Source: a virus (lineage: Duplodnaviria > Caudoviricetes). From it: a stretch of DNA of 64,000 nucleotides. The notes under the pieces are model-generated. The model had not been told where the DNA came from, did not search any database, and saw nothing but the letters and a program-made list of their open reading frames with translations. The stretch lies in IMG/VR virus record IMGVR_UViG_3300032327_000953, positions 1-64,000 of that record. The stretch is one strand, 5' to 3'. This document shows, piece by piece, positions 1-64,000 of this stretch; positions within the stretch are counted from its first letter, which is position 1, and each line of letters starts with the position of its first letter. A program made the translations under genes and the position numbers.

Positions 1-2
1 TA

Positions 3-470
3 GCTATCAATATAGAAGATAATCCTCAATCCAAGTTTACTGTGGACATGATCAATAAGCTTAGCGACTCTGCTCCATATATGGATCATATTCTATTTAA
101 TAGCTACTATCAGTTTTTACCTAAAGAAAGCAATAGATTTGCCACTATGCATATTAATGAGGCAAAATACTTTACGGGACCATTGGTGGCTTTTTCATTA
201 AAAGATGCTTTATTCTTAAAGCAATGTATCTCTAATAAGAAGATCTTTTTCATGATAGAACCAGAGTGGATGAAAAGTATTCATGTTGAATCAGAGAATT
301 ATGAAAATATGAAGTTGATGCAGTATGCTACACTTAGAGATATTTATGTAGATTCGATAGACATTTTATGTACCAATAATCCAGATTTAAAAAATATCGT
401 AGATATTGCCTGGAAAGAATCGGTTTTAGTCCCTGACTCAGAGTGTGAGAAATTATATGAGTACCTATGA
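3..470 (+). CDS. 5'-truncated hypothetical protein, possibly a GT-B (glycosyltransferase-like) Rossmann domain
   Basis: The frame is open from base 3 (AINIEDNPQSKFTVDM...), so the gene starts before the window. The segments YFTGPLVAFSL..FFMIEPEW..Y...ILCTNN..IV..W resemble phage GT-B-like N-terminal domains; by-eye match only. Confidence 0.4.
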   Translation, partial: AINIEDNPQSKFTVDMINKLSDSAPYMDHILFNSYYQFLPKESNRFATMHINEAKYFTGPLVAFSLKDALFLKQCISNKKIFFMIEPEWMKSIHVESENYENMKLMQYATLRDIYVDSIDILCTNNPDLKNIVDIAWKESVLVPDSECEKLYEYL

Positions 471-1245
471 TTATAGTGGTCTTTCTGATGATCAAAAGAA
501 AAGCCTAATCAATAATATGTATGTTCAGAAAAAGATGAGTTTGGGAGATATTGCCAAAGAATTAAATACATATCCTAATAAAATACGCAGGGATGCACAG
601 AAGTATAAGATAGAGCTTAGAGATAAGAGCAAAGCACAAAAGAACGCTCTTAAAACAGGCAAGCATAAGCATCCCACAAAGGGAACCAAAAGAGATGCCG
701 AAACAGCAAATAAAATTGGTTTGAGCGTTATGCAAAACTGGGCCAATCTTGATAGTGACGATAAATTGAAAAGAATTAAGAAAGCTAAAAAACTTTGGGA
801 AGAAATGTCGGATGAACAAAAGACATACATGCAAAAGCTAGCTATAGAAGCTGTTAGAAAAACCAGCAAAGAAGGATCCAAGTTAGAAAAATTTATACTA
901 AATGGACTACTGCAAAATGGTTATAAGGTTGACTTTCATAAAGAGCAATTGTTGTCAAATACTAAATTGCAGCTCGACATTTTTCTGCCAGTCCATAACA
1001 TAGCTATAGAGATCGATGGTCCATCGCATTTTGCTCCAGTTTGGGGAGATGATGCGCTGGCGAGAAATCAGGATTATGATCAAAAGAAAGCTGGTCTCTT
1101 AATAGGAAAAGGAATTAAATTAATAAGAATCAAACAAGAGCATGATTTTTCAATAGCAAGATCAAATCTAATTCTTAATAGTTTACTGGAAGCAATTAAC
1201 AAAATAAATCAGGACAATAGCACTTTCATAGAAATAGGAGATTGA
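445..1245 (+). CDS. Free-standing endonuclease: N-terminal HTH, NUMOD3-like motif and C-terminal Vsr/DUF559 (EDxHD-type) nuclease; homing-endonuclease-like
   Basis: HTH-like SLGDIAKELNTYPNKIRR; NUMOD3-like HPTKGTKRDAETANKI; nuclease core SKLEKFI...LDIFLPVHNIAIEIDGPSH...D..K...L...GIKLIRI. The likely true start is ATG 457, after GAGA at 447-450. Confidence 0.7.
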   Translation: MRNYMSTYDYSGLSDDQKKSLINNMYVQKKMSLGDIAKELNTYPNKIRRDAQKYKIELRDKSKAQKNALKTGKHKHPTKGTKRDAETANKIGLSVMQNWANLDSDDKLKRIKKAKKLWEEMSDEQKTYMQKLAIEAVRKTSKEGSKLEKFILNGLLQNGYKVDFHKEQLLSNTKLQLDIFLPVHNIAIEIDGPSHFAPVWGDDALARNQDYDQKKAGLLIGKGIKLIRIKQEHDFSIARSNLILNSLLEAINKINQDNSTFIEIGD

Positions 1246-1985
1246 AGATGATGGCTAAAGCCAAAGGACAAGTTGATGCTCAGGTAACAGAGGAAGTAAA
1301 AGAAGTTAAGATTCCAACCACTCATGATTTAGAGTGGACAGACCATGTGTTAAAATTGTTATGTGATGATGAGAAGATAAGTGGTAATCCAACTACTGAT
1401 GGTTTAAGGCGCATTTTTGAAATAGCCCTTAATTGTAGATTAATATCGTCAACATCCTCGGTTGTTCAAGCTCCAAGTCCAGATAACGAAAAAAGAGCGA
1501 CCGTTATTCACTCTTTGACCTATCGTTTAAATCCTGGTACTCCAGACCCAGAAGGTTTAAATCTTTTGACTGTGGATGGGTCTGCTGACGTTTATTGGGG
1601 AAACTGCGACAAGGTATATAGAAATCATCCCGTTGCCGTAGCCGAAACCAGAGCAGAAGGAAGAGCTTTAAGAAGAGCATTAAAATTACGAAAAGTTGTT
1701 GCAGCAGAAGAGATCTCATCTATTATAGAGGATAATCCGGATGGCGATAGTGTCTCTAGAATTACATCCAACCAGATTAATTTTATTGACGTTATCGCAA
1801 AAAGGATCGATATTAATCCATTGAAATTGTTTGAGACTCTTGGCATTGAAGAAAAAAATGTCAAGAATATTGATCATGATCGTGGAGTGGAGATTATTAG
1901 AGAGCTTTCTAAATATCAACAAAGTGTCGATACTATTCCGGCTGATTTGAAGGGCTATTCAGACACATGGAAAGGTAACATATGA
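1242..1985 (+). CDS. Putative Rad52/Sak-like single-strand annealing protein
   Basis: GSADV...HPVAVAETRAEGRALRRAL matches the AET(S/R)A.GRAL helix of Rad52-like phage annealing proteins. SD AGGAG at 1236-1240 points to ATG 1248 as the start. Confidence 0.55.
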   Translation: MKMMAKAKGQVDAQVTEEVKEVKIPTTHDLEWTDHVLKLLCDDEKISGNPTTDGLRRIFEIALNCRLISSTSSVVQAPSPDNEKRATVIHSLTYRLNPGTPDPEGLNLLTVDGSADVYWGNCDKVYRNHPVAVAETRAEGRALRRALKLRKVVAAEEISSIIEDNPDGDSVSRITSNQINFIDVIAKRIDINPLKLFETLGIEEKNVKNIDHDRGVEIIRELSKYQQSVDTIPADLKGYSDTWKGNI

Positions 1986-2323
1986 AACTAAGATATAAGG
2001 TTGGTGATAGGTTAGAATTTGAACTAGACGGAGCTGGTCAAAAGGAAGTTTTTAAGGAACTTGCTGCTATTCAAGAAATTTTTGGCGAGGAATCTTGTGG
2101 TCTTTGCAAAAGCAAAAATCTAAAGTTCATTGTTAGAAATGTTGAAGGCAATGACTACTTTGAAATTAGGTGTGGGGATTGTGGGGCCATATTATCTTTT
2201 GGTCAACACAAGAAGGGTGGAACTCTATTTCCCAAGAGGAAAGATGACGAAGGGAACTATCTGCCTAATAGGGGGTGGCATAAGTGGACAAAGGACGAAA
2301 AGACCGAGGATAAAAAGAAGTGA
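1982..2323 (+). CDS. Small Zn-ribbon protein (CxxC...CxxC), translationally coupled to the annealing protein
   Basis: CGLC and CGDC pairs; basic and aromatic C-terminus (LFPKRK...RGWHKW); ATGA overlap at 1982-1985. Confidence 0.65.
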   Translation: MKLRYKVGDRLEFELDGAGQKEVFKELAAIQEIFGEESCGLCKSKNLKFIVRNVEGNDYFEIRCGDCGAILSFGQHKKGGTLFPKRKDDEGNYLPNRGWHKWTKDEKTEDKKK

Positions 2324-3021
2324 TATTAGACGATATCTATGTAATATCAGATAAAACTTCTGATAGATTCAAAGATTTACAGAACGAGCTAGATTATCTG
2401 GCTCGTTTTGTTATTTCTAAGGACAATATTCATTATGTTTATGAGTATGAAGAATCCGATATGGATGAGAAGTACTATGAGCAGTATGCAACATTACCTA
2501 TCGATAGAATGTTCTCTATAGGATGGGGAAAAAATGCCCCAATTATACCAAGGGCTTTATCTGTATGTTTAAATCATTTATATTGTTTGAGTTCCATCAA
2601 AAATAACAATAAAAATAGATGGTCATTAATATGTGAAGATGATATATTCATAGAGAATAAAGAAAATTTTAATGATCAGTTTAATCATACGATATCCAAC
2701 GCTCCACAAGATGCTGATATTTTATGGATATCTTCTGGGAAAAAACATCTAGAATGTACATATAGAAATGTTTGTGGTTATGATAGTCCCAAGGATTTAA
2801 TGACAGTTAATGAAAACTTTATGGAGGTTCCAAAATCCAGATACGCCGACTGCATATTACTTAGAAGCCAGCTAGCAGGACTATTGGAACAAAAATTCCT
2901 CGAATACAAAATAGGAACCCCTATAGACTGGGAATACAACTATATTCTGCATAACAATCCAAATATTAAGTCTTATTGGTTAAGTCCAGCTATTATAAGA
3001 CAGAATCCTAAGTATCTTTAA
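2320..3021 (+). CDS. Glycosyltransferase, GT25 (Lex2B-like) family
   Basis: SVCLNHL..L (GC.LSH-like), LICEDD acidic motif, DADILW, PIDW, PAIIRQ in the order typical of GT25 enzymes. GTGA overlap with the upstream gene. Confidence 0.7.
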   Translation: MILDDIYVISDKTSDRFKDLQNELDYLARFVISKDNIHYVYEYEESDMDEKYYEQYATLPIDRMFSIGWGKNAPIIPRALSVCLNHLYCLSSIKNNNKNRWSLICEDDIFIENKENFNDQFNHTISNAPQDADILWISSGKKHLECTYRNVCGYDSPKDLMTVNENFMEVPKSRYADCILLRSQLAGLLEQKFLEYKIGTPIDWEYNYILHNNPNIKSYWLSPAIIRQNPKYL

Positions 3022-3428
3022 AGACTAGCTTTCCATTTACCTATTGGACAGCTTTGATCTTTCCATGCTAATTTATTCATGTAAATTTGATCTCTAACTA
3101 AATAGCATCCACACTTCTCACAAGTGTTATTCTTATAGAATTCACAAGAGTTGCATATTCTAAATCTATCTTCTATTTCTTCAATAGAGCATTTTTTCAG
3201 ATCGTCTATTTTTTGAGATTCTGGATCTATTTTTGGTTCATCATTTTGATTAATATTTGTTATTCTAATACCATATTCTTCTGGATTATATTCAGTTACT
3301 TTTGAATAGCAGATCATAGTAGGATAACCAGAACCCTCAAAATTAGCTATTGTGGTTCCGCAAGTTCTACATTTGTATTGATAATCATTCATTCTTATAA
3401 AATCACAAGTCATATCATATAGATTCAT
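3018..3428 (-). CDS. Cys-rich small protein, last gene of the tail cluster (DUF6171-like C-terminal motif)
   Basis: C-terminal R..IC..CE.....C..CGC......K......CP.GKW and an N-terminal CDF...CRTC...C. Its ATG directly follows the TAA of the upstream gene. Confidence 0.7.
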   Translation of the reverse strand: MNLYDMTCDFIRMNDYQYKCRTCGTTIANFEGSGYPTMICYSKVTEYNPEEYGIRITNINQNDEPKIDPESQKIDDLKKCSIEEIEDRFRICNSCEFYKNNTCEKCGCYLVRDQIYMNKLAWKDQSCPIGKWKASL

Positions 3429-6400
3429 TTATATGGTCCTTTCCTTATTGAATATGCTAGTATCGTCATAGTCATATGGTATCCACTTATAATGATTCTG
3501 TTGCAAATAAAGCCTTTGGTCATATGTGTCTTGCATGGAAATTTTTTGCCTTTCACCAAACCATGCCCTAAATATCATCTCATTTAGTACTTGATAAAAT
3601 GGTGGAGTTGTTGTTAGTGTTTTCTTATTGTAAATATTATATAGATTTGTCTTATGGCATTCCCATGTATATAGTTGACTTTGATTCACTATATTAGTTC
3701 CTAATGTTAATTGGAAATCCGTAGGAATTTTTCTTGGTAGATACTTGAATTTAATATCAATATCGTTACTCTCTGCAAATAAACCACTAGCAGATACATA
3801 GGTATGAGTACCTACTGGTACTTGGTAAACTTGAGTTACTTCTACTCTAACCATACTATCATTTTTAGCTTCTCCACAACCCATATAAAAAGTTTGTTGA
3901 GATTGTCTTTCTTCATAAGTTATTCCAGGCGCTCTTGGTGTTTCTTCATCTGGTAGTTTATATATTAGTTCACTAGAGTTTGCATTCTCATTATTCATAT
4001 TAGGCCATACAGGACCAACCATTTGGGTATTACAGATATTACTACAGAATGAATAACTACCTTTAGAATGAAAACACTTCTGAATAACAGCAACTGGAAT
4101 CTTTGATGAAGAACTTAAAACACCGCTAACATTATCCGGTATACTAATCCAATAATAATTATTATCATAAACTACATTGGTCTTATTATTAAAGATATTC
4201 TCTACCTGTAAATATCCTGCTGCTGGTCCCAATCCTGTTGAAGAAACTATGTCATTAGATAGCAAGTCTCTATCTAAAATTCCAGTAGCTAATGTAAGAT
4301 CATAAAATGGTAAATAAAACTCAGAAATATTCTTGTTTGTGCTATAATGTTGAAATTGTTCTTTGCCATCTATGTCTAGTGCTCTTCTGTTAGTTTCAGC
4401 AATACTAAAAATATTATGAGCATAGATTCTATCTGGAATTATATTTAATGGTCGTGGATATCCAGTAAATGATATAAAGTCATCCTCTCTACTGGTTGTA
4501 TAAGGATGTTTAGGCATATTTTCGTATGTTTGCCTTGGATTAAATTTTATACTAGCAATATGTGTTCTTGTTTGATCAAAATCTTTGGTGAATTTAATTT
4601 TCCCACAGAAATTTGTTTTGCTAAAATGATAGTCTAAATCTAGTAGTGTTGGATATTTTTCTTGATTTCCAATTACTGGAATAGAGTCTGGTTTTAATAA
4701 ATTGGTTCCCCATCCTAATCCACCTTCAGCAAACATCTGATCATATATGTATGATGATGTAAAGTTTCCAAAAGAACGATCCCTAACATTAGACCACTTG
4801 CCAAACTTGACATATTCAGGATCATTTCCAAAACTAAACCCTAACCCATCAGCATTACTCACAAAAGCTGGAGTCTCATCATTTCTTCTATAATTAATAC
4901 TACCCGAAGTAGCTAGGCCAGCATTAGTTAAAATAGGATCAAATAATAGGAAAGACCTTGAGTGGGATTCTTCATTCTTATATATGCATCCTCCAAGGAA
5001 AGTTTTCTTTTCCAAATCTATGTATGTATCTAGTTCAATGATAACTTGTGATATATAAATCTCTTTAGGATTTGTATTTTCTTCAAGAAAAGAATCTGGA
5101 TATATTGCTGGAGGATCAATGAAACTAATGTCCGTTGTGGTGGGATCTTGAATTTTTAAATTAGACTTAATATACTGTGAATTTTTTATTTTTTTGATAT
5201 AGATATTTTTTATTTTTACTGGTTCTTTATAGCTGGTAATATAATTACCTTCATATTGTGTTATGCATGGATGACATCTTTCGGATGGAGTCCCAGAATG
5301 GTCATGTAATTTATACATCAACTCTATTGTTTCGTCTTTCATGAAAGAATAAAATGCTCGTACCCCATCTAAACTAATAATAGTAGTATTACTATCCTCA
5401 TCACTACTAACAAAACTGATATTATAATCAAACCCAGGATACTTCAGCGGTTCGATATAGTTTAATTCTCCGGTTGGCGATGGACCATCCACATATTTAC
5501 TATCTTTTAGATATGTGAATTTAGTATTTTCTAAAGCTGGAGATGAATATGATGAATATCTAAAAATATCAGCTTCAACATTGTACCATAATCCAGAATG
5601 CTTTACTTCTATTTGTATTTTACCTGGTTGCCCAAATGGCTTATCATCGTATAAAGAGATATTCTGAGATCCTCCGAAACCTAATTTTAAAGCTCCAGCA
5701 GTTGTTCCTTCTATCTGAAGATATCCTTTATTTTCCATATACCTATTTATTTTTTCTCTTCTAGAAGCACCAAAGTATAGTGGGCTTGGAAAAAAAGCAC
5801 CAGTCAAAAAGCCCAAATCCCAACCATAACCCTGAGACTGTAAATCTGTGGCGATTGCCATGTATGTTAACAAACCAACTAGGGATGGATGAAATGGTGG
5901 AATAAATATTGGTGGTGGTGGAAATTCTGGTAGTATTGTTTCTCTTGGTCTTGGGGGATCTGGCTCAGGTAAACAACCAAGTTGGATTGCATAATTGGAT
6001 CCAACATTAGTCTTTGGATATTCTTGGTTGATTGTATTATGTGGGGCATCTATATTTATTGGTGGCAGAAAATGTAATTTATTTCTAAAGTTAGCAATGA
6101 AGTTATAACCACTAGAATATGGGATGTTGAAAGTTTCATTATTATATGCAAAACGATTATAGATATATGACTGAGTATAACCCTGTACCGGACATCCTGT
6201 ACAAACTTGCAAGTCAAAACATGAGCCTCCATCATCTTCTGCACCCATGTCTGATATTTGCAGACCCCACTTTTTACCAACCTCGCTACTTTCTGTACCA
6301 ACATAAGCTGGAGCGTCAGGATCTGGTATTGGTATTCCATCGCCATTATCAATACTTGGTGGAAATTCACCAGCATAATTCCAAAAACCTCTATAAAGAC

Positions 6401-9400
6401 CACTGGTACCTATATAATAATCAAGAGATTGAGCAGGTAGAATGAAGTCGTTGCTGAAGGCATATGTACTAGGTTGTTTAGAAAAATTACTAAAAATAGC
6501 ATTAAAGTTACTACTATAATTCAAAAGTGTAGAATGGAACAAAATATTTCTTGGAATAGTTCTTTCTTTAGTCTGCCACGATCCTAACCAAGCATTCTTT
6601 TCTTTTATTAATTGTAATTGGATTTTTTTAGCATAATTTGGGTCTTCATTAGCTACTGGATTTAATAGTAATTTATTAAGATATGATGCTACTATATTAT
6701 ATGCTATCCATCTTTGTTCTAAAGAATCAAAAACACCAGCTTTAATTTCTTTTGGTACTGGATGAGTCAGATTCTTCATCGTAGCAGCCAAATAGGTTAT
6801 GAAGTTAATGTCCTCATCAAGTTCAACCGTTAAAATATTAGGTAATCCAGGAGTATCTCTTTGTGGATCGTGGTATGTCTCCATTGGGTCTCTTATAATT
6901 AGCTTGTAGTCTGAGTTTGTATTTACTTTGCTGCCAGCTTTAGCAGCATCTTCGGCTTTGGTTAGTTGTAATTCATTAAAAACTATACCTTGTCCTTTGT
7001 ATGTTTTACATGGTGAATCGGTCTCATCTTTGACAGCAGTTCTACCACGAAGAGGTTCTGGCAATAATGTATAGTCTATCCATCCTTTATTGGGATGAAA
7101 AAATCCTTTTCTAAATGTTACTTGATTATTAAAATTAGTTGGTGTTAAGAAACATTTCACTAAAGATTTATCTCTTAAAGAACCAACATTTAGCTGTCGT
7201 GCTCTAAGAGCTAGTTGTTGTGGATCTTGAACATAATAGAATGAATTTTTAGCAGTTTCTGGTAAAATATTATCTGATGTAATATTGTATATTGGATATT
7301 CTTCTGTTGGAGTTAAGGTATCTATTGGTCTTGGATGACCCAGAATAGAAATTCCTAATTGTGCTATATGATCTGCTCTATGTCCTCCGTATGCAACTAT
7401 TGGTGGTGCTGTTCTGGTAGTTAATAAATGTGATGATTCATTAAATTCATATCCTATAATGGTATCATAAACTCTAGTTTCATCTCCAAAGTATGGAGTT
7501 TTATTTGGAAATTGACGACAATTACCATTCTCTAAAATATTGTCTCTTAATTTTTCTATTTTTATAGAGTACAATTCTATAGTTGTTGCAGTTCCACATT
7601 CAAATTCTATAGTTATTTTTTTCTTATTTTGAGGTCTTGTTCTTGATTTTATTAATGATGATTGAGGTAGAAAGTATTGAGCATCCCTAATACCAACAGG
7701 CCCAGTACGTGTACTCCAAAATTTACTCTTGCCAATAGTAATAAGTGAAATATCAGAGAAATAAAATCCTCCTAATCTATGCATATAGACTTCTTTGATA
7801 TTTGGAAAAACAGAACCAGTATTACGTAAAGACATGTCAGAAAATCTCTGCTCAACAAAACTCATTGTATTTTGAAAAGGAGCATTGTTTCTAGTATAAC
7901 TATCAAGAGTACGACTATAAAATCTTATAGAGTTATCAAATGTTTGATTTTCTTGATATGATTGATTTCTTAAAAGTTTAAAAGATGGACTATTATTATC
8001 TTGGAATAATATATCATAATAATCTGCCGCACCATCTTGTACTAAAACGCTCTTTTCAAGATTGTATTTTTGTCTAAAAAGTTGAGCTATACCAAATTTT
8101 TCATAAACACTCTTAATTGTTTGATTGTAATATTCTTTAGAAGTATCCACAGTATCTAAAGATGACATAACGTAAATTTCTGTATTATTAGTGTCTGTAT
8201 CATCAATATCAACATATCTTAAAACTATGGCTTCTCTTTCTCCTGGTCTCAAAGCATTCTCGTCTGGTAATTTTAATCTAGTATAAAGTTCTAATCCACA
8301 AGCATTTATTCTTTGTTTATACCAAATACCACCGGCATTAGCAGCAGTTGTTCCTAGTGTTCTTTTATCTTGAAAATCTAGGACCATTCTTAGATGTGGT
8401 TCATCAATAGTGAACTTAGAGACTAATTTGCTTTTTTTATCTTTTGGAAATTCAATATAACGATTTCTTTGGTTACTTTTTAATAGTGCTAATAATAACT
8501 CTTTTTTTGTTTGTATTATATTATTGCTAAAACTATGAGTTAATTCATTTTGAGATAGTATATTTGCTATATATGGAATATTCATTGGACTAACATTTGT
8601 AGATGACTGTCCTACAACTATTCCTTCAAGTGGCTTTGGCGTGGCTGGTGGGGTTGTTGGCGGAGTGATTATTGGAAAATTATTACCAAAAATATTTTCT
8701 AAATCTGTTTTTAGTGTTGTAATATCTACATAGTTATAAAAGTTTAATTTATCCAGATTAATTCTATTTGGATTAACAAAAACATCAGCACCAACTGGAG
8801 ATGTACATAAAAATCTTGCTAAATTTTTAACAGCTATATAATCTAGTTGATTCTGTTGATCCAGATAAATTCCAGGAACCATTGATCCTTCTTCGTCACC
8901 AAGGTCAATATTTGCTGTTGTTTGCTGTTTAGAAAATAAATCTTGTAATGTATGATTATTCTCAAAATTTAATAATTTATTGAGTATATTACTATATCTA
9001 TCTAGATCGTTTGTAGAAAGTTTGGTTCTTGGATAACTAAAGTTAGAAATCTTGGTGGGGTCGGTACCTCTTTTATTCCATGCTTCCATATCAAATGTAC
9101 TATTAAAATAACAGTAAAATTTATCTTCTGGTATATAAATATCTAAACCATTAATAAATCTTTTTTCTCCAAGACAAACCCAATAGGATTCATTAACTAT
9201 GTATATAAATTCTTTATTGCTTGATGATTCTTTAATTAAAACCTTATCTCCAACAGATAGCCCAGAATGAAGTCCAAAACGCTCTATATTAACTACTTGA
9301 TTATTTTTTGAATAAGTATAATTTTCATATTGTTCTTTATAAGATATACCATCATAAACAAATGATGGAAGAGGTCCACTTACCACAGATTCTGGACCAT

Positions 9401-10121
9401 TCCTTGTTTCTCTATACTCATCAATAGTAAAAGTTTGAGTTATATTTGTTTCTCTATTTATATCATAATGACGATACCAGAACAATACTCCCAGAAATGG
9501 TGTGATTAAAAAGTTGTCTTTTTCTATTCTCCAATCCACTTTAAAAGAGGAACCCTCAGATAGCTCCCAATTTTTAAATATAGGATTATTTATAACAACA
9601 TAATTTTGTATTCCTAGTCCAGCTTCATAAGGATTCTCTTGTGCAGAAGCGGATCTGTTTATAAATGTATTGTTATTTGAACTGTTTGTTGGGTCTATAT
9701 AAAGAAAATAAGGTCTCCATATTCCACTAATAGAATTAGAATATGGGGTTACAGAAGAAGCGATGTCTAAAGGTTTATTTAAAACAATATCTGCTTCTCG
9801 GATAGCTTCAATATCCAAATCGTAATCTAAGTCTGCAGCAAAAATATCACAATTATTATTATTGAAACTGAGCATATCCGGCTCTGTTTTTTGTTCAACA
9901 GTTGGATATAGAAAAACAACCTTATCTTCTGGCAATAATGGTACAGGCACCGGTCTTGCAACAAATGGGGTTCTGGTATTAGTTGTTGGTCTAATATATG
10001 TATTGTATATATCCAAATTATAAGGAGGATAGCTGTTATAGATATTCTGAGCAGCTATTGCAAGAAGTTCTCGTGCTGTTGCAGCGAAGCTATTTGCTTC
10101 AAATATTATTTCATTTGGCAT
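3429..10121 (-). CDS. Very large (2,230 aa) virion tail-tip or fibre protein with a tail-fibre repeat and a split P-domain-like module
   Basis: Uninterrupted ORF with TAATG coupling. VGDKVLIK...IYIV..S.W tail-fibre repeat; P-domain-like halves at about 6205-6840; short P/T linkers. Confidence 0.7.
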   Translation of the reverse strand: MPNEIIFEANSFAATARELLAIAAQNIYNSYPPYNLDIYNTYIRPTTNTRTPFVARPVPVPLLPEDKVVFLYPTVEQKTEPDMLSFNNNNCDIFAADLDYDLDIEAIREADIVLNKPLDIASSVTPYSNSISGIWRPYFLYIDPTNSSNNNTFINRSASAQENPYEAGLGIQNYVVINNPIFKNWELSEGSSFKVDWRIEKDNFLITPFLGVLFWYRHYDINRETNITQTFTIDEYRETRNGPESVVSGPLPSFVYDGISYKEQYENYTYSKNNQVVNIERFGLHSGLSVGDKVLIKESSSNKEFIYIVNESYWVCLGEKRFINGLDIYIPEDKFYCYFNSTFDMEAWNKRGTDPTKISNFSYPRTKLSTNDLDRYSNILNKLLNFENNHTLQDLFSKQQTTANIDLGDEEGSMVPGIYLDQQNQLDYIAVKNLARFLCTSPVGADVFVNPNRINLDKLNFYNYVDITTLKTDLENIFGNNFPIITPPTTPPATPKPLEGIVVGQSSTNVSPMNIPYIANILSQNELTHSFSNNIIQTKKELLLALLKSNQRNRYIEFPKDKKSKLVSKFTIDEPHLRMVLDFQDKRTLGTTAANAGGIWYKQRINACGLELYTRLKLPDENALRPGEREAIVLRYVDIDDTDTNNTEIYVMSSLDTVDTSKEYYNQTIKSVYEKFGIAQLFRQKYNLEKSVLVQDGAADYYDILFQDNNSPSFKLLRNQSYQENQTFDNSIRFYSRTLDSYTRNNAPFQNTMSFVEQRFSDMSLRNTGSVFPNIKEVYMHRLGGFYFSDISLITIGKSKFWSTRTGPVGIRDAQYFLPQSSLIKSRTRPQNKKKITIEFECGTATTIELYSIKIEKLRDNILENGNCRQFPNKTPYFGDETRVYDTIIGYEFNESSHLLTTRTAPPIVAYGGHRADHIAQLGISILGHPRPIDTLTPTEEYPIYNITSDNILPETAKNSFYYVQDPQQLALRARQLNVGSLRDKSLVKCFLTPTNFNNQVTFRKGFFHPNKGWIDYTLLPEPLRGRTAVKDETDSPCKTYKGQGIVFNELQLTKAEDAAKAGSKVNTNSDYKLIIRDPMETYHDPQRDTPGLPNILTVELDEDINFITYLAATMKNLTHPVPKEIKAGVFDSLEQRWIAYNIVASYLNKLLLNPVANEDPNYAKKIQLQLIKEKNAWLGSWQTKERTIPRNILFHSTLLNYSSNFNAIFSNFSKQPSTYAFSNDFILPAQSLDYYIGTSGLYRGFWNYAGEFPPSIDNGDGIPIPDPDAPAYVGTESSEVGKKWGLQISDMGAEDDGGSCFDLQVCTGCPVQGYTQSYIYNRFAYNNETFNIPYSSGYNFIANFRNKLHFLPPINIDAPHNTINQEYPKTNVGSNYAIQLGCLPEPDPPRPRETILPEFPPPPIFIPPFHPSLVGLLTYMAIATDLQSQGYGWDLGFLTGAFFPSPLYFGASRREKINRYMENKGYLQIEGTTAGALKLGFGGSQNISLYDDKPFGQPGKIQIEVKHSGLWYNVEADIFRYSSYSSPALENTKFTYLKDSKYVDGPSPTGELNYIEPLKYPGFDYNISFVSSDEDSNTTIISLDGVRAFYSFMKDETIELMYKLHDHSGTPSERCHPCITQYEGNYITSYKEPVKIKNIYIKKIKNSQYIKSNLKIQDPTTTDISFIDPPAIYPDSFLEENTNPKEIYISQVIIELDTYIDLEKKTFLGGCIYKNEESHSRSFLLFDPILTNAGLATSGSINYRRNDETPAFVSNADGLGFSFGNDPEYVKFGKWSNVRDRSFGNFTSSYIYDQMFAEGGLGWGTNLLKPDSIPVIGNQEKYPTLLDLDYHFSKTNFCGKIKFTKDFDQTRTHIASIKFNPRQTYENMPKHPYTTSREDDFISFTGYPRPLNIIPDRIYAHNIFSIAETNRRALDIDGKEQFQHYSTNKNISEFYLPFYDLTLATGILDRDLLSNDIVSSTGLGPAAGYLQVENIFNNKTNVVYDNNYYWISIPDNVSGVLSSSSKIPVAVIQKCFHSKGSYSFCSNICNTQMVGPVWPNMNNENANSSELIYKLPDEETPRAPGITYEERQSQQTFYMGCGEAKNDSMVRVEVTQVYQVPVGTHTYVSASGLFAESNDIDIKFKYLPRKIPTDFQLTLGTNIVNQSQLYTWECHKTNLYNIYNKKTLTTTPPFYQVLNEMIFRAWFGERQKISMQDTYDQRLYLQQNHYKWIPYDYDDTSIFNKERTI

Positions 10122-10498
10122 TATATAGCACTAATTTGATTATTGAGAATAGATAATACCTTATACAATTCATTACTAATTTGATTTTCAATTTTTTCAT
10201 AATACAATACAGCTGTTAATAGATTGGTTTTATTCTCAATATCTGATAAATGGTTCAATACCGCTATGGACTGCTTAAATTCTGCGGCAAACTCGTCAAA
10301 TACAGTTGGTAGTTCTTTTAACAGAGCGTCTCTTAATTCTGGTTTATTTTTTTTATTTGCTTGTATTGCTATATTAGTAATGAGTTGATCCCTAATGTCT
10401 GCTATATTTTTATCTATTCTATCATGTATTTTTTTAATAAATGCATTATCATTTAATGTTTCTATATCATCATAACTATTTGATAAGTTTTCTATCAT
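10121..10498 (-). CDS. Small helical hypothetical protein (~125 aa)
   Basis: The track gives a start at 10525. ATG 10498 (MIENLS) overlaps the TGA of the upstream gene as ATGA and is the more likely start. Helical heptad-like composition. Confidence 0.6.
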   Translation of the reverse strand: MIENLSNSYDDIETLNDNAFIKKIHDRIDKNIADIRDQLITNIAIQANKKNKPELRDALLKELPTVFDEFAAEFKQSIAVLNHLSDIENKTNLLTAVLYYEKIENQISNELYKVLSILNNQISAI

Positions 10499-13400
10499 GG
10501 TCTTCCTATACTCATAAGATTCCATGAGCCTTCCATGTATATGAATAAAGCTCTATGATTTGGTTTTGCTTCCAAATTGAGATTATTAACAAATTGAACA
10601 TTAATTTTTGTTACGTCTTGTGTTCTTGAATTATTCGGAACAGCATAGGTATTGAATATAGTAGCATTATATCCTTGTTTAATAATACCAGAAGCTATAA
10701 TCTGCTGTTTAGAAACTGGCTCATAGAATCCAGATTCCCCATTATATCGACAATATAACTTTGCTCCTCTTGGAGCTGTATATCCAGCATAATCCTTAAC
10801 GAATACTATTCTTCTTAATCCTGTTGGTAAAGGATCTTTTGAAAATTGTAAGTCATCCAAGAATCCTCTTGCAGGATATGTTGTTCTTGAATTTCTCTCT
10901 AATGTTAAATCTTCCTCTAATGTTACATAAACATTCTTAACGGGTGGTGGGGCTGTCCAAACTTTCCTATTTGAATCCCATCTTAGATCAATTGGTCCCA
11001 CGGGCCATTCTATTGGTTTGGTTCCCCAGCTTTCAGCAAATGACATTTCCTTAAAAGGAAGAGACCACTCACTAGCTGTATCATCCCAAATTTGATTTTT
11101 ACCAATTATAATATCGCCATAATCAGCATCTTCTGGATCATGAGATCCATATGTTTTCAAATCTTTTGTTTTTAATGGCCTATCATAAGCGTCTAGTATT
11201 TTAGGTTCGCCAGAAGCATTGGGGATTGGATATCCATCCATATCATAACCCCATCCGTGCATAATCATTGGTCCTCTGAATCCAAAGAACCTCTGGTTCA
11301 TGGGATATAGCTGAGGTGCTTGAGAATCGTCTGTATTAGCTGTGTTTAAAAATGTTCGTCTAAATTCATAGTCTAAATCTAAATAGTCTTTAGCTAAAAG
11401 TCTGGAGATGAAAGCAGTAGAATCAGGAACATACTTATTAAGATTATCATCCCACTTATATAGATCTGGTTTATTACCAGAATTAATAATAACCTCACCG
11501 GCTGCAATATTGTCTATCACATCCAAAGCATTTTTAGGTGGAATCATACCTCTTGCAACAATTTCTATTCCATGACCACCCATATCATTATCTAAAGCAT
11601 TAATATTTCTAAATTCACCAGAAGCAACAATAATGGGATTAAGGCTAAATAGATTAATATTTCTTTTTCCAAAAACCTCAAGATATTTCTTGGGATTTCT
11701 TAATATAGTCTTATCTGTTACATATTCATATAATATTGTATCTACTGGATTGTTATTAGAAGGATCTCTAACAGCTAATTTCATACCAGAAGCTAATATG
11801 TATGGAGGCATACTTTCAGCAATGCTAAAGCTTTTTGTATCAGTAATTTTACTTTTATCTTCACAATATTCACATCTGATGTTAATTGTAGAAACTTCAT
11901 AACCAATTGTAGGATTAACTTCTTTTTCTATTAATCTACTACCTTTACATACTGGACATTTTTTAGTATCATATTTAACAAAACTTTTTGTGGCATCATG
12001 CAGAGTTGGGTAGAAGGATATTGGGGAAAAGAATCCATCAAGACTCATCATTGATTTTGATGAATAACTATTACTCAACTCTCTAGAAACTTCTTTGGCC
12101 TCGAAAATAGCAACTTGTGGCCTGTGTGCTTTAACTTGTCTGTCTTTATCATCTGGTAATCTTTGTACCGCCTTAGCGTCTTTTATAGTTTTACTAAACT
12201 GACTAAAGCTTCCGACCATAACTTCAACAGGACTAGTACCACCAGTTGTGCTATCATATAAGAAGTCCCTGAACGAGCTCTTAAATGTCATTTCAGATCT
12301 TCTGCGCATTCTATCATATATAGCAATGCTTAGTTGATGCTGTTCTTTTTGTCTTTTCCTAGACTCAACAACCAGTTTTTTGATTCTATCTGAATTTTCT
12401 TTATTATATAGAGATAATTTTGATTGATATGTTCTAAAGCTATATGTTGTTTCTGTTTGTTGTCCTATATTAACTTGTATATTTGAAATATTACTAGCTG
12501 ATGGTGATTGAAATTCTGGATTTCTATTAATAGTTAAGCTATTAACTCCACCCCTACTATTTGCTATTGGAGCATAATTATAGATACTCGTTGTTTTTTC
12601 ACTTAGCACGTCACCCAAACTAAATGCAGGATATCCTGGAACACTTAATTGTCCAGTTTCTAAAAATTGCTGATATGTTGATTTTTCTTGTATTTTTAAT
12701 TCTGCTGCCATATCCAAAGCGTACATACCACCATAATTCCACGGAACCAAATCATTATCCACCTCAAGATTTACTGGTCCGATCATATTTTCTATTGCCA
12801 CTTTTCTATTGGTATCATTCAATAAAAAGGGGAAAATAGTAGTCTTCTGTTTTTCTGGATAATTAATCCATGGACCATAAACGTGCTGATTAGAAACTAA
12901 AGGAACAGCAGCAAATCCTGGTAATGCGGCTTTTGCGCATATGGGAATATTTTTTACAGTATGAAATTGTTGTGTAATTTGCTCTGCTAATGTTTTTGGA
13001 TTAACAGTAACAGAAATTCCAGCACCATCGTCAAATAGTCCTGCTGTTCTATTTAAGTTTGGTCCAGATGTGGAAGTACTAGCTAAATACTGATTAGCCA
13101 TTTTAAAAAATGATTCTGAAATTGGAGACATTAGCTTTAATAAGATATCAATCAATCCTGATGCTGGACCAGTATTAGTTCCATACTCTCCTTCTCTTAT
13201 AAATAAAGCATATTCTTCAGCAGCTACTAGAGGCACTAATTTTGTTGATGGATTATCATTACCATCATTACCCATTGAAGAAGATGTATTAAGAGCCACC
13301 AAATCTCCAATTTTTATAATAGCCCTAGCATCTCCCAAATTTAATGGATCCATGAAGATAAGATCATCCTCAACGTCTCCTTTAACAAACAATTTTCTAC

Positions 13401-13803
13401 AACGGTTTGGGGTAGTTCCTCCATTATCATTTACATTATATTCACTAAGATCATTTCCAAAAGGATCATAATAATGGTCTTGGTCTGGAGTTTCTATTAG
13501 TATAGCTTCTGTTGGATCGAATTTATGTTTTAGTGCAGGATAGAAGAATTCTTGTTTATTGCAAACTATCTGGGAAACTGATTTGTCCGCTGGTTGTGGA
13601 TCGTTAGCTTTATTGGAATTATCCCCCACTGGAGATGTTGATGTTTCTTTATCTTTTGCGCAATCATCTAATGGTCTCTGTGGATCTTGGTTTGCTGCTG
13701 TAGACTCATTGGGGCTTATCTCTGGTAAGTTATTTTGCTGAGGTGCAGTATTTGTTGGATTGCTTCTATAAATATTATTATTAGGATCAGCATTAACAGG
13801 CAT
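10495..13803 (-). CDS. Baseplate hub / tail-tip protein, C-terminal portion (1,102 aa)
   Basis: YGPW...LEVDNDLVPWNYG...ETGQLSVPGYP...ISNIQVNIG...TTYSFRTY resembles the C-terminal half of gp27/Tal-like hub folds. SD GGAG at 13812-13815. Confidence 0.5.
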   Translation of the reverse strand: MPVNADPNNNIYRSNPTNTAPQQNNLPEISPNESTAANQDPQRPLDDCAKDKETSTSPVGDNSNKANDPQPADKSVSQIVCNKQEFFYPALKHKFDPTEAILIETPDQDHYYDPFGNDLSEYNVNDNGGTTPNRCRKLFVKGDVEDDLIFMDPLNLGDARAIIKIGDLVALNTSSSMGNDGNDNPSTKLVPLVAAEEYALFIREGEYGTNTGPASGLIDILLKLMSPISESFFKMANQYLASTSTSGPNLNRTAGLFDDGAGISVTVNPKTLAEQITQQFHTVKNIPICAKAALPGFAAVPLVSNQHVYGPWINYPEKQKTTIFPFLLNDTNRKVAIENMIGPVNLEVDNDLVPWNYGGMYALDMAAELKIQEKSTYQQFLETGQLSVPGYPAFSLGDVLSEKTTSIYNYAPIANSRGGVNSLTINRNPEFQSPSASNISNIQVNIGQQTETTYSFRTYQSKLSLYNKENSDRIKKLVVESRKRQKEQHQLSIAIYDRMRRRSEMTFKSSFRDFLYDSTTGGTSPVEVMVGSFSQFSKTIKDAKAVQRLPDDKDRQVKAHRPQVAIFEAKEVSRELSNSYSSKSMMSLDGFFSPISFYPTLHDATKSFVKYDTKKCPVCKGSRLIEKEVNPTIGYEVSTINIRCEYCEDKSKITDTKSFSIAESMPPYILASGMKLAVRDPSNNNPVDTILYEYVTDKTILRNPKKYLEVFGKRNINLFSLNPIIVASGEFRNINALDNDMGGHGIEIVARGMIPPKNALDVIDNIAAGEVIINSGNKPDLYKWDDNLNKYVPDSTAFISRLLAKDYLDLDYEFRRTFLNTANTDDSQAPQLYPMNQRFFGFRGPMIMHGWGYDMDGYPIPNASGEPKILDAYDRPLKTKDLKTYGSHDPEDADYGDIIIGKNQIWDDTASEWSLPFKEMSFAESWGTKPIEWPVGPIDLRWDSNRKVWTAPPPVKNVYVTLEEDLTLERNSRTTYPARGFLDDLQFSKDPLPTGLRRIVFVKDYAGYTAPRGAKLYCRYNGESGFYEPVSKQQIIASGIIKQGYNATIFNTYAVPNNSRTQDVTKINVQFVNNLNLEAKPNHRALFIYMEGSWNLMSIGRP

Positions 13804-13817
13804 TAATTAATCTCCAT

Positions 13818-16800
13818 TTATTCGCATGGGGTATTATCTCGTGGTCTGCTTCTATCAAATTCAGTATATCTTGAAGCATTTGAGAATACATTTCCTCTCT
13901 TAAGAACATCATATAAATAAAATACGTTTGGACCATTAACCATCTTACAAACATTAGTTTTGATCCAGTCACAAATCTTATAAGCTTCATGATCAAATCT
14001 ATCATTTGCGGGGAAACCAAGGATTGGTTGTATTTTTCCTTGTTCATCGGTAAATATAGAAGCAGCATATCCACCTATCATTAAACTATCATCAATAGTA
14101 TTTCCGTACTCTTCCCATGCTCCTTCAGGACTAGTCTTATAGCTAGAATATATTTTACCATTTCCTTCAGTAATATATCTTGGATTTTCTGCTGTTCCAA
14201 TGTTCACATATGATGGAGCTTGAGCACCAGGATTGGCTGTAGCCTGTGGTAAGGATGATCCATCACTACCTCTTCCTGGAGAATTGGGATCGGGATCTGC
14301 TGGATTTGCTGGGGCAGTATTGGTTGATGGTGCTGGTGTTGGGGTTGGCCTAGGATCCATATTAATTAAACTACTTCTATCTCTATATGATAATATCATT
14401 GGTATTCTAACCATAAATTTTTTACCATAGAATTCGTCTCCAACTTTTCTAAAGAATTCATGTAATAATTTAAGATCAGCAGTTAAAGCAAAGTTTAATC
14501 CTGATTTGGTATTTTTTGGTACTGCTGCTCCAGCTGATGAGCTTTTTGTTTTCTCATTAAAGCTGCTATTAATTTTGAAAATACTGGTAAAAATAGCACA
14601 AGCATCCCAATCATTATCTGATGTTACTTGCATATCTGACTTGGTGTCTTTTTGCTGAGGTTTATTATCTCCTTGACCAGGATTGGTATTTGCTGTTTTA
14701 CCATTATCAGCAGCCGATGGGGCTGGTGGCCCTGTTCGTGTTCTATCTTTTGGTACTGGTGCTGGTGGAGGAGGAATTTCTCTACTTCCACACGTGGCAT
14801 TTTTAATCATTTGTTTAATGTGAGGATCATGAATTCTCATGCTCATATAACCTATCCATGAGTCCCATCCGGCAATAGCTGCTCTAAGCTCACTTTCAGT
14901 AACATAGAAAGTTCCACCATTATATATTCCTTGTAGTTCCAGTTTTGTTATTGGTAATTCTTTGACATTAAACTCAATAACCATATTATTTTGCCATGTG
15001 TCAAACCAAACGCATCTTGGTTTTCTGGTTTTGTCAATTAAATTATATTGGTTTCGTGATTTATCTATATAATCAGTTGTTCCAAAAAATGGACAAATAC
15101 TATTATACATTATGGGAAAAAATCTAGTATTGGCATCATCTATTTTCCACCCATTCTCCCATCCATCTTGGTCAGTATCTTTGTTACGTAAATATGTTGA
15201 TCCTCTATTTTCTAAATAATGACTAGCATGTTTATTAAATGTATTATATCCTATATCTCCTATGGCTTTAGCAAAATTATCTAAGATTGTTGCTTCTGGA
15301 GTTTGAGTTATACCATTATTATTTGACGAGCCTCCTCCAGATGAACCTCCAGAATTACCGCCAGAACCACCAGAGGAACTACCTCCAGAAGACGTATACT
15401 GACTTGTTGTTGACCATGGAGTAGTCCAAAATGGATTAACCATATGCAAATCTCTATCAAAATTTTCATGTTTAGATTTTTCTATTATTCTCGTATATGC
15501 CCAATCAAATACTGTTTTTCCAATTGCTAATAGAAATTTTTCTGATGTTGATAAATCTGGAGAATCTGACTTTTTCTCCACAGTATCAACAGTTACTGCT
15601 GGAAGATCATCTGGTGATGATGATTTGATATAATTACCAAATATGGGTAATTCTAAAATATTAGTTAAAGACCAACTATTATCAGGATCATAATATCCAG
15701 TTACAGCAATCTCATTATGTTTACTAATGGATGTGGTTCTTGCTAAAGCATATGGATCTCTAACTGATCCTGGATTTGGAACTCTCCAGAAGTTTTGCAT
15801 CTGAGCATTTGGTATTGCTCTATCATCATCACTTGAATAATGTAATAATTTTTTATCAGTACTATGATAAATATAATCACTAGCTCTATATGCTAAACCA
15901 TAATTTTTAGTTTGAAATAGTCTTTGCTGTTTACCACCTATTAAAATAGTTCTGGGCTTAGCTGACGAGTTGTATTCTTTACCCAAACTGACCGAACTAA
16001 CTGGTACTCCAGCATCCCTTAATCTTGCAATATAATCAGAAATTGCTCTATCTGATGGTTGCACTCTGCGTGTTACTGTTCTAAGTTTGATAATTTTTAC
16101 TGATGGAGCATTATTATATACCTTAATATATAACATCTCATAAAAGAAATCTATACCAGACTTATCGCAAATTTCCGTAATGAAAGTATTTAGATCTACT
16201 ATAGACTGATTACAGTCTGTTCTTAGTTGCATTGGTACTGCTGGTAACTCTCCCAAATCTAAATAATATAATTGCTTATAGTCTTGATTATCTATTCCAG
16301 TACCATCATTTGCTGGTATAGTTGCACTAATACTATCTGGAGGTAATAATCCAAAATCAAATATATTATACATAGTTGTTCCAGTTTGAATATTTGGCAT
16401 TGTTGATGTATTTCTAGCAACAGTACCATCATCACCAATTTCTAAAAATCCGGAAACTGTTCCAGCAACAGATAAATTATCTGCTGAAGCTGAAGCTTCT
16501 CTTTTTCTGCTAGCAGGAAATCCTAATGCTGGATTAGTCTGACCACGAGTATAATATACAGGATAAATATCATTTGTGGTTTGTGGTATATCAGTATCTC
16601 CAACTCTATAAATTCTCATATATAATGTTTCGCCAGCTTTTGGTGTGGCTGTCATTGGACTTCTACCAACCAAAGCTCCGAATGGACTAAAAATACTTTT
16701 TGTGGTTTGTCCAGCATATGCTGTTGTTGTTGTTGGTAAACTAAGTAAATAGTTAATTGTATATATGATACTATTAGTATTAATTCCTTCATCGTTAATT

Positions 16801-18035
16801 CCAGCTCCACCAAAACCTCCAGGAGCCATCGCTTCTAAAAATCCGTATACATTAATAATATTTGGAATATTACCATCGTCTGTCATATTACCTTGAAATG
16901 CATTAGTTAAATCAACTTTATCGCTCCATATATCATCTGATGGTCCGGATATTTCTGACGTAGGACGAGATGACTGACCATTTGGATTTGTTGTGTTGGT
17001 AGTTGCTGGTTGAGGTTCGCTTTTAACAAATACTCCACCAGTATAATTATTGAGTATTATTTGAGTTTGATTAATAATCTCATTTGGTCCCTCAATATCA
17101 ACCTGATAACTTCTGCCACCAGTACCAGAGTTTACGCTTCTCCATGTTTTCACGATTCCACAGAAACTAAAATCATCTAATTGAAAATATACTGGGCATC
17201 CAATAATATCAACCTGTTCACCCAATTCAACATTTTGTGTACCAGTAATTGGATCTGTACCTGTGGTCACTCTATTATTTCTTCTGAATTTGTTTCTTGA
17301 TGCAATAAATCCAGGATCAGGACCGAGCCAATATTTTTGTTCTAATTTTCCCAAACTATCATTATAGTGATAAAATATTTTTCCAGGAACTATAAGATTA
17401 CCATTAGTATCTAAGAAACTAGCATTTCTGGTCTTATATGCTGATGCAGACTCGCTTATTCCTCCTGCGGCATTTTTCCTTGGCTTTAAAGTATTATAAT
17501 AGTGATTAACTGTAGTTTGTAAATTAATAGCTGTTTGCCTATATATTCCTCCATCATGTGTCATAACATAATGTGGAGCAGTATCTTCTACCAATGTTAC
17601 AGATAGGCTCGACGGTTGGTTTCCCCATCCTAAGCTAACATTGAAACTAACCACGCTACATCCCAAGAACATTGTTTGTGGATATGGGCCAAAAATATTA
17701 CTTGGCAAACATAATCCAGTATCAATATCTCCTCTTTTTAAGACAGAATTTGGATCGTCTATGGGATTTATTGGTCTACTAGCAGTAGCTGTTTGAGTAG
17801 CTGTTCTGGTTACTCTTGGAGCTATTGGATCATTGCCATAAGTAATCTGGCTACGAGCTTGTGGAGTTGGTGTTGGGTCTGGTGTTGCAGGAGTGGGTGT
17901 TGGACTATTATCGGTTACTCCATCTGCTGCTGGATATGCGGGAATACCATCTCTAAAATTTGTAAAGGATCCAACAGCCTGAATTCCTAATGGAACAGGA
18001 CTACACGCCGGATCTGGTGGCGGAACATATGTCAT
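13818..18035 (-). CDS. Baseplate hub / tail-tip protein, N-terminal portion (1,405 aa)
   Basis: FLGCSVVSFNVSLGWGNQPSSLSVTLVED, F.FCGIVK.W...YQV.IEGP and ITEICDKSGIDFFYE are hub N-terminal-type motifs. Many low-complexity loops. SD AAGGA upstream. Confidence 0.55.
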   Translation of the reverse strand: MTYVPPPDPACSPVPLGIQAVGSFTNFRDGIPAYPAADGVTDNSPTPTPATPDPTPTPQARSQITYGNDPIAPRVTRTATQTATASRPINPIDDPNSVLKRGDIDTGLCLPSNIFGPYPQTMFLGCSVVSFNVSLGWGNQPSSLSVTLVEDTAPHYVMTHDGGIYRQTAINLQTTVNHYYNTLKPRKNAAGGISESASAYKTRNASFLDTNGNLIVPGKIFYHYNDSLGKLEQKYWLGPDPGFIASRNKFRRNNRVTTGTDPITGTQNVELGEQVDIIGCPVYFQLDDFSFCGIVKTWRSVNSGTGGRSYQVDIEGPNEIINQTQIILNNYTGGVFVKSEPQPATTNTTNPNGQSSRPTSEISGPSDDIWSDKVDLTNAFQGNMTDDGNIPNIINVYGFLEAMAPGGFGGAGINDEGINTNSIIYTINYLLSLPTTTTAYAGQTTKSIFSPFGALVGRSPMTATPKAGETLYMRIYRVGDTDIPQTTNDIYPVYYTRGQTNPALGFPASRKREASASADNLSVAGTVSGFLEIGDDGTVARNTSTMPNIQTGTTMYNIFDFGLLPPDSISATIPANDGTGIDNQDYKQLYYLDLGELPAVPMQLRTDCNQSIVDLNTFITEICDKSGIDFFYEMLYIKVYNNAPSVKIIKLRTVTRRVQPSDRAISDYIARLRDAGVPVSSVSLGKEYNSSAKPRTILIGGKQQRLFQTKNYGLAYRASDYIYHSTDKKLLHYSSDDDRAIPNAQMQNFWRVPNPGSVRDPYALARTTSISKHNEIAVTGYYDPDNSWSLTNILELPIFGNYIKSSSPDDLPAVTVDTVEKKSDSPDLSTSEKFLLAIGKTVFDWAYTRIIEKSKHENFDRDLHMVNPFWTTPWSTTSQYTSSGGSSSGGSGGNSGGSSGGGSSNNNGITQTPEATILDNFAKAIGDIGYNTFNKHASHYLENRGSTYLRNKDTDQDGWENGWKIDDANTRFFPIMYNSICPFFGTTDYIDKSRNQYNLIDKTRKPRCVWFDTWQNNMVIEFNVKELPITKLELQGIYNGGTFYVTESELRAAIAGWDSWIGYMSMRIHDPHIKQMIKNATCGSREIPPPPAPVPKDRTRTGPPAPSAADNGKTANTNPGQGDNKPQQKDTKSDMQVTSDNDWDACAIFTSIFKINSSFNEKTKSSSAGAAVPKNTKSGLNFALTADLKLLHEFFRKVGDEFYGKKFMVRIPMILSYRDRSSLINMDPRPTPTPAPSTNTAPANPADPDPNSPGRGSDGSSLPQATANPGAQAPSYVNIGTAENPRYITEGNGKIYSSYKTSPEGAWEEYGNTIDDSLMIGGYAASIFTDEQGKIQPILGFPANDRFDHEAYKICDWIKTNVCKMVNGPNVFYLYDVLKRGNVFSNASRYTEFDRSRPRDNTPCE
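15320..15400 (-). repeat. Gly/Ser/Asn low-complexity loop in the hub-like protein
   Basis: SSGGSSSGGSGGNSGGSSGGGSSNNN. Confidence 0.9.
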
Positions 18036-18049
18036 AAATAGTCCTTATA

Positions 18050-20110
18050 CTATGCATCATAAATCCATGTTATACTTTTAGAAAAACGTCCTTCAATCGG
18101 ATTCCAACTTTCGTCATCTGATTTAATATACACCTGTCCTGCTGCAGACCCGTTAATGAATTGTATTGTAGAATCATGAGCGGCCAATTCTGTTAATTTA
18201 ACCGGTGTCCATGTGTCTGGTAATACTGGTCTCATCATATCAACAATATTCATCAAATCCTTATAAATAATACCGCCTGTCCACATTGGACATTTGCTAT
18301 ATCTCATATCGAATTCACCCATTGAACGTGGAATGGGTGATTGAATTTCAATACTAAGTTGTCTAGTTTTGGCCGTTTTAGCCCCAGTATCTTGCAATAT
18401 TGGTCCTCTTTTTCTTCCTAACACAAACATCTCGGCCACAACGTCTGCTGGTTTGGTATCCTGTACACTCATCGATAGTATAGTAGCGCCCTTCAATTGA
18501 TTTGCACCTCTTCTATTATTAAATTCTGCACTATATGTAATAGTACCTTTACTTGGATCACTACCGATAGTCTTATTTACAAATCTTGTATCTAAAATAA
18601 TATTTTCTTTTTTATCCAGATAGTCGCATGTTCCACCATTATTAACTGGATAATTTATTGTAAAATTACCAAGATCAGTAAATTGAGGAGTTTTGCCCTC
18701 CCAGGTTCCCCTATTAGTCTGTTCACTTGTGGTATCTGCCAAGTCTGCTGTATTACCACTTAGTACAGTTGTCGCTCCTTGTATCATATACATTGCTAAA
18801 GAATTACTTCTAGCATATAATAATGGTTCAACATAGTTTCTCCATGCTTCCAAAGCATTACCATATTTAGTACTATATATAGCAGCCTCATTCATATTTT
18901 GTAAGTCTAATTTACTTCTATCCAAACCATGAGTTTCGCTACTATTATAGGAATTGAAAGTTGTTGATCCCAGCATTGATCCTGCTTGCTCATATCCTGG
19001 TCTTTTTATCTCTAATCCTTGAACAGAGCCATTAATTCTTGCAGTAACATTAAATAACATATCTTGAGTAATTTCCACACTATAATCTTCTATATAATGT
19101 GTTGGTTTACTTAGTGCTAGCCAAGTATCAGTTAGCTCATATGAACCATTAGATTCACTAGCGTTAACTGCTCTAACATGATTATATAGATAAATTTCTT
19201 CAGCCTGGGTTTTTTGGCCGGTACTCTGACCTTCTGTAACATAACTACTTTGACCATAACCGGTATTATTGTATGCTAAAAATACATGATTAACATCATT
19301 ATGTGGCATTTTTAATTGTTCTTCAACAAATCGTTTAGCATTATACCAAGCGGAATGATTATGATTTAAACTTGCACCTGGAGACTGTCCAGCATTATAT
19401 TGTCCTGTTGGTGCTGAAAGACCTTGTGCACTTAATCTGTGACTAATCCTAAATTGAAGAATATTATCTAATTTATTGGATCCGGCTGGCCAGTTGGGAT
19501 TATTATCATTGGTATATCTTGGATCATTATTTACAACATCTAAATGATAATATGAAGTATCTTCTACTGGCTCTATTGTCCATTCATCACTATAGCTTGA
19601 TATGGTATATTTTTGAGCATGTGCTAACGAACTATTTTTTGAATGATGACTTTCTAGTTCTATAGAATAGTCGATAGTTTGCACCCAATTATCATCAGTT
19701 TTAGAAATCTGATAACTCTTAACCTTACACATCATCCCCTTACCAACTGCATTAGAAGCGGCCGTAACATTATCGTCCCAATTAAAACCAAATTTACCAA
19801 TAGCAAGAGCAGCAGTGAAATTTTGAGGATTATTACCGGCCTGACAAGATACTACTAATATTCCATCCCTACTAAATAATTGTCTTAATTGTTTTTCGTC
19901 CTCAAGCAATCTGTCCAATCCTGGCCTATGGTTTTGTTCATCAACACCATGTTTATACGCTGTAATTTTACCTTCTATACTAATACTTAAACTTTCTGAC
20001 AAGATATGTACATTAGCACTATCTCTATTAGTAGTTTTACTCATGTTGATAAATGGAGTAGGACCAAATTTATTCAGATCCACCCCATCATACCATATCT
20101 TAACTCCCAT
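18050..20110 (-). CDS. Putative distal-tail / baseplate protein with tandem tube-like beta domains (686 aa)
   Basis: Lies immediately upstream of the hub-like gene. Repeated beta-rich units (YSIELES, SDEWTIE, YELTDTW, ITYSAEF, FSKSITW). SD AGGA. Confidence 0.45.
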   Translation of the reverse strand: MGVKIWYDGVDLNKFGPTPFINMSKTTNRDSANVHILSESLSISIEGKITAYKHGVDEQNHRPGLDRLLEDEKQLRQLFSRDGILVVSCQAGNNPQNFTAALAIGKFGFNWDDNVTAASNAVGKGMMCKVKSYQISKTDDNWVQTIDYSIELESHHSKNSSLAHAQKYTISSYSDEWTIEPVEDTSYYHLDVVNNDPRYTNDNNPNWPAGSNKLDNILQFRISHRLSAQGLSAPTGQYNAGQSPGASLNHNHSAWYNAKRFVEEQLKMPHNDVNHVFLAYNNTGYGQSSYVTEGQSTGQKTQAEEIYLYNHVRAVNASESNGSYELTDTWLALSKPTHYIEDYSVEITQDMLFNVTARINGSVQGLEIKRPGYEQAGSMLGSTTFNSYNSSETHGLDRSKLDLQNMNEAAIYSTKYGNALEAWRNYVEPLLYARSNSLAMYMIQGATTVLSGNTADLADTTSEQTNRGTWEGKTPQFTDLGNFTINYPVNNGGTCDYLDKKENIILDTRFVNKTIGSDPSKGTITYSAEFNNRRGANQLKGATILSMSVQDTKPADVVAEMFVLGRKRGPILQDTGAKTAKTRQLSIEIQSPIPRSMGEFDMRYSKCPMWTGGIIYKDLMNIVDMMRPVLPDTWTPVKLTELAAHDSTIQFINGSAAGQVYIKSDDESWNPIEGRFSKSITWIYDA

Positions 20111-20135
20111 AGTTTATCCTATTATTGGTGTCTTA

Positions 20136-23100
20136 TTAAGTTCTAGACGGTGTTGGGCTAGCTGTTACTGTGCTGGTTGGTGTGGGTGTTGGAAACTGTC
20201 TATTAGGAATAATTAACATATGATTAGCTAAATGACTAATTCCTATATTCTCTAATTGATCAATATCAGTACTAACATTGATGGTTGACCAAGGACCACT
20301 AGCATTTAATGGTAATTCAAAAGGAACAGTTGGTAAGTTAACAGCAGATGGAATATTAATAATAGAAGTTGTCAATGCTGTTCTGCTTGTTATGTTGCCA
20401 GTTTGTCCAAGATTACTTTCTCCCCAAGAATATAATTGTCCGTTTATTGATTTAATAGCAAATGATGTTATACGGCCAGCATAAACTCTCTTCCAATAAT
20501 TACGACTATTATCAGAGTTAACAGAACCAAAGTCTACTTGGGCGATATCTATTTCATTAGGATTATCTGTAATTACCTTTGGTGAGGATATTACTCTGGC
20601 AATTTGTCCGAAGGTATTATCTCCCCATGCCCATAATGAACCATATGAATTATTATTTGTAAACTCTTTCTTAATAGCAAGATTATGATAAGCGCCAGCG
20701 GCAATATCTAGCCAGATATCAGTTTCGATTGAGCGAATTTGAATATCAGAATAGTTATCTTGTAATACGTAAACTTTAATTGGTAGTGGAGCATATGGAA
20801 TAATAGCATCAGCTCTATCTGGTAAATCCTTTTCTCCTATTGATCCAACAGAAGGATAATTCTCTTGTACAACTCTTGCTTTTGCTAATAATGTGCTTGC
20901 TGGCCCTAGACCCAACTGACTAAAATCATTATCTCCCCATACCCACATTTGACCCATAGTATCTAATGCTAGAACATGGAAACGACCCAAACTAACTTTC
21001 TTCCATGAGAAACCTCTGTTATAGCAATAGCCCTTGCCGGGTGGAGGATTAATCATCTTTGGTCTGGTTGTTAAACCGATTCTGACCACTGGTTTATTAT
21101 TCACAATTATTATATCACCAGCATTATTTACATCCTGAATTAATCCCATACCCAATTGACCATACTTATTACCACCCCATCCAAATAGTCTGCCACTAGT
21201 ATCTAAAGCTAATGAGTGAGATTCTCCAGCAAAGATTTTCTTGAATGTTTGATATTCATATGAAGAACCATTACTAAATCTAGTGATAGAGATATACTTC
21301 ATTAATTTAGTATCTAGTGTTGAGATTTGACTATGATCTATTCTGATCTTTGTTACGCCAGTACTAGAAAAATATTCAACATCCAATACCTTAACCTTGT
21401 ACAACAATTCTGGAGATGAATGAACACCATAAATATTAACCAAGCAAGTAGCTTTGTTCGTATTAGTCATGATATTAGAAATATCACCATAAATTGTAAC
21501 AACACTAAATGCTTGTTTGGTTGGTGTTACTGTTGGAGTCTGAGTATTTGTTGGAGTATTTGTTTGGGTGCCTGTTTGACTTGGAGTTATACTTGCTGTT
21601 ACTGATACTGTTGGACTATTTGTTGGAGTACCAGTTCTTGTTGCAGATAGTGAGGCTGTTGTTGATGGGGTCGCTGTTAGGGTAGTTGTACTAGTTGGGG
21701 TTCTTGTGGGGGTTGGGGTTTGTCCAATAGATGCTGTTGGTGATGAAGTTATGCTTAATGTGGGCGTAGAAGTTAATGTGGTTGTTGATGTATTTGTGGG
21801 TGTTAGGGTTTGAGTTGTGGTAGCGGTATTAGTTGGGGTTGAAGTTAAAGTACTGGTTGTTGTTGCTGTCAAACTCAACGTTGGTGTTGGTGTGGGAGTA
21901 GCAAGATAAACAGTATCAGTATCAATGCAGTATCTATATTCTTTATAGGCGTTGATCTTTTTGGGAATTGGATTAGCTAATAGACCCGGATCTGTGTCAA
22001 CTTTGGTCTTGGATGTTATGATAGGAACAACACTAAAGCTAATAGCTTCATAATTTTCCCACTGTAATCTAATTGTTGTTTCACCATTAGCATATGTTGG
22101 AGCTGTCCAAACCTTGGCAATGCTATTAGAGTTAAGAGCACCATTATAATAATCTAATACTACTTCATCATTTAAACTAAATTCATCTCTAACATCATAA
22201 CTAATTTTAACATCATATAAATATAGATCAGAATCAATAGTACTAATAGATTTAATTGGTCTTGGTGGATAATGATTGCCCAATTGAGCATCAGAATTTC
22301 TACCCCAGCTCCATACGTTACCATTTGAATCTAAAGCAAGAGCGTGCATACCACCCAAACTTACCTGCTTAAATACCACTCCATTTAAAGAAGAATCTGA
22401 TAAACGAGTAAACATTGACTTACTCTCAAAATTACCCAGACCAAGCTGACCCCAAGCATTAACTCCAGCACTATGTAATGAACCACTAGAATCAATACCA
22501 ACAGTAAAATTGGATCCTGGAGAAATAGTATCAAAAGTTATGCTATTGGATGTACCATTATCTCTATAATTCAAAATATTCTGATAGTTTGATAATTGTC
22601 CAGTAGTTTGATCAGATAATCTTGGTGGATCAATAAATCTTTCCTTTAATACATAACCCATACCAAGTTGACCATAAGAATTATCTCCCCAGACAACAAC
22701 ATTAGAAACCAATGCTGTTGGTGTTGGTGTTAATGTGGGAGTTCTTGTTACTGTTGGAGTTATGGTATTAGTAACGCTTGGAGTAGGAGTAACTGTCGAA
22801 GTTAAACTTGGAGTTAAAGTTTGTGTGCTAGTTGCTGTTGGAGTAACAGTTTGAGTAGCTGTTAATGTGGTAGTGGTAGTTGATGTGGGCGTAAGTGTTG
22901 GCGTTGTTGACTGAGTTAGTGTGGCTGTGGTAGTCGGGGTTGAAGTAACAGTAGACGTTGGAGTGGCTGTGCCAGTCTGTGTTCTTGTGGGCGTTATGGA
23001 AGATGTGGGTGTTGTTGTTTGTGTTCTTGTTGGCGCGGGAGTTTTTGTTGGTGTTGTTGTTGATGTGGCCGTTAATGTTGGCGTGGAACTATATGTGATA

Positions 23101-23651
23101 GTTGGAGTAACGGTTGGCGTTACGGTTGCTGTTGGAGTAGGTGTGATAACAATTTCTGGGGGAATAATCTTATAAGCATGAAGATCATTAAAAACGCTAC
23201 TATCATCTTTTTTTCCAATTACCCAATAATTATCTGGGCCATAACAACTATCAACTTCTGGTAAACTTCCAAACTCTATTGTGGCTCTGTATCCTGGACC
23301 AACAAGAGTAGGAGAGTATTCTCCAGTATTATTTGTTGTTAAATATGCTACAACCTTATTGTAAGCATCTACCATTACCAATTCTAAACTAGCATATGTT
23401 AATTGAGAATAATAAGGATTTTCAAATTTTGCAGTTTCAATTATGTCTTCATATGAGTATGTGAAATTAGTAAATTCATCTTCCACCACACCAACTTGAA
23501 CTGGAACGCTAACTCCATCACCATTACCATATCCAATAGATAAAGTTATTATGCTATGATCATAGATGTTTCTTAAGGTAAATTCGCCACCAACCCTATA
23601 TATTGTTAATGGATATTTAATTAAATCATCATATTTTACTGCGATTCTCAT
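20136..23651 (-). CDS. RCC1/BLIP-II propeller adhesin with two long Thr/Pro tracts (1,171 aa)
   Basis: Seven (W/A)G.N..(G/S)Q(L/I/T)G-type repeats; T/P tracts at 22716-23148 and 21519-21902. Confidence 0.8.
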   Translation of the reverse strand: MRIAVKYDDLIKYPLTIYRVGGEFTLRNIYDHSIITLSIGYGNGDGVSVPVQVGVVEDEFTNFTYSYEDIIETAKFENPYYSQLTYASLELVMVDAYNKVVAYLTTNNTGEYSPTLVGPGYRATIEFGSLPEVDSCYGPDNYWVIGKKDDSSVFNDLHAYKIIPPEIVITPTPTATVTPTVTPTITYSSTPTLTATSTTTPTKTPAPTRTQTTTPTSSITPTRTQTGTATPTSTVTSTPTTTATLTQSTTPTLTPTSTTTTTLTATQTVTPTATSTQTLTPSLTSTVTPTPSVTNTITPTVTRTPTLTPTPTALVSNVVVWGDNSYGQLGMGYVLKERFIDPPRLSDQTTGQLSNYQNILNYRDNGTSNSITFDTISPGSNFTVGIDSSGSLHSAGVNAWGQLGLGNFESKSMFTRLSDSSLNGVVFKQVSLGGMHALALDSNGNVWSWGRNSDAQLGNHYPPRPIKSISTIDSDLYLYDVKISYDVRDEFSLNDEVVLDYYNGALNSNSIAKVWTAPTYANGETTIRLQWENYEAISFSVVPIITSKTKVDTDPGLLANPIPKKINAYKEYRYCIDTDTVYLATPTPTPTLSLTATTTSTLTSTPTNTATTTQTLTPTNTSTTTLTSTPTLSITSSPTASIGQTPTPTRTPTSTTTLTATPSTTASLSATRTGTPTNSPTVSVTASITPSQTGTQTNTPTNTQTPTVTPTKQAFSVVTIYGDISNIMTNTNKATCLVNIYGVHSSPELLYKVKVLDVEYFSSTGVTKIRIDHSQISTLDTKLMKYISITRFSNGSSYEYQTFKKIFAGESHSLALDTSGRLFGWGGNKYGQLGMGLIQDVNNAGDIIIVNNKPVVRIGLTTRPKMINPPPGKGYCYNRGFSWKKVSLGRFHVLALDTMGQMWVWGDNDFSQLGLGPASTLLAKARVVQENYPSVGSIGEKDLPDRADAIIPYAPLPIKVYVLQDNYSDIQIRSIETDIWLDIAAGAYHNLAIKKEFTNNNSYGSLWAWGDNTFGQIARVISSPKVITDNPNEIDIAQVDFGSVNSDNSRNYWKRVYAGRITSFAIKSINGQLYSWGESNLGQTGNITSRTALTTSIINIPSAVNLPTVPFELPLNASGPWSTINVSTDIDQLENIGISHLANHMLIIPNRQFPTPTPTSTVTASPTPSRT
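21519..21902 (-). repeat. Thr/Pro-rich tract (~128 aa)
   Basis: Direct translation. Confidence 0.95.
22716..23148 (-). repeat. Thr/Pro-rich tract (~144 aa)
   Basis: (T-x)n with recurring TPT, read directly from the translation; GTTGG/GGTGT-rich on the + strand. Confidence 0.95.
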
Positions 23652-26600
23652 TAATCATCCTTTAATAGAATTTGTGGATTTAGAGATGGAATATAGTCTT
23701 TAAATTTTGGCCTAATATTACTTTGAGCTACTGTGTAACCAGCAGCCCACTTATCTGCATAAACCGAATATACTACACTAATATAATATGCTAATGGTTG
23801 CGGGTTTGTTGAGTTTCCTAACATGAAAAGATTATTGTTATTATTAGATAGATCATTACTAGCTAAACAGTATAAATAATTTTCATCTGCTTTAATATTA
23901 TATATGTCTGTCATTCCTGTTGGCAAACTTATTGGGCGACTAATATATGGATTGATATGTAACTTATTATTAACATCATAAGCTCCAATAACATTTCTGC
24001 AAGCAGCAACTTTGGAATATGCTACGCTATCATCAATAAGTGTTGGATTAGGAGCTCCAGCAGTATTTCCACTATACATTATTGGAGTTAGTCCATTAAT
24101 ATTACCAGAAGTACCCTTAGAAATTGTTCCACCTTCCCAAGCTCCATGGATTCTATATAAATATCCATCAGTTTTGATACCAGCCGCAGTAAAGGAAATT
24201 CCTCCAATATCACTCCAAGTATCAGTACCAATTTGAGCTAGAGTATTTGTAAAACTAGCTGATGATCCACCATTAACCATATAACTATTACCAAAAGCCC
24301 ATAATGTTTGATCAATTGCTGATATAGCATAAATATATGGCAGGTTAGAAAAATTATCCCATGTTCCTAATATAAACTTAGATACTAGCAGAGAAGAGCC
24401 TATTCTGGTCCAAGCTCCACCATAAGTTGTTCCACCTAGAGTTACATTATTGTTGAGCGAATTTAATGCATAGAAATATAACTTACCAGATACTGATCTT
24501 GCTGCCAATACTTTATTTGAACTAGCAGCGTAATTTGAATAATTTGATTGAATTTCATCAATAACTTCGCCAGACGGATTATCAATTACTATTGGATTAT
24601 ATCCAGCAATTACAACTTTACCATCACTTAATAAATATGCTATATTGGCACTAGAGCATCTTGCTATTTGTTTTACGATAGCCCCTGATGATTTGCTGAA
24701 TGATCCAGCAACTGTTGTGGAACTCTTATTCCAAGCTGGAACTTGCGTCCAAATAGAAGTATAGTTGTTTGAGTTGCTTGGAGCAAAGCCATACCAATTA
24801 CTGTTATTAGAACTAGCCACCCAAACTGTGCTACTCTTTTCAGCAAGAGTTGCTGCATTAGAATTAACAGGATAAGCATTTTCCGAACCAGATAGAACAC
24901 ATCTATACTGATAGTTATCATAATCATTATTTAGATTACTTAATGACAAAGATGATAATATAGAACCATTTATATTAGACCATGAAGTTCCATTATTGGT
25001 AGAAACTTGCCACTGATAAGTTAATGATGATCCTGATGTTATGTTAGCAGCTACTGAGAATGAAGCGGCACCGTTGTTTGACTCTATTGTACTTGGTTGA
25101 GTATTTATCGATATTACTGAACCACTTCTTGTTGCAGCACTAGCTGTTGGACCAGCATAAACATCTAACCAATAAGAGTCTGGTTGTATTCCAATTGCTT
25201 GTGGAACCGAATAGTCCAAAACTCCACCTTTACCCAATTGATTTTGGCCACCATTACCCCAGGAATATAATTCTCCATCTGTAGTAATACCAACCATATG
25301 AAGATTACCAGCACCTATATGCATCCATGAACCACTAACTTTAACAGGCCCATTACTATCAACTTGACTATTTATTCCCAACTGTCCTTTAACATTAGAT
25401 CCCCAAGAATACAACTCGTTACTACTATTTAAAGCAGCGGTAAAGTTTTGTCCACAAACCACCTTGGTCCAATTACTTCCACTAACAGCAGTAGGAATAT
25501 TCTTAGCTAAATTATCCCCGATTCCCAACTGACCATTACCATTAGCTCCCCATGTATATAGTATTCCGTCTTGTGTTATGGCCGCTGAGTGATTGGCTCC
25601 GCAAGCTATACTAGCTATGTTACCACTAACAGTAATAAAATTACTTGAATTATTATTAGTACTATTACCTAACTGACCATCAGTATTTTTACCACAAGCT
25701 ACTAAAATATTATTTGAACGTAATGCTAAACTATGATTCTCTCCAACAGCAATATCAATATATTCATTAGCGTCAGAAGGAATTAATGTTGGTGTGGTTA
25801 TGGTTGACGTTGTAGTTTGTCCACATTGACCAAATGCATTAGCTCCCCAAGAATATAGTTTTTTAGCAGTGTTTACTGTGGCGATCATCAAATTGTGATT
25901 ATATTTAGTATTAACTTTCACAACATTAGTTGCTCCATTACCAGCACTTTGACTAAATGTGTTGATTCCATAAGTTTCAAGAATTCCTGAGCTATTAACA
26001 AACAGACCATGATTTTGTCCTAAGCTAACTTCTCTATAGATTGTGGAACGATTATTTGTTAAACTTGGAATCGTTGGAGATCCACTATAATTAAGTTGAT
26101 TATTACCATTTGATCCCCATACAAATAAAGCCCCATAATCATCATCTATTGTTAAAACTGCCCGATTACTTGTTACTGGAGTTGAACCAATATTTGAAGA
26201 AACTATAACTCTATAGTGGTAATTATTTAATGCTGATGTTAAACTAGTTAATGAATATGAGCTTGAGGTTGCTCCTGTAATATTACTATATGTGCTTCCA
26301 GCATCAATACTCTTTTGCCACTGATAAGACAAAGTATATATTGTAGCACCAGTTATAGTAGCAACAACACTAAATGAAGCAGCAGCATTAACAGAGGATG
26401 TGCTAGATGGTTGAGTAGTAATAGTAATTTCTGGGGCATTAACAGTTAAAATACCAGCACTACTAGTTACTGGAGATGCATTAGCATTACCACCAACAAC
26501 AACTAAATATCTATATCCATTAGAGGCTGTAGTAAGATTAGTAAGATTCAGAGTAGATGATGTTGCTCCATTAATGTTACTATAAGATGATCCTCCATTA

Positions 26601-28090
26601 GTACTTACTTTCCACTGGTAATTTAATGTTGCATTTGATGGAGAAATATTTGCACTAACATTAAAAGATGCTGTTGTACCAGATGTTGTCACATTTACTG
26701 GGGGACTAGTAATCTGTATTGTTGCTGTTTGAACTGTTAGAACTGCTATGTCACTTGTAACCGGATCAGGAGTATTGATTCCAGATCCTTGTGGCGGTAC
26801 TCCTCCAACGATCACTCTAAACTGTTTGCCAGTATCTCCATTTTGTGGATTATTTATGGTATAAGTTCTTGATGTTGCTGCTGCTATATTATCCCAACTT
26901 GAGCCACCATCAGTACTATTTTGCCACTGATATGTCAACGTTATGGTATTAGGAACAGCAACAGCTGTTACACTAATAGTTTGATTCACTCCAAATAATG
27001 CAAAAATATCAATTAGTGGCTGTGATGTGATACTTAACCCAACCGGTAAATTAGTTGCTGTTGGAGTTGGTGTAGTTGTGAGTGTTGTTGTGGTTGTTGG
27101 AGTAGCGGTCAAAGTATGAGTTGGAGAAGCACTTGGAGGTGGTGGTGTTATGCTTGGTGTTGGAGTTCTTGTTGCTGTTGTGGTTGGAGTAGCTGTGGGA
27201 GTTAGTCCAATTGTTACAGATGGTGTTGGCGTGTTTGTTGGAGTTGCAGTTACTGGACAAGCTTGAATAACTGTGGTGGTATCAAGCCAAAATCTGGCTC
27301 CTTTATGATAAGGAATACCAGGAGAAGCATATCTATTACCATATAGTGGATAAGAACCATCTTCTGTTGTTTCTGGTCCTTGTCTTCCTTGTGGTTTTCC
27401 ATTATGAATCCAATTAATGTATCTTGCTAAATCGCTCCATCCAACATAACTGATAGTTCTTGATACTTGAGCGTCATCATTATCATAGCATCCAAATTGA
27501 TCAACATCACAGCCGTTGATAGTGTAAACATAGAAAAAACCATCGTATGTTCTTTTGATACCGCATTTAATATCAGATTCCATTTCTGGTTTCCACAATT
27601 TATTAATATCATCATATGTGGCAACGCTATTTAAAAATTCTACCCAGTCTCCAACAGTGATTGTGGATTTAGATGAAGCTGATTTTTTATCTTGACTTAT
27701 TTTATAATTGGCCAAATCCAAATATTTATCCAAAACATATGGATGTCTTGTTGGAGTTGGTGTTACAGTAGGAGTACATTGAATAGGAGAGCATCCCACA
27801 TTTTTAACACAAATAATTTGTCTACGCACAGTATCATAATATGGATCAAATAATTCAAAACTAATAAGATAATGATGATTAGGATTATCACTCAAATACA
27901 TCGTTAAATTAAGAGTATCTGTAGGGCTATCTGCTAAAAATTCGCCAGCATTAGGATGAAATATTCCCTTACCCGTATTCATTAATCCTATGGTATAATT
28001 ATACTTTGTCCCAGGGACAAGATCTTGAAGATCGATTATGGCAGATACTTCGAATGGGCAGTCACATTGATTGACGATAATTTCTTGCAT
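23651..28090 (-). CDS. Multidomain adhesin: anchor module, half FGE domain, T/P linker, four Ig-like domains, RCC1 propeller, divergent second propeller (1,479 aa)
   Basis: Four IT.QP...LTYQWQ.S.(D/N)GG.S..NI..AT...YRV copies; seven RCC1 repeats at about 25135-26135. TAATG overlap with the next gene. Confidence 0.8.
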   Translation of the reverse strand: MQEIIVNQCDCPFEVSAIIDLQDLVPGTKYNYTIGLMNTGKGIFHPNAGEFLADSPTDTLNLTMYLSDNPNHHYLISFELFDPYYDTVRRQIICVKNVGCSPIQCTPTVTPTPTRHPYVLDKYLDLANYKISQDKKSASSKSTITVGDWVEFLNSVATYDDINKLWKPEMESDIKCGIKRTYDGFFYVYTINGCDVDQFGCYDNDDAQVSRTISYVGWSDLARYINWIHNGKPQGRQGPETTEDGSYPLYGNRYASPGIPYHKGARFWLDTTTVIQACPVTATPTNTPTPSVTIGLTPTATPTTTATRTPTPSITPPPPSASPTHTLTATPTTTTTLTTTPTPTATNLPVGLSITSQPLIDIFALFGVNQTISVTAVAVPNTITLTYQWQNSTDGGSSWDNIAAATSRTYTINNPQNGDTGKQFRVIVGGVPPQGSGINTPDPVTSDIAVLTVQTATIQITSPPVNVTTSGTTASFNVSANISPSNATLNYQWKVSTNGGSSYSNINGATSSTLNLTNLTTASNGYRYLVVVGGNANASPVTSSAGILTVNAPEITITTQPSSTSSVNAAASFSVVATITGATIYTLSYQWQKSIDAGSTYSNITGATSSSYSLTSLTSALNNYHYRVIVSSNIGSTPVTSNRAVLTIDDDYGALFVWGSNGNNQLNYSGSPTIPSLTNNRSTIYREVSLGQNHGLFVNSSGILETYGINTFSQSAGNGATNVVKVNTKYNHNLMIATVNTAKKLYSWGANAFGQCGQTTTSTITTPTLIPSDANEYIDIAVGENHSLALRSNNILVACGKNTDGQLGNSTNNNSSNFITVSGNIASIACGANHSAAITQDGILYTWGANGNGQLGIGDNLAKNIPTAVSGSNWTKVVCGQNFTAALNSSNELYSWGSNVKGQLGINSQVDSNGPVKVSGSWMHIGAGNLHMVGITTDGELYSWGNGGQNQLGKGGVLDYSVPQAIGIQPDSYWLDVYAGPTASAATRSGSVISINTQPSTIESNNGAASFSVAANITSGSSLTYQWQVSTNNGTSWSNINGSILSSLSLSNLNNDYDNYQYRCVLSGSENAYPVNSNAATLAEKSSTVWVASSNNSNWYGFAPSNSNNYTSIWTQVPAWNKSSTTVAGSFSKSSGAIVKQIARCSSANIAYLLSDGKVVIAGYNPIVIDNPSGEVIDEIQSNYSNYAASSNKVLAARSVSGKLYFYALNSLNNNVTLGGTTYGGAWTRIGSSLLVSKFILGTWDNFSNLPYIYAISAIDQTLWAFGNSYMVNGGSSASFTNTLAQIGTDTWSDIGGISFTAAGIKTDGYLYRIHGAWEGGTISKGTSGNINGLTPIMYSGNTAGAPNPTLIDDSVAYSKVAACRNVIGAYDVNNKLHINPYISRPISLPTGMTDIYNIKADENYLYCLASNDLSNNNNNLFMLGNSTNPQPLAYYISVVYSVYADKWAAGYTVAQSNIRPKFKDYIPSLNPQILLKDD
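24845..27045 (-). repeat. Four Ig-like domain repeats (a fifth at about 29175-29455)
   Basis: Conserved YQW(Q/K), NI..ATS and Y(R/L)V motifs; TGCCA(C/T)TGATA recurs on the + strand near 25007, 26316, 26922 and 29340. Confidence 0.85.
27055..27255 (-). repeat. Thr/Pro-rich tract (~67 aa)
   Basis: Direct translation. Confidence 0.95.
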
Positions 28091-28123
28091 TATGTAAAAT
28101 TCCTTAAATAACTATACCCCAAA

Positions 28124-30694
28124 TCATGGAGGTGGACTGCCACAATCTGGTATATAAACACATTCGTATATGGGTATTCTGTATAATCCGCATCTTGGAT
28201 CAATATATTCATTATATCCGATAATAATACTATCATTACATGGTGGACAGCTTGGTGGAATAATAACCGGAGGAGCACAAGCAGTACCAGATGCTGTTGG
28301 TGGTGGAGTATTGCTAGGTGTTTGAGATATACTTAATGATATTGTTGGAGTTGCTGTTAATGTTGGAGTGCTGGTTGTTGTTGGAGTATTTGTTGGGGTT
28401 TGGGTCGGTGTTGGTGTTTGGGTTCGTGTTTGAGTATTTGTTGGGGTATTAGTTGGGGTCTGACTCAACATGGGAGTATTGGTCGGATTATTTGTTGGAG
28501 TAGCTGTTGGAGCTGGTGTTTTAGTTCTTGTTGGAGTTTGCGTTGATAATGGAGTATGGGGTGGAGTAGCTCGTGGAGTACTTGTTGAAGTTGTTGTTGG
28601 AGTACTAGTTTGTGTTCTTGTTGGAGTTTGACTTATAGCAGCTTTAATAGGAACTATAAAACAGCCTTGCTCATCTTTTGTTGCTGAAGGCAATATCCTA
28701 GCTGGAGTAGCAGTAGGGGATGGGGTTGGTGTTTGAGATTCTGCTGGTGCTGCTGCACCAACGCTGGTATCAAGAATTGTGAATGTTGCTGTTCTAATAA
28801 CTTCATTAGAGTAACTACTATCATCATAAAATACTACTATAAAATTCTCAGAACCCTCTGTTAAAGAGTCTTGTTTTGGATTTAAAGTTAGCTGGCCCGT
28901 AAATGCTTGTGGTGTTTGTGATGATCCAACAGGAGACATACTAATTGTGCCGCCAGGAATAGCATTTGTAAAGTCATTATCTGATGCTGATGTTCCTGAT
29001 GCTAGTCTTCTCCAATAAAGAGTAAGAGCTTGACTACTAAAAGTTTCAGGAGCTTTACTAGCATTAATATTGATTGTTAAAGTTTGACCTTCATCAATCT
29101 GATTGTTGTATAGTAATGCTGCAGTATTATTAATTAATGAAGTTAGTGAGTATGCTGTTGGTACTGATGGTACACTAAGAGTTGTTACATTGCTTGTTAC
29201 ACTAGATGCTCCATTAGCAGAAAGTATAACCAAATACTGATCACCATTATCAGAAGCATTAGTTAATGCTGTTAATGTTAAAGATGATGAGGTTGCATTT
29301 GGGATATTAGTGAATGAAGATGCTCCAACCTCCTTTTTCTGCCATTGATAAGTTAGAGTTGCTCCTTGAGTAACAGATGCTGTAACACCAAGAGTTGCAG
29401 ATCCATTATTAGCCAATATTGTGGATGGCATATTATTGGATATATTAATAACTGATGGGGCAGCTCCGTCATCGGCATAGAAGTCATATAGTAATATATT
29501 TCCATCTATTATGGATTCTGTATTACTCGTGGTTGATAGGGCTGCATTTGATGGCAAGGTTACCACAGCACATTTGGATGATAATCCTACGCCCAGAGTA
29601 TTTCCAAAAGTACCATATGTTAAATTATTATTGTCAAGAAATACTAATCTAATATAACCAGTGGAAATTGGATTTATTGTTAGTTGGTATATATTATTAG
29701 GTACAGCTGAGGTTACAAGAGTTGACCATGGGCCAGCACCTGCTGTGGCATATTCTGCTCTTATAAAAGAGTAATAAGCACCACCTCCTGTATTAACATA
29801 ATTTCCATTGAGAGGGATTGTATATGTAGAAGTACTACTACTATAAATAGTATTTGTTAAAGATGTAATATTAATAGCATCAGTTGCTATTCCACTTCCA
29901 GGTAAAACAGTAGATATGTAACTAATGAAAGACCCTGTACCAACAATGGTGCTTCTGCTAGATGCGTTAGAAGTTGGAGGTAAAAGAGTTAATGTATTTT
30001 TATTTATAGCATAACCACTAAATACTAACTTTACATATCTTATATTGCCAACACTAGCTGGAATAGTAATAGTTTTATTAACAACCATTCCATTTATAGG
30101 AGTAGTTACTGTTGTATTTTCCAAATCAAAAAAAGCAGTATTGGTAACACCATATTGAACTTTATATACTGCTGATACAACTCCTCCAAAAACTTTATTT
30201 GTAAAAGATGTTTCAACATCACCAATAGCGCCAGAATATGCTGAAGAACATCCAGAGGTATTATCTACTCCAGTTCCTTTTAATATATAAGCTAAAGATC
30301 CCGAACTATCATATATGGAAGATTTACCAGGAACAAATCTATATGCAGTAGAGTTATTAAAACCAGGATCGGCAGCATTGTTTAATCCGGGGATAGAATA
30401 AAATCCTGGATTAACTGATATTGTGCCAACGCCATAATTGATTTGAAATTTACAATTTAACTTAACTGAACTAACGCTTTTTATAGACCCCAAATCCATT
30501 ATGATCCCAGTTTCAACAGAAGCTTTATGTCCAACATCAGTTCCAGAATAAACTGCTGATGAAGATCCATTTTGAACGCTTGATGAGCTGGTTAGTGTTG
30601 AACTATCGTCAGATAATATATCGAATGTTGGAGTTAAATAACCGGGAGTTAATACTGTTCCTGTGGCTAATGAATATGTGGCATTTAATTTCAT
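28124..30694 (-). CDS. Adhesin: discoidin-like domain, Ig-like domain, Calx-beta-like domain, T/P tract, Cys-rich tail (856 aa)
   Basis: IIMDLGSIKSVSSVKL...IRYVKL (discoidin-like); LTYQWQ Ig copy; IDEGQTL...LYW...DF...D.LTEG.E.F...TI.DTS (Calx-beta-like). Confidence 0.7.
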   Translation of the reverse strand: MKLNATYSLATGTVLTPGYLTPTFDILSDDSSTLTSSSSVQNGSSSAVYSGTDVGHKASVETGIIMDLGSIKSVSSVKLNCKFQINYGVGTISVNPGFYSIPGLNNAADPGFNNSTAYRFVPGKSSIYDSSGSLAYILKGTGVDNTSGCSSAYSGAIGDVETSFTNKVFGGVVSAVYKVQYGVTNTAFFDLENTTVTTPINGMVVNKTITIPASVGNIRYVKLVFSGYAINKNTLTLLPPTSNASSRSTIVGTGSFISYISTVLPGSGIATDAINITSLTNTIYSSSTSTYTIPLNGNYVNTGGGAYYSFIRAEYATAGAGPWSTLVTSAVPNNIYQLTINPISTGYIRLVFLDNNNLTYGTFGNTLGVGLSSKCAVVTLPSNAALSTTSNTESIIDGNILLYDFYADDGAAPSVINISNNMPSTILANNGSATLGVTASVTQGATLTYQWQKKEVGASSFTNIPNATSSSLTLTALTNASDNGDQYLVILSANGASSVTSNVTTLSVPSVPTAYSLTSLINNTAALLYNNQIDEGQTLTININASKAPETFSSQALTLYWRRLASGTSASDNDFTNAIPGGTISMSPVGSSQTPQAFTGQLTLNPKQDSLTEGSENFIVVFYDDSSYSNEVIRTATFTILDTSVGAAAPAESQTPTPSPTATPARILPSATKDEQGCFIVPIKAAISQTPTRTQTSTPTTTSTSTPRATPPHTPLSTQTPTRTKTPAPTATPTNNPTNTPMLSQTPTNTPTNTQTRTQTPTPTQTPTNTPTTTSTPTLTATPTISLSISQTPSNTPPPTASGTACAPPVIIPPSCPPCNDSIIIGYNEYIDPRCGLYRIPIYECVYIPDCGSPPP
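28300..28635 (-). repeat. Thr/Pro-rich tract (~112 aa)
   Basis: Direct translation. Confidence 0.95.
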
Positions 30695-30697
30695 AAT

Positions 30698-31876
30698 TTA
30701 TTCCACTATCCTAATAATTGGTTGGGCAGGCCTTGGTGTTGGTGTTGGCTTTGGTGGTTCTGGACAATCTACATATATACTAAGAATATCTCTATCAACT
30801 TCATTATTTCCAATATTAACAGTAGCTTGAATATCAAATATGTTATTTACATTATGTTCTAAAAATCTAATCTTAGCATAAACAGAATGATTAGTTAATT
30901 GATTATTATCTAAATAAATATCTTGTTCAATAAAATATACTTCCTGATTTAAGCTTTCTAAATGTATGTGATAATCAGTATTCTTTTGCAGATTGGTGAG
31001 GTCTATAACAACTGAGATTGTGGCACTATAATCTTTCATACAAGCGCCATTTCCTTGTTGTCCCAATTTGATAGCCTTGGCAGTATTATCAATAAACTCT
31101 AAGCTTTGTTTATTGGCCACATAACATTTTGTAATATTAAAAGCTATTTTGGTACTATCTAATGAAGCTACTCTGGGAAAATACTTATACCAAACATAAG
31201 GCAACTTGGTCTGAGCACCATTAACTATAATATATCCCTTACCATTAGTCAACTCTCTTATTTGATTGAATTTATCATTAATTACCACATTATGATTAAC
31301 TAAAAATTGTCCATTAGAATTGGTAGTATAAATTTTGTCTATCTTATTAATTGCTGCTGTAAGATCTTCTAAATACAACCAGTCTTCACCATCATCTTGA
31401 GTAAGATATGCTCCCCTACCATCAATCCAAACATAAATATATGGATCTAATGATGATGGAGGATTAATAAAGTTATCTGGCTTATTTAGTATACCAACCG
31501 CTGACGGATCAGTTCCCTTAACATCTACTGTACCACCACTAAAAGTCATGGTTGGTGCAGTACTGTAACCAGTTCCAGGATTGGTTATCTGAATGCTTTT
31601 GACCAATTTTGATGAGTCTAAAACGGCGATTGCTGTGGCTCCGCTTCCACCACCACCGGCGATTACTACGCTAGGAGCGGCCGTGTAAGTGGTTGTGCCG
31701 CTTGTTATTTTAAAGTTGCTGGGTTCTAGACCAATACCCATGTTTTTAATTTGGAAAGTGGTCAATCCCTTTGGAGTGGTTGAGCTTGTTAATATAAAAT
31801 CAAAAAATAATGGTCTATTTTCTCCACTATATTCGACTATTTCAACACGATTTGATATCTTTTCTTCAACAATCAT
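30698..31876 (-). CDS. Adaptor-like virion protein (392 aa), paralog of 44980-46518
   Basis: Shares NKI.KIY...DKFNQ....G.G.II.N....LPY.WY with the 512-aa protein. Contains the T4-like structural repeat GGGGSGATA.A......I.ITNPG.GY..AP and a C-terminal anchor module. Confidence 0.7.
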   Translation of the reverse strand: MIVEEKISNRVEIVEYSGENRPLFFDFILTSSTTPKGLTTFQIKNMGIGLEPSNFKITSGTTTYTAAPSVVIAGGGGSGATAIAVLDSSKLVKSIQITNPGTGYSTAPTMTFSGGTVDVKGTDPSAVGILNKPDNFINPPSSLDPYIYVWIDGRGAYLTQDDGEDWLYLEDLTAAINKIDKIYTTNSNGQFLVNHNVVINDKFNQIRELTNGKGYIIVNGAQTKLPYVWYKYFPRVASLDSTKIAFNITKCYVANKQSLEFIDNTAKAIKLGQQGNGACMKDYSATISVVIDLTNLQKNTDYHIHLESLNQEVYFIEQDIYLDNNQLTNHSVYAKIRFLEHNVNNIFDIQATVNIGNNEVDRDILSIYVDCPEPPKPTPTPRPAQPIIRIVE

Positions 31877-31934
31877 TTAAAGTCTCTTTTGGAGAAGGAT
31901 GTCTTTGTCTAATGTATATTACACCTTCTATTTT
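31877..31934 (-). promoter_or_regulatory. Longest intergenic gap in the tail cluster; candidate internal promoter or hairpin
   Basis: 58 bp; the minus strand reads AGAAGGTGTAATATACATTAGACAAAGACATCCTTCT. It contains an outer inverted repeat (AGAAGG-TGT ... ACA-T-CCTTCT), an inner TGTA-ATA-TACA palindrome and a GGTGTAATATA motif. Confidence 0.35.
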
Positions 31935-34900
31935 TTAGAAAGTTTCTACAAAACCACCATAACTATTAGCTGTAATGGATCTATATTTTCCTGGTATTTG
32001 TCTTAGTAAATAGAAATATGAGGCATTAGTATTTACAAAAGTGTTGGAGGCGATATTCAAAAATATTCCTAATTCGTAATTGTTATTATTGCCTCCAGCC
32101 CAAAGATCATTGTTTGTGTCTATAAGCAAACTCTGGCCAGGAGAAGCCGCAATAAATGTTCCGTCTTCTCCACTAAAAACTTTATCTTTTAATCCATTTA
32201 CTGCAGCGTTGGGTGGTCCTCCAGCAGGGACGTAAGGATAATCGGCTGGAGTATATATGAAACATTGATTATATTCATTATTTCCCCAGCCTATAGCTTT
32301 TCCATTAGTATCAATCGCTAATACGTGGCCAGCACTAACGCTAATATTTTTAACAGTTATAGCTTGTCCGAAGTCGCGTGTTCCGGTTCCCACAATGTGA
32401 GGATTCCATTTCTTTTTGGCATGAAAAACGTTGGTAACTGCTGGTCCGTTGGGAACATCAAAAAGTACCGGATCTGAACCTTTTTGTTTATAGGCAACGG
32501 TGGAATATGATGGAGTATGATTTGTTAAAGGAGCGTAATAACCTTTATCCCCGGTGGTTCTTCGCACATTATACAAACCATTGAGATCTCCAAAAGCCCA
32601 TAGATAATTATTTCCACCAATTACCCATGATGAATAAGGACCACAAGATACTCCAATAGCATTTCCAAAACCAGTGGATGTTAATAGTCCAATATTTGCA
32701 ATTTCTTTTGGAGAGTTAGTATTTATACTAGTACCTGTTTTGGAACCACAACCATTTTGTAAAAATGTTCCGTCTCCCCAACCATAAACTTTACCATCTT
32801 GAGATACCCCAATAGCATGATTTACTCCACAAGCAATATCTTTCCATTTAATTTCTGGAGCAATTATTGTTGGAGTATTTATTTGGCCATCTCTACCAAC
32901 ACCTAAACTACCATTTTCATTAGCTCCCCATCCCCATAAAGTTCCCTCTGAATCTAAAGCATAAACATTATATCCATATGATTCTACTTGAACCCACCTT
33001 AGATTTTTTGGATGCTTTATAATGTAAATTACAGTATTTCTAAGACTGGTATTTAAAGTAGGAGTATAAGTAGCAGTAGTTGCAGGAATGGAATCGGCAA
33101 AAACGCCTTTTGCATTGGTTCCCCAAGCATGTAAAGCTCCCTGACCAGTAATTGCTAAATAATGAGATGTTCCAGATGTGATATAAGCATATTTAGTACT
33201 TGGAGTACGACTTAATCTTGCATTTTTGGGATATATCTTTAATGGTATAGTTTGTTTTGTGGGTAGATACCAACGAGAATTTTTAGTTTCAATAGTTACA
33301 GCAGCATTTTTTAATGCATTTAATATATCGGGATTGGTTGTATCAATTGTAGAATTTGCGCTTATTTTAAGGCTATAATTTTGTCCACTATTTGATTGAT
33401 ACACATTCATAATTTTACTATCTGATGGAGTAACTATTATGTTGGTTGGCATACGATCTTGATCTTTGGTTGATTCAATATATAAATCTGTAGAAATCTG
33501 AGAGTCTCCAACATATAGTGTATCTATAGCTCCTACAGTTATAGAATCTGTAGTTGGCATTATTGTCCAACAAATACCTATTAATCTTTTTTTTGCATCG
33601 TACTTTGTGGATCCCGGAGTAGATACTGATAGATAAATGAATCCACTTGGCTCACTATAGAGAGAAGGATTAGCAAATCGATCCTTTATATTTAATTTAA
33701 ATCTGACATTGTTTGGATTCGCACTATCATAATTAAAATTATCAAAAGATTTAGTATCTATAGATACTGCATCGGCCAAACAATTAGAAACACTATCAAT
33801 TTTTAATTCTATTGGACATTCAGAAAGAGTTTTGCCTTCGGATGTAGAGAAACAATTAACTACAATTGCAATTTGTTTGTTGAAACCCTTTGACATATTC
33901 AATTGAAAATTATCTTTTTCTGGATCACTACCTAATAATTTTAAAGAGTCTCCAACTGTGTTTGGAGCAGAGAACAGATTTGCTCCAGTAACTTTAATTT
34001 CAATTGGTCTTGTGATTATATCCATCTGAAAAATCAATGGTGTTGGATTATAATTTGGGTTTCTGGAAGATCCTTCACCAGGAAACAATATGTCGCTGTT
34101 TAAGTTATTGCTTTTAACTAAAACTTGGGTTGTTGTTGAAGCACTAAAATAGTCTAACTCTAGAAGAGTTGTGAAATTGGGATTTGCGCCAATAGGTACC
34201 TTATTATCCCATGTCATTCCTGATGTTTTGTAATAAGCTTTAAATTTGTAATTAAGTAATTCTCCCCTATATTTCATATAGGTACTATTTTTATATAGCT
34301 CATTACCAACATAATTAACTGTGGAGTTGCCGGACCAAAATTCTTTACTGAAATTTGCAACGGTCTTCAATTTTAAAACATTTGCTATGTAACTATTATC
34401 TGATAAACTATTACCAATATTAAACTTGATAGTCACATTACCCAATGAGGATGTTGGTTGATTAAATTTTATAGTTGTAACATTATTATTCCATTTTTCA
34501 ATAGTATATTCAGAAGAATCTCTATATACAACGGGTCTTCCATCGACTATATTACGAATTACATATCTGGTATTAGGAACAAAACCATCAACACCATCGT
34601 CATTTTTTGTTGATATTAACATGAGTATATTCGCTGGGTTTTGGATATATTCTTTTAAATGAGCATCATCTCTCAAGCCTGACGAATAGTTTGCAGATCC
34701 AACTTTAACAAATATCAAATTACTATCGAATGTTGCATTATTGAACATGCTTGGACTAGGAGTCATGCTAGCAGATGGTGGCGGAGGAGGAGGTGGGGTT
34801 ATCACTAGCTTAACCAACATCGACAATCTACCTACTGGAGGAGTACGATTATTATAACCTAACGCATCACGCTCAGCATAATATCCTTCTAATAAATTTT

Positions 34901-37900
34901 GTTTTTCAGAATAACTCAGTTTTGATTTTGAGTCTTGTAGTAAATTTGTTATATTATTCTGGATAGATTCTAGATATGCAGAACCTGCCCCCTTTTCATT
35001 AAAAATTCTTTCTAGTATTTGAGTGAAAGGCTTAACATATGTGCTTCCGTTACTATCATATCCCAAGAATGTTCTATTATATGTTTTATTTGGGCCATAG
35101 GTATATTTATAAGTATATCTCAAAAGATCTTTATATAGCTCTTCCCATCCTATTTTATTTCTGTCTATCGAAAAACCAGGATCATCAGAGAAAGGAGATC
35201 TTGGCTTTATATACTCTCTAGGAATTGCTATAATTTCTTTATTATTATTATCGTATTTTCTATGATAGAAACTATTAGTATATAAAAATAGAGTATTATC
35301 AATATAATTGCGAGTCTCTACACCCCATTGTTTTTTAGGATCAAGGTCATAAGTATTATATCCATACGTACTAATTGGTAATTTATAGCTACTCCCATTT
35401 TCCATTATTGGATAATAACTAATGCCAATATAACTTGATTTAGTATCAACCATTTCCGTTTTGACTATTGGACCAGGAGCAGACCCTGGACCATTATAAG
35501 TACGATTAATGCTATAAGTACGGAAAAAATTATTTCCACCTATAGGATCAATTGAACCATATGGCATAATATCCACACAACCATCACCACGCACTCTAAT
35601 CTCATATCCTCTCCAAACATTATTCATTTGCAATTCTACTTTATCTCCAGGTTTGGCACCCATATAAAGAGCAATAGAATTCAAGTCAGAGTCTGCTCTA
35701 AATTCCATCATTTTACCAGAAGACCATTGTCCTTTTTCAGTAGCAAAATATACACCCATAGCATTTAGTACGTCATAATCATCATAATCATTTAGTAAAA
35801 AACCACCATATAAATTATTTATTGGTTTATCTTTAACTACAAATCTATTTGCACAAACTTTGTTATGATATCTAGGATCGGTAACATTAACATAATTATT
35901 AGGATCTACGGCACACTGTGCCATCTGTGGAGTTGGAGTTGGTGCAATGGCTCCTATTGATATTTTTTCTGCTTCTGTCAAACCTTCAAAACTAGCAATT
36001 CTGAATCCTATGCCACGACCATAATAATTACCGTCAGTAGATATATTGTTATATAACTTTCCTTCTTCTTTTGTTAAAACATTAATTCCCTCAATATCCA
36101 TAAATACTGAAGCTGGTATCATCAACTGACTAACATAATTTGGATGCTGAAATGTACCGTTAACACAAACTGGAAAGCCATTGTAAAAAGTGTCTGTAAA
36201 TTCTCTAATATTTCCCACAATATCATTCAAACCATAGTAACTAATTGAATTAGGGTAAGATCCAACATTTTGAGGACCAGCACCAGCTACATCATAAACT
36301 GCACCATTATTTTCTGAACCACCAGTACCAGAAATGGGTTTAGTATCGCTTTGGATTCCAAATTTGTAATATCCTCCAGTGGTTGGATTATAATATCCAG
36401 CTTTAATATGTTCATCAATGCTTGGTATCCAGTATTTTGCATTAGATGATCTGGTTGGATTTGGCGTTGTTAAGTCATAAGAACCGGTATTAACAGAAAC
36501 TCCAGTAGCATCAACCGGTTTATTTTTATGTAACCAATTACAATATCTAGCAGCTGAATACCAAGTTATCCAGTTAGCTGGTTTATTTTCATATCCAGAT
36601 CTTACAGAATAAGTATAAGCTCCTGGAGAACCACCTTGAATAATTCCTGGAGCATTAGGAGATAAGTAAGAATCATTTTCATTAAATGATCCAAAGGGTC
36701 TAAATTTTACATTGGTGATGGAGTTAGATGGAAAATAAAAACTACTATCAAAAAATAAAGGACTACCAATTGATCTGGCCACTGTTCTTTGAACAATTCC
36801 ATCCTTCCAATACTTAACGTTAGATCCATCATAAGTAATAACTAAATTTGTTGACGTTGTATATGTTCCATAATTTCCAATAGTAATACCATTTTCCCAA
36901 ATTTCACTAGTACCGTCAAATTTAAAATACCAAGCATAATCTATACTGCCATAATTAGCATTAGTCGTTGGATCAGAATTTAATCCAAACATTATGGGGG
37001 CACCTGTTTGAGATGCTCTAGCTGCGCATAATGCTCCATTTGTAAAACTAGTCGTTGAATAAGCTTGTTCATCCCAAGCGATATTAGATGAGGTTTTGGT
37101 TAAGGTCCAATTATTATCGACCATGCCACTAGAAAGTGAAGGAATCCAACGAAAATCATATACATCATTAATATTGTTTTGACCAATAGCATTTAAAAAT
37201 TCAGCATACTCAGTATTAGTTATTTCATATTTACCAATAGAATATGGTTTACTAACAGAACCAATTCCTTTTGGAAATATATTTTTAAGATCAGATCTAA
37301 TTAATTGATATGGTGGATTATTTGCATCTCTTACTTGTACCAATAAGTTCTTGGTTACTGGACTGCATGTTGGCGTTGGCGTTGGTGTTGGAGCATTAAC
37401 TGTTTTACTTGGTGTTATTGAGGGTGTAGGAGTAAGAGTTCTTGTTGTGGTACTTGTTACCGAAGCTGTTAATGTTGTTGTGGTTGTTGGTGTTCGAGTC
37501 TGTGTGGGTGTTTGAGTCGATGTTGGAGTAGCTGTTGTTGTTGATTGTGGCGTTGGAGTGTATGTTGGTGTTGCGGTTAGTGTTGCTACCAATTGACTAC
37601 CATTACCAGGAAATGATGAGGTACTATTTGTTATCTGCATACTTACTAAAACAGATTCTGAGTATGGCACAGAGTACATTTTGCTGTCAGACTGATCAAA
37701 ACCTGTTAGTATATTTAGAATACTATTATCGGGCATTTTAACAGTTTTATATTTTGGATAACCAATTTTTGTATCAGCAACATACATGCCCATAGTAATA
37801 GTTTTTCTACTATAGGGAAGTGTAGCGTTTATAATTCTACAAGAAGAATCTCCATAATATTGTGGAGTTGTATAAACACTTGAGATATGTCTACTACCAG

Positions 37901-38621
37901 TATAATTTTCAAAATAACTTGTTTTTAATTCTCTAAATGATTTTATATCTTGATTTTGATTTCCACTCCAATTATGACTTCTTGGTTGAATCTTAACCGA
38001 AGGATGATAACAAACAAAATTTCCGGGAGACTTGGCTAACCATTGTGATTGAGTAAGTTCTTCCGAAGTCCAACCTCCCTGACAGAAGTCTTGAAAAGCT
38101 GCCACGGTCCATTCGACCATTGGACTCTCTTTATATGATTTTGACTTAACAGGTAAATCATATTCAGATAAGTCATCCCAACTTTTATAAGGATATAGAT
38201 AATACATCTTAGTAAAATCATAGCCACTCTTTAGTATAGCATCGGTATTTTTAAAATCTGATGGCAGATAAACCACAGGCATTCTGCGCAAAAAAGTCAT
38301 TTTTAAACTTACGATATCTCCAGCTTTAGCCCCAAGACTTAATGCAATAGTATTTACATCAGACTGTGCTCCAAATTCATAAGTTTTACGATTATAAATA
38401 TCTACATAATTTCTAATACTCGGCATTAATGCTTCTAATATCCATTGGTCGTGCTGTTCAGTTAATTGAAATCCACCATAAATACTAGCTTGATCACCTC
38501 CTTGTTGATATTGCTCAACTGTGAAGCTTTTTTCTGTATAATCATAATACTCTGTATTAGCAATACTGCTATTACCGCTAAAATTAAAATAATTTCGTGC
38601 TGGTTTTAATACATATGGCAT
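31935..38621 (-). CDS. Giant adhesin: duplicated unknown domain, T/P tract, FGE-sulfatase (C-type lectin fold) domain with a lectin-like insert, C-terminal RCC1 propeller (2,228 aa)
   Basis: YSIGKYEITNTEYAEFLN...WYSAARYCNWL...WIPS.DE..KAGYY...GLNDIVGNIREF...GFRIA (FGE fold); about six RCC1 repeats at the C-terminus. Confidence 0.8.
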   Translation of the reverse strand: MPYVLKPARNYFNFSGNSSIANTEYYDYTEKSFTVEQYQQGGDQASIYGGFQLTEQHDQWILEALMPSIRNYVDIYNRKTYEFGAQSDVNTIALSLGAKAGDIVSLKMTFLRRMPVVYLPSDFKNTDAILKSGYDFTKMYYLYPYKSWDDLSEYDLPVKSKSYKESPMVEWTVAAFQDFCQGGWTSEELTQSQWLAKSPGNFVCYHPSVKIQPRSHNWSGNQNQDIKSFRELKTSYFENYTGSRHISSVYTTPQYYGDSSCRIINATLPYSRKTITMGMYVADTKIGYPKYKTVKMPDNSILNILTGFDQSDSKMYSVPYSESVLVSMQITNSTSSFPGNGSQLVATLTATPTYTPTPQSTTTATPTSTQTPTQTRTPTTTTTLTASVTSTTTRTLTPTPSITPSKTVNAPTPTPTPTCSPVTKNLLVQVRDANNPPYQLIRSDLKNIFPKGIGSVSKPYSIGKYEITNTEYAEFLNAIGQNNINDVYDFRWIPSLSSGMVDNNWTLTKTSSNIAWDEQAYSTTSFTNGALCAARASQTGAPIMFGLNSDPTTNANYGSIDYAWYFKFDGTSEIWENGITIGNYGTYTTSTNLVITYDGSNVKYWKDGIVQRTVARSIGSPLFFDSSFYFPSNSITNVKFRPFGSFNENDSYLSPNAPGIIQGGSPGAYTYSVRSGYENKPANWITWYSAARYCNWLHKNKPVDATGVSVNTGSYDLTTPNPTRSSNAKYWIPSIDEHIKAGYYNPTTGGYYKFGIQSDTKPISGTGGSENNGAVYDVAGAGPQNVGSYPNSISYYGLNDIVGNIREFTDTFYNGFPVCVNGTFQHPNYVSQLMIPASVFMDIEGINVLTKEEGKLYNNISTDGNYYGRGIGFRIASFEGLTEAEKISIGAIAPTPTPQMAQCAVDPNNYVNVTDPRYHNKVCANRFVVKDKPINNLYGGFLLNDYDDYDVLNAMGVYFATEKGQWSSGKMMEFRADSDLNSIALYMGAKPGDKVELQMNNVWRGYEIRVRGDGCVDIMPYGSIDPIGGNNFFRTYSINRTYNGPGSAPGPIVKTEMVDTKSSYIGISYYPIMENGSSYKLPISTYGYNTYDLDPKKQWGVETRNYIDNTLFLYTNSFYHRKYDNNNKEIIAIPREYIKPRSPFSDDPGFSIDRNKIGWEELYKDLLRYTYKYTYGPNKTYNRTFLGYDSNGSTYVKPFTQILERIFNEKGAGSAYLESIQNNITNLLQDSKSKLSYSEKQNLLEGYYAERDALGYNNRTPPVGRLSMLVKLVITPPPPPPPSASMTPSPSMFNNATFDSNLIFVKVGSANYSSGLRDDAHLKEYIQNPANILMLISTKNDDGVDGFVPNTRYVIRNIVDGRPVVYRDSSEYTIEKWNNNVTTIKFNQPTSSLGNVTIKFNIGNSLSDNSYIANVLKLKTVANFSKEFWSGNSTVNYVGNELYKNSTYMKYRGELLNYKFKAYYKTSGMTWDNKVPIGANPNFTTLLELDYFSASTTTQVLVKSNNLNSDILFPGEGSSRNPNYNPTPLIFQMDIITRPIEIKVTGANLFSAPNTVGDSLKLLGSDPEKDNFQLNMSKGFNKQIAIVVNCFSTSEGKTLSECPIELKIDSVSNCLADAVSIDTKSFDNFNYDSANPNNVRFKLNIKDRFANPSLYSEPSGFIYLSVSTPGSTKYDAKKRLIGICWTIMPTTDSITVGAIDTLYVGDSQISTDLYIESTKDQDRMPTNIIVTPSDSKIMNVYQSNSGQNYSLKISANSTIDTTNPDILNALKNAAVTIETKNSRWYLPTKQTIPLKIYPKNARLSRTPSTKYAYITSGTSHYLAITGQGALHAWGTNAKGVFADSIPATTATYTPTLNTSLRNTVIYIIKHPKNLRWVQVESYGYNVYALDSEGTLWGWGANENGSLGVGRDGQINTPTIIAPEIKWKDIACGVNHAIGVSQDGKVYGWGDGTFLQNGCGSKTGTSINTNSPKEIANIGLLTSTGFGNAIGVSCGPYSSWVIGGNNYLWAFGDLNGLYNVRRTTGDKGYYAPLTNHTPSYSTVAYKQKGSDPVLFDVPNGPAVTNVFHAKKKWNPHIVGTGTRDFGQAITVKNISVSAGHVLAIDTNGKAIGWGNNEYNQCFIYTPADYPYVPAGGPPNAAVNGLKDKVFSGEDGTFIAASPGQSLLIDTNNDLWAGGNNNNYELGIFLNIASNTFVNTNASYFYLLRQIPGKYRSITANSYGGFVETF
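37366..37590 (-). repeat. Thr/Pro-rich tract (~75 aa)
   Basis: Direct translation. Confidence 0.95.
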
Positions 38622-38623
38622 AA

Positions 38624-40543
38624 TTAGCTTTCAGAAATTATAGTGGTAATTATATGAACAATAATAGTGTCTTTAAATGACCTGATTCCTTTGGCCATAA
38701 ATACCAGAAGAAAGGAAGCTTTATCCTCAAATGTATTTACACTATCCTGACTACCAAATAATATTTTAAAGTTGTCTTTGTCAAAAAAATCATTACTATC
38801 TAAACCTATTTGGCAGAAATCTGTCGTGGGTATTAGCTCTAATAACGAGCTTTGATCAGTATATTTTGGAATATCTAAAGTTACATCAAAAATTCTCGCC
38901 ATATCCGGATCAAATTTAACAGTTTGTGTCGAATATAAAATCCTATTTGATTCTATACTACCATTTTTACCAGTATCTATTGTTATTTTAGCATTATTAG
39001 AACCTGGATAGACATATTGTTTCAAAACTGAACTAATTGACAACTTTGCTGCTCCATCTGGCAAGCTATCAAAAGAATGAGCTGATGGATAATTTAAAGA
39101 TTGGGTATAGCTATTTAATGGAGTAATCTCTTTTTTAAATTTTATAGTCTTGATAAAATCTGACTGTATATTGTTAATGTTATATACATCTATACCAAAA
39201 GATATTTCAGGAATAGTATTTTCTGCTATTAAACTATTTGGTATTCCAATATTATGAACATACATAATTTTGATATTCTGTTCATCGCTACCAAAATCAC
39301 AATAACTATCTTTTAATGACTCTAATAAAATATTTTCTCCATCAATAAACCATGTATCTTTAGATGAAACTTCAAAATTTTTCCCTCTGATATAGGCTTG
39401 AGATAAATCAAGATTAGAATCGCTATTTGCTGTGCTTAATACATATAGTAGATTATCATCTATATTAGAATATAGTTGTCCCTCCCAAACAAATTTAGCA
39501 GAGAGCATTTTCATTTCATCGTTGGATATGATTATCTTTGGGTCTGTTGCTAAAGACAATGGGTTCTGATCACTATTAACTTGTTCAATCGTGTCAACAT
39601 TACCACTCTCAGTTTCGTATATTGAGGGGGCATAAATAAGATCATCAACATAAAATGCTGAAATATTACAAACAAAAGAGTATGGACAACGAACTAACAG
39701 TCTAAGTTTTTTAACTAACATTGGTTCTGGCACTAGAATAATCCTATTACTAATAACACTATTAGCAATATTTGATAAGTTAAATGAATATACAGAATTT
39801 AATGTTGAATTTTCAATTGTTGGATTAACATCAATAACAGCAAAATTACTTTCGTTAGTTTCTCCATTAACTGGATCCTTAATGATCTGATTAAAAATAC
39901 CAATTGGATTTAGATAAGTAGTTATATTTTTTTCTTTATCAAAGTACACTCCTACATTTGTCATATTTGGCATACTAAGAGTTCTATTGCTAATAGCAAC
40001 ATCTATAAATTCATTAACACTGTCTTTTACTAAATATAGTAGTCTATTTTCTGTTAATGCTGAGTGTATACTGTTCTTATAATCATTTTGAGATATTATG
40101 CTTCCATTATGCAAATCTATAAGATTATTAAGATCGTCGTTGGTATATTGTAATTTTATTTCTGGATATGGTATATCATTTAAGGAATTTAAGCTATTAA
40201 TATTAGACAAATTATTACCAGTTAAACCCATCAAATCAATATAGTTGGTAATAAAATTAAATCCAAGAACAATAGATCCATGAATTAATGTTGGCTCATC
40301 AAAAACGATATCTATGTAATAGCTATTACTAAAATTAATTTTGCATGTATTTAAATAGTTTTTAATAAATGAGTCTGATATTATTTCTAGTTTATCTAAA
40401 TATACATCTTGTGTTTGTGATAAATTTAATACATTATTTGCGGAATATTGGAATCCGGGATTTTCTGCCCCTGCAAGAATATAGGATATATCATTATTTG
40501 ATAATATATTAGTTTGATATGTAATGTTAGAGTATGTTGTCAT
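38624..40543 (-). CDS. Hypothetical virion protein, Asn/Ile-rich and beta-rich (639 aa)
   Basis: Long co-oriented ORF inside the tail cluster with SD AAGGA. Weak galactose-binding-fold-like strands (VKKLRLLVRC); no firm family. Confidence 0.55.
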   Translation of the reverse strand: MTTYSNITYQTNILSNNDISYILAGAENPGFQYSANNVLNLSQTQDVYLDKLEIISDSFIKNYLNTCKINFSNSYYIDIVFDEPTLIHGSIVLGFNFITNYIDLMGLTGNNLSNINSLNSLNDIPYPEIKLQYTNDDLNNLIDLHNGSIISQNDYKNSIHSALTENRLLYLVKDSVNEFIDVAISNRTLSMPNMTNVGVYFDKEKNITTYLNPIGIFNQIIKDPVNGETNESNFAVIDVNPTIENSTLNSVYSFNLSNIANSVISNRIILVPEPMLVKKLRLLVRCPYSFVCNISAFYVDDLIYAPSIYETESGNVDTIEQVNSDQNPLSLATDPKIIISNDEMKMLSAKFVWEGQLYSNIDDNLLYVLSTANSDSNLDLSQAYIRGKNFEVSSKDTWFIDGENILLESLKDSYCDFGSDEQNIKIMYVHNIGIPNSLIAENTIPEISFGIDVYNINNIQSDFIKTIKFKKEITPLNSYTQSLNYPSAHSFDSLPDGAAKLSISSVLKQYVYPGSNNAKITIDTGKNGSIESNRILYSTQTVKFDPDMARIFDVTLDIPKYTDQSSLLELIPTTDFCQIGLDSNDFFDKDNFKILFGSQDSVNTFEDKASFLLVFMAKGIRSFKDTIIVHIITTIISES

Positions 40544-40559
40544 AACCTATATCCTTTAT

Positions 40560-43500
40560 TTATTTACATTCACAATTACAATTATTTTTACTTACTATAA
40601 TGTTGCTTGTAACAGCAGGGAAAAGTGTCGAGCCAATGCCCCATTGTATAACTTGTTCAGCAGTATTATTGACTAATATACGCTGACTTGGTGTTGGTGT
40701 TACACTAGCAGTATTGCTAGGGGTAGTAGTTGGAGAACAAGTTATTGTGCTTGTTGTTGTTGGGGTTGATGTAACTGTTGGGGTATTTGTTGGAGTTGCT
40801 GTGAGGGTCCCAGTTGTTGTTGGTGTTGGTGTTGGGGTCAACATACCAGTAGCTGTTGTTGTGGTTGTTGTTGTTGGTGTTGGCGTAAGCGTTGTGGTTG
40901 ATGTATTTGTTGGTGTTAGAGTTATTGTACTAGTAGGTGTTGGAGTGCGGGTATTAGTTGGTGTTTGGGTTGGTGGAATAATGCTTAGATAAATATCTAT
41001 AATGTAAGAAGCACTATCACCATCAATTGCTAAACTATAATTAGTCTGAGTTAATGATGTATTATTAGTAATTGATAGTAAGCCACTTCCCACCTTACTG
41101 CTATCAATAGTGTCTGTTGCTACAGTATTATCTGATACGTTCCAAATCGAGCCCAATTTTAAGGACAATGAATTAGAAGCAGATGGTGCTGCGGTATAAG
41201 AAACTAAAACCATATTTTCTAATTGTAATCCAGAATTAACGCTGAATCTTAAATAGTCTTGAGATCCACCAACTATTGATCCTGACAATCTATTTCTACC
41301 AGTGGTTAGATTAATAAATGTTGGATTAGTTGCAATATTTGATAAGACACCGTCAACATTCTCTGCATAAGCTGTGGCCGCTTTGGTAGCAGATGGTGTT
41401 GGGCTGCATGTTTGGGTTGGAGTGGCTGTTCTAGTTAGTGTTGATGTTGGAGTTACTGTTATTGTTGATGTGGGGGATAATGATGGAGTTGTTGTTGGGG
41501 TTGGAGTTAATGTTGTTGTTGTTGTTGGTGTTTGTGTATTAGTTGCTGTGGCTGTGGGTGTTCCAGTTTTGCTAGCAGTAATACTTGGAGTACATGTATT
41601 AGTTGTTGTTGGAGTTTTTGTGCTAGTAATAGTATTTGTTGGAGTTACTGTTGGTGTTCCAGTTGCGGTTAAAGTTGCTGTTGATGTTAGTGTTGGTGTG
41701 GGTGAAGCAGTAATTGATGGGGTTATTGATAGTGTTGGAGTAGCTGTTGGTGTTGGTAGTGGAGTGGCTATAACAGACTCTGTTCCTGGAAAGGTTGGAG
41801 GAGTAAAATTTCTATTATATCTTGCAACACCATTTGTTACTCTTATATCATTAAGATAAACTTCATCTATAACATTATACGGGTCTCCACCAATACATAT
41901 AGAATTATCCATTTCCAAAATTGAAGAATCATTAACTGAAGTTATTAAAACGCCGTTCAGAAATGATCTTAAAACACCATTTTCTCTGCTGAAAGCCACA
42001 TGATTCCACATAGGAGGAATATATGGATTACCTAAATATGTTATAGTATCAGTTCTACCATTATAATATTTAAATCCACCACCAATAGAAAAACGAAAAG
42101 CTGGTCGATATGCATCTGTGGTTAAAAAAGCTGTACCATAAGGATTATTATAGTAATTAGGTATATAAATCCTAGCCTCGATTGTAAAGTCTTTATTTCC
42201 AAATCTAAATAAGTTTTTATCAGTAGGAGTAATTCCAAGGGATGATCCATAATTAAAATGAAAACCATTGGAGGTAATCTCTACAGCCTTACTACCATAA
42301 GCTACAGAAGCCCCAATTCTTTGATGGCGGTATTGGCTATAATCTTTGAAATTAACGGTCTGAATAGCATAGCCACCAGCGTTACCAGAATAGGTTGTAT
42401 ATTGTCCTTCTCCTGATGAATACATTAATAAGGAAACATTATTAAAAAATGGATCGTTTGATAAATTAACTACTGTTGGCGTTGGAGTATTGGTTGGTGT
42501 TATTGATGATGTTGGAGTATTTGTTGGAGTCTTTGTTGGCGTTACTGATGTTGTTGGAGTGTTAGTTGGAGTAACCGTAGATGTTTGAGTACAGCTTAAA
42601 CTGCATGTTGGAGTCACGGAACTAGTAGGAGTACTTGTTTTTGTTGCAGTGACTGATGGGGTGTTGGTTGGAGTATTAGTGGCTGTACAGGTTGGTGTTG
42701 GAGTTATTTCCACTACAGGAATTTTTACGCTATATGCTGAAAGAGTGGTTGGTCTATCTTTAGCAAAGCGTGGCTCGCGCATCTGCATATCCACATACCA
42801 CATAAGTTCTCGTTTAGTATTATCAATACCAAGTGAAGTTATTGGAAAACCATCTTTATCAAAATTAATAGATTCATTTAAATTGGGAACAATAATGTCA
42901 TTACTCATACCTACTGGAAACATTGTTAAATTTACATCATCTAACACTCCAGCACCAAGATATCTAGCTATAGTACTTAATTGAGCATCAGACATAGCAC
43001 CAATTGCACTTTCTACAAAAGAACTTGCAGTAAATGGATTTGTTCCGTATATTGGATAATAGCCAATATTACTGACTGTCATTATTCTAGTTTGAACGCT
43101 AACATTATCTTTACTTACAGCATAAGTCAATTTATTAGTTGAAAAAAAGCTTTTATCAAGATAAGTTGGTAGCATGGTTATATTTGGGGCAGTGTTGCTC
43201 AACACTATTAGTTCTTTTTGAACCATTTTATTTTTAATAGTAGAATATTCTTTATATCTAGAAACATAATGAACATACGTATTATTAAGTAAAGATTTTA
43301 GAGTTACAGATTTTACTTCTCCATTATTGGTTCTATATTTTATATATTGACCTGTTGGATCTGTGACTGTCGGGGATAATGTTAACCCACTAACCTCAAC
43401 CATAGCTCCTGTTCCAAATCTATTATATCCCTGTTTTGTGAGTAAAGAATCATCAGTACCTCCTAACTGAATTGAATCATCCAGACTATATATTAATGCT

Positions 43501-44963
43501 ATCGTATTAACATTATAGTTTGTGTTATATGCAACGGTGGGGACTGATTTGATAACAAGCTGTGCTGGATCAGTTCCGATAAATCTTTTCCATGCGTAAG
43601 GTTGATTTTCATATATACTAAGTGGATGATAAATTGTAATAAGATTTTGACTATTATCAAATTTTTGTATATTATATATGGCTGATGTTGTTGAGTCATA
43701 ATTATCAAAAGGTAGTATGCCTCTACGATCAAATGGAACAAGATCTGACTTTAATATTGGATTTACTTTTTGTATTGGAACAACCGTATCTGGCGGTATG
43801 ATTATTGGTGTTGAAGATATTTCTGTTGGATCTACTAGTTCCAATTCCCAATATGCTATTTCTTCGACATCTCTTGGTGTTGTATATTGAAAATAAGGAG
43901 ATTTAACATAGTTGAAAAAAACATCTGGAGTCAAACAACAAGGAATTGAAACAGAATCTTTGCATTCATTTTGATAGGATGGCCATGGTGCTCCAATAGC
44001 TAAAGACTTATTTGCTGAGTATTTTGTATTATCTTTTAAAAATTGCTGAAAACCTTCCAAAATATCATTATCAGCATTAATAGATCCAGCAGCATTAGGT
44101 CCTCTCCATTCAAGATAATCTGTATATGCTTCAATATTCAAAAAATTCTCAAGTACAACATTTTTTTGAAAATATTTAGCTAAATTAAATGGTTCTGTTT
44201 TCTCAACAATACTTTTAATATACATTTGTATAGTTGGCTGGTCAGCTGCGTATGATGAGGTACGCCAGTTCATACCAGTTGATATTTGTAATGGAGATTT
44301 TTTAAGAATCTGAGAGTCTACTGCAAATGGAGCCGCAGCATCAGGAGCTCTATATCTCCAATAATCAATGGCACCAGAACCAATAGAACCATTACCTTCC
44401 GTGAAAAGAGGAACTGCAATATAAATTAAATTTTTGGTTAAATCATTTATAGTGGGATATAAATTTTTAAGTAATGTAATACTTCCTAAATCGGGTTTTT
44501 CCCAACGTTTATTATTTTTACCAGGAAGATTTGTTTGAGTCCATGACCCACCATAGTTGCCCTTTAGTCCAAGACTATCAAAAAGATTATAATAACAACG
44601 ATTACCATTAACAACATTAGAAGCTGAAAAAGAAGACACTAACTCTTTGCATCTTATGCGAAGATTTTTCATTCTATTTGGATAAATTCTAATAACATAA
44701 GTACTATTTGGAGAATTAGAACCATCTTTAGAAACAATTTCTATATCATAGTCATTTTGACCGCCATAGTCCAAAGCTTTGCCTTGAGTAACCTGATATT
44801 TGGTATCGATAAGTAACCATTCCCAGCCATAATCAGATCCAACAATTTTAGTTTGACGGCTACGCGTACTGATAGAAGTTATTGCCATATTGGCTGAATT
44901 AGTCATAGGATAACTAGTTTTAATATATGACAGTATTTCTTTACCAGTTTTTTGTGATGGCAT
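40560..44963 (-). CDS. Adhesin with LamG/ConA-like lectin, PPC-like domain and three T/P tracts (1,467 aa)
   Basis: [10 protein letters not shown]...[11 protein letters not shown]...[15 protein letters not shown]...L.DIRVT.GVARY..NFTPP (LamG, about 41785-42460); ENVDGVLSN...PT...L..G.N..SG....DY..F.V..G (PPC-like, about 40987-41372). Confidence 0.8.
40688..42710 (-). repeat. Three Thr/Pro-rich tracts (about 42470-42710, 41380-41770, 40688-40975) separating the LamG and PPC-like domains
   Basis: Direct translation; several tracts contain isolated Cys residues. Confidence 0.9.
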
Positions 44964-44979
44964 AATTCAAATTTCCTAA

Positions 44980-46518
44980 TTATTGAAAACGTGTAGGAGT
45001 TGGAGTGGGAGTTGGTCTAATACCATAATGTATTCTGCTGGTAGTTGGAGTAATGCTTGGAGTTACAGATGGAGGACAGAAGTTTTCGTCACAAACAGCT
45101 AAAGTCAAGTAAGATGTTGTAACAACACCAGTATCAAGATTGATAAGTCTCACTTCAACAATAGTTCTTACTTTATCAGAAATACTTATATATGTTCCAA
45201 ATTTTTGTGAAGAAAATCCAGTGGATAAATATCCTGAGTTCGGCTCAAATATTGTTCCGATATCATTATCTAAATCTTTAGGGAATGGAACACCCTTATC
45301 AAATACTCTGAACTCGTAATAGTAGTTAGCAGTATCATTAAGATTATTTGCTGTAACTCCAATGAATATTTTAGCACAGCTTTCGCAATTATCTATCTTC
45401 AATAATGAACCATCATCAAATGATACCATATGTCTAGGTAGTGTTGGGGTAACTGTGGGCGTTGGAGTTGGCATATTAGAAACTCTATCAATATCAAAAC
45501 AATAATTGTCTTCTGATAGTATAGCTTTAGTTGTTTTATCTACTAGTTTAATATACAAATCATAATGTCCTGGATAACTAATATAAAGAGTTCTATTAAT
45601 ATACCAATCATTAGGAATACTTTTTATAGTAAACTCAGCATCATCAATAATGTATTTTTTAGTTCTGATTAGGTATTCTGAATCTTCTAGCTCAGAAAAT
45701 GTTCCATATCCATCATATTCATATAGTCCATCAATACTATAGTCCTTATTAACTAGCCAGACTATACTACGATCTTCTAAACTAGAACTAAATTGTGAAA
45801 TTAATGTATTGTTATTAACTAATAGTTTTTTATTACTGCCACTCAAGGATAATGATGTTTTCTGTAAAATTATTTTATCTAAAACTCTAACATACTCTGG
45901 ATCAGGACAACTTACCAAGTCCAACATAACATCATATTCATTAAGATCTGATGCTCCAGAAATTTTAATGGTAATGGGGAATGGTTTCTGCTCTTTGAAG
46001 TTGAGATCAACTTGGTATCTCTGAGTTTTATCGTCTCCAGTGAAGCCTAAATTAATAGCATTGCTAAATGTTATATCTTTTTCAATCATTAATGAAGGAG
46101 CATATGTGGTGTCAAAATCATACCAAGTATATGGAAGTTCAGCTCCAGCTTTGTTAAAAATTATAATGCCCTGACCGGGATCTATTCTTTTTAGCTGATT
46201 AAACTTGTCTGTTACTCCAAAAAATCCCAAATAACTAGAAGAATTATTTGGATCAATAGCATATATCTTTTCTATTTTATTAAAAAATTCAGCATAATAT
46301 CTAGTTAATGATCCATTATTAAAAATATATAGTCCATTTTCTTTTGGTTCATTTTGCTTAGTTAATAAAACTAAATCGTTATTTACAAAATATGGATTAG
46401 TTGCATTGTTTATATTGATATTAACATCAAGAGTATAATCTGGAACTAATCTAAAAGGTTCGGTTCCTTTGTATTTTGTAATAGTTACCAAGTCATTAAT
46501 AATGTGTGAATTTATCAT
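44980..46518 (-). CDS. Adaptor-like virion protein (512 aa), paralog of 30698-31876
   Basis: Shared NKI.KIY...LPY.WY block; tail-fibre repeat DLVLLTKQ...ENGLY; C-terminal anchor module flanked by T/P linkers. Confidence 0.7.
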   Translation of the reverse strand: MINSHIINDLVTITKYKGTEPFRLVPDYTLDVNININNATNPYFVNNDLVLLTKQNEPKENGLYIFNNGSLTRYYAEFFNKIEKIYAIDPNNSSSYLGFFGVTDKFNQLKRIDPGQGIIIFNKAGAELPYTWYDFDTTYAPSLMIEKDITFSNAINLGFTGDDKTQRYQVDLNFKEQKPFPITIKISGASDLNEYDVMLDLVSCPDPEYVRVLDKIILQKTSLSLSGSNKKLLVNNNTLISQFSSSLEDRSIVWLVNKDYSIDGLYEYDGYGTFSELEDSEYLIRTKKYIIDDAEFTIKSIPNDWYINRTLYISYPGHYDLYIKLVDKTTKAILSEDNYCFDIDRVSNMPTPTPTVTPTLPRHMVSFDDGSLLKIDNCESCAKIFIGVTANNLNDTANYYYEFRVFDKGVPFPKDLDNDIGTIFEPNSGYLSTGFSSQKFGTYISISDKVRTIVEVRLINLDTGVVTTSYLTLAVCDENFCPPSVTPSITPTTSRIHYGIRPTPTPTPTRFQ

Positions 46519-46523
46519 TATGA

Positions 46524-47168
46524 TTAGATCATTTCTACTTTAATAACGCCTAAAGAACTATTATCATACGTTCCATCCTTGAATTTTGCAGATAATGGGA
46601 TGGGCTTACCATTAATAATATACACGAACTCAAATCCCTTCTCCGCATAATCTGCTACAGCCGATACTCTAGCAACCACTTCAAATGGGCCATCTATTTT
46701 TGATGCAAATAGAACATTGTAGGATTGTGGTAGTCCATTGATTGGTGATAATATGGGATTGAATCGTATTGAGTATCCTGTGGTTGTGCTAATGCTAATT
46801 CCGTATTTGGCTACATTGTAGGTTAGCTCTGTAAAGTTGTCTGGGGCCTCTAGAATAAAACCATAATTATTTGAGGGTAAAGTATTGCCATTTAAACATA
46901 CGGTGATTCCTGGGAAGTATACGATGTCCCCGGTTACTAATTTGGTATATAGATTACCTGTGATAGCATTTAGTACCAGTTCTCCCACTACCAGATCGTC
47001 TGAGCATGGATGATTAGTTGTGGTTTCGTCTCTTTTTAATACTATTCTATTTTGATAAGGTATAAATCCATCAACAATAGCTTTATGGTCTATAATAGCT
47101 GGTGGTTCTGGTTGAGTATTATTTGATTGATCAAATTTTGGGGCGCTAAGATTTTTTGGAAAAGACAT
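46524..47168 (-). CDS. Small fibre adaptor with an Mtd-N / hyaluronidase-N-like motif (214 aa)
   Basis: IVLKR.......L..GEL.LN..TG.LYTK is the common N-terminal trimerisation motif of phage fibres, followed by a short beta-sandwich. Confidence 0.6.
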   Translation of the reverse strand: MSFPKNLSAPKFDQSNNTQPEPPAIIDHKAIVDGFIPYQNRIVLKRDETTTNHPCSDDLVVGELVLNAITGNLYTKLVTGDIVYFPGITVCLNGNTLPSNNYGFILEAPDNFTELTYNVAKYGISISTTTGYSIRFNPILSPINGLPQSYNVLFASKIDGPFEVVARVSAVADYAEKGFEFVYIINGKPIPLSAKFKDGTYDNSSLGVIKVEMI

Positions 47169-47175
47169 ACTTCAC

Positions 47176-50100
47176 CTAATTGGTCCCTTCTTCACAAACA
47201 TTGGTTTGATTATTACATTGTCCTCTAAATTTTACCACTCCACCATCTATAGTACGGAAATTTTTAAGTTCATCAACATATAGAGATGTTATTTTGATAT
47301 TTCCGACCATGCTAAAATTAGCAAAAACTGGAGCATATTGCTTTGGATTAGTTTCGCTAATTGGCTGATCTGGCTTTTCTCTATATTCTCTTATTGATGT
47401 TACTAATAGTGGCGATAGTGCCGAATAGTTGAAGACTAGTTGTTTAGTTGGACCTTTTTGATCTGGAGCTTGATAGTCTAAATATTTAAGATGACTTCCA
47501 GATACCAATCCCTTGTAACTAAATAATAATGACTGATCTTCTATAATAGTTCTACCACTATTATCTTTAGAACCAATCATCAATCCATCAGTATAAGTCA
47601 AACCTCTAACCGAAAGCTGAGCATACTGTGGCAGTGAGTCTTTGGCTCCAACAACCACGATATCATCAACAACCTTTGTGGTTTTTACTAATTGACGTTT
47701 AACTATTCTATACTTTACTTGACTATTAACTATACCACCAGTAGTATTTCTAGCAATATTACCAATCTTATTTTCTATCATTCCAAGATTAATATCTTTG
47801 AAAGAGATGTTGATAGAACCAGCAGCAACAGATTTTACAATAGCCTTGGTATCTTGATATGTATCATAAATAATTTCAACTATATCTCCAACTTTAATAT
47901 CTGTAGTAATACCAGTAATCTTATTGTCTGATTCAGCGTATGTTCCAATTAGATAGTCTGAATATAGATTATAGTCATAGTATAATTCGCTATTTATATT
48001 CTTTTCTAATTCTGGAGTTACATTAGTAATAGTCTTTTCGCCAAATCCATAGATAAATGGAATCTTGCTATTAATCTGAACAGTATTAGTTTTATTCTCT
48101 GCTACAATTAAAGAAGGAACAGAGTTTTGTTTGGTTGAACCATATACTGCAAAATTGATATTCTTACCATTTGCATTAAAGGCTGTCTCTATATTCTCTC
48201 TATTACTAATTACCGTATCTGGTGTTGTTCCTGGGAAATTGAATGTTAGGTAGCCGCCAATGCTTTCAGAAATGATAGCGACTTTTCTTAATGCTGAAGA
48301 AGAGTCTAATAGGTATGTTGCGTCTGCGACTTTAGATAATGTCTTATCTAGAACCACTGTTGTTCTGTTAGATCTATTATTTATAGCCTGACTTAAGTAT
48401 GTGGTATTTAATCCAACAACTCTGGCTCTTTCTATAAAACCAACTTCTGATAGCTGTCCATTAACCTCGGACATATACTTGTAATAGATTCTAACAATAT
48501 CACCAATATTGAATCGACGAGTTGCATCTCCATCAATAACAACTTCGGTAGTCTGTGATTCATTATTAAAATCTAATAAACCAGCCAAGGCATTAGTATA
48601 TCCATAATAGAATAAGTTTTCAGTACCATCAATATTCATTTCATTAGCATTGAGTGGTAGAGAAGATTCATTAAAGTTATTGATAAAATCAGTTTCTCTA
48701 TTTGGTAGAGGGTTCTTAGCAAATAATAAGCTATTTCTTGTAACCCCTCTTAGTCTCAGAACTGGATTTGATGTAACATTCTCATTTGTTATATTGATAT
48801 TATCTCTATACAATCTGGCACTATCAGAATCTAATCCTTCTACAGCAGTATTTGACACTATGCTTATTGGATCTAGTGGACCTTCTGTTAATTGAACATT
48901 TTGAACTCCAGCATTTCCTGTGGTTGTTAGAGTATTATTTGAAGAAACAGAACCGCCAAGAGGTGTCCATGTTGCTAGTCCATAGCTGTCGGACATCAAA
49001 ACCATTCCTTGAGTTGTCTCAAAGATTGGCTGTCCCTTAGCATCTACTGCTTCAATTAGCTGTCCATCAGCATTTGTTGTTAACGCTCTTCTGAAACCCT
49101 GTCCAATTCTAAGACCACTAGATGCTATCCAGCCTCTAACAGTAAGATCTGCAAAATTAAGACCACTTTGTACTGGATCGCATGGTTCGCACACATTAGC
49201 AGGAACCTTGGCTGGAAGCCAGCTTGGACGATCCGTATGAATCATAAACGAATTAATAGAAGAATTGAAATAGAATGCTGGAACTGTGGTTAGGAATGGG
49301 AAGCTAGCATCTTCTCGTCCTAATCCGGCTTGTTTCCATGATGCGTACTGACTAACATTTCCAAAAAGGAATTTGGATACTGTATCGTGAGGATATTTGG
49401 ATCCCGTACCATAAATAACAAAGTCTATTTCATCTCTACCTAAATTAAATGCTGTTGGTACTGCTCTTTGTATTGTGGAATATTTACCCTCTAATGGATT
49501 GGATCCTGGGCTAGTTGAGCTTGCGGTTTGGTCATAGAACCACCAACTTTGATACTGCTTACCTTCATATGTTCCTCCAACCATTGGTCTAATAATATTG
49601 AAATCATTGGTAGTTGGATTTGTAAATGGTGCAAGGTGCGGAGAAACTAGCTCATCATAGTTATATTTGTATTTGGGGACAACATAACTATTTTTACCAG
49701 CAAAATCTTTTTTGGGAATTGTAGATAGAATAATTTGTGGGGAAGATAGTCCGCCTGGGAATAGTTGGTTGGCTGGATCAACATCTTCACCCTTATCCAA
49801 ATCAACAGGTTGTGAATAGTCTAGTTTTCTTCTTCCAATACTAAATATAGACTGTTGTGCTTGACCAGCTTTTTCTAGATGTCTCTTAAACTCACTATTA
49901 GACCCGGCAATAGTATCAGATGGAGTTATATATGCTGCTGATTCTGGGATGAAGTATAGAGCATTATATTGTCTTGGAATAAAATGACTTGTATCTGTTT
50001 TTTGTTTGGCTTTAGCTAGATCTACTAACTTCTGGATATAGTCTATACGACCAGGATTAACAGCTAATAATTTTTCAACATCCTCAATTGGATAGCCACC

Positions 50101-53100
50101 AACAGATCTTCTATGCTCATCCAAAGTCATAACTGCATACTTATCAACACTCATAAATTGATCAAATAGTAATCCGCTTCTGCTAATATTACAGCCAGAT
50201 GGTTCGTAAGTCATGGTATTCAACTGCCATGATTGATTTTGAACTATCGCAGTTGTGCTAATTGGTTGTACTTTACCATTAGTAGCTGGAGTTCCACTAT
50301 AATAGACTAATGTTCCTGGATATCCACTAACATCAATTTTAATACCAGCAACCCATTCGGCATTACCTTCACCATCTGTTGCAGATAAGAAGTATCCTGG
50401 GGCGGCTCCGCTATGTAGCACTAAACGATCAGTATCCAATATATCAGTCATTATACCAGAAGATTTGATATTACCATTAACATCTAATGCATGTTGTGGG
50501 TAATTATTATTAATACCAACATAACCATTTCCACTAGACAAAACAGAAAATACTGATGGTTTATATATGCTATCATTTAATACATTGAAAGAATTTTCAA
50601 TAGCATCTGAATTGATAATAACACCACGTACATAAACGCCGGTACCAACAAGCTCCCCTGGAACAGAATATGTTGTTGGGGGATTGGTATTTGGATTAAT
50701 AACAGTAGTTCTTACTCCGTCTTTTTTGCCTCCAAGATCAAAAACCTTAATAGCATTAGTATCAAAACCAAGTTTAATAGAATTTGGATCAGTATTTTTA
50801 AGATCAAAACCCAATGCCCCTTGGAATAATGATTCTGAAGATGGAAAGGCTGGCTTAATATCCTTGGCTGTTCCATTAGCATTAAGAGTATATGTAAGTG
50901 GTTTATAAATTTGATTATTCTGTCCAACTATTAGACCAGAAGCTGATGATACATCGCTAAGTTTGTGCCAGTCTATGCCGATTTGATTGTTTGATCCAGC
51001 AATTGTCGCATATGTTGATCCTATAACTGTATTACCACTACCATTAACGTTTGTAGATCCATCATTATAGTGGGCAATGCTGAATGTGAGGGTGCTAGGA
51101 ATCTGGTTAGGATAGTATTCTTCTATAAATGTAGAAATAGATACTCTATTAGCTAATACTTGAGGTGTTCCAGGATAATAGGCATCAAAGAATATTGCCT
51201 TAAAGCCATTAACAATCTCTGGGGCTTTAGATATAGCGCCAATATATGTTGGAATTGGTATACCATTATCATAAATTTGAACAATAGCTTTATCGGTAAT
51301 AGCATACTGCCAAGAAACATCATTATTCAATAACAAGCATTGGTATGTTGTACTATATGTTCCGCTTCCTATGATGGTATGATTAATTCCAGTGAAATCA
51401 TATCTACCTCTATCATCATAGACCAGAGGAATAGATAGTCTTTGACCCTTAGCAATGATAGTATTATCTTTACCAAAAATTTGAGAATGACTATTAACCG
51501 AAAGATTATCTGTACCAACTACCTGAGTATCTCCATTTATAGCATTATTACTACCTACTACAATATTTCCACTAGCAGATACTGTATTGTCACTGCCAAT
51601 AATGGTCGATTCGGTTAGTCCACCTTTGTTGTTGAAGCCGATATGAATATGATCCATTAAGCCACTAGCGGCATAGTTATTAGTTAACAGTATGTTTCTA
51701 TCGCCAGAAATATTATTGTCGGATCCTAGGATAGTATTATCATAACCATTGACCGATACACCATGACCAACTATTAATCCAGATGATCCAACTACAGTAT
51801 TTTCATTACCTACATTGATAACTGGTCTAGAATATTTAGCAATTAATTCATCTTGTTTAGTTACTGAGAGAATATTAATGCTTGTGGCAACTCCGGTAAA
51901 AGCCACTCTTGGTTCTATTACCAGATTTGTTAGCACAGCATAAGACGATTGAACAACCCCAGACCCAACAATACCATTATTAACAGAATATAAGAGCTTA
52001 TCGTCAACTCTAAAATTGCCGATTAAACCAGAACTACCAGCACTAGTAAATTTAGTGCCGTTATCTGTTACTGCGAATAATATTGATGTTGAAGGTATAT
52101 TATATACATTTTTAATAGTATTATTTGTACCGATCAATAAACTATTATTAATACCAGAACTTACGACATTATTCTGCCCAACAAAAGTAGAATACTTATA
52201 GTTGTTATTATCGAAAGTGTTATTAAGTCCATATATTGTTGATTCTGTGAATATTCCAGATAGTTTAGCATTGGCACCAACTAACAAGTTATCTTGTCCA
52301 GTAAGCTGATTGTTGTAGCCTAGAACAACATTATCAGAACCACTAACTCTAATATTAGAGCCGACACCTAGAATATTATTACCTGTTGCTGAAATACTGG
52401 TACCAACTATTGTTCCAGAAGAACCTATGAATAGTCCAGAATTTCCAATAGTTACACTATTTGTACCACTACTTCTTATGTTATTACCCATAGCTAGCAT
52501 ATTGTTTCCGCTAGCAACGATATTTGATCCAACAGAAATACTATTTAAAAGATTGATAGTATTATTAGAGCCAATAAGAGTTGATAATGATGAGATACCA
52601 ATATTATTATTGCCTACTGATAAACCACTAACTACTGTTAACGAGTTATTATTACCCAAGATTACGCTATTAATGGTGCCAGAGCCTATGGTATTCAACG
52701 AACCATTAAGCATTAAAGCATTTATTCCGCTACCAGTATTACGATTACCAAATAAGATAAGTCCACTGGCATCAAAAGTATTTACATTACCAACAATAGT
52801 AGAATAATCAGAAGTACTATGTGTATTAATAATATCAGAGATTTTCTGAGTTTTGATATTATTGAGATTTCCAAATACTGATAAATTATTACCACTAGCA
52901 GAAATATCACTACCAATAACGATTATATTATTACCAGATAGTTTGCTGTCGCTACCGATAACAAAGTTTGATGTTCCATAATATCCAACAGCAACAGTTT
53001 CATCGATAGCTGTCCACTGACCAATATTCGCAATATAATATCCATTTAATACATTGTTATTAGTAACCTGTACGATATCTCCAGATTGTAGATCGTCTAA

Positions 53101-54573
53101 ATCATTCCATTCTAATCCAGATAGAGTACTAATATTGGCTTCTGAAAGATTATATTTTGCGCTATTTTTAATAAAGTCTATACTATTATTGGAACCCAAC
53201 ATATATACATCATTAACATGATCTAATGTGTTGTTATCTCCAACAATCTTACTATTTGTTGTTTTATGAGTTGTATTATCCTTACCAAAAACACCAACTT
53301 GTGAAGATGATGAGAGATCATTATTGCCAACTTCTAAATTAGCAAGATCAAGCTTCATCACATTATATGGAGATCCAGATACATCAACATTAACTAGAAA
53401 CTGACCACTAGAATGTCCTTTATTTGGATTTAGTATTTTTGATTGTATTTGAGCATAGTTTATAACATTTCTATTGCTATTTCTAGCAGACATATTAAAA
53501 CTACCACCAATGCTACCAACTGCTGGAACAACATCAGGATTATTAAATAGAGTTAATGCAACACCAGCTGATCCGCATGTTCCCTCAAATACGGCACATC
53601 TACCAACCATATGAAAGTTTGGTGAAGATTCATATAAAGGTAAACTTGGAGTATTGATAGCAACTTTACCATCTTTTGTTACAGCAAAGAAGTTTCCACT
53701 ATTTAATTTTACACTTATTGGATATATACCAGAACTTTTAATTTGTGATGAGCTTAATACAACATCAGCATTAAGAATATTATTATTTTCTCCAAAATAT
53801 AAAGTCTTACTAGTATTATCCCAGAATGCTTTGCCACCAGAAGCTACGCTATTTTTGTTAAATTGTAAGGAATTATTTGTGCCGCCAACTACTGATCCAG
53901 CACTTTCTCCAGCCAATGCTTCTGTTGAGAATAGCTTATACCATAATCCACCAGATGTTGCAGCTAGCTCAAGGTAATTTCCAACTCCACTTAATGAGAT
54001 ACTAGAGACCGAGGCGCCACCATTAACTACAATATTATTACTTCCAGAAGCATTGATATTTAGAATATCTGAGCCATTGGTCTTGGATGAAACTAAAAAT
54101 CCATACTTAACATTTTCTGTATAAATATTTGCTGGGGGTAGACTAACATTAATACTACCACTAAGAGCAACAACATAGTCTGATGTTTGTAGTTCTGGGA
54201 CAAATGAAGAATTTTTGGTGATTAGCTCATTAGCTGAAACTCTATGGTTGGCAGACGCATCATTAAATACTGTGACTTCTCCATAGGTGCCGCCAACTAG
54301 TGTTCCATATTTAGCTAGTATCCTTTGAACATATAATTTACGATATCCAAAATTATCAACATCATATGTGGCTATAACTACAACATATGCATTTTGTGTT
54401 GTTTGTTGAATTTTAACATAAAGTACATCCCCAACACCAACATTATTAGTAAATGGTCGATATCCATTTAGCAGTAGGCCTGTGTCTATGAATTGTACTA
54501 TTGTTGGATTGGACGATCCATCAAGAGTTAGTGTTCCTAGTTCTCCAATCAGATCATAAAATTTGATAGACAT
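47176..54573 (-). CDS. Long tail fibre (2,465 aa) with an extended YadA-like beta-roll region
   Basis: N-terminal fibre-anchor motif (KFYDLIGE...GYRPF...GD..YV.I...ATY); gp9/gp10-like small domain; ~14-residue G.NN repeats at about 51480-53330; GYVGINNNYPQHALDVNG fibre repeat. Confidence 0.8.
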   Translation of the reverse strand: MSIKFYDLIGELGTLTLDGSSNPTIVQFIDTGLLLNGYRPFTNNVGVGDVLYVKIQQTTQNAYVVVIATYDVDNFGYRKLYVQRILAKYGTLVGGTYGEVTVFNDASANHRVSANELITKNSSFVPELQTSDYVVALSGSINVSLPPANIYTENVKYGFLVSSKTNGSDILNINASGSNNIVVNGGASVSSISLSGVGNYLELAATSGGLWYKLFSTEALAGESAGSVVGGTNNSLQFNKNSVASGGKAFWDNTSKTLYFGENNNILNADVVLSSSQIKSSGIYPISVKLNSGNFFAVTKDGKVAINTPSLPLYESSPNFHMVGRCAVFEGTCGSAGVALTLFNNPDVVPAVGSIGGSFNMSARNSNRNVINYAQIQSKILNPNKGHSSGQFLVNVDVSGSPYNVMKLDLANLEVGNNDLSSSSQVGVFGKDNTTHKTTNSKIVGDNNTLDHVNDVYMLGSNNSIDFIKNSAKYNLSEANISTLSGLEWNDLDDLQSGDIVQVTNNNVLNGYYIANIGQWTAIDETVAVGYYGTSNFVIGSDSKLSGNNIIVIGSDISASGNNLSVFGNLNNIKTQKISDIINTHSTSDYSTIVGNVNTFDASGLILFGNRNTGSGINALMLNGSLNTIGSGTINSVILGNNNSLTVVSGLSVGNNNIGISSLSTLIGSNNTINLLNSISVGSNIVASGNNMLAMGNNIRSSGTNSVTIGNSGLFIGSSGTIVGTSISATGNNILGVGSNIRVSGSDNVVLGYNNQLTGQDNLLVGANAKLSGIFTESTIYGLNNTFDNNNYKYSTFVGQNNVVSSGINNSLLIGTNNTIKNVYNIPSTSILFAVTDNGTKFTSAGSSGLIGNFRVDDKLLYSVNNGIVGSGVVQSSYAVLTNLVIEPRVAFTGVATSINILSVTKQDELIAKYSRPVINVGNENTVVGSSGLIVGHGVSVNGYDNTILGSDNNISGDRNILLTNNYAASGLMDHIHIGFNNKGGLTESTIIGSDNTVSASGNIVVGSNNAINGDTQVVGTDNLSVNSHSQIFGKDNTIIAKGQRLSIPLVYDDRGRYDFTGINHTIIGSGTYSTTYQCLLLNNDVSWQYAITDKAIVQIYDNGIPIPTYIGAISKAPEIVNGFKAIFFDAYYPGTPQVLANRVSISTFIEEYYPNQIPSTLTFSIAHYNDGSTNVNGSGNTVIGSTYATIAGSNNQIGIDWHKLSDVSSASGLIVGQNNQIYKPLTYTLNANGTAKDIKPAFPSSESLFQGALGFDLKNTDPNSIKLGFDTNAIKVFDLGGKKDGVRTTVINPNTNPPTTYSVPGELVGTGVYVRGVIINSDAIENSFNVLNDSIYKPSVFSVLSSGNGYVGINNNYPQHALDVNGNIKSSGIMTDILDTDRLVLHSGAAPGYFLSATDGEGNAEWVAGIKIDVSGYPGTLVYYSGTPATNGKVQPISTTAIVQNQSWQLNTMTYEPSGCNISRSGLLFDQFMSVDKYAVMTLDEHRRSVGGYPIEDVEKLLAVNPGRIDYIQKLVDLAKAKQKTDTSHFIPRQYNALYFIPESAAYITPSDTIAGSNSEFKRHLEKAGQAQQSIFSIGRRKLDYSQPVDLDKGEDVDPANQLFPGGLSSPQIILSTIPKKDFAGKNSYVVPKYKYNYDELVSPHLAPFTNPTTNDFNIIRPMVGGTYEGKQYQSWWFYDQTASSTSPGSNPLEGKYSTIQRAVPTAFNLGRDEIDFVIYGTGSKYPHDTVSKFLFGNVSQYASWKQAGLGREDASFPFLTTVPAFYFNSSINSFMIHTDRPSWLPAKVPANVCEPCDPVQSGLNFADLTVRGWIASSGLRIGQGFRRALTTNADGQLIEAVDAKGQPIFETTQGMVLMSDSYGLATWTPLGGSVSSNNTLTTTGNAGVQNVQLTEGPLDPISIVSNTAVEGLDSDSARLYRDNINITNENVTSNPVLRLRGVTRNSLLFAKNPLPNRETDFINNFNESSLPLNANEMNIDGTENLFYYGYTNALAGLLDFNNESQTTEVVIDGDATRRFNIGDIVRIYYKYMSEVNGQLSEVGFIERARVVGLNTTYLSQAINNRSNRTTVVLDKTLSKVADATYLLDSSSALRKVAIISESIGGYLTFNFPGTTPDTVISNRENIETAFNANGKNINFAVYGSTKQNSVPSLIVAENKTNTVQINSKIPFIYGFGEKTITNVTPELEKNINSELYYDYNLYSDYLIGTYAESDNKITGITTDIKVGDIVEIIYDTYQDTKAIVKSVAAGSINISFKDINLGMIENKIGNIARNTTGGIVNSQVKYRIVKRQLVKTTKVVDDIVVVGAKDSLPQYAQLSVRGLTYTDGLMIGSKDNSGRTIIEDQSLLFSYKGLVSGSHLKYLDYQAPDQKGPTKQLVFNYSALSPLLVTSIREYREKPDQPISETNPKQYAPVFANFSMVGNIKITSLYVDELKNFRTIDGGVVKFRGQCNNQTNVCEEGTN
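51480..53330 (-). repeat. YadA/Hep-Hag-like ~14-aa repeats
   Basis: Repeated (I/V)G.NN...G...(I/V)G units, interrupted by two small inserted domains. Confidence 0.8.
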
Positions 54574-54586
54574 ACTTGATTACTCT

Positions 54587-57500
54587 CTATTTAGACCTTC
54601 TAGGTGTTGATATGCCGCCTTCATTATCCTTAGACAATTGACCAAATGCTTTATCTATTTCATCTAAAATCATAGTTTGCATTCTTTCTTCCATAGTACT
54701 AAATACAGCAGCACCATTAAGATGTACATTAACGTCATGTTGTCCAGTTATGCTAATAACAGGGGGCACATTAAGTTTTAATAGACTTTCTGTAAATTGG
54801 TCAAATTTAGTAGCAAAGTCACCCAAAGCGGTTAATGCGGCCTCATCAAGCTTGATATTTCCAATATTGAGTTGTGATAGTGCTTCTCCAAAAGCTTGTA
54901 CGCTAGTATCAAACTGTTTAATAGCGGCCAAAGTAGCACTATCAAATCCCATGCTATATGAATTAGATACACCACTAGCTGCGCCAACCTCAGCTCCACG
55001 ACTAAAATATCTGGGAGCTATAACTCCACCACGACTAGCATATGATGCTGCTGGTGTTCCTCCTCCTTGAACGGCTGCTGCTATTGCTCCTTGACTAGCA
55101 TTACCACTATTAATAGCTTCTAAAATTGGTAAGTATTTACCAGTAGATTCTCTATTGATCACATATTCACCAGGAGTTAGCATAGCAGGAACAGTATCTG
55201 TGCCTTTTGGAGTCCAATTTACTGGGGCCTTTCCTCCTGCCGCCCTATAAATTAATCCACCCTTTGCTCTGGTTACTGGTTCTTGTTCTCCGGCAACCTT
55301 CTTTACTTCTGATTCACTTGCTGACTGAGGCATTCCTACTTCTTGAGTACCAGCATTAGCTACTGCTTGATCTACTACAGAACCTGATGTTCCTGCTGCT
55401 TGTGTTTCTGGTTTTGGTTGAGAAGCATCTCTTTCCATTGCTGTTATAGTATTATTGGTCCCATGTTTTCTATTTTTCATATAATAAAAACCATATTTGG
55501 TACCTTGAGCTGATGGCATTTGTGCTTCATCATAAATCCTTTCAATAGGATCAAAAGGCACTGTTGTATCACTAGCAGCTTCTCCACTAAGTCCACCAGA
55601 AAACATCTCCCAACCTTTTTTGGCTGTGGGATATAAAGCTTTCATTTCTTGCCAATATTCTTGACCTTCTTTAGTAAAGACTCTTGGTAATGCTCCTGGC
55701 GCAAAATTATCACTGTAAAATTTATTAATTAATCCAACTACACCCTCTGCTTTATCTCTTTCCTTATAATCTCCAGAATTTAATCCAGGTATATTAGCTG
55801 TAGCAGTTGCTAAAAGTTCTTTGACTTTTGTCATAAATTCATCAGGATTATACAGGGCTCCTGCTAATGACTCTGCGCTAATCTCTGGTACTGGCATTCC
55901 AGCTGCTTGTATGGTACTTTTAACACCGCCGATCAATGATGGTAAAACTGCCTCTGGAAATAAGGTTTCTCCTTCTAAACCAACTGGTCTCATTAATAAT
56001 TCATCTCGTGCAGTTAAGAAGGCTTTTAATGAGGTAAGTTGATCTGAATATTCGGACCATAATGTTGACCATTCTTCAGTTCCTGGATCTCCGCTTTTTG
56101 CCCATTTTGTAGCATATCTGTCGCCAAGTTGTAATAATGTTCCTCCAAGAACTTCTCTATAATCTGGTTCGTAGACCGTTTCAAGGTTCATGAATTGATC
56201 TCTAACAGCATCAATATCTGTTGGGAGAGCAATATCAACTAGTTGATTACCGCTAGGACCACCAATACCTTTCATGACTGATGTTGTTCCACTCTTATCA
56301 GTAGAGATAGCTTTTTCACCACCCATAAATTGTTTGTATGTAGCAGCTATAGCTGTCGCTTGGTCCTGATTTAATTTAGCATCACCATTACCGCTAATTA
56401 ATTGATTAAATCTTTGAGCTCCTCTTTGTTGAGCAGCAAAGCCTAGAATGAAGTCTGCAAAATCGTCTTGTTTAATTATCTCTGGGATATTCCAGAATTT
56501 TCTTTTAGCTTCTGTTTGTTTACCTCTAGCGGTTCCATCTTTTTTCTTTACTGTAGCCAATGCAACATTTTCTGTAGTAGTCCATTTATCTAGTTCACTA
56601 CCATACTTACTATAGAGTCTTTCGCTAGCTTTGCTAGATATGGCGGCAGCTCCTTCTTCTCCTGCTGATATCTGACCCAAAAATCTTCCGGCACTCATAT
56701 ACTTGCCAAAAGCAGTCTCAGTAGTCATATTTTGAACTTCTGCTAATTTTTCTTTACTTTGACCTTGTGCTTTTTGAGTTACTGATAATACCTTACTTTT
56801 AATCCATGAGATATAATCTATGGCATCTAATAAATCTGTTTGATTCTTAATTTCTTCCGGTGGACTCATTCCATCTTCTGATGCTGCTTTCATCCAATCT
56901 GAAGATGTTTTTAAACCACTGATCATTGGGATATCAACTTTTTTGACATTCTGCCATACAGTATTACCAAGAGAAGGAATATGTTCTGGTTTGATAAGAA
57001 TCTGAGATGCTTCTTGCTGCATCTTCTTTCTTTTTTCGTCTTTGCTCATGGATGTATCTTGAATAGCAGCTAACTGCATAGCTTCAGAAATTAATGGTAA
57101 TTTGCTAATAATCAAATCTCTAGCATCACTATATGGAATATTTTCTCCTAATTTATAGTCATCGCTATAAAATAATGTATTAGCAGTCTTTAATAATGAC
57201 GCAGCTCCAGACTGTTCTTGAGCATCAGTCTTAACTCCCTCTCTACGACTAGTTCTAGCAGATCTTATGTCACTAGATGCTTTGAATGCTTTTTCTGCAA
57301 CTATTGGATTATACATAGTGGCTAGCTTTATTCCAGCCAAAGAAAAATCTGGAATATCAAAATTACTTACTGCCCATTTTTGCACAGCAGTATCCAGTGA
57401 TTCTTCATTGCTAAAGTATGGTAGTTCGCTATCTGCACTCTGATTTAAAGTTTGGAATGGACTCACTGCTTGAGTACCACGATCTACAGTTCTACCTCTA

Positions 57501-60500
57501 ATAAATAGACCCTTTGTAGCAACATCAGCCCCATCTGTTAAAAATGATTTCTTAGCTTTTGGATCATATTCTGTATCTTCAGGATTTAATAGTGGTATAG
57601 ATTCAAATTTCTGAAAATCAAAAAATACAGGAAGTTTTCTCTTGGATGATGGTAAATCAATCATTTTATTATAAGAAGTTTGGGGAGATATATTTAATCC
57701 AATCTTCTCTTGCATGATTTGTTCTTGAGCTTTTTCCATTTGTGCTTCTGCAACTGCCCCAATTAATCCAGTATCTGTTGTCCATGGAAGAGGTTCAAAT
57801 TTAGTGCTATCCGTACCTTGGAAAACTTTGAATCCTGTACTATTACCACCATCCCATATTTTTCCCTCTGCGGCTGCTTTTTTATTGGTTTCGCTAGAAA
57901 TAATTGATGCCCATCTGCTTCTAACAGCTTTCGTATAAACTGTAAGCATATCATTGGTTTCGCCAGATGATTCTTTTGGTTTTGCATCACCAACTGGTTT
58001 ATCTGTTGTAGAATAACCCCATTTAAATAAATCTTTTTTGTCATCAGCTAATTCTGATTTATTGAAAGAATATTTGAATTTAGTACCTTCAGCTAATGCA
58101 GTTAATATTGCGTTTGTCTTACTTAGTTTTTGTGCTGCTGGGGGTTTAGTTGTCCAGAATTTAGGATCATAACCACCAGCTTTATCCGTTGTGGTCAATG
58201 GTTTAGTTTCTGATAAGTCGTCGTAATAATCTCTAAATATCTTTTGTAAAACTGAGAAATCTTCAATATTTCCTTGGCCTGCTAGTGCTGCAGTATTGGA
58301 GAAGTCCAGCCCCTTTGCTTTATAAAAAGAGTTAGCTGCTTCTGATTTTTCATCTGAACCTAGTGTTGGATATCCACCTGGAGTAAATTGTAGTAGATTA
58401 TCTACTGAACTTAATTTTGGAAAATCTTCAATATTAAGATCACCAGCTGATTTAACAGAGCTGGCAAACATAAACTTTTGCCCATTCTCTTTAGATTCTG
58501 GACCAAAGCCATATTGTGAATATGCTGTGCCTCCAATAGTTACTTTTGCTTTTGGTGCTGTCTTAACTTTTTCCCATTTTGCCGCTTTGTCTAGAGCATT
58601 CATCCATGGAGTAATAGCATTAAATTGATCTTTAGCTTCATCTAATGTTAATGTATCTGCTCCTGTATTTATTGTATTTCCTAAAATAGTCTCATTTATC
58701 AACTTTGAAGGATACTTGAAATCAGACATTACCATAGACTCTTTAAGTTTATCCATAACAGTATTTGCGGCATTAGGAACTGCTCCGGTAGCAATAGCAT
58801 TACCGACTCCTCCAATAGCACCAATAGTACCTCCACCAACTGTTCCGGCAGCTGCTCCGGCAACCGTATTCCCGAATTTTCTTGCAACAATTTGCTGTCC
58901 AGTAGCACCCCAACCAATTTTTGATAATATTGATTCTGGAATTAAATATTTGATTAAGTCTACTGTTGGTCCTCTAACTTTATCGCTAATCCAATCGAAT
59001 AGCCTTTTACCTCCAGGAAATCTTTCAAATATTCCTGGAATAAAAGAACCCAACTTAGCAACCACTGATTTGGGCATAAATCTAGTCATCCATTTCAATG
59101 CACCAGCAACACCCTTACCGATAAAGCCTGCTCCTGGAATAGGAAGTAAATTAGTAATAGCTCCTAAACCTTCTAGTGCTCCTCCAATAAAATCTCTATC
59201 AACAAATATTTTCTTGACTGCATCGATACCAGAAACAACAGCACCTAAACCAGGAACAAATTTCATAGCTTCCCATATGTATCCAGCAGCATTAGCAGCT
59301 ATACCATCTTGTGCAAAACCCATGCTTGTCATGGCCGAATGAGCACTAGAGGTTGATCCGGTAAAATTACTAGCAACAGCTCCTGCCAATGCATCAGAAT
59401 TTCCTGTAGCAGATGCTCCAAGAGCGGCACCTTTAATAGCTCCTTTACCAGCACTATCAAGAGCATTAGATGCTACATTACGAGATAAAGTAAAATCGGG
59501 CAATACTCCAAAAATAGGTTCGTTGATTTGACCAGTAATTTTATCTAATAATGGATTACCCATTGAACTATATAGTTTATCAGAAGTTCCATTAAATGTT
59601 GGTATGGAGTATGGTTTAATAAACTGTATAAATCCTTCATCTGATTTTAACTTTTCCAAATTTGCTTTAACATCATTCTCTTTACCTCCAGGACCAAAAG
59701 TAGCATAATCATTAAATTTAGTATATAGCGTATTCTTAGCTGGGTCAGCATCTGCAAATCTTCCTTGATCTGGAGGCTTTAGCATGTCTGATACCCATCC
59801 ACCCTCAGAATAATATTTAACACTACCACCCTTAGAATATCCATTATTTATAGCATGTAATAGGGGACCATTAGCTGAGGCGGCACTCTTGTTAACAACA
59901 AATTCACCGGGCGTTAACATTGCCGGAACAGTATCTGAGCCTTTAGGTTTGAAAATTGAACCTCCAACTGCTCTATATTCTACAACTCCTCCTGTTGCCA
60001 TTCCTGGAATATCTGGGGTTTCTCTGGCACCACTAGATACTGTTGTAACCTTAGTGACTCCAGACTGTAAGTGGTTATTAAGTTTATTGATTCCTGCTGC
60101 TGTATCTTTAGCATTAGCATTAGCATTAGCTTGTTGTACTCCACTTAAAGAATTAGAAAAAGCAGTTTGTGCTTGTGTTCCAATTTGTTGTGCTAAAGTA
60201 CCATCAAGCATTGCTAGATAGTGATTAGCTTGAACCTGTAAAGCATTTGCTTCTTTGTATTGTTGTATAGCTTCTGCCATCTGAGGATCTTGTTCTGGAT
60301 TTCTCAAACCTTCCAAAACTTGATTAAACATGGGGCTCATTTCAACCCCAGATTCGGTCATCATTGATTCTAGCATATTGGCTTTGAGCTGATTTTGATT
60401 GTCTCCAAGATATGGCGCAAGCATCTTGAATGCTTCCATTGTGTCTCCGCGATCTTGAGCGGCAGCTTGATCAGCAGCTTCTTGAGCATCCTGCATACTT

Positions 60501-64000: not shown

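Follow-up and report, generated by a model that had tools for sequence, protein, structure and literature searches.

Siphophage CBM adhesion devices, built from evolved Dit, Tal extensions, and BppA/RBP in lactococcal and streptococcal phages, have their genes immediately after the one for the tape measure protein and comprise several long flexible multi-domain proteins with lectin-like or CBM beta-sandwiches, in which a conserved scaffold carries variable heads (PMC6669499, PMC7533335, PMC7291167). Anchor, branching, and docking-peptide assembly of several RBPs is also known in phages (PMC13352976, PMC6872550). In branched multi-RBP complexes of the Klebsiella KP32/K11 type, of the phiK64-1 type, and of Ackermannviridae (TSP1-4), several RBPs with conserved attachment ends, exchangeable specificity parts, and small adaptor-like proteins form one array, and added RBPs widen the host range (PMC6872550, PMC13352976, bioRxiv 10.1101/2024.03.21.586117). 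Antireceptors of Streptococcus thermophilus phages, as far as the citation of Duplessis and Moineau (2001) in PMC5601072 describes them, have low-complexity, collagen-like repeats that separate host-specificity domains and bound variable modules. RCC1 beta-propeller repeats occur in large proteins of the jumbo phages phAPEC6 and GAP32 (PMC7247149; PHROGs 7220, 4219, 16766). Cellulosomes, with their cohesin-dockerin scaffoldins, join beta-sandwich and binding modules by P/T-rich linkers, and a single gene cluster encodes a wide variety of heads.

The locus described here lies in a window of 64,000 nt from a complete 238-kb virus record with direct terminal repeats, the genome of an uncultured freshwater jumbo phage. 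It shares the listed features of the siphophage and branched phage devices and is probably an elaborate form of the known multi-RBP adhesion device; the initial annotation's proposal of a new system is not supported. The locus differs from the siphophage devices in that Dit/Tal homology is not detectable, in its much greater size (16 genes and about 17,000 aa follow the tape measure gene, TMP), in having RCC1 propellers and FGE domains among its heads, and in the presence of Thr/Pro (T/P) tracts of 80-155 aa, which are absent from the descriptions in the three cited papers. Its accessory cassette is comparable to the added RBPs of the branched complexes, whereas its heads are non-enzymatic lectin and propeller domains and its docking is putative. 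A T4 gp10-like branching domain has no Pfam or PHROG match, fold searches of P0004 and P0008 returning only generic sandwiches, and, in agreement with the initial annotation, no depolymerase (pectate-lyase or tailspike beta-helix) or Peptidase_S74 chaperone family is matched by the nine proteins in Pfam. Compared with the S. thermophilus antireceptors as cited there, the linkers are Thr/Pro rather than Gly-X-Y, their DNA identity is no more than chance, and only some breakpoints lie in them. Unlike those of phAPEC6 and GAP32, the RCC1 domains are embedded in post-TMP modular proteins together with Ig and lectin domains. The resemblance to the cellulosome is limited to linkers and modularity, the array being without cohesin, dockerin, repeated receptor modules on a scaffold, or enzymes.

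Nine minus-strand ORFs at 20136-47168, encoding proteins of 1171, 1479, 856, 392, 2228, 639, 1467, 512, and 214 aa, are tightly packed, with intergenic gaps of 0-58 nt and one start/stop overlap (Table 1); their sum of 8,958 aa agrees with the earlier count of about 8,900. The spacing suggests that they are co-transcribed; promoter and terminator scans gave results at chance level. TerL and portal genes lie upstream on the same strand, and the array follows the TMP gene and one further gene contiguously, between TMP and the end of an uninterrupted same-strand structural operon of 100 kb. The array is modular and lectin- and propeller-bearing, as had been described. It lies where tail-tip and receptor-binding genes are found, and its place in the late operon, shortly after the tape measure gene, makes a role in tail-tip adhesion likely. 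TMP orthologues in relatives carry PF10145 (PhageMin_Tail); no sheath family was found, and the phage probably has a long non-contractile tail. The 2465-aa protein, which is collinear with its counterpart in every relative at 61-85% identity, shows a weak beta-roll or trimeric-autotransporter-head likeness in residues 630-1013 and is likely to be the tail-tip hub or central fibre. Pfam and PHROG recognise no Dit, Tal/gp27-like hub, baseplate, or tail-fibre family in the neighbours, and they match none of the proteins of 2465, 214 (P0009), 512, 686, 1405, 1102, and 2230 aa.

Table 1. Features of the adhesin array and neighbouring genes, in minus-strand order (window positions; ranges after domain names are residues)
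Feature	Position	Strand	Basis or remark
Tape measure gene, 3' part	54587..64000	(-)	ORF; product 5292 aa, gene runs to 70465 in genome
2465-aa protein	47176..54573	(-)	Conserved context gene directly after tape measure gene
P0009, 214 aa	46524..47168	(-)	ORF; conserved; first gene past 2465-aa post-TMP protein
P0008, 512 aa, all-beta "adaptor"	44980..46518	(-)	ORF; conserved; 14 homologues
P0008 79-135, paralogous to P0004	46114-46284	(-)	Sequence comparison
P0008 beta-sandwich 362-482, C-terminal, then short T/P tail	45073-45435	(-)	Predicted
Cassette P0007 (1467 aa), P0006 (639 aa), P0005 (2228 aa)	31935..44963	(-)	Hypervariable; between the paralogous genes P0008 and P0004
P0007, 1467 aa; variable N-region 1-748	40560..44963	(-)	ORF
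P0007 first T/P tract	42465-42719	(-)	
P0007 LamG 834-1053	41805-42464	(-)	LamG_3, Pfam E 8e-7
P0007 second T/P tract	41391-41804	(-)	
P0007 small beta domain 1192-1324		(-)	
P0007 third T/P tract, then C-end with CNCECK	40689-40991	(-)	
P0006, 639 aa	38624..40543	(-)	ORF; lineage-restricted; no linker or known domain
P0005, 2228 aa; N-domain first, long middle part	31935..38621	(-)	ORF
P0005 T/P tract	37353-37592	(-)	
P0005 FGE/C-lectin module 424-895	35937-37352	(-)	FGE-sulfatase PF03781, E 1e-13
P0005 RCC1 propeller 1781-2228	31938-33281	(-)	Pfam
P0004, 392 aa, "adaptor"	30698..31876	(-)	ORF; conserved
P0004 Gly-rich repeat domain 53-118	31523-31720	(-)	
P0004 176-232, paralogous to P0008	31181-31351	(-)	
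P0004 Ig-like beta-sandwich 262-372	30761-31093	(-)	AF2 model
P0003, 856 aa	28124..30694	(-)	ORF
P0003 variable N-part 1-400	29495-30694	(-)	
P0003 Ig-like 401-515, then second beta region		(-)	PHROG 613
P0003 T/P tract	28328-28633	(-)	
P0003 Cys-rich C-end 790-856	28127-28327	(-)	Conserved
P0002, 1479 aa	23651..28090	(-)	ORF
P0002 N-module 1-105	27776-28090	(-)	
P0002 FGE-like 100-270	27281-27793	(-)	BLASTP vs P0005 FGE domain
P0002 T/P tract	27032-27280	(-)	
P0002 three Ig domains	26141-27031	(-)	
P0002 RCC1 propeller	25136-26140	(-)	Pfam
P0002 fourth Ig domain	24836-25135	(-)	
P0002 variable C-domain 1086-1479	23654-24835	(-)	
P0001, 1171 aa; N-domain first	20136..23651	(-)	Conserved RCC1 protein; Pfam
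P0001 T/P tract after N-domain	22701-23165	(-)	
P0001 RCC1 blades, first set	22272-22700	(-)	
P0001 insert with T/P	21510-21914	(-)	
P0001 RCC1 blades, second set	20208-21251	(-)	
P0001 T/P tail	20139-20207	(-)	
Operon remainder: 686, 1405, 1102, 134, 2230, 136 aa	3018..20110	(-)	Conserved, almost without linkers, no known domains

This position also bears on whether the products belong to the virion at all. Late-expressed adhesins or effectors, secreted or released on lysis and acting on neighbouring cells or on the envelope of the host, are an alternative reading: most of the nine proteins have no recognised structural family, and T/P-linked multi-domain designs are common among secreted bacterial glycan-binding proteins, which counts for such a reading. 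It is nevertheless very improbable, because the genes sit inside the uninterrupted structural operon of 100 kb, in the stretch from TMP to its end, no catalytic domain is present, and the Gly-rich domain of P0004 is otherwise fused to virion proteins: gp15-, gp8-, and neck-type proteins of other phages carry modules with 44-61% identity to it.

The domain content assigned initially is largely borne out. Three RCC1 propellers (P0001, P0002, and P0005, with Pfam E values from 1e-39 to 1e-62) exceed the Pfam gathering score (PF00415/PF13540/PF25390), although P0005 is under the cut-off for PF25390 and over it for PF00415 and PF13540; the possible fourth, in the C-part of P0002, has a weak RCC1_2 match (E 0.044). 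All five Ig domains are present, of which P0002 has four and P0003 the fifth (PHROG 613/25852/4069; Ig_3; YQWQ repeat family D4). One of the two proposed FGE/C-lectin domains is clear (P0005, PF03781 at 51.7-57.6 bits against a Pfam cut-off of 23.3), whereas the short FGE-like region at residues 100-280 of P0002 has a BLASTP match to the P0005 domain (E 4e-6) and none in Pfam. Residues 937-1004 of P0005, after the FGE module, resemble residues 47-113 and repeat its N-domain. The single LamG domain is as annotated; a further protein with LamG and T/P sequence is encoded elsewhere in the genome, far from the tail genes. Calx-beta and PPC-like domains have no Pfam or PDB sequence match in the window's proteins, and the discoidin-like domain is not confirmed there, only weak F5_F8_type_C matches being on record for orthologues in relatives. 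Long T/P linkers occur in six of the nine proteins as tracts of 20-155 aa, about 850 aa in all, and the Cys-rich termini noted initially can be read directly and are conserved in relatives, as is the Cys pattern of P0003. The earlier statement that diversification does not involve a DGR also stands: the complete genome contains no PF00078 reverse transcriptase, and neither FGE region has a further copy in it that could serve as a template repeat.

Comparison with relatives separates a conserved scaffold from hypervariable heads. Five relatives keep the gene order of the array, with a conserved set consisting of the 2465-, 214-, 512-, 392-, 1171-, and 686-aa proteins (P0009 orthologues are syntenic in all five, at 45-85% identity), while the three cassette proteins P0007, P0006, and P0005 are hypervariable and mosaic, together with the N-part of P0003 and the C-part of P0002. 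Similarity among relatives is incongruent: residues 1-270 of P0002 are 91% identical to relative A and 74% to B, whereas residues 1086-1479 are 40% identical to the close relative A and 69% to the more distant B. The N-part of P0003 is 33-37% identical to all relatives and its C-part 45-73%, and the orthologues in A and B have one extra ~95-aa domain. A conserved, presumed attachment part thus appears alongside a hypervariable, horizontally exchanged distal part.

From these sequence patterns, the region is probably the variable receptor-binding part of a distal-tail (tail-tip/baseplate) gene cluster. The scaffold would comprise the 2465-aa post-TMP protein, the 214-, 512-, and 392-aa all-beta proteins, the 1171-aa RCC1 protein, and the downstream 686-, 1405-, and 1102-aa proteins. 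Conservation suggests which ends anchor, and the large peripheral proteins would join the scaffold through their conserved ends, N-terminal in P0002 but C-terminal in P0003 and P0007. Variable heads (FGE/C-lectin, LamG, Ig-like, RCC1 propeller, and unassigned beta domains) would be held out on extended Thr/Pro stalks of 80-155 residues, where many weak contacts with host-surface glycans could make the first adsorption reversible and its capture radius large. Related phages may recombine at domain boundaries, including T/P tracts, and such exchange, like the acquisition or loss of the complete 1467-639-2228 cassette, would change specificity.

A related question is how the heads are attached. 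In a cellulosome-like plug-and-play arrangement, small terminal modules would dock varied heads on adaptor or scaffold proteins in a branched, re-sortable assembly, the candidate docking units being ~100-aa beta-sandwiches, Cys-rich knobs, and conserved terminal peptides. Terminal beta-sandwich modules do adjoin T/P linkers in P0002, P0004, and P0008; P0004 and P0008 each stand just before a protein with a conserved post-linker Cys-containing C-end, and their own C-terminal peptides are invariant. The two, annotated as paralogous adaptors, share one 57-aa segment (40% identity, E 1e-8) and are partial paralogues. The ~100-aa module said to be common to three genes is not significant with profile HMMs (E>0.1), which find no other copies; in profile-profile comparison, hhalign supports just one pair (P=0.005), the C-end of P0004 and the N-end of P0002, and P0008 is not significant. 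The fold is a generic Ig-like sandwich: P0004 matches such sandwiches with VIA Z up to 10.1, and P0008, modelled by AF2 as a string of beta-sandwiches (pLDDT 67), matches generic Ig/FnIII arrays. A cohesin dyad comes up solely at rank 13 (TMq 0.18), amid generic beta-sandwich matches, Pfam gives no cohesin or dockerin match at E<=0.01 for whole proteins or E<=1 for segments, and a scaffold with repeated receptor modules is not seen. P0008 is, moreover, retained in both lineages that lack "its" cassette. Cohesin/dockerin-type docking thus has no support in the sequences, and the plug-and-play arrangement is improbable. A likewise improbable variant would use small modules at the protein ends, beta-sandwiches or Cys-knots, along with invariant terminal peptides, to plug the heads onto the paralogous 512- and 392-aa proteins and the 2465-aa fibre, with mucin-like stalks O-glycosylated by the phage's own glycosyltransferases; if true, the plugged heads would give the tail tip a re-sortable glycosylated lectin "brush", and phages have not so far been described as docking in this way.

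The cassette between P0008 and P0004 has the lowest identities to relatives in the cluster (27-73%), and P0006 has only two representatives among 1.84 billion proteins and no Pfam match above threshold. The 13-kb cassette is cleanly deleted in the widespread lineage C (21 contigs from many independent samples), where a 73-aa fusion ORF takes its place, and it is absent from relative E with no remnant. This dispensability in nature is compatible with decoration instead of receptor binding, in which Ig, RCC1, and lectin "hairs" on capsid, tail tube, or tail tip would shield the virion or make it adhere to particles, to polymers resembling mucus, or to surfaces other than the host's, and would not decide host range. 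The Ig domains find their PHROG matches among "head" or Hoc-like decoration proteins, which means that the capsid or tail tube could be where some of the products sit as decoration; coliphage phAPEC6 has eleven RCC1-like proteins with no known role (PMC7247149), CBMs occur on several virion parts of lactococcal phages (PMC6669499), and the second LamG-plus-T/P protein is far from the tail genes. A purely decorative function nonetheless seems rather unlikely, as the genes are placed after TMP and not among head genes, and the mosaic hypervariability is confined to distal heads, as is typical under host-driven selection.

Module gain, loss, and exchange do occur in relatives, with several breaks in or at T/P tracts, but about half lie elsewhere. 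Identity of P0007 to relative A switches from 41-45% (residues 1-1053) to 84-87% (1054-1425) exactly at the start of a T/P tract, P0002 breaks against the same relative inside its tract at about residue 320, and the P0005 FGE module, flanked on both sides by APTPTP, is absent in A; residues ~488-655 within that module are absent in B. T/P tracts account for about 4 of 10 rearrangement events against 17% of alignment columns, a modest enrichment, and the largest rearrangement, the cassette deletion, does not use one. Recombination at near-identical linker DNA, the mechanism originally suggested, is not supported, since the tracts are only 60-72% identical at the DNA level and their exact identity is no more than chance (longest match 18 nt, against 19.5±2.1 in random back-translation). 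P0001, in comparison with relatives B, C, and E, is 67-82% identical over its whole length, linkers included.

The nine array genes lie in a 238,135-bp single-contig virus record of 35% G+C, rated complete and carrying direct terminal repeats, of which the window is the first 64 kb. The minus strand carries every gene from 3018 to about 107,000, and past the gene for the tape measure protein (TMP) sixteen more genes encoding about 17,000 aa extend down to 3018. The array comprises nine of these sixteen, separated by gaps of 0-58 nt and encoding, in order, proteins of 214, 512, 1467, 639, 2228, 392, 856, 1479, and 1171 aa (P0009 to P0001; 8,958 aa in total). A scan for promoters and terminators gave results at chance level. 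The conserved 2465-aa protein encoded directly after the TMP bears no Dit or Tal signature, and Pfam and PHROG searches recognized no Dit, Tal, or fibre family in the cluster. No sheath family was found in the genome, so the tail is most simply read as very long and non-contractile, with a diverged sheath as the possible alternative. Membership of the 'moraphage' lineage, whose phages carry contractile-tail genes and in some cases DnaK/DnaJ, and in which no TMP has been detected (PMC12619734), was set aside because a TMP is present here and neither a sheath nor an HSP70 match was obtained. Searches of a phage collection by megablast or tblastn returned no match, no related loci of P0009 and P0006 were found in a viral contig collection, and PDB sequence searches with the 2230-aa and 1405-aa proteins of the same operon returned, respectively, nothing meaningful and low-complexity noise.

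Coordinates of the array, of its parts, and of genes discussed with it
Feature	Coordinates	Strand	Remarks
Large terminase	genome 101237-103276	-	
Portal	genome 98989-101187	-	
Glycosyltransferase-like gene	genome 89859-91841	-	PHROG 2835, E 7e-34; in structural operon, adjoins collagen-like fibre gene
Collagen-like fibre	genome 86571-89816	-	
TMP	genome 54587-70465	-	5292 aa; PF10145 on orthologues
2465-aa protein	window 47176-54573	-	residues about 630-1013 weakly resemble beta-roll and trimeric-autotransporter head repeats, E 7e-4 to 0.04
Nine-gene array	window 20136-47168	-	P0009 to P0001
Cassette P0007-P0006-P0005	window 31935-44963	-	1467, 639, and 2228 aa
P0005 internal repeat	window 35610-38483	-	residues 47-113 vs 937-1004; 40% identity, E 2e-6
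P0004 Gly-rich domain	window 31523-31720	-	residues 53-118
Last gene of operon	window 3018-3428	-	136 aa, 11 Cys; weak matches to DUF6171 and phrog_13558
Glycosyltransferase-like gene	window 2320-3021	+	PHROG 2835, E 4e-5; far end of tail cluster
HNH/homing-endonuclease-like ORF	window 445-1245	+	just past end of tail operon
1094-aa LamG protein	genome 198352-201636 (L022:352-3636)	+	outside the window; N-terminal LamG_3, E 4e-15; four Thr/Pro tracts

Much of the domain kit proposed in the initial annotation is borne out by family searches. Pfam identifies RCC1 repeats in three proteins (P0001, P0002, and P0005), the last of which also has an FGE-sulfatase domain, and LamG_3 in P0007. PHROGs together with Pfam Ig_3 identify four Ig-like domains in P0002 and one in P0003, the YQWQ strand of which is conserved and appears as a DNA repeat family. 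For the second, short FGE-like domain (P0002 residues 100-280) the one supporting match is by BLASTP to the FGE domain of P0005 (E 4e-6), taking in the W..A..Y.NW motif region. As had been stated, no depolymerase or S74 domain is seen in the array proteins. The Calx-beta and PPC-like domains also listed were not recovered in the window proteins by Pfam (E<=1) or PDB sequence searches, and the discoidin-like domain is not confirmed, F5_F8_type_C giving only weak precomputed matches on the 856-aa orthologues of relatives. PDB sequence searches with P0002 100-275, P0003, and P0007 1190-1330 returned nothing meaningful. The N-terminal domain of P0005 is repeated internally, a relationship seen crosswise among orthologues too, and P0005 resembles two fibre units that were fused or duplicated in tandem.

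A DGR was considered because domains of the FGE/C-lectin type are classic targets of such elements. It was rejected because RVT_1 has no match in the complete genome and neither FGE-coding region has another copy there, which upholds the earlier view that diversification proceeds by other means.

The array proteins are joined by Thr/Pro (T/P) tracts of 20-155 residues each, which sum to 882 aa over the post-TMP genes, mostly within six of the nine array proteins. Elsewhere in the genome there is only one short tract, in a 343-aa protein of the structural operon, and four in the 1094-aa LamG protein at 198-201 kb, indicating that the same domain-and-linker kit is in use far from the tail cluster; the neighbours of the latter gene are plus-strand non-structural genes. 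The DNA of the tracts is 60-72% identical in pairwise comparison, and the longest stretch that any two tracts share exactly is 18 nt, versus 19.5+-2.1 nt expected when the same peptides are back-translated at random with matched codon usage. The proposal that recombination acts on near-identical linker DNA is therefore wrong in its premise, and only microhomology is on offer between linkers.

Relatives were found on long metagenome contigs from freshwater samples, which were reached through exact-protein matches to homologues of the 512-, 392-, and 686-aa proteins. These represent lineages A (about 87% backbone identity; loci L004, L008), B (about 70%; L006, L009, L011), C (about 70%; L010, L012, L013), D (about 56%; L007), and E (about 48-73%; L024, L025). 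Locus L010 has two 100-N gaps (14593-14692 and 18052-18151) in its 1479-type gene, where it was replaced by gap-free L013 from another sample. Gene order is kept (TMP-2465-214-512-...-392-856-1479-1171-686-1405-1102-134-2230), and the 2465-, 214-, 512-, 392-, 1171-, 686-, 1405-, and 1102-aa proteins are conserved and collinear at 45-89% identity. Orthologous linkers are also well conserved, those of P0001 being 82-85% identical to B. Divergence and mosaicism are much stronger in P0007, P0006, and P0005, in the N-terminal 400 residues of P0003, and in the C-terminal 400 of P0002.

The mosaicism is clearest in P0002, where residues 1-270 have 91% identity with A against 74% with B and residues 1086-1479 have 40% with A against 69% with B, an incongruence that, judged from these alignments, would be explained only by exchange. 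Relative to A, the break in P0002 falls inside a T/P tract, and the identity of P0007 rises from 41-45% through residue 1053 to 84-87% from residue 1054, the first residue of a T/P tract. The FGE module of P0005 (about 424-895) is missing in A and has APTPTP on both flanks; B is missing only a ~170-residue insert within the FGE domain. Other events lie off the tracts. The P0003 orthologues of A and B carry one additional domain of ~95 aa, the P0002 orthologue of B has 300 aa inserted in its RCC1 region, and P0002 identity drops near residue 950. By our own count, about 4 of 10 rearrangement events are at T/P tracts, versus 17% of alignment columns within 10 residues of one, an excess that is suggestive and not significant, and all events are at domain borders. 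Recombination at linkers, as first proposed, accordingly holds for some breakpoints in or at T/P tracts and fails for others.

The largest difference among relatives is the presence or absence of the entire P0007-P0006-P0005 cassette. In lineage C only a 73-aa ORF separates the 512-type gene from the 392-type gene downstream. The start of this ORF resembles the 1467-aa family (MPSQ..G) and its last 43 residues align to the C-terminal end of the 2228-aa family (score 105), which marks it as what is left after about 13 kb were deleted in frame; the deletion junction is outside T/P tracts. The identical ORF, in the same gene setting, was recovered on 21 contigs that differ in sample, source, and assembler, and it is therefore not an assembly artefact. 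In E the 518- and 389-aa genes are adjacent, with a 52-nt spacer and no scar; in D the cassette is present. The deletion in C and the absence in E thus make the cassette an accessory unit of 4,334 aa, nearly half of the 'array', which is inserted between two tandem paralogues and dispensable for the lineage. Natural populations differ by this entire 13-kb fibre cassette.

The flanking proteins P0004 and P0008, previously described as paralogous adaptors, have in common one 57-aa segment (40% identity, E 1e-8) that recurs between orthologues, and they are therefore partial paralogues. The ~100-aa module said to be common to three genes failed: orthologue profile HMMs against a 17-protein database gave no further copies of any candidate module (E>0.1), and in local-mode hhalign profile-profile comparisons the C-terminal end of P0004 matched the N-terminal end of P0002 with P=0.005 over 95 columns, every P0008 pair being non-significant. 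AlphaFold models are of modest quality, that of P0008 (mean pLDDT 67) being a string of small beta-sandwiches and that of P0004 (mean pLDDT 55) folded only at 50-135 and 268-370. Fold searches return generic Ig/FnIII/E-set sandwiches (RbmA, integrins, GH2 Ig-like domains, HAP2 domain III) with Z up to 10.1 (2.4 A over 100 residues) and a whole-model TM-score of at most 0.24; a cohesin dyad at rank 13 carries no special weight. An ESM Atlas feature search with both proteins gave no usable match. In other phages, repeats with 44-61% identity to the Gly-rich domain of P0004 are appended to virion proteins of gp15, gp8, and neck type, and this is the strongest indirect hint that P0004 may itself be part of the virion. 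This repeat (~55 aa, GGGGSGAT...ITN.GTGYS.APT.TF) has no Pfam family, its partner proteins come from unrelated phages in metagenomes, and it looks like a promiscuous virion-surface module.

The best reading of the array is a very large modular adhesion device, putatively at the tail tip. A conserved scaffold would bear peripheral proteins anchored via their conserved ends, variable and probably glycan-binding heads would be held out on extended T/P stalks, and diversification would combine exchange at domain borders with gain or loss of the cassette. Multi-receptor-binding-protein and CBM-decorated phage adhesion devices are understood likewise (PMC6669499, PMC7533335, PMC7291167, PMC6872550, PMC13352976); unusual here are the scale, the mucin-like linkers, the RCC1/FGE head repertoire, and the lack of recognizable Dit, Tal, and fibre families. 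A real alternative, to which PHROG matches and published work (PMC7247149) point, is that the Ig/RCC1 proteins decorate other parts of the virion. The cellulosome analogy of the initial annotation is borne out for modularity and linkers, to which the likeness is limited, and not for docking, since neither Pfam searches of the array proteins nor fold searches with P0004 and P0008 found a docking pair. The region reveals no new kind of machinery. Read as an adhesion device, it illustrates how the organ of host attachment is built and varied in a freshwater jumbo phage lineage that is abundant and uncultured, its heads are concrete targets that, expressed as probes, could lead toward host and receptor, and it offers a natural test bed for the effect of domain linkers and cassette gain or loss on host range.

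Polyproline-II extends about 0.3 nm per residue, so that a 138-residue T/P tract would be some 40 nm long if polyproline-II-like. The products of the two glycosyltransferase-like genes could glycosylate the T/P or collagen-like tracts.
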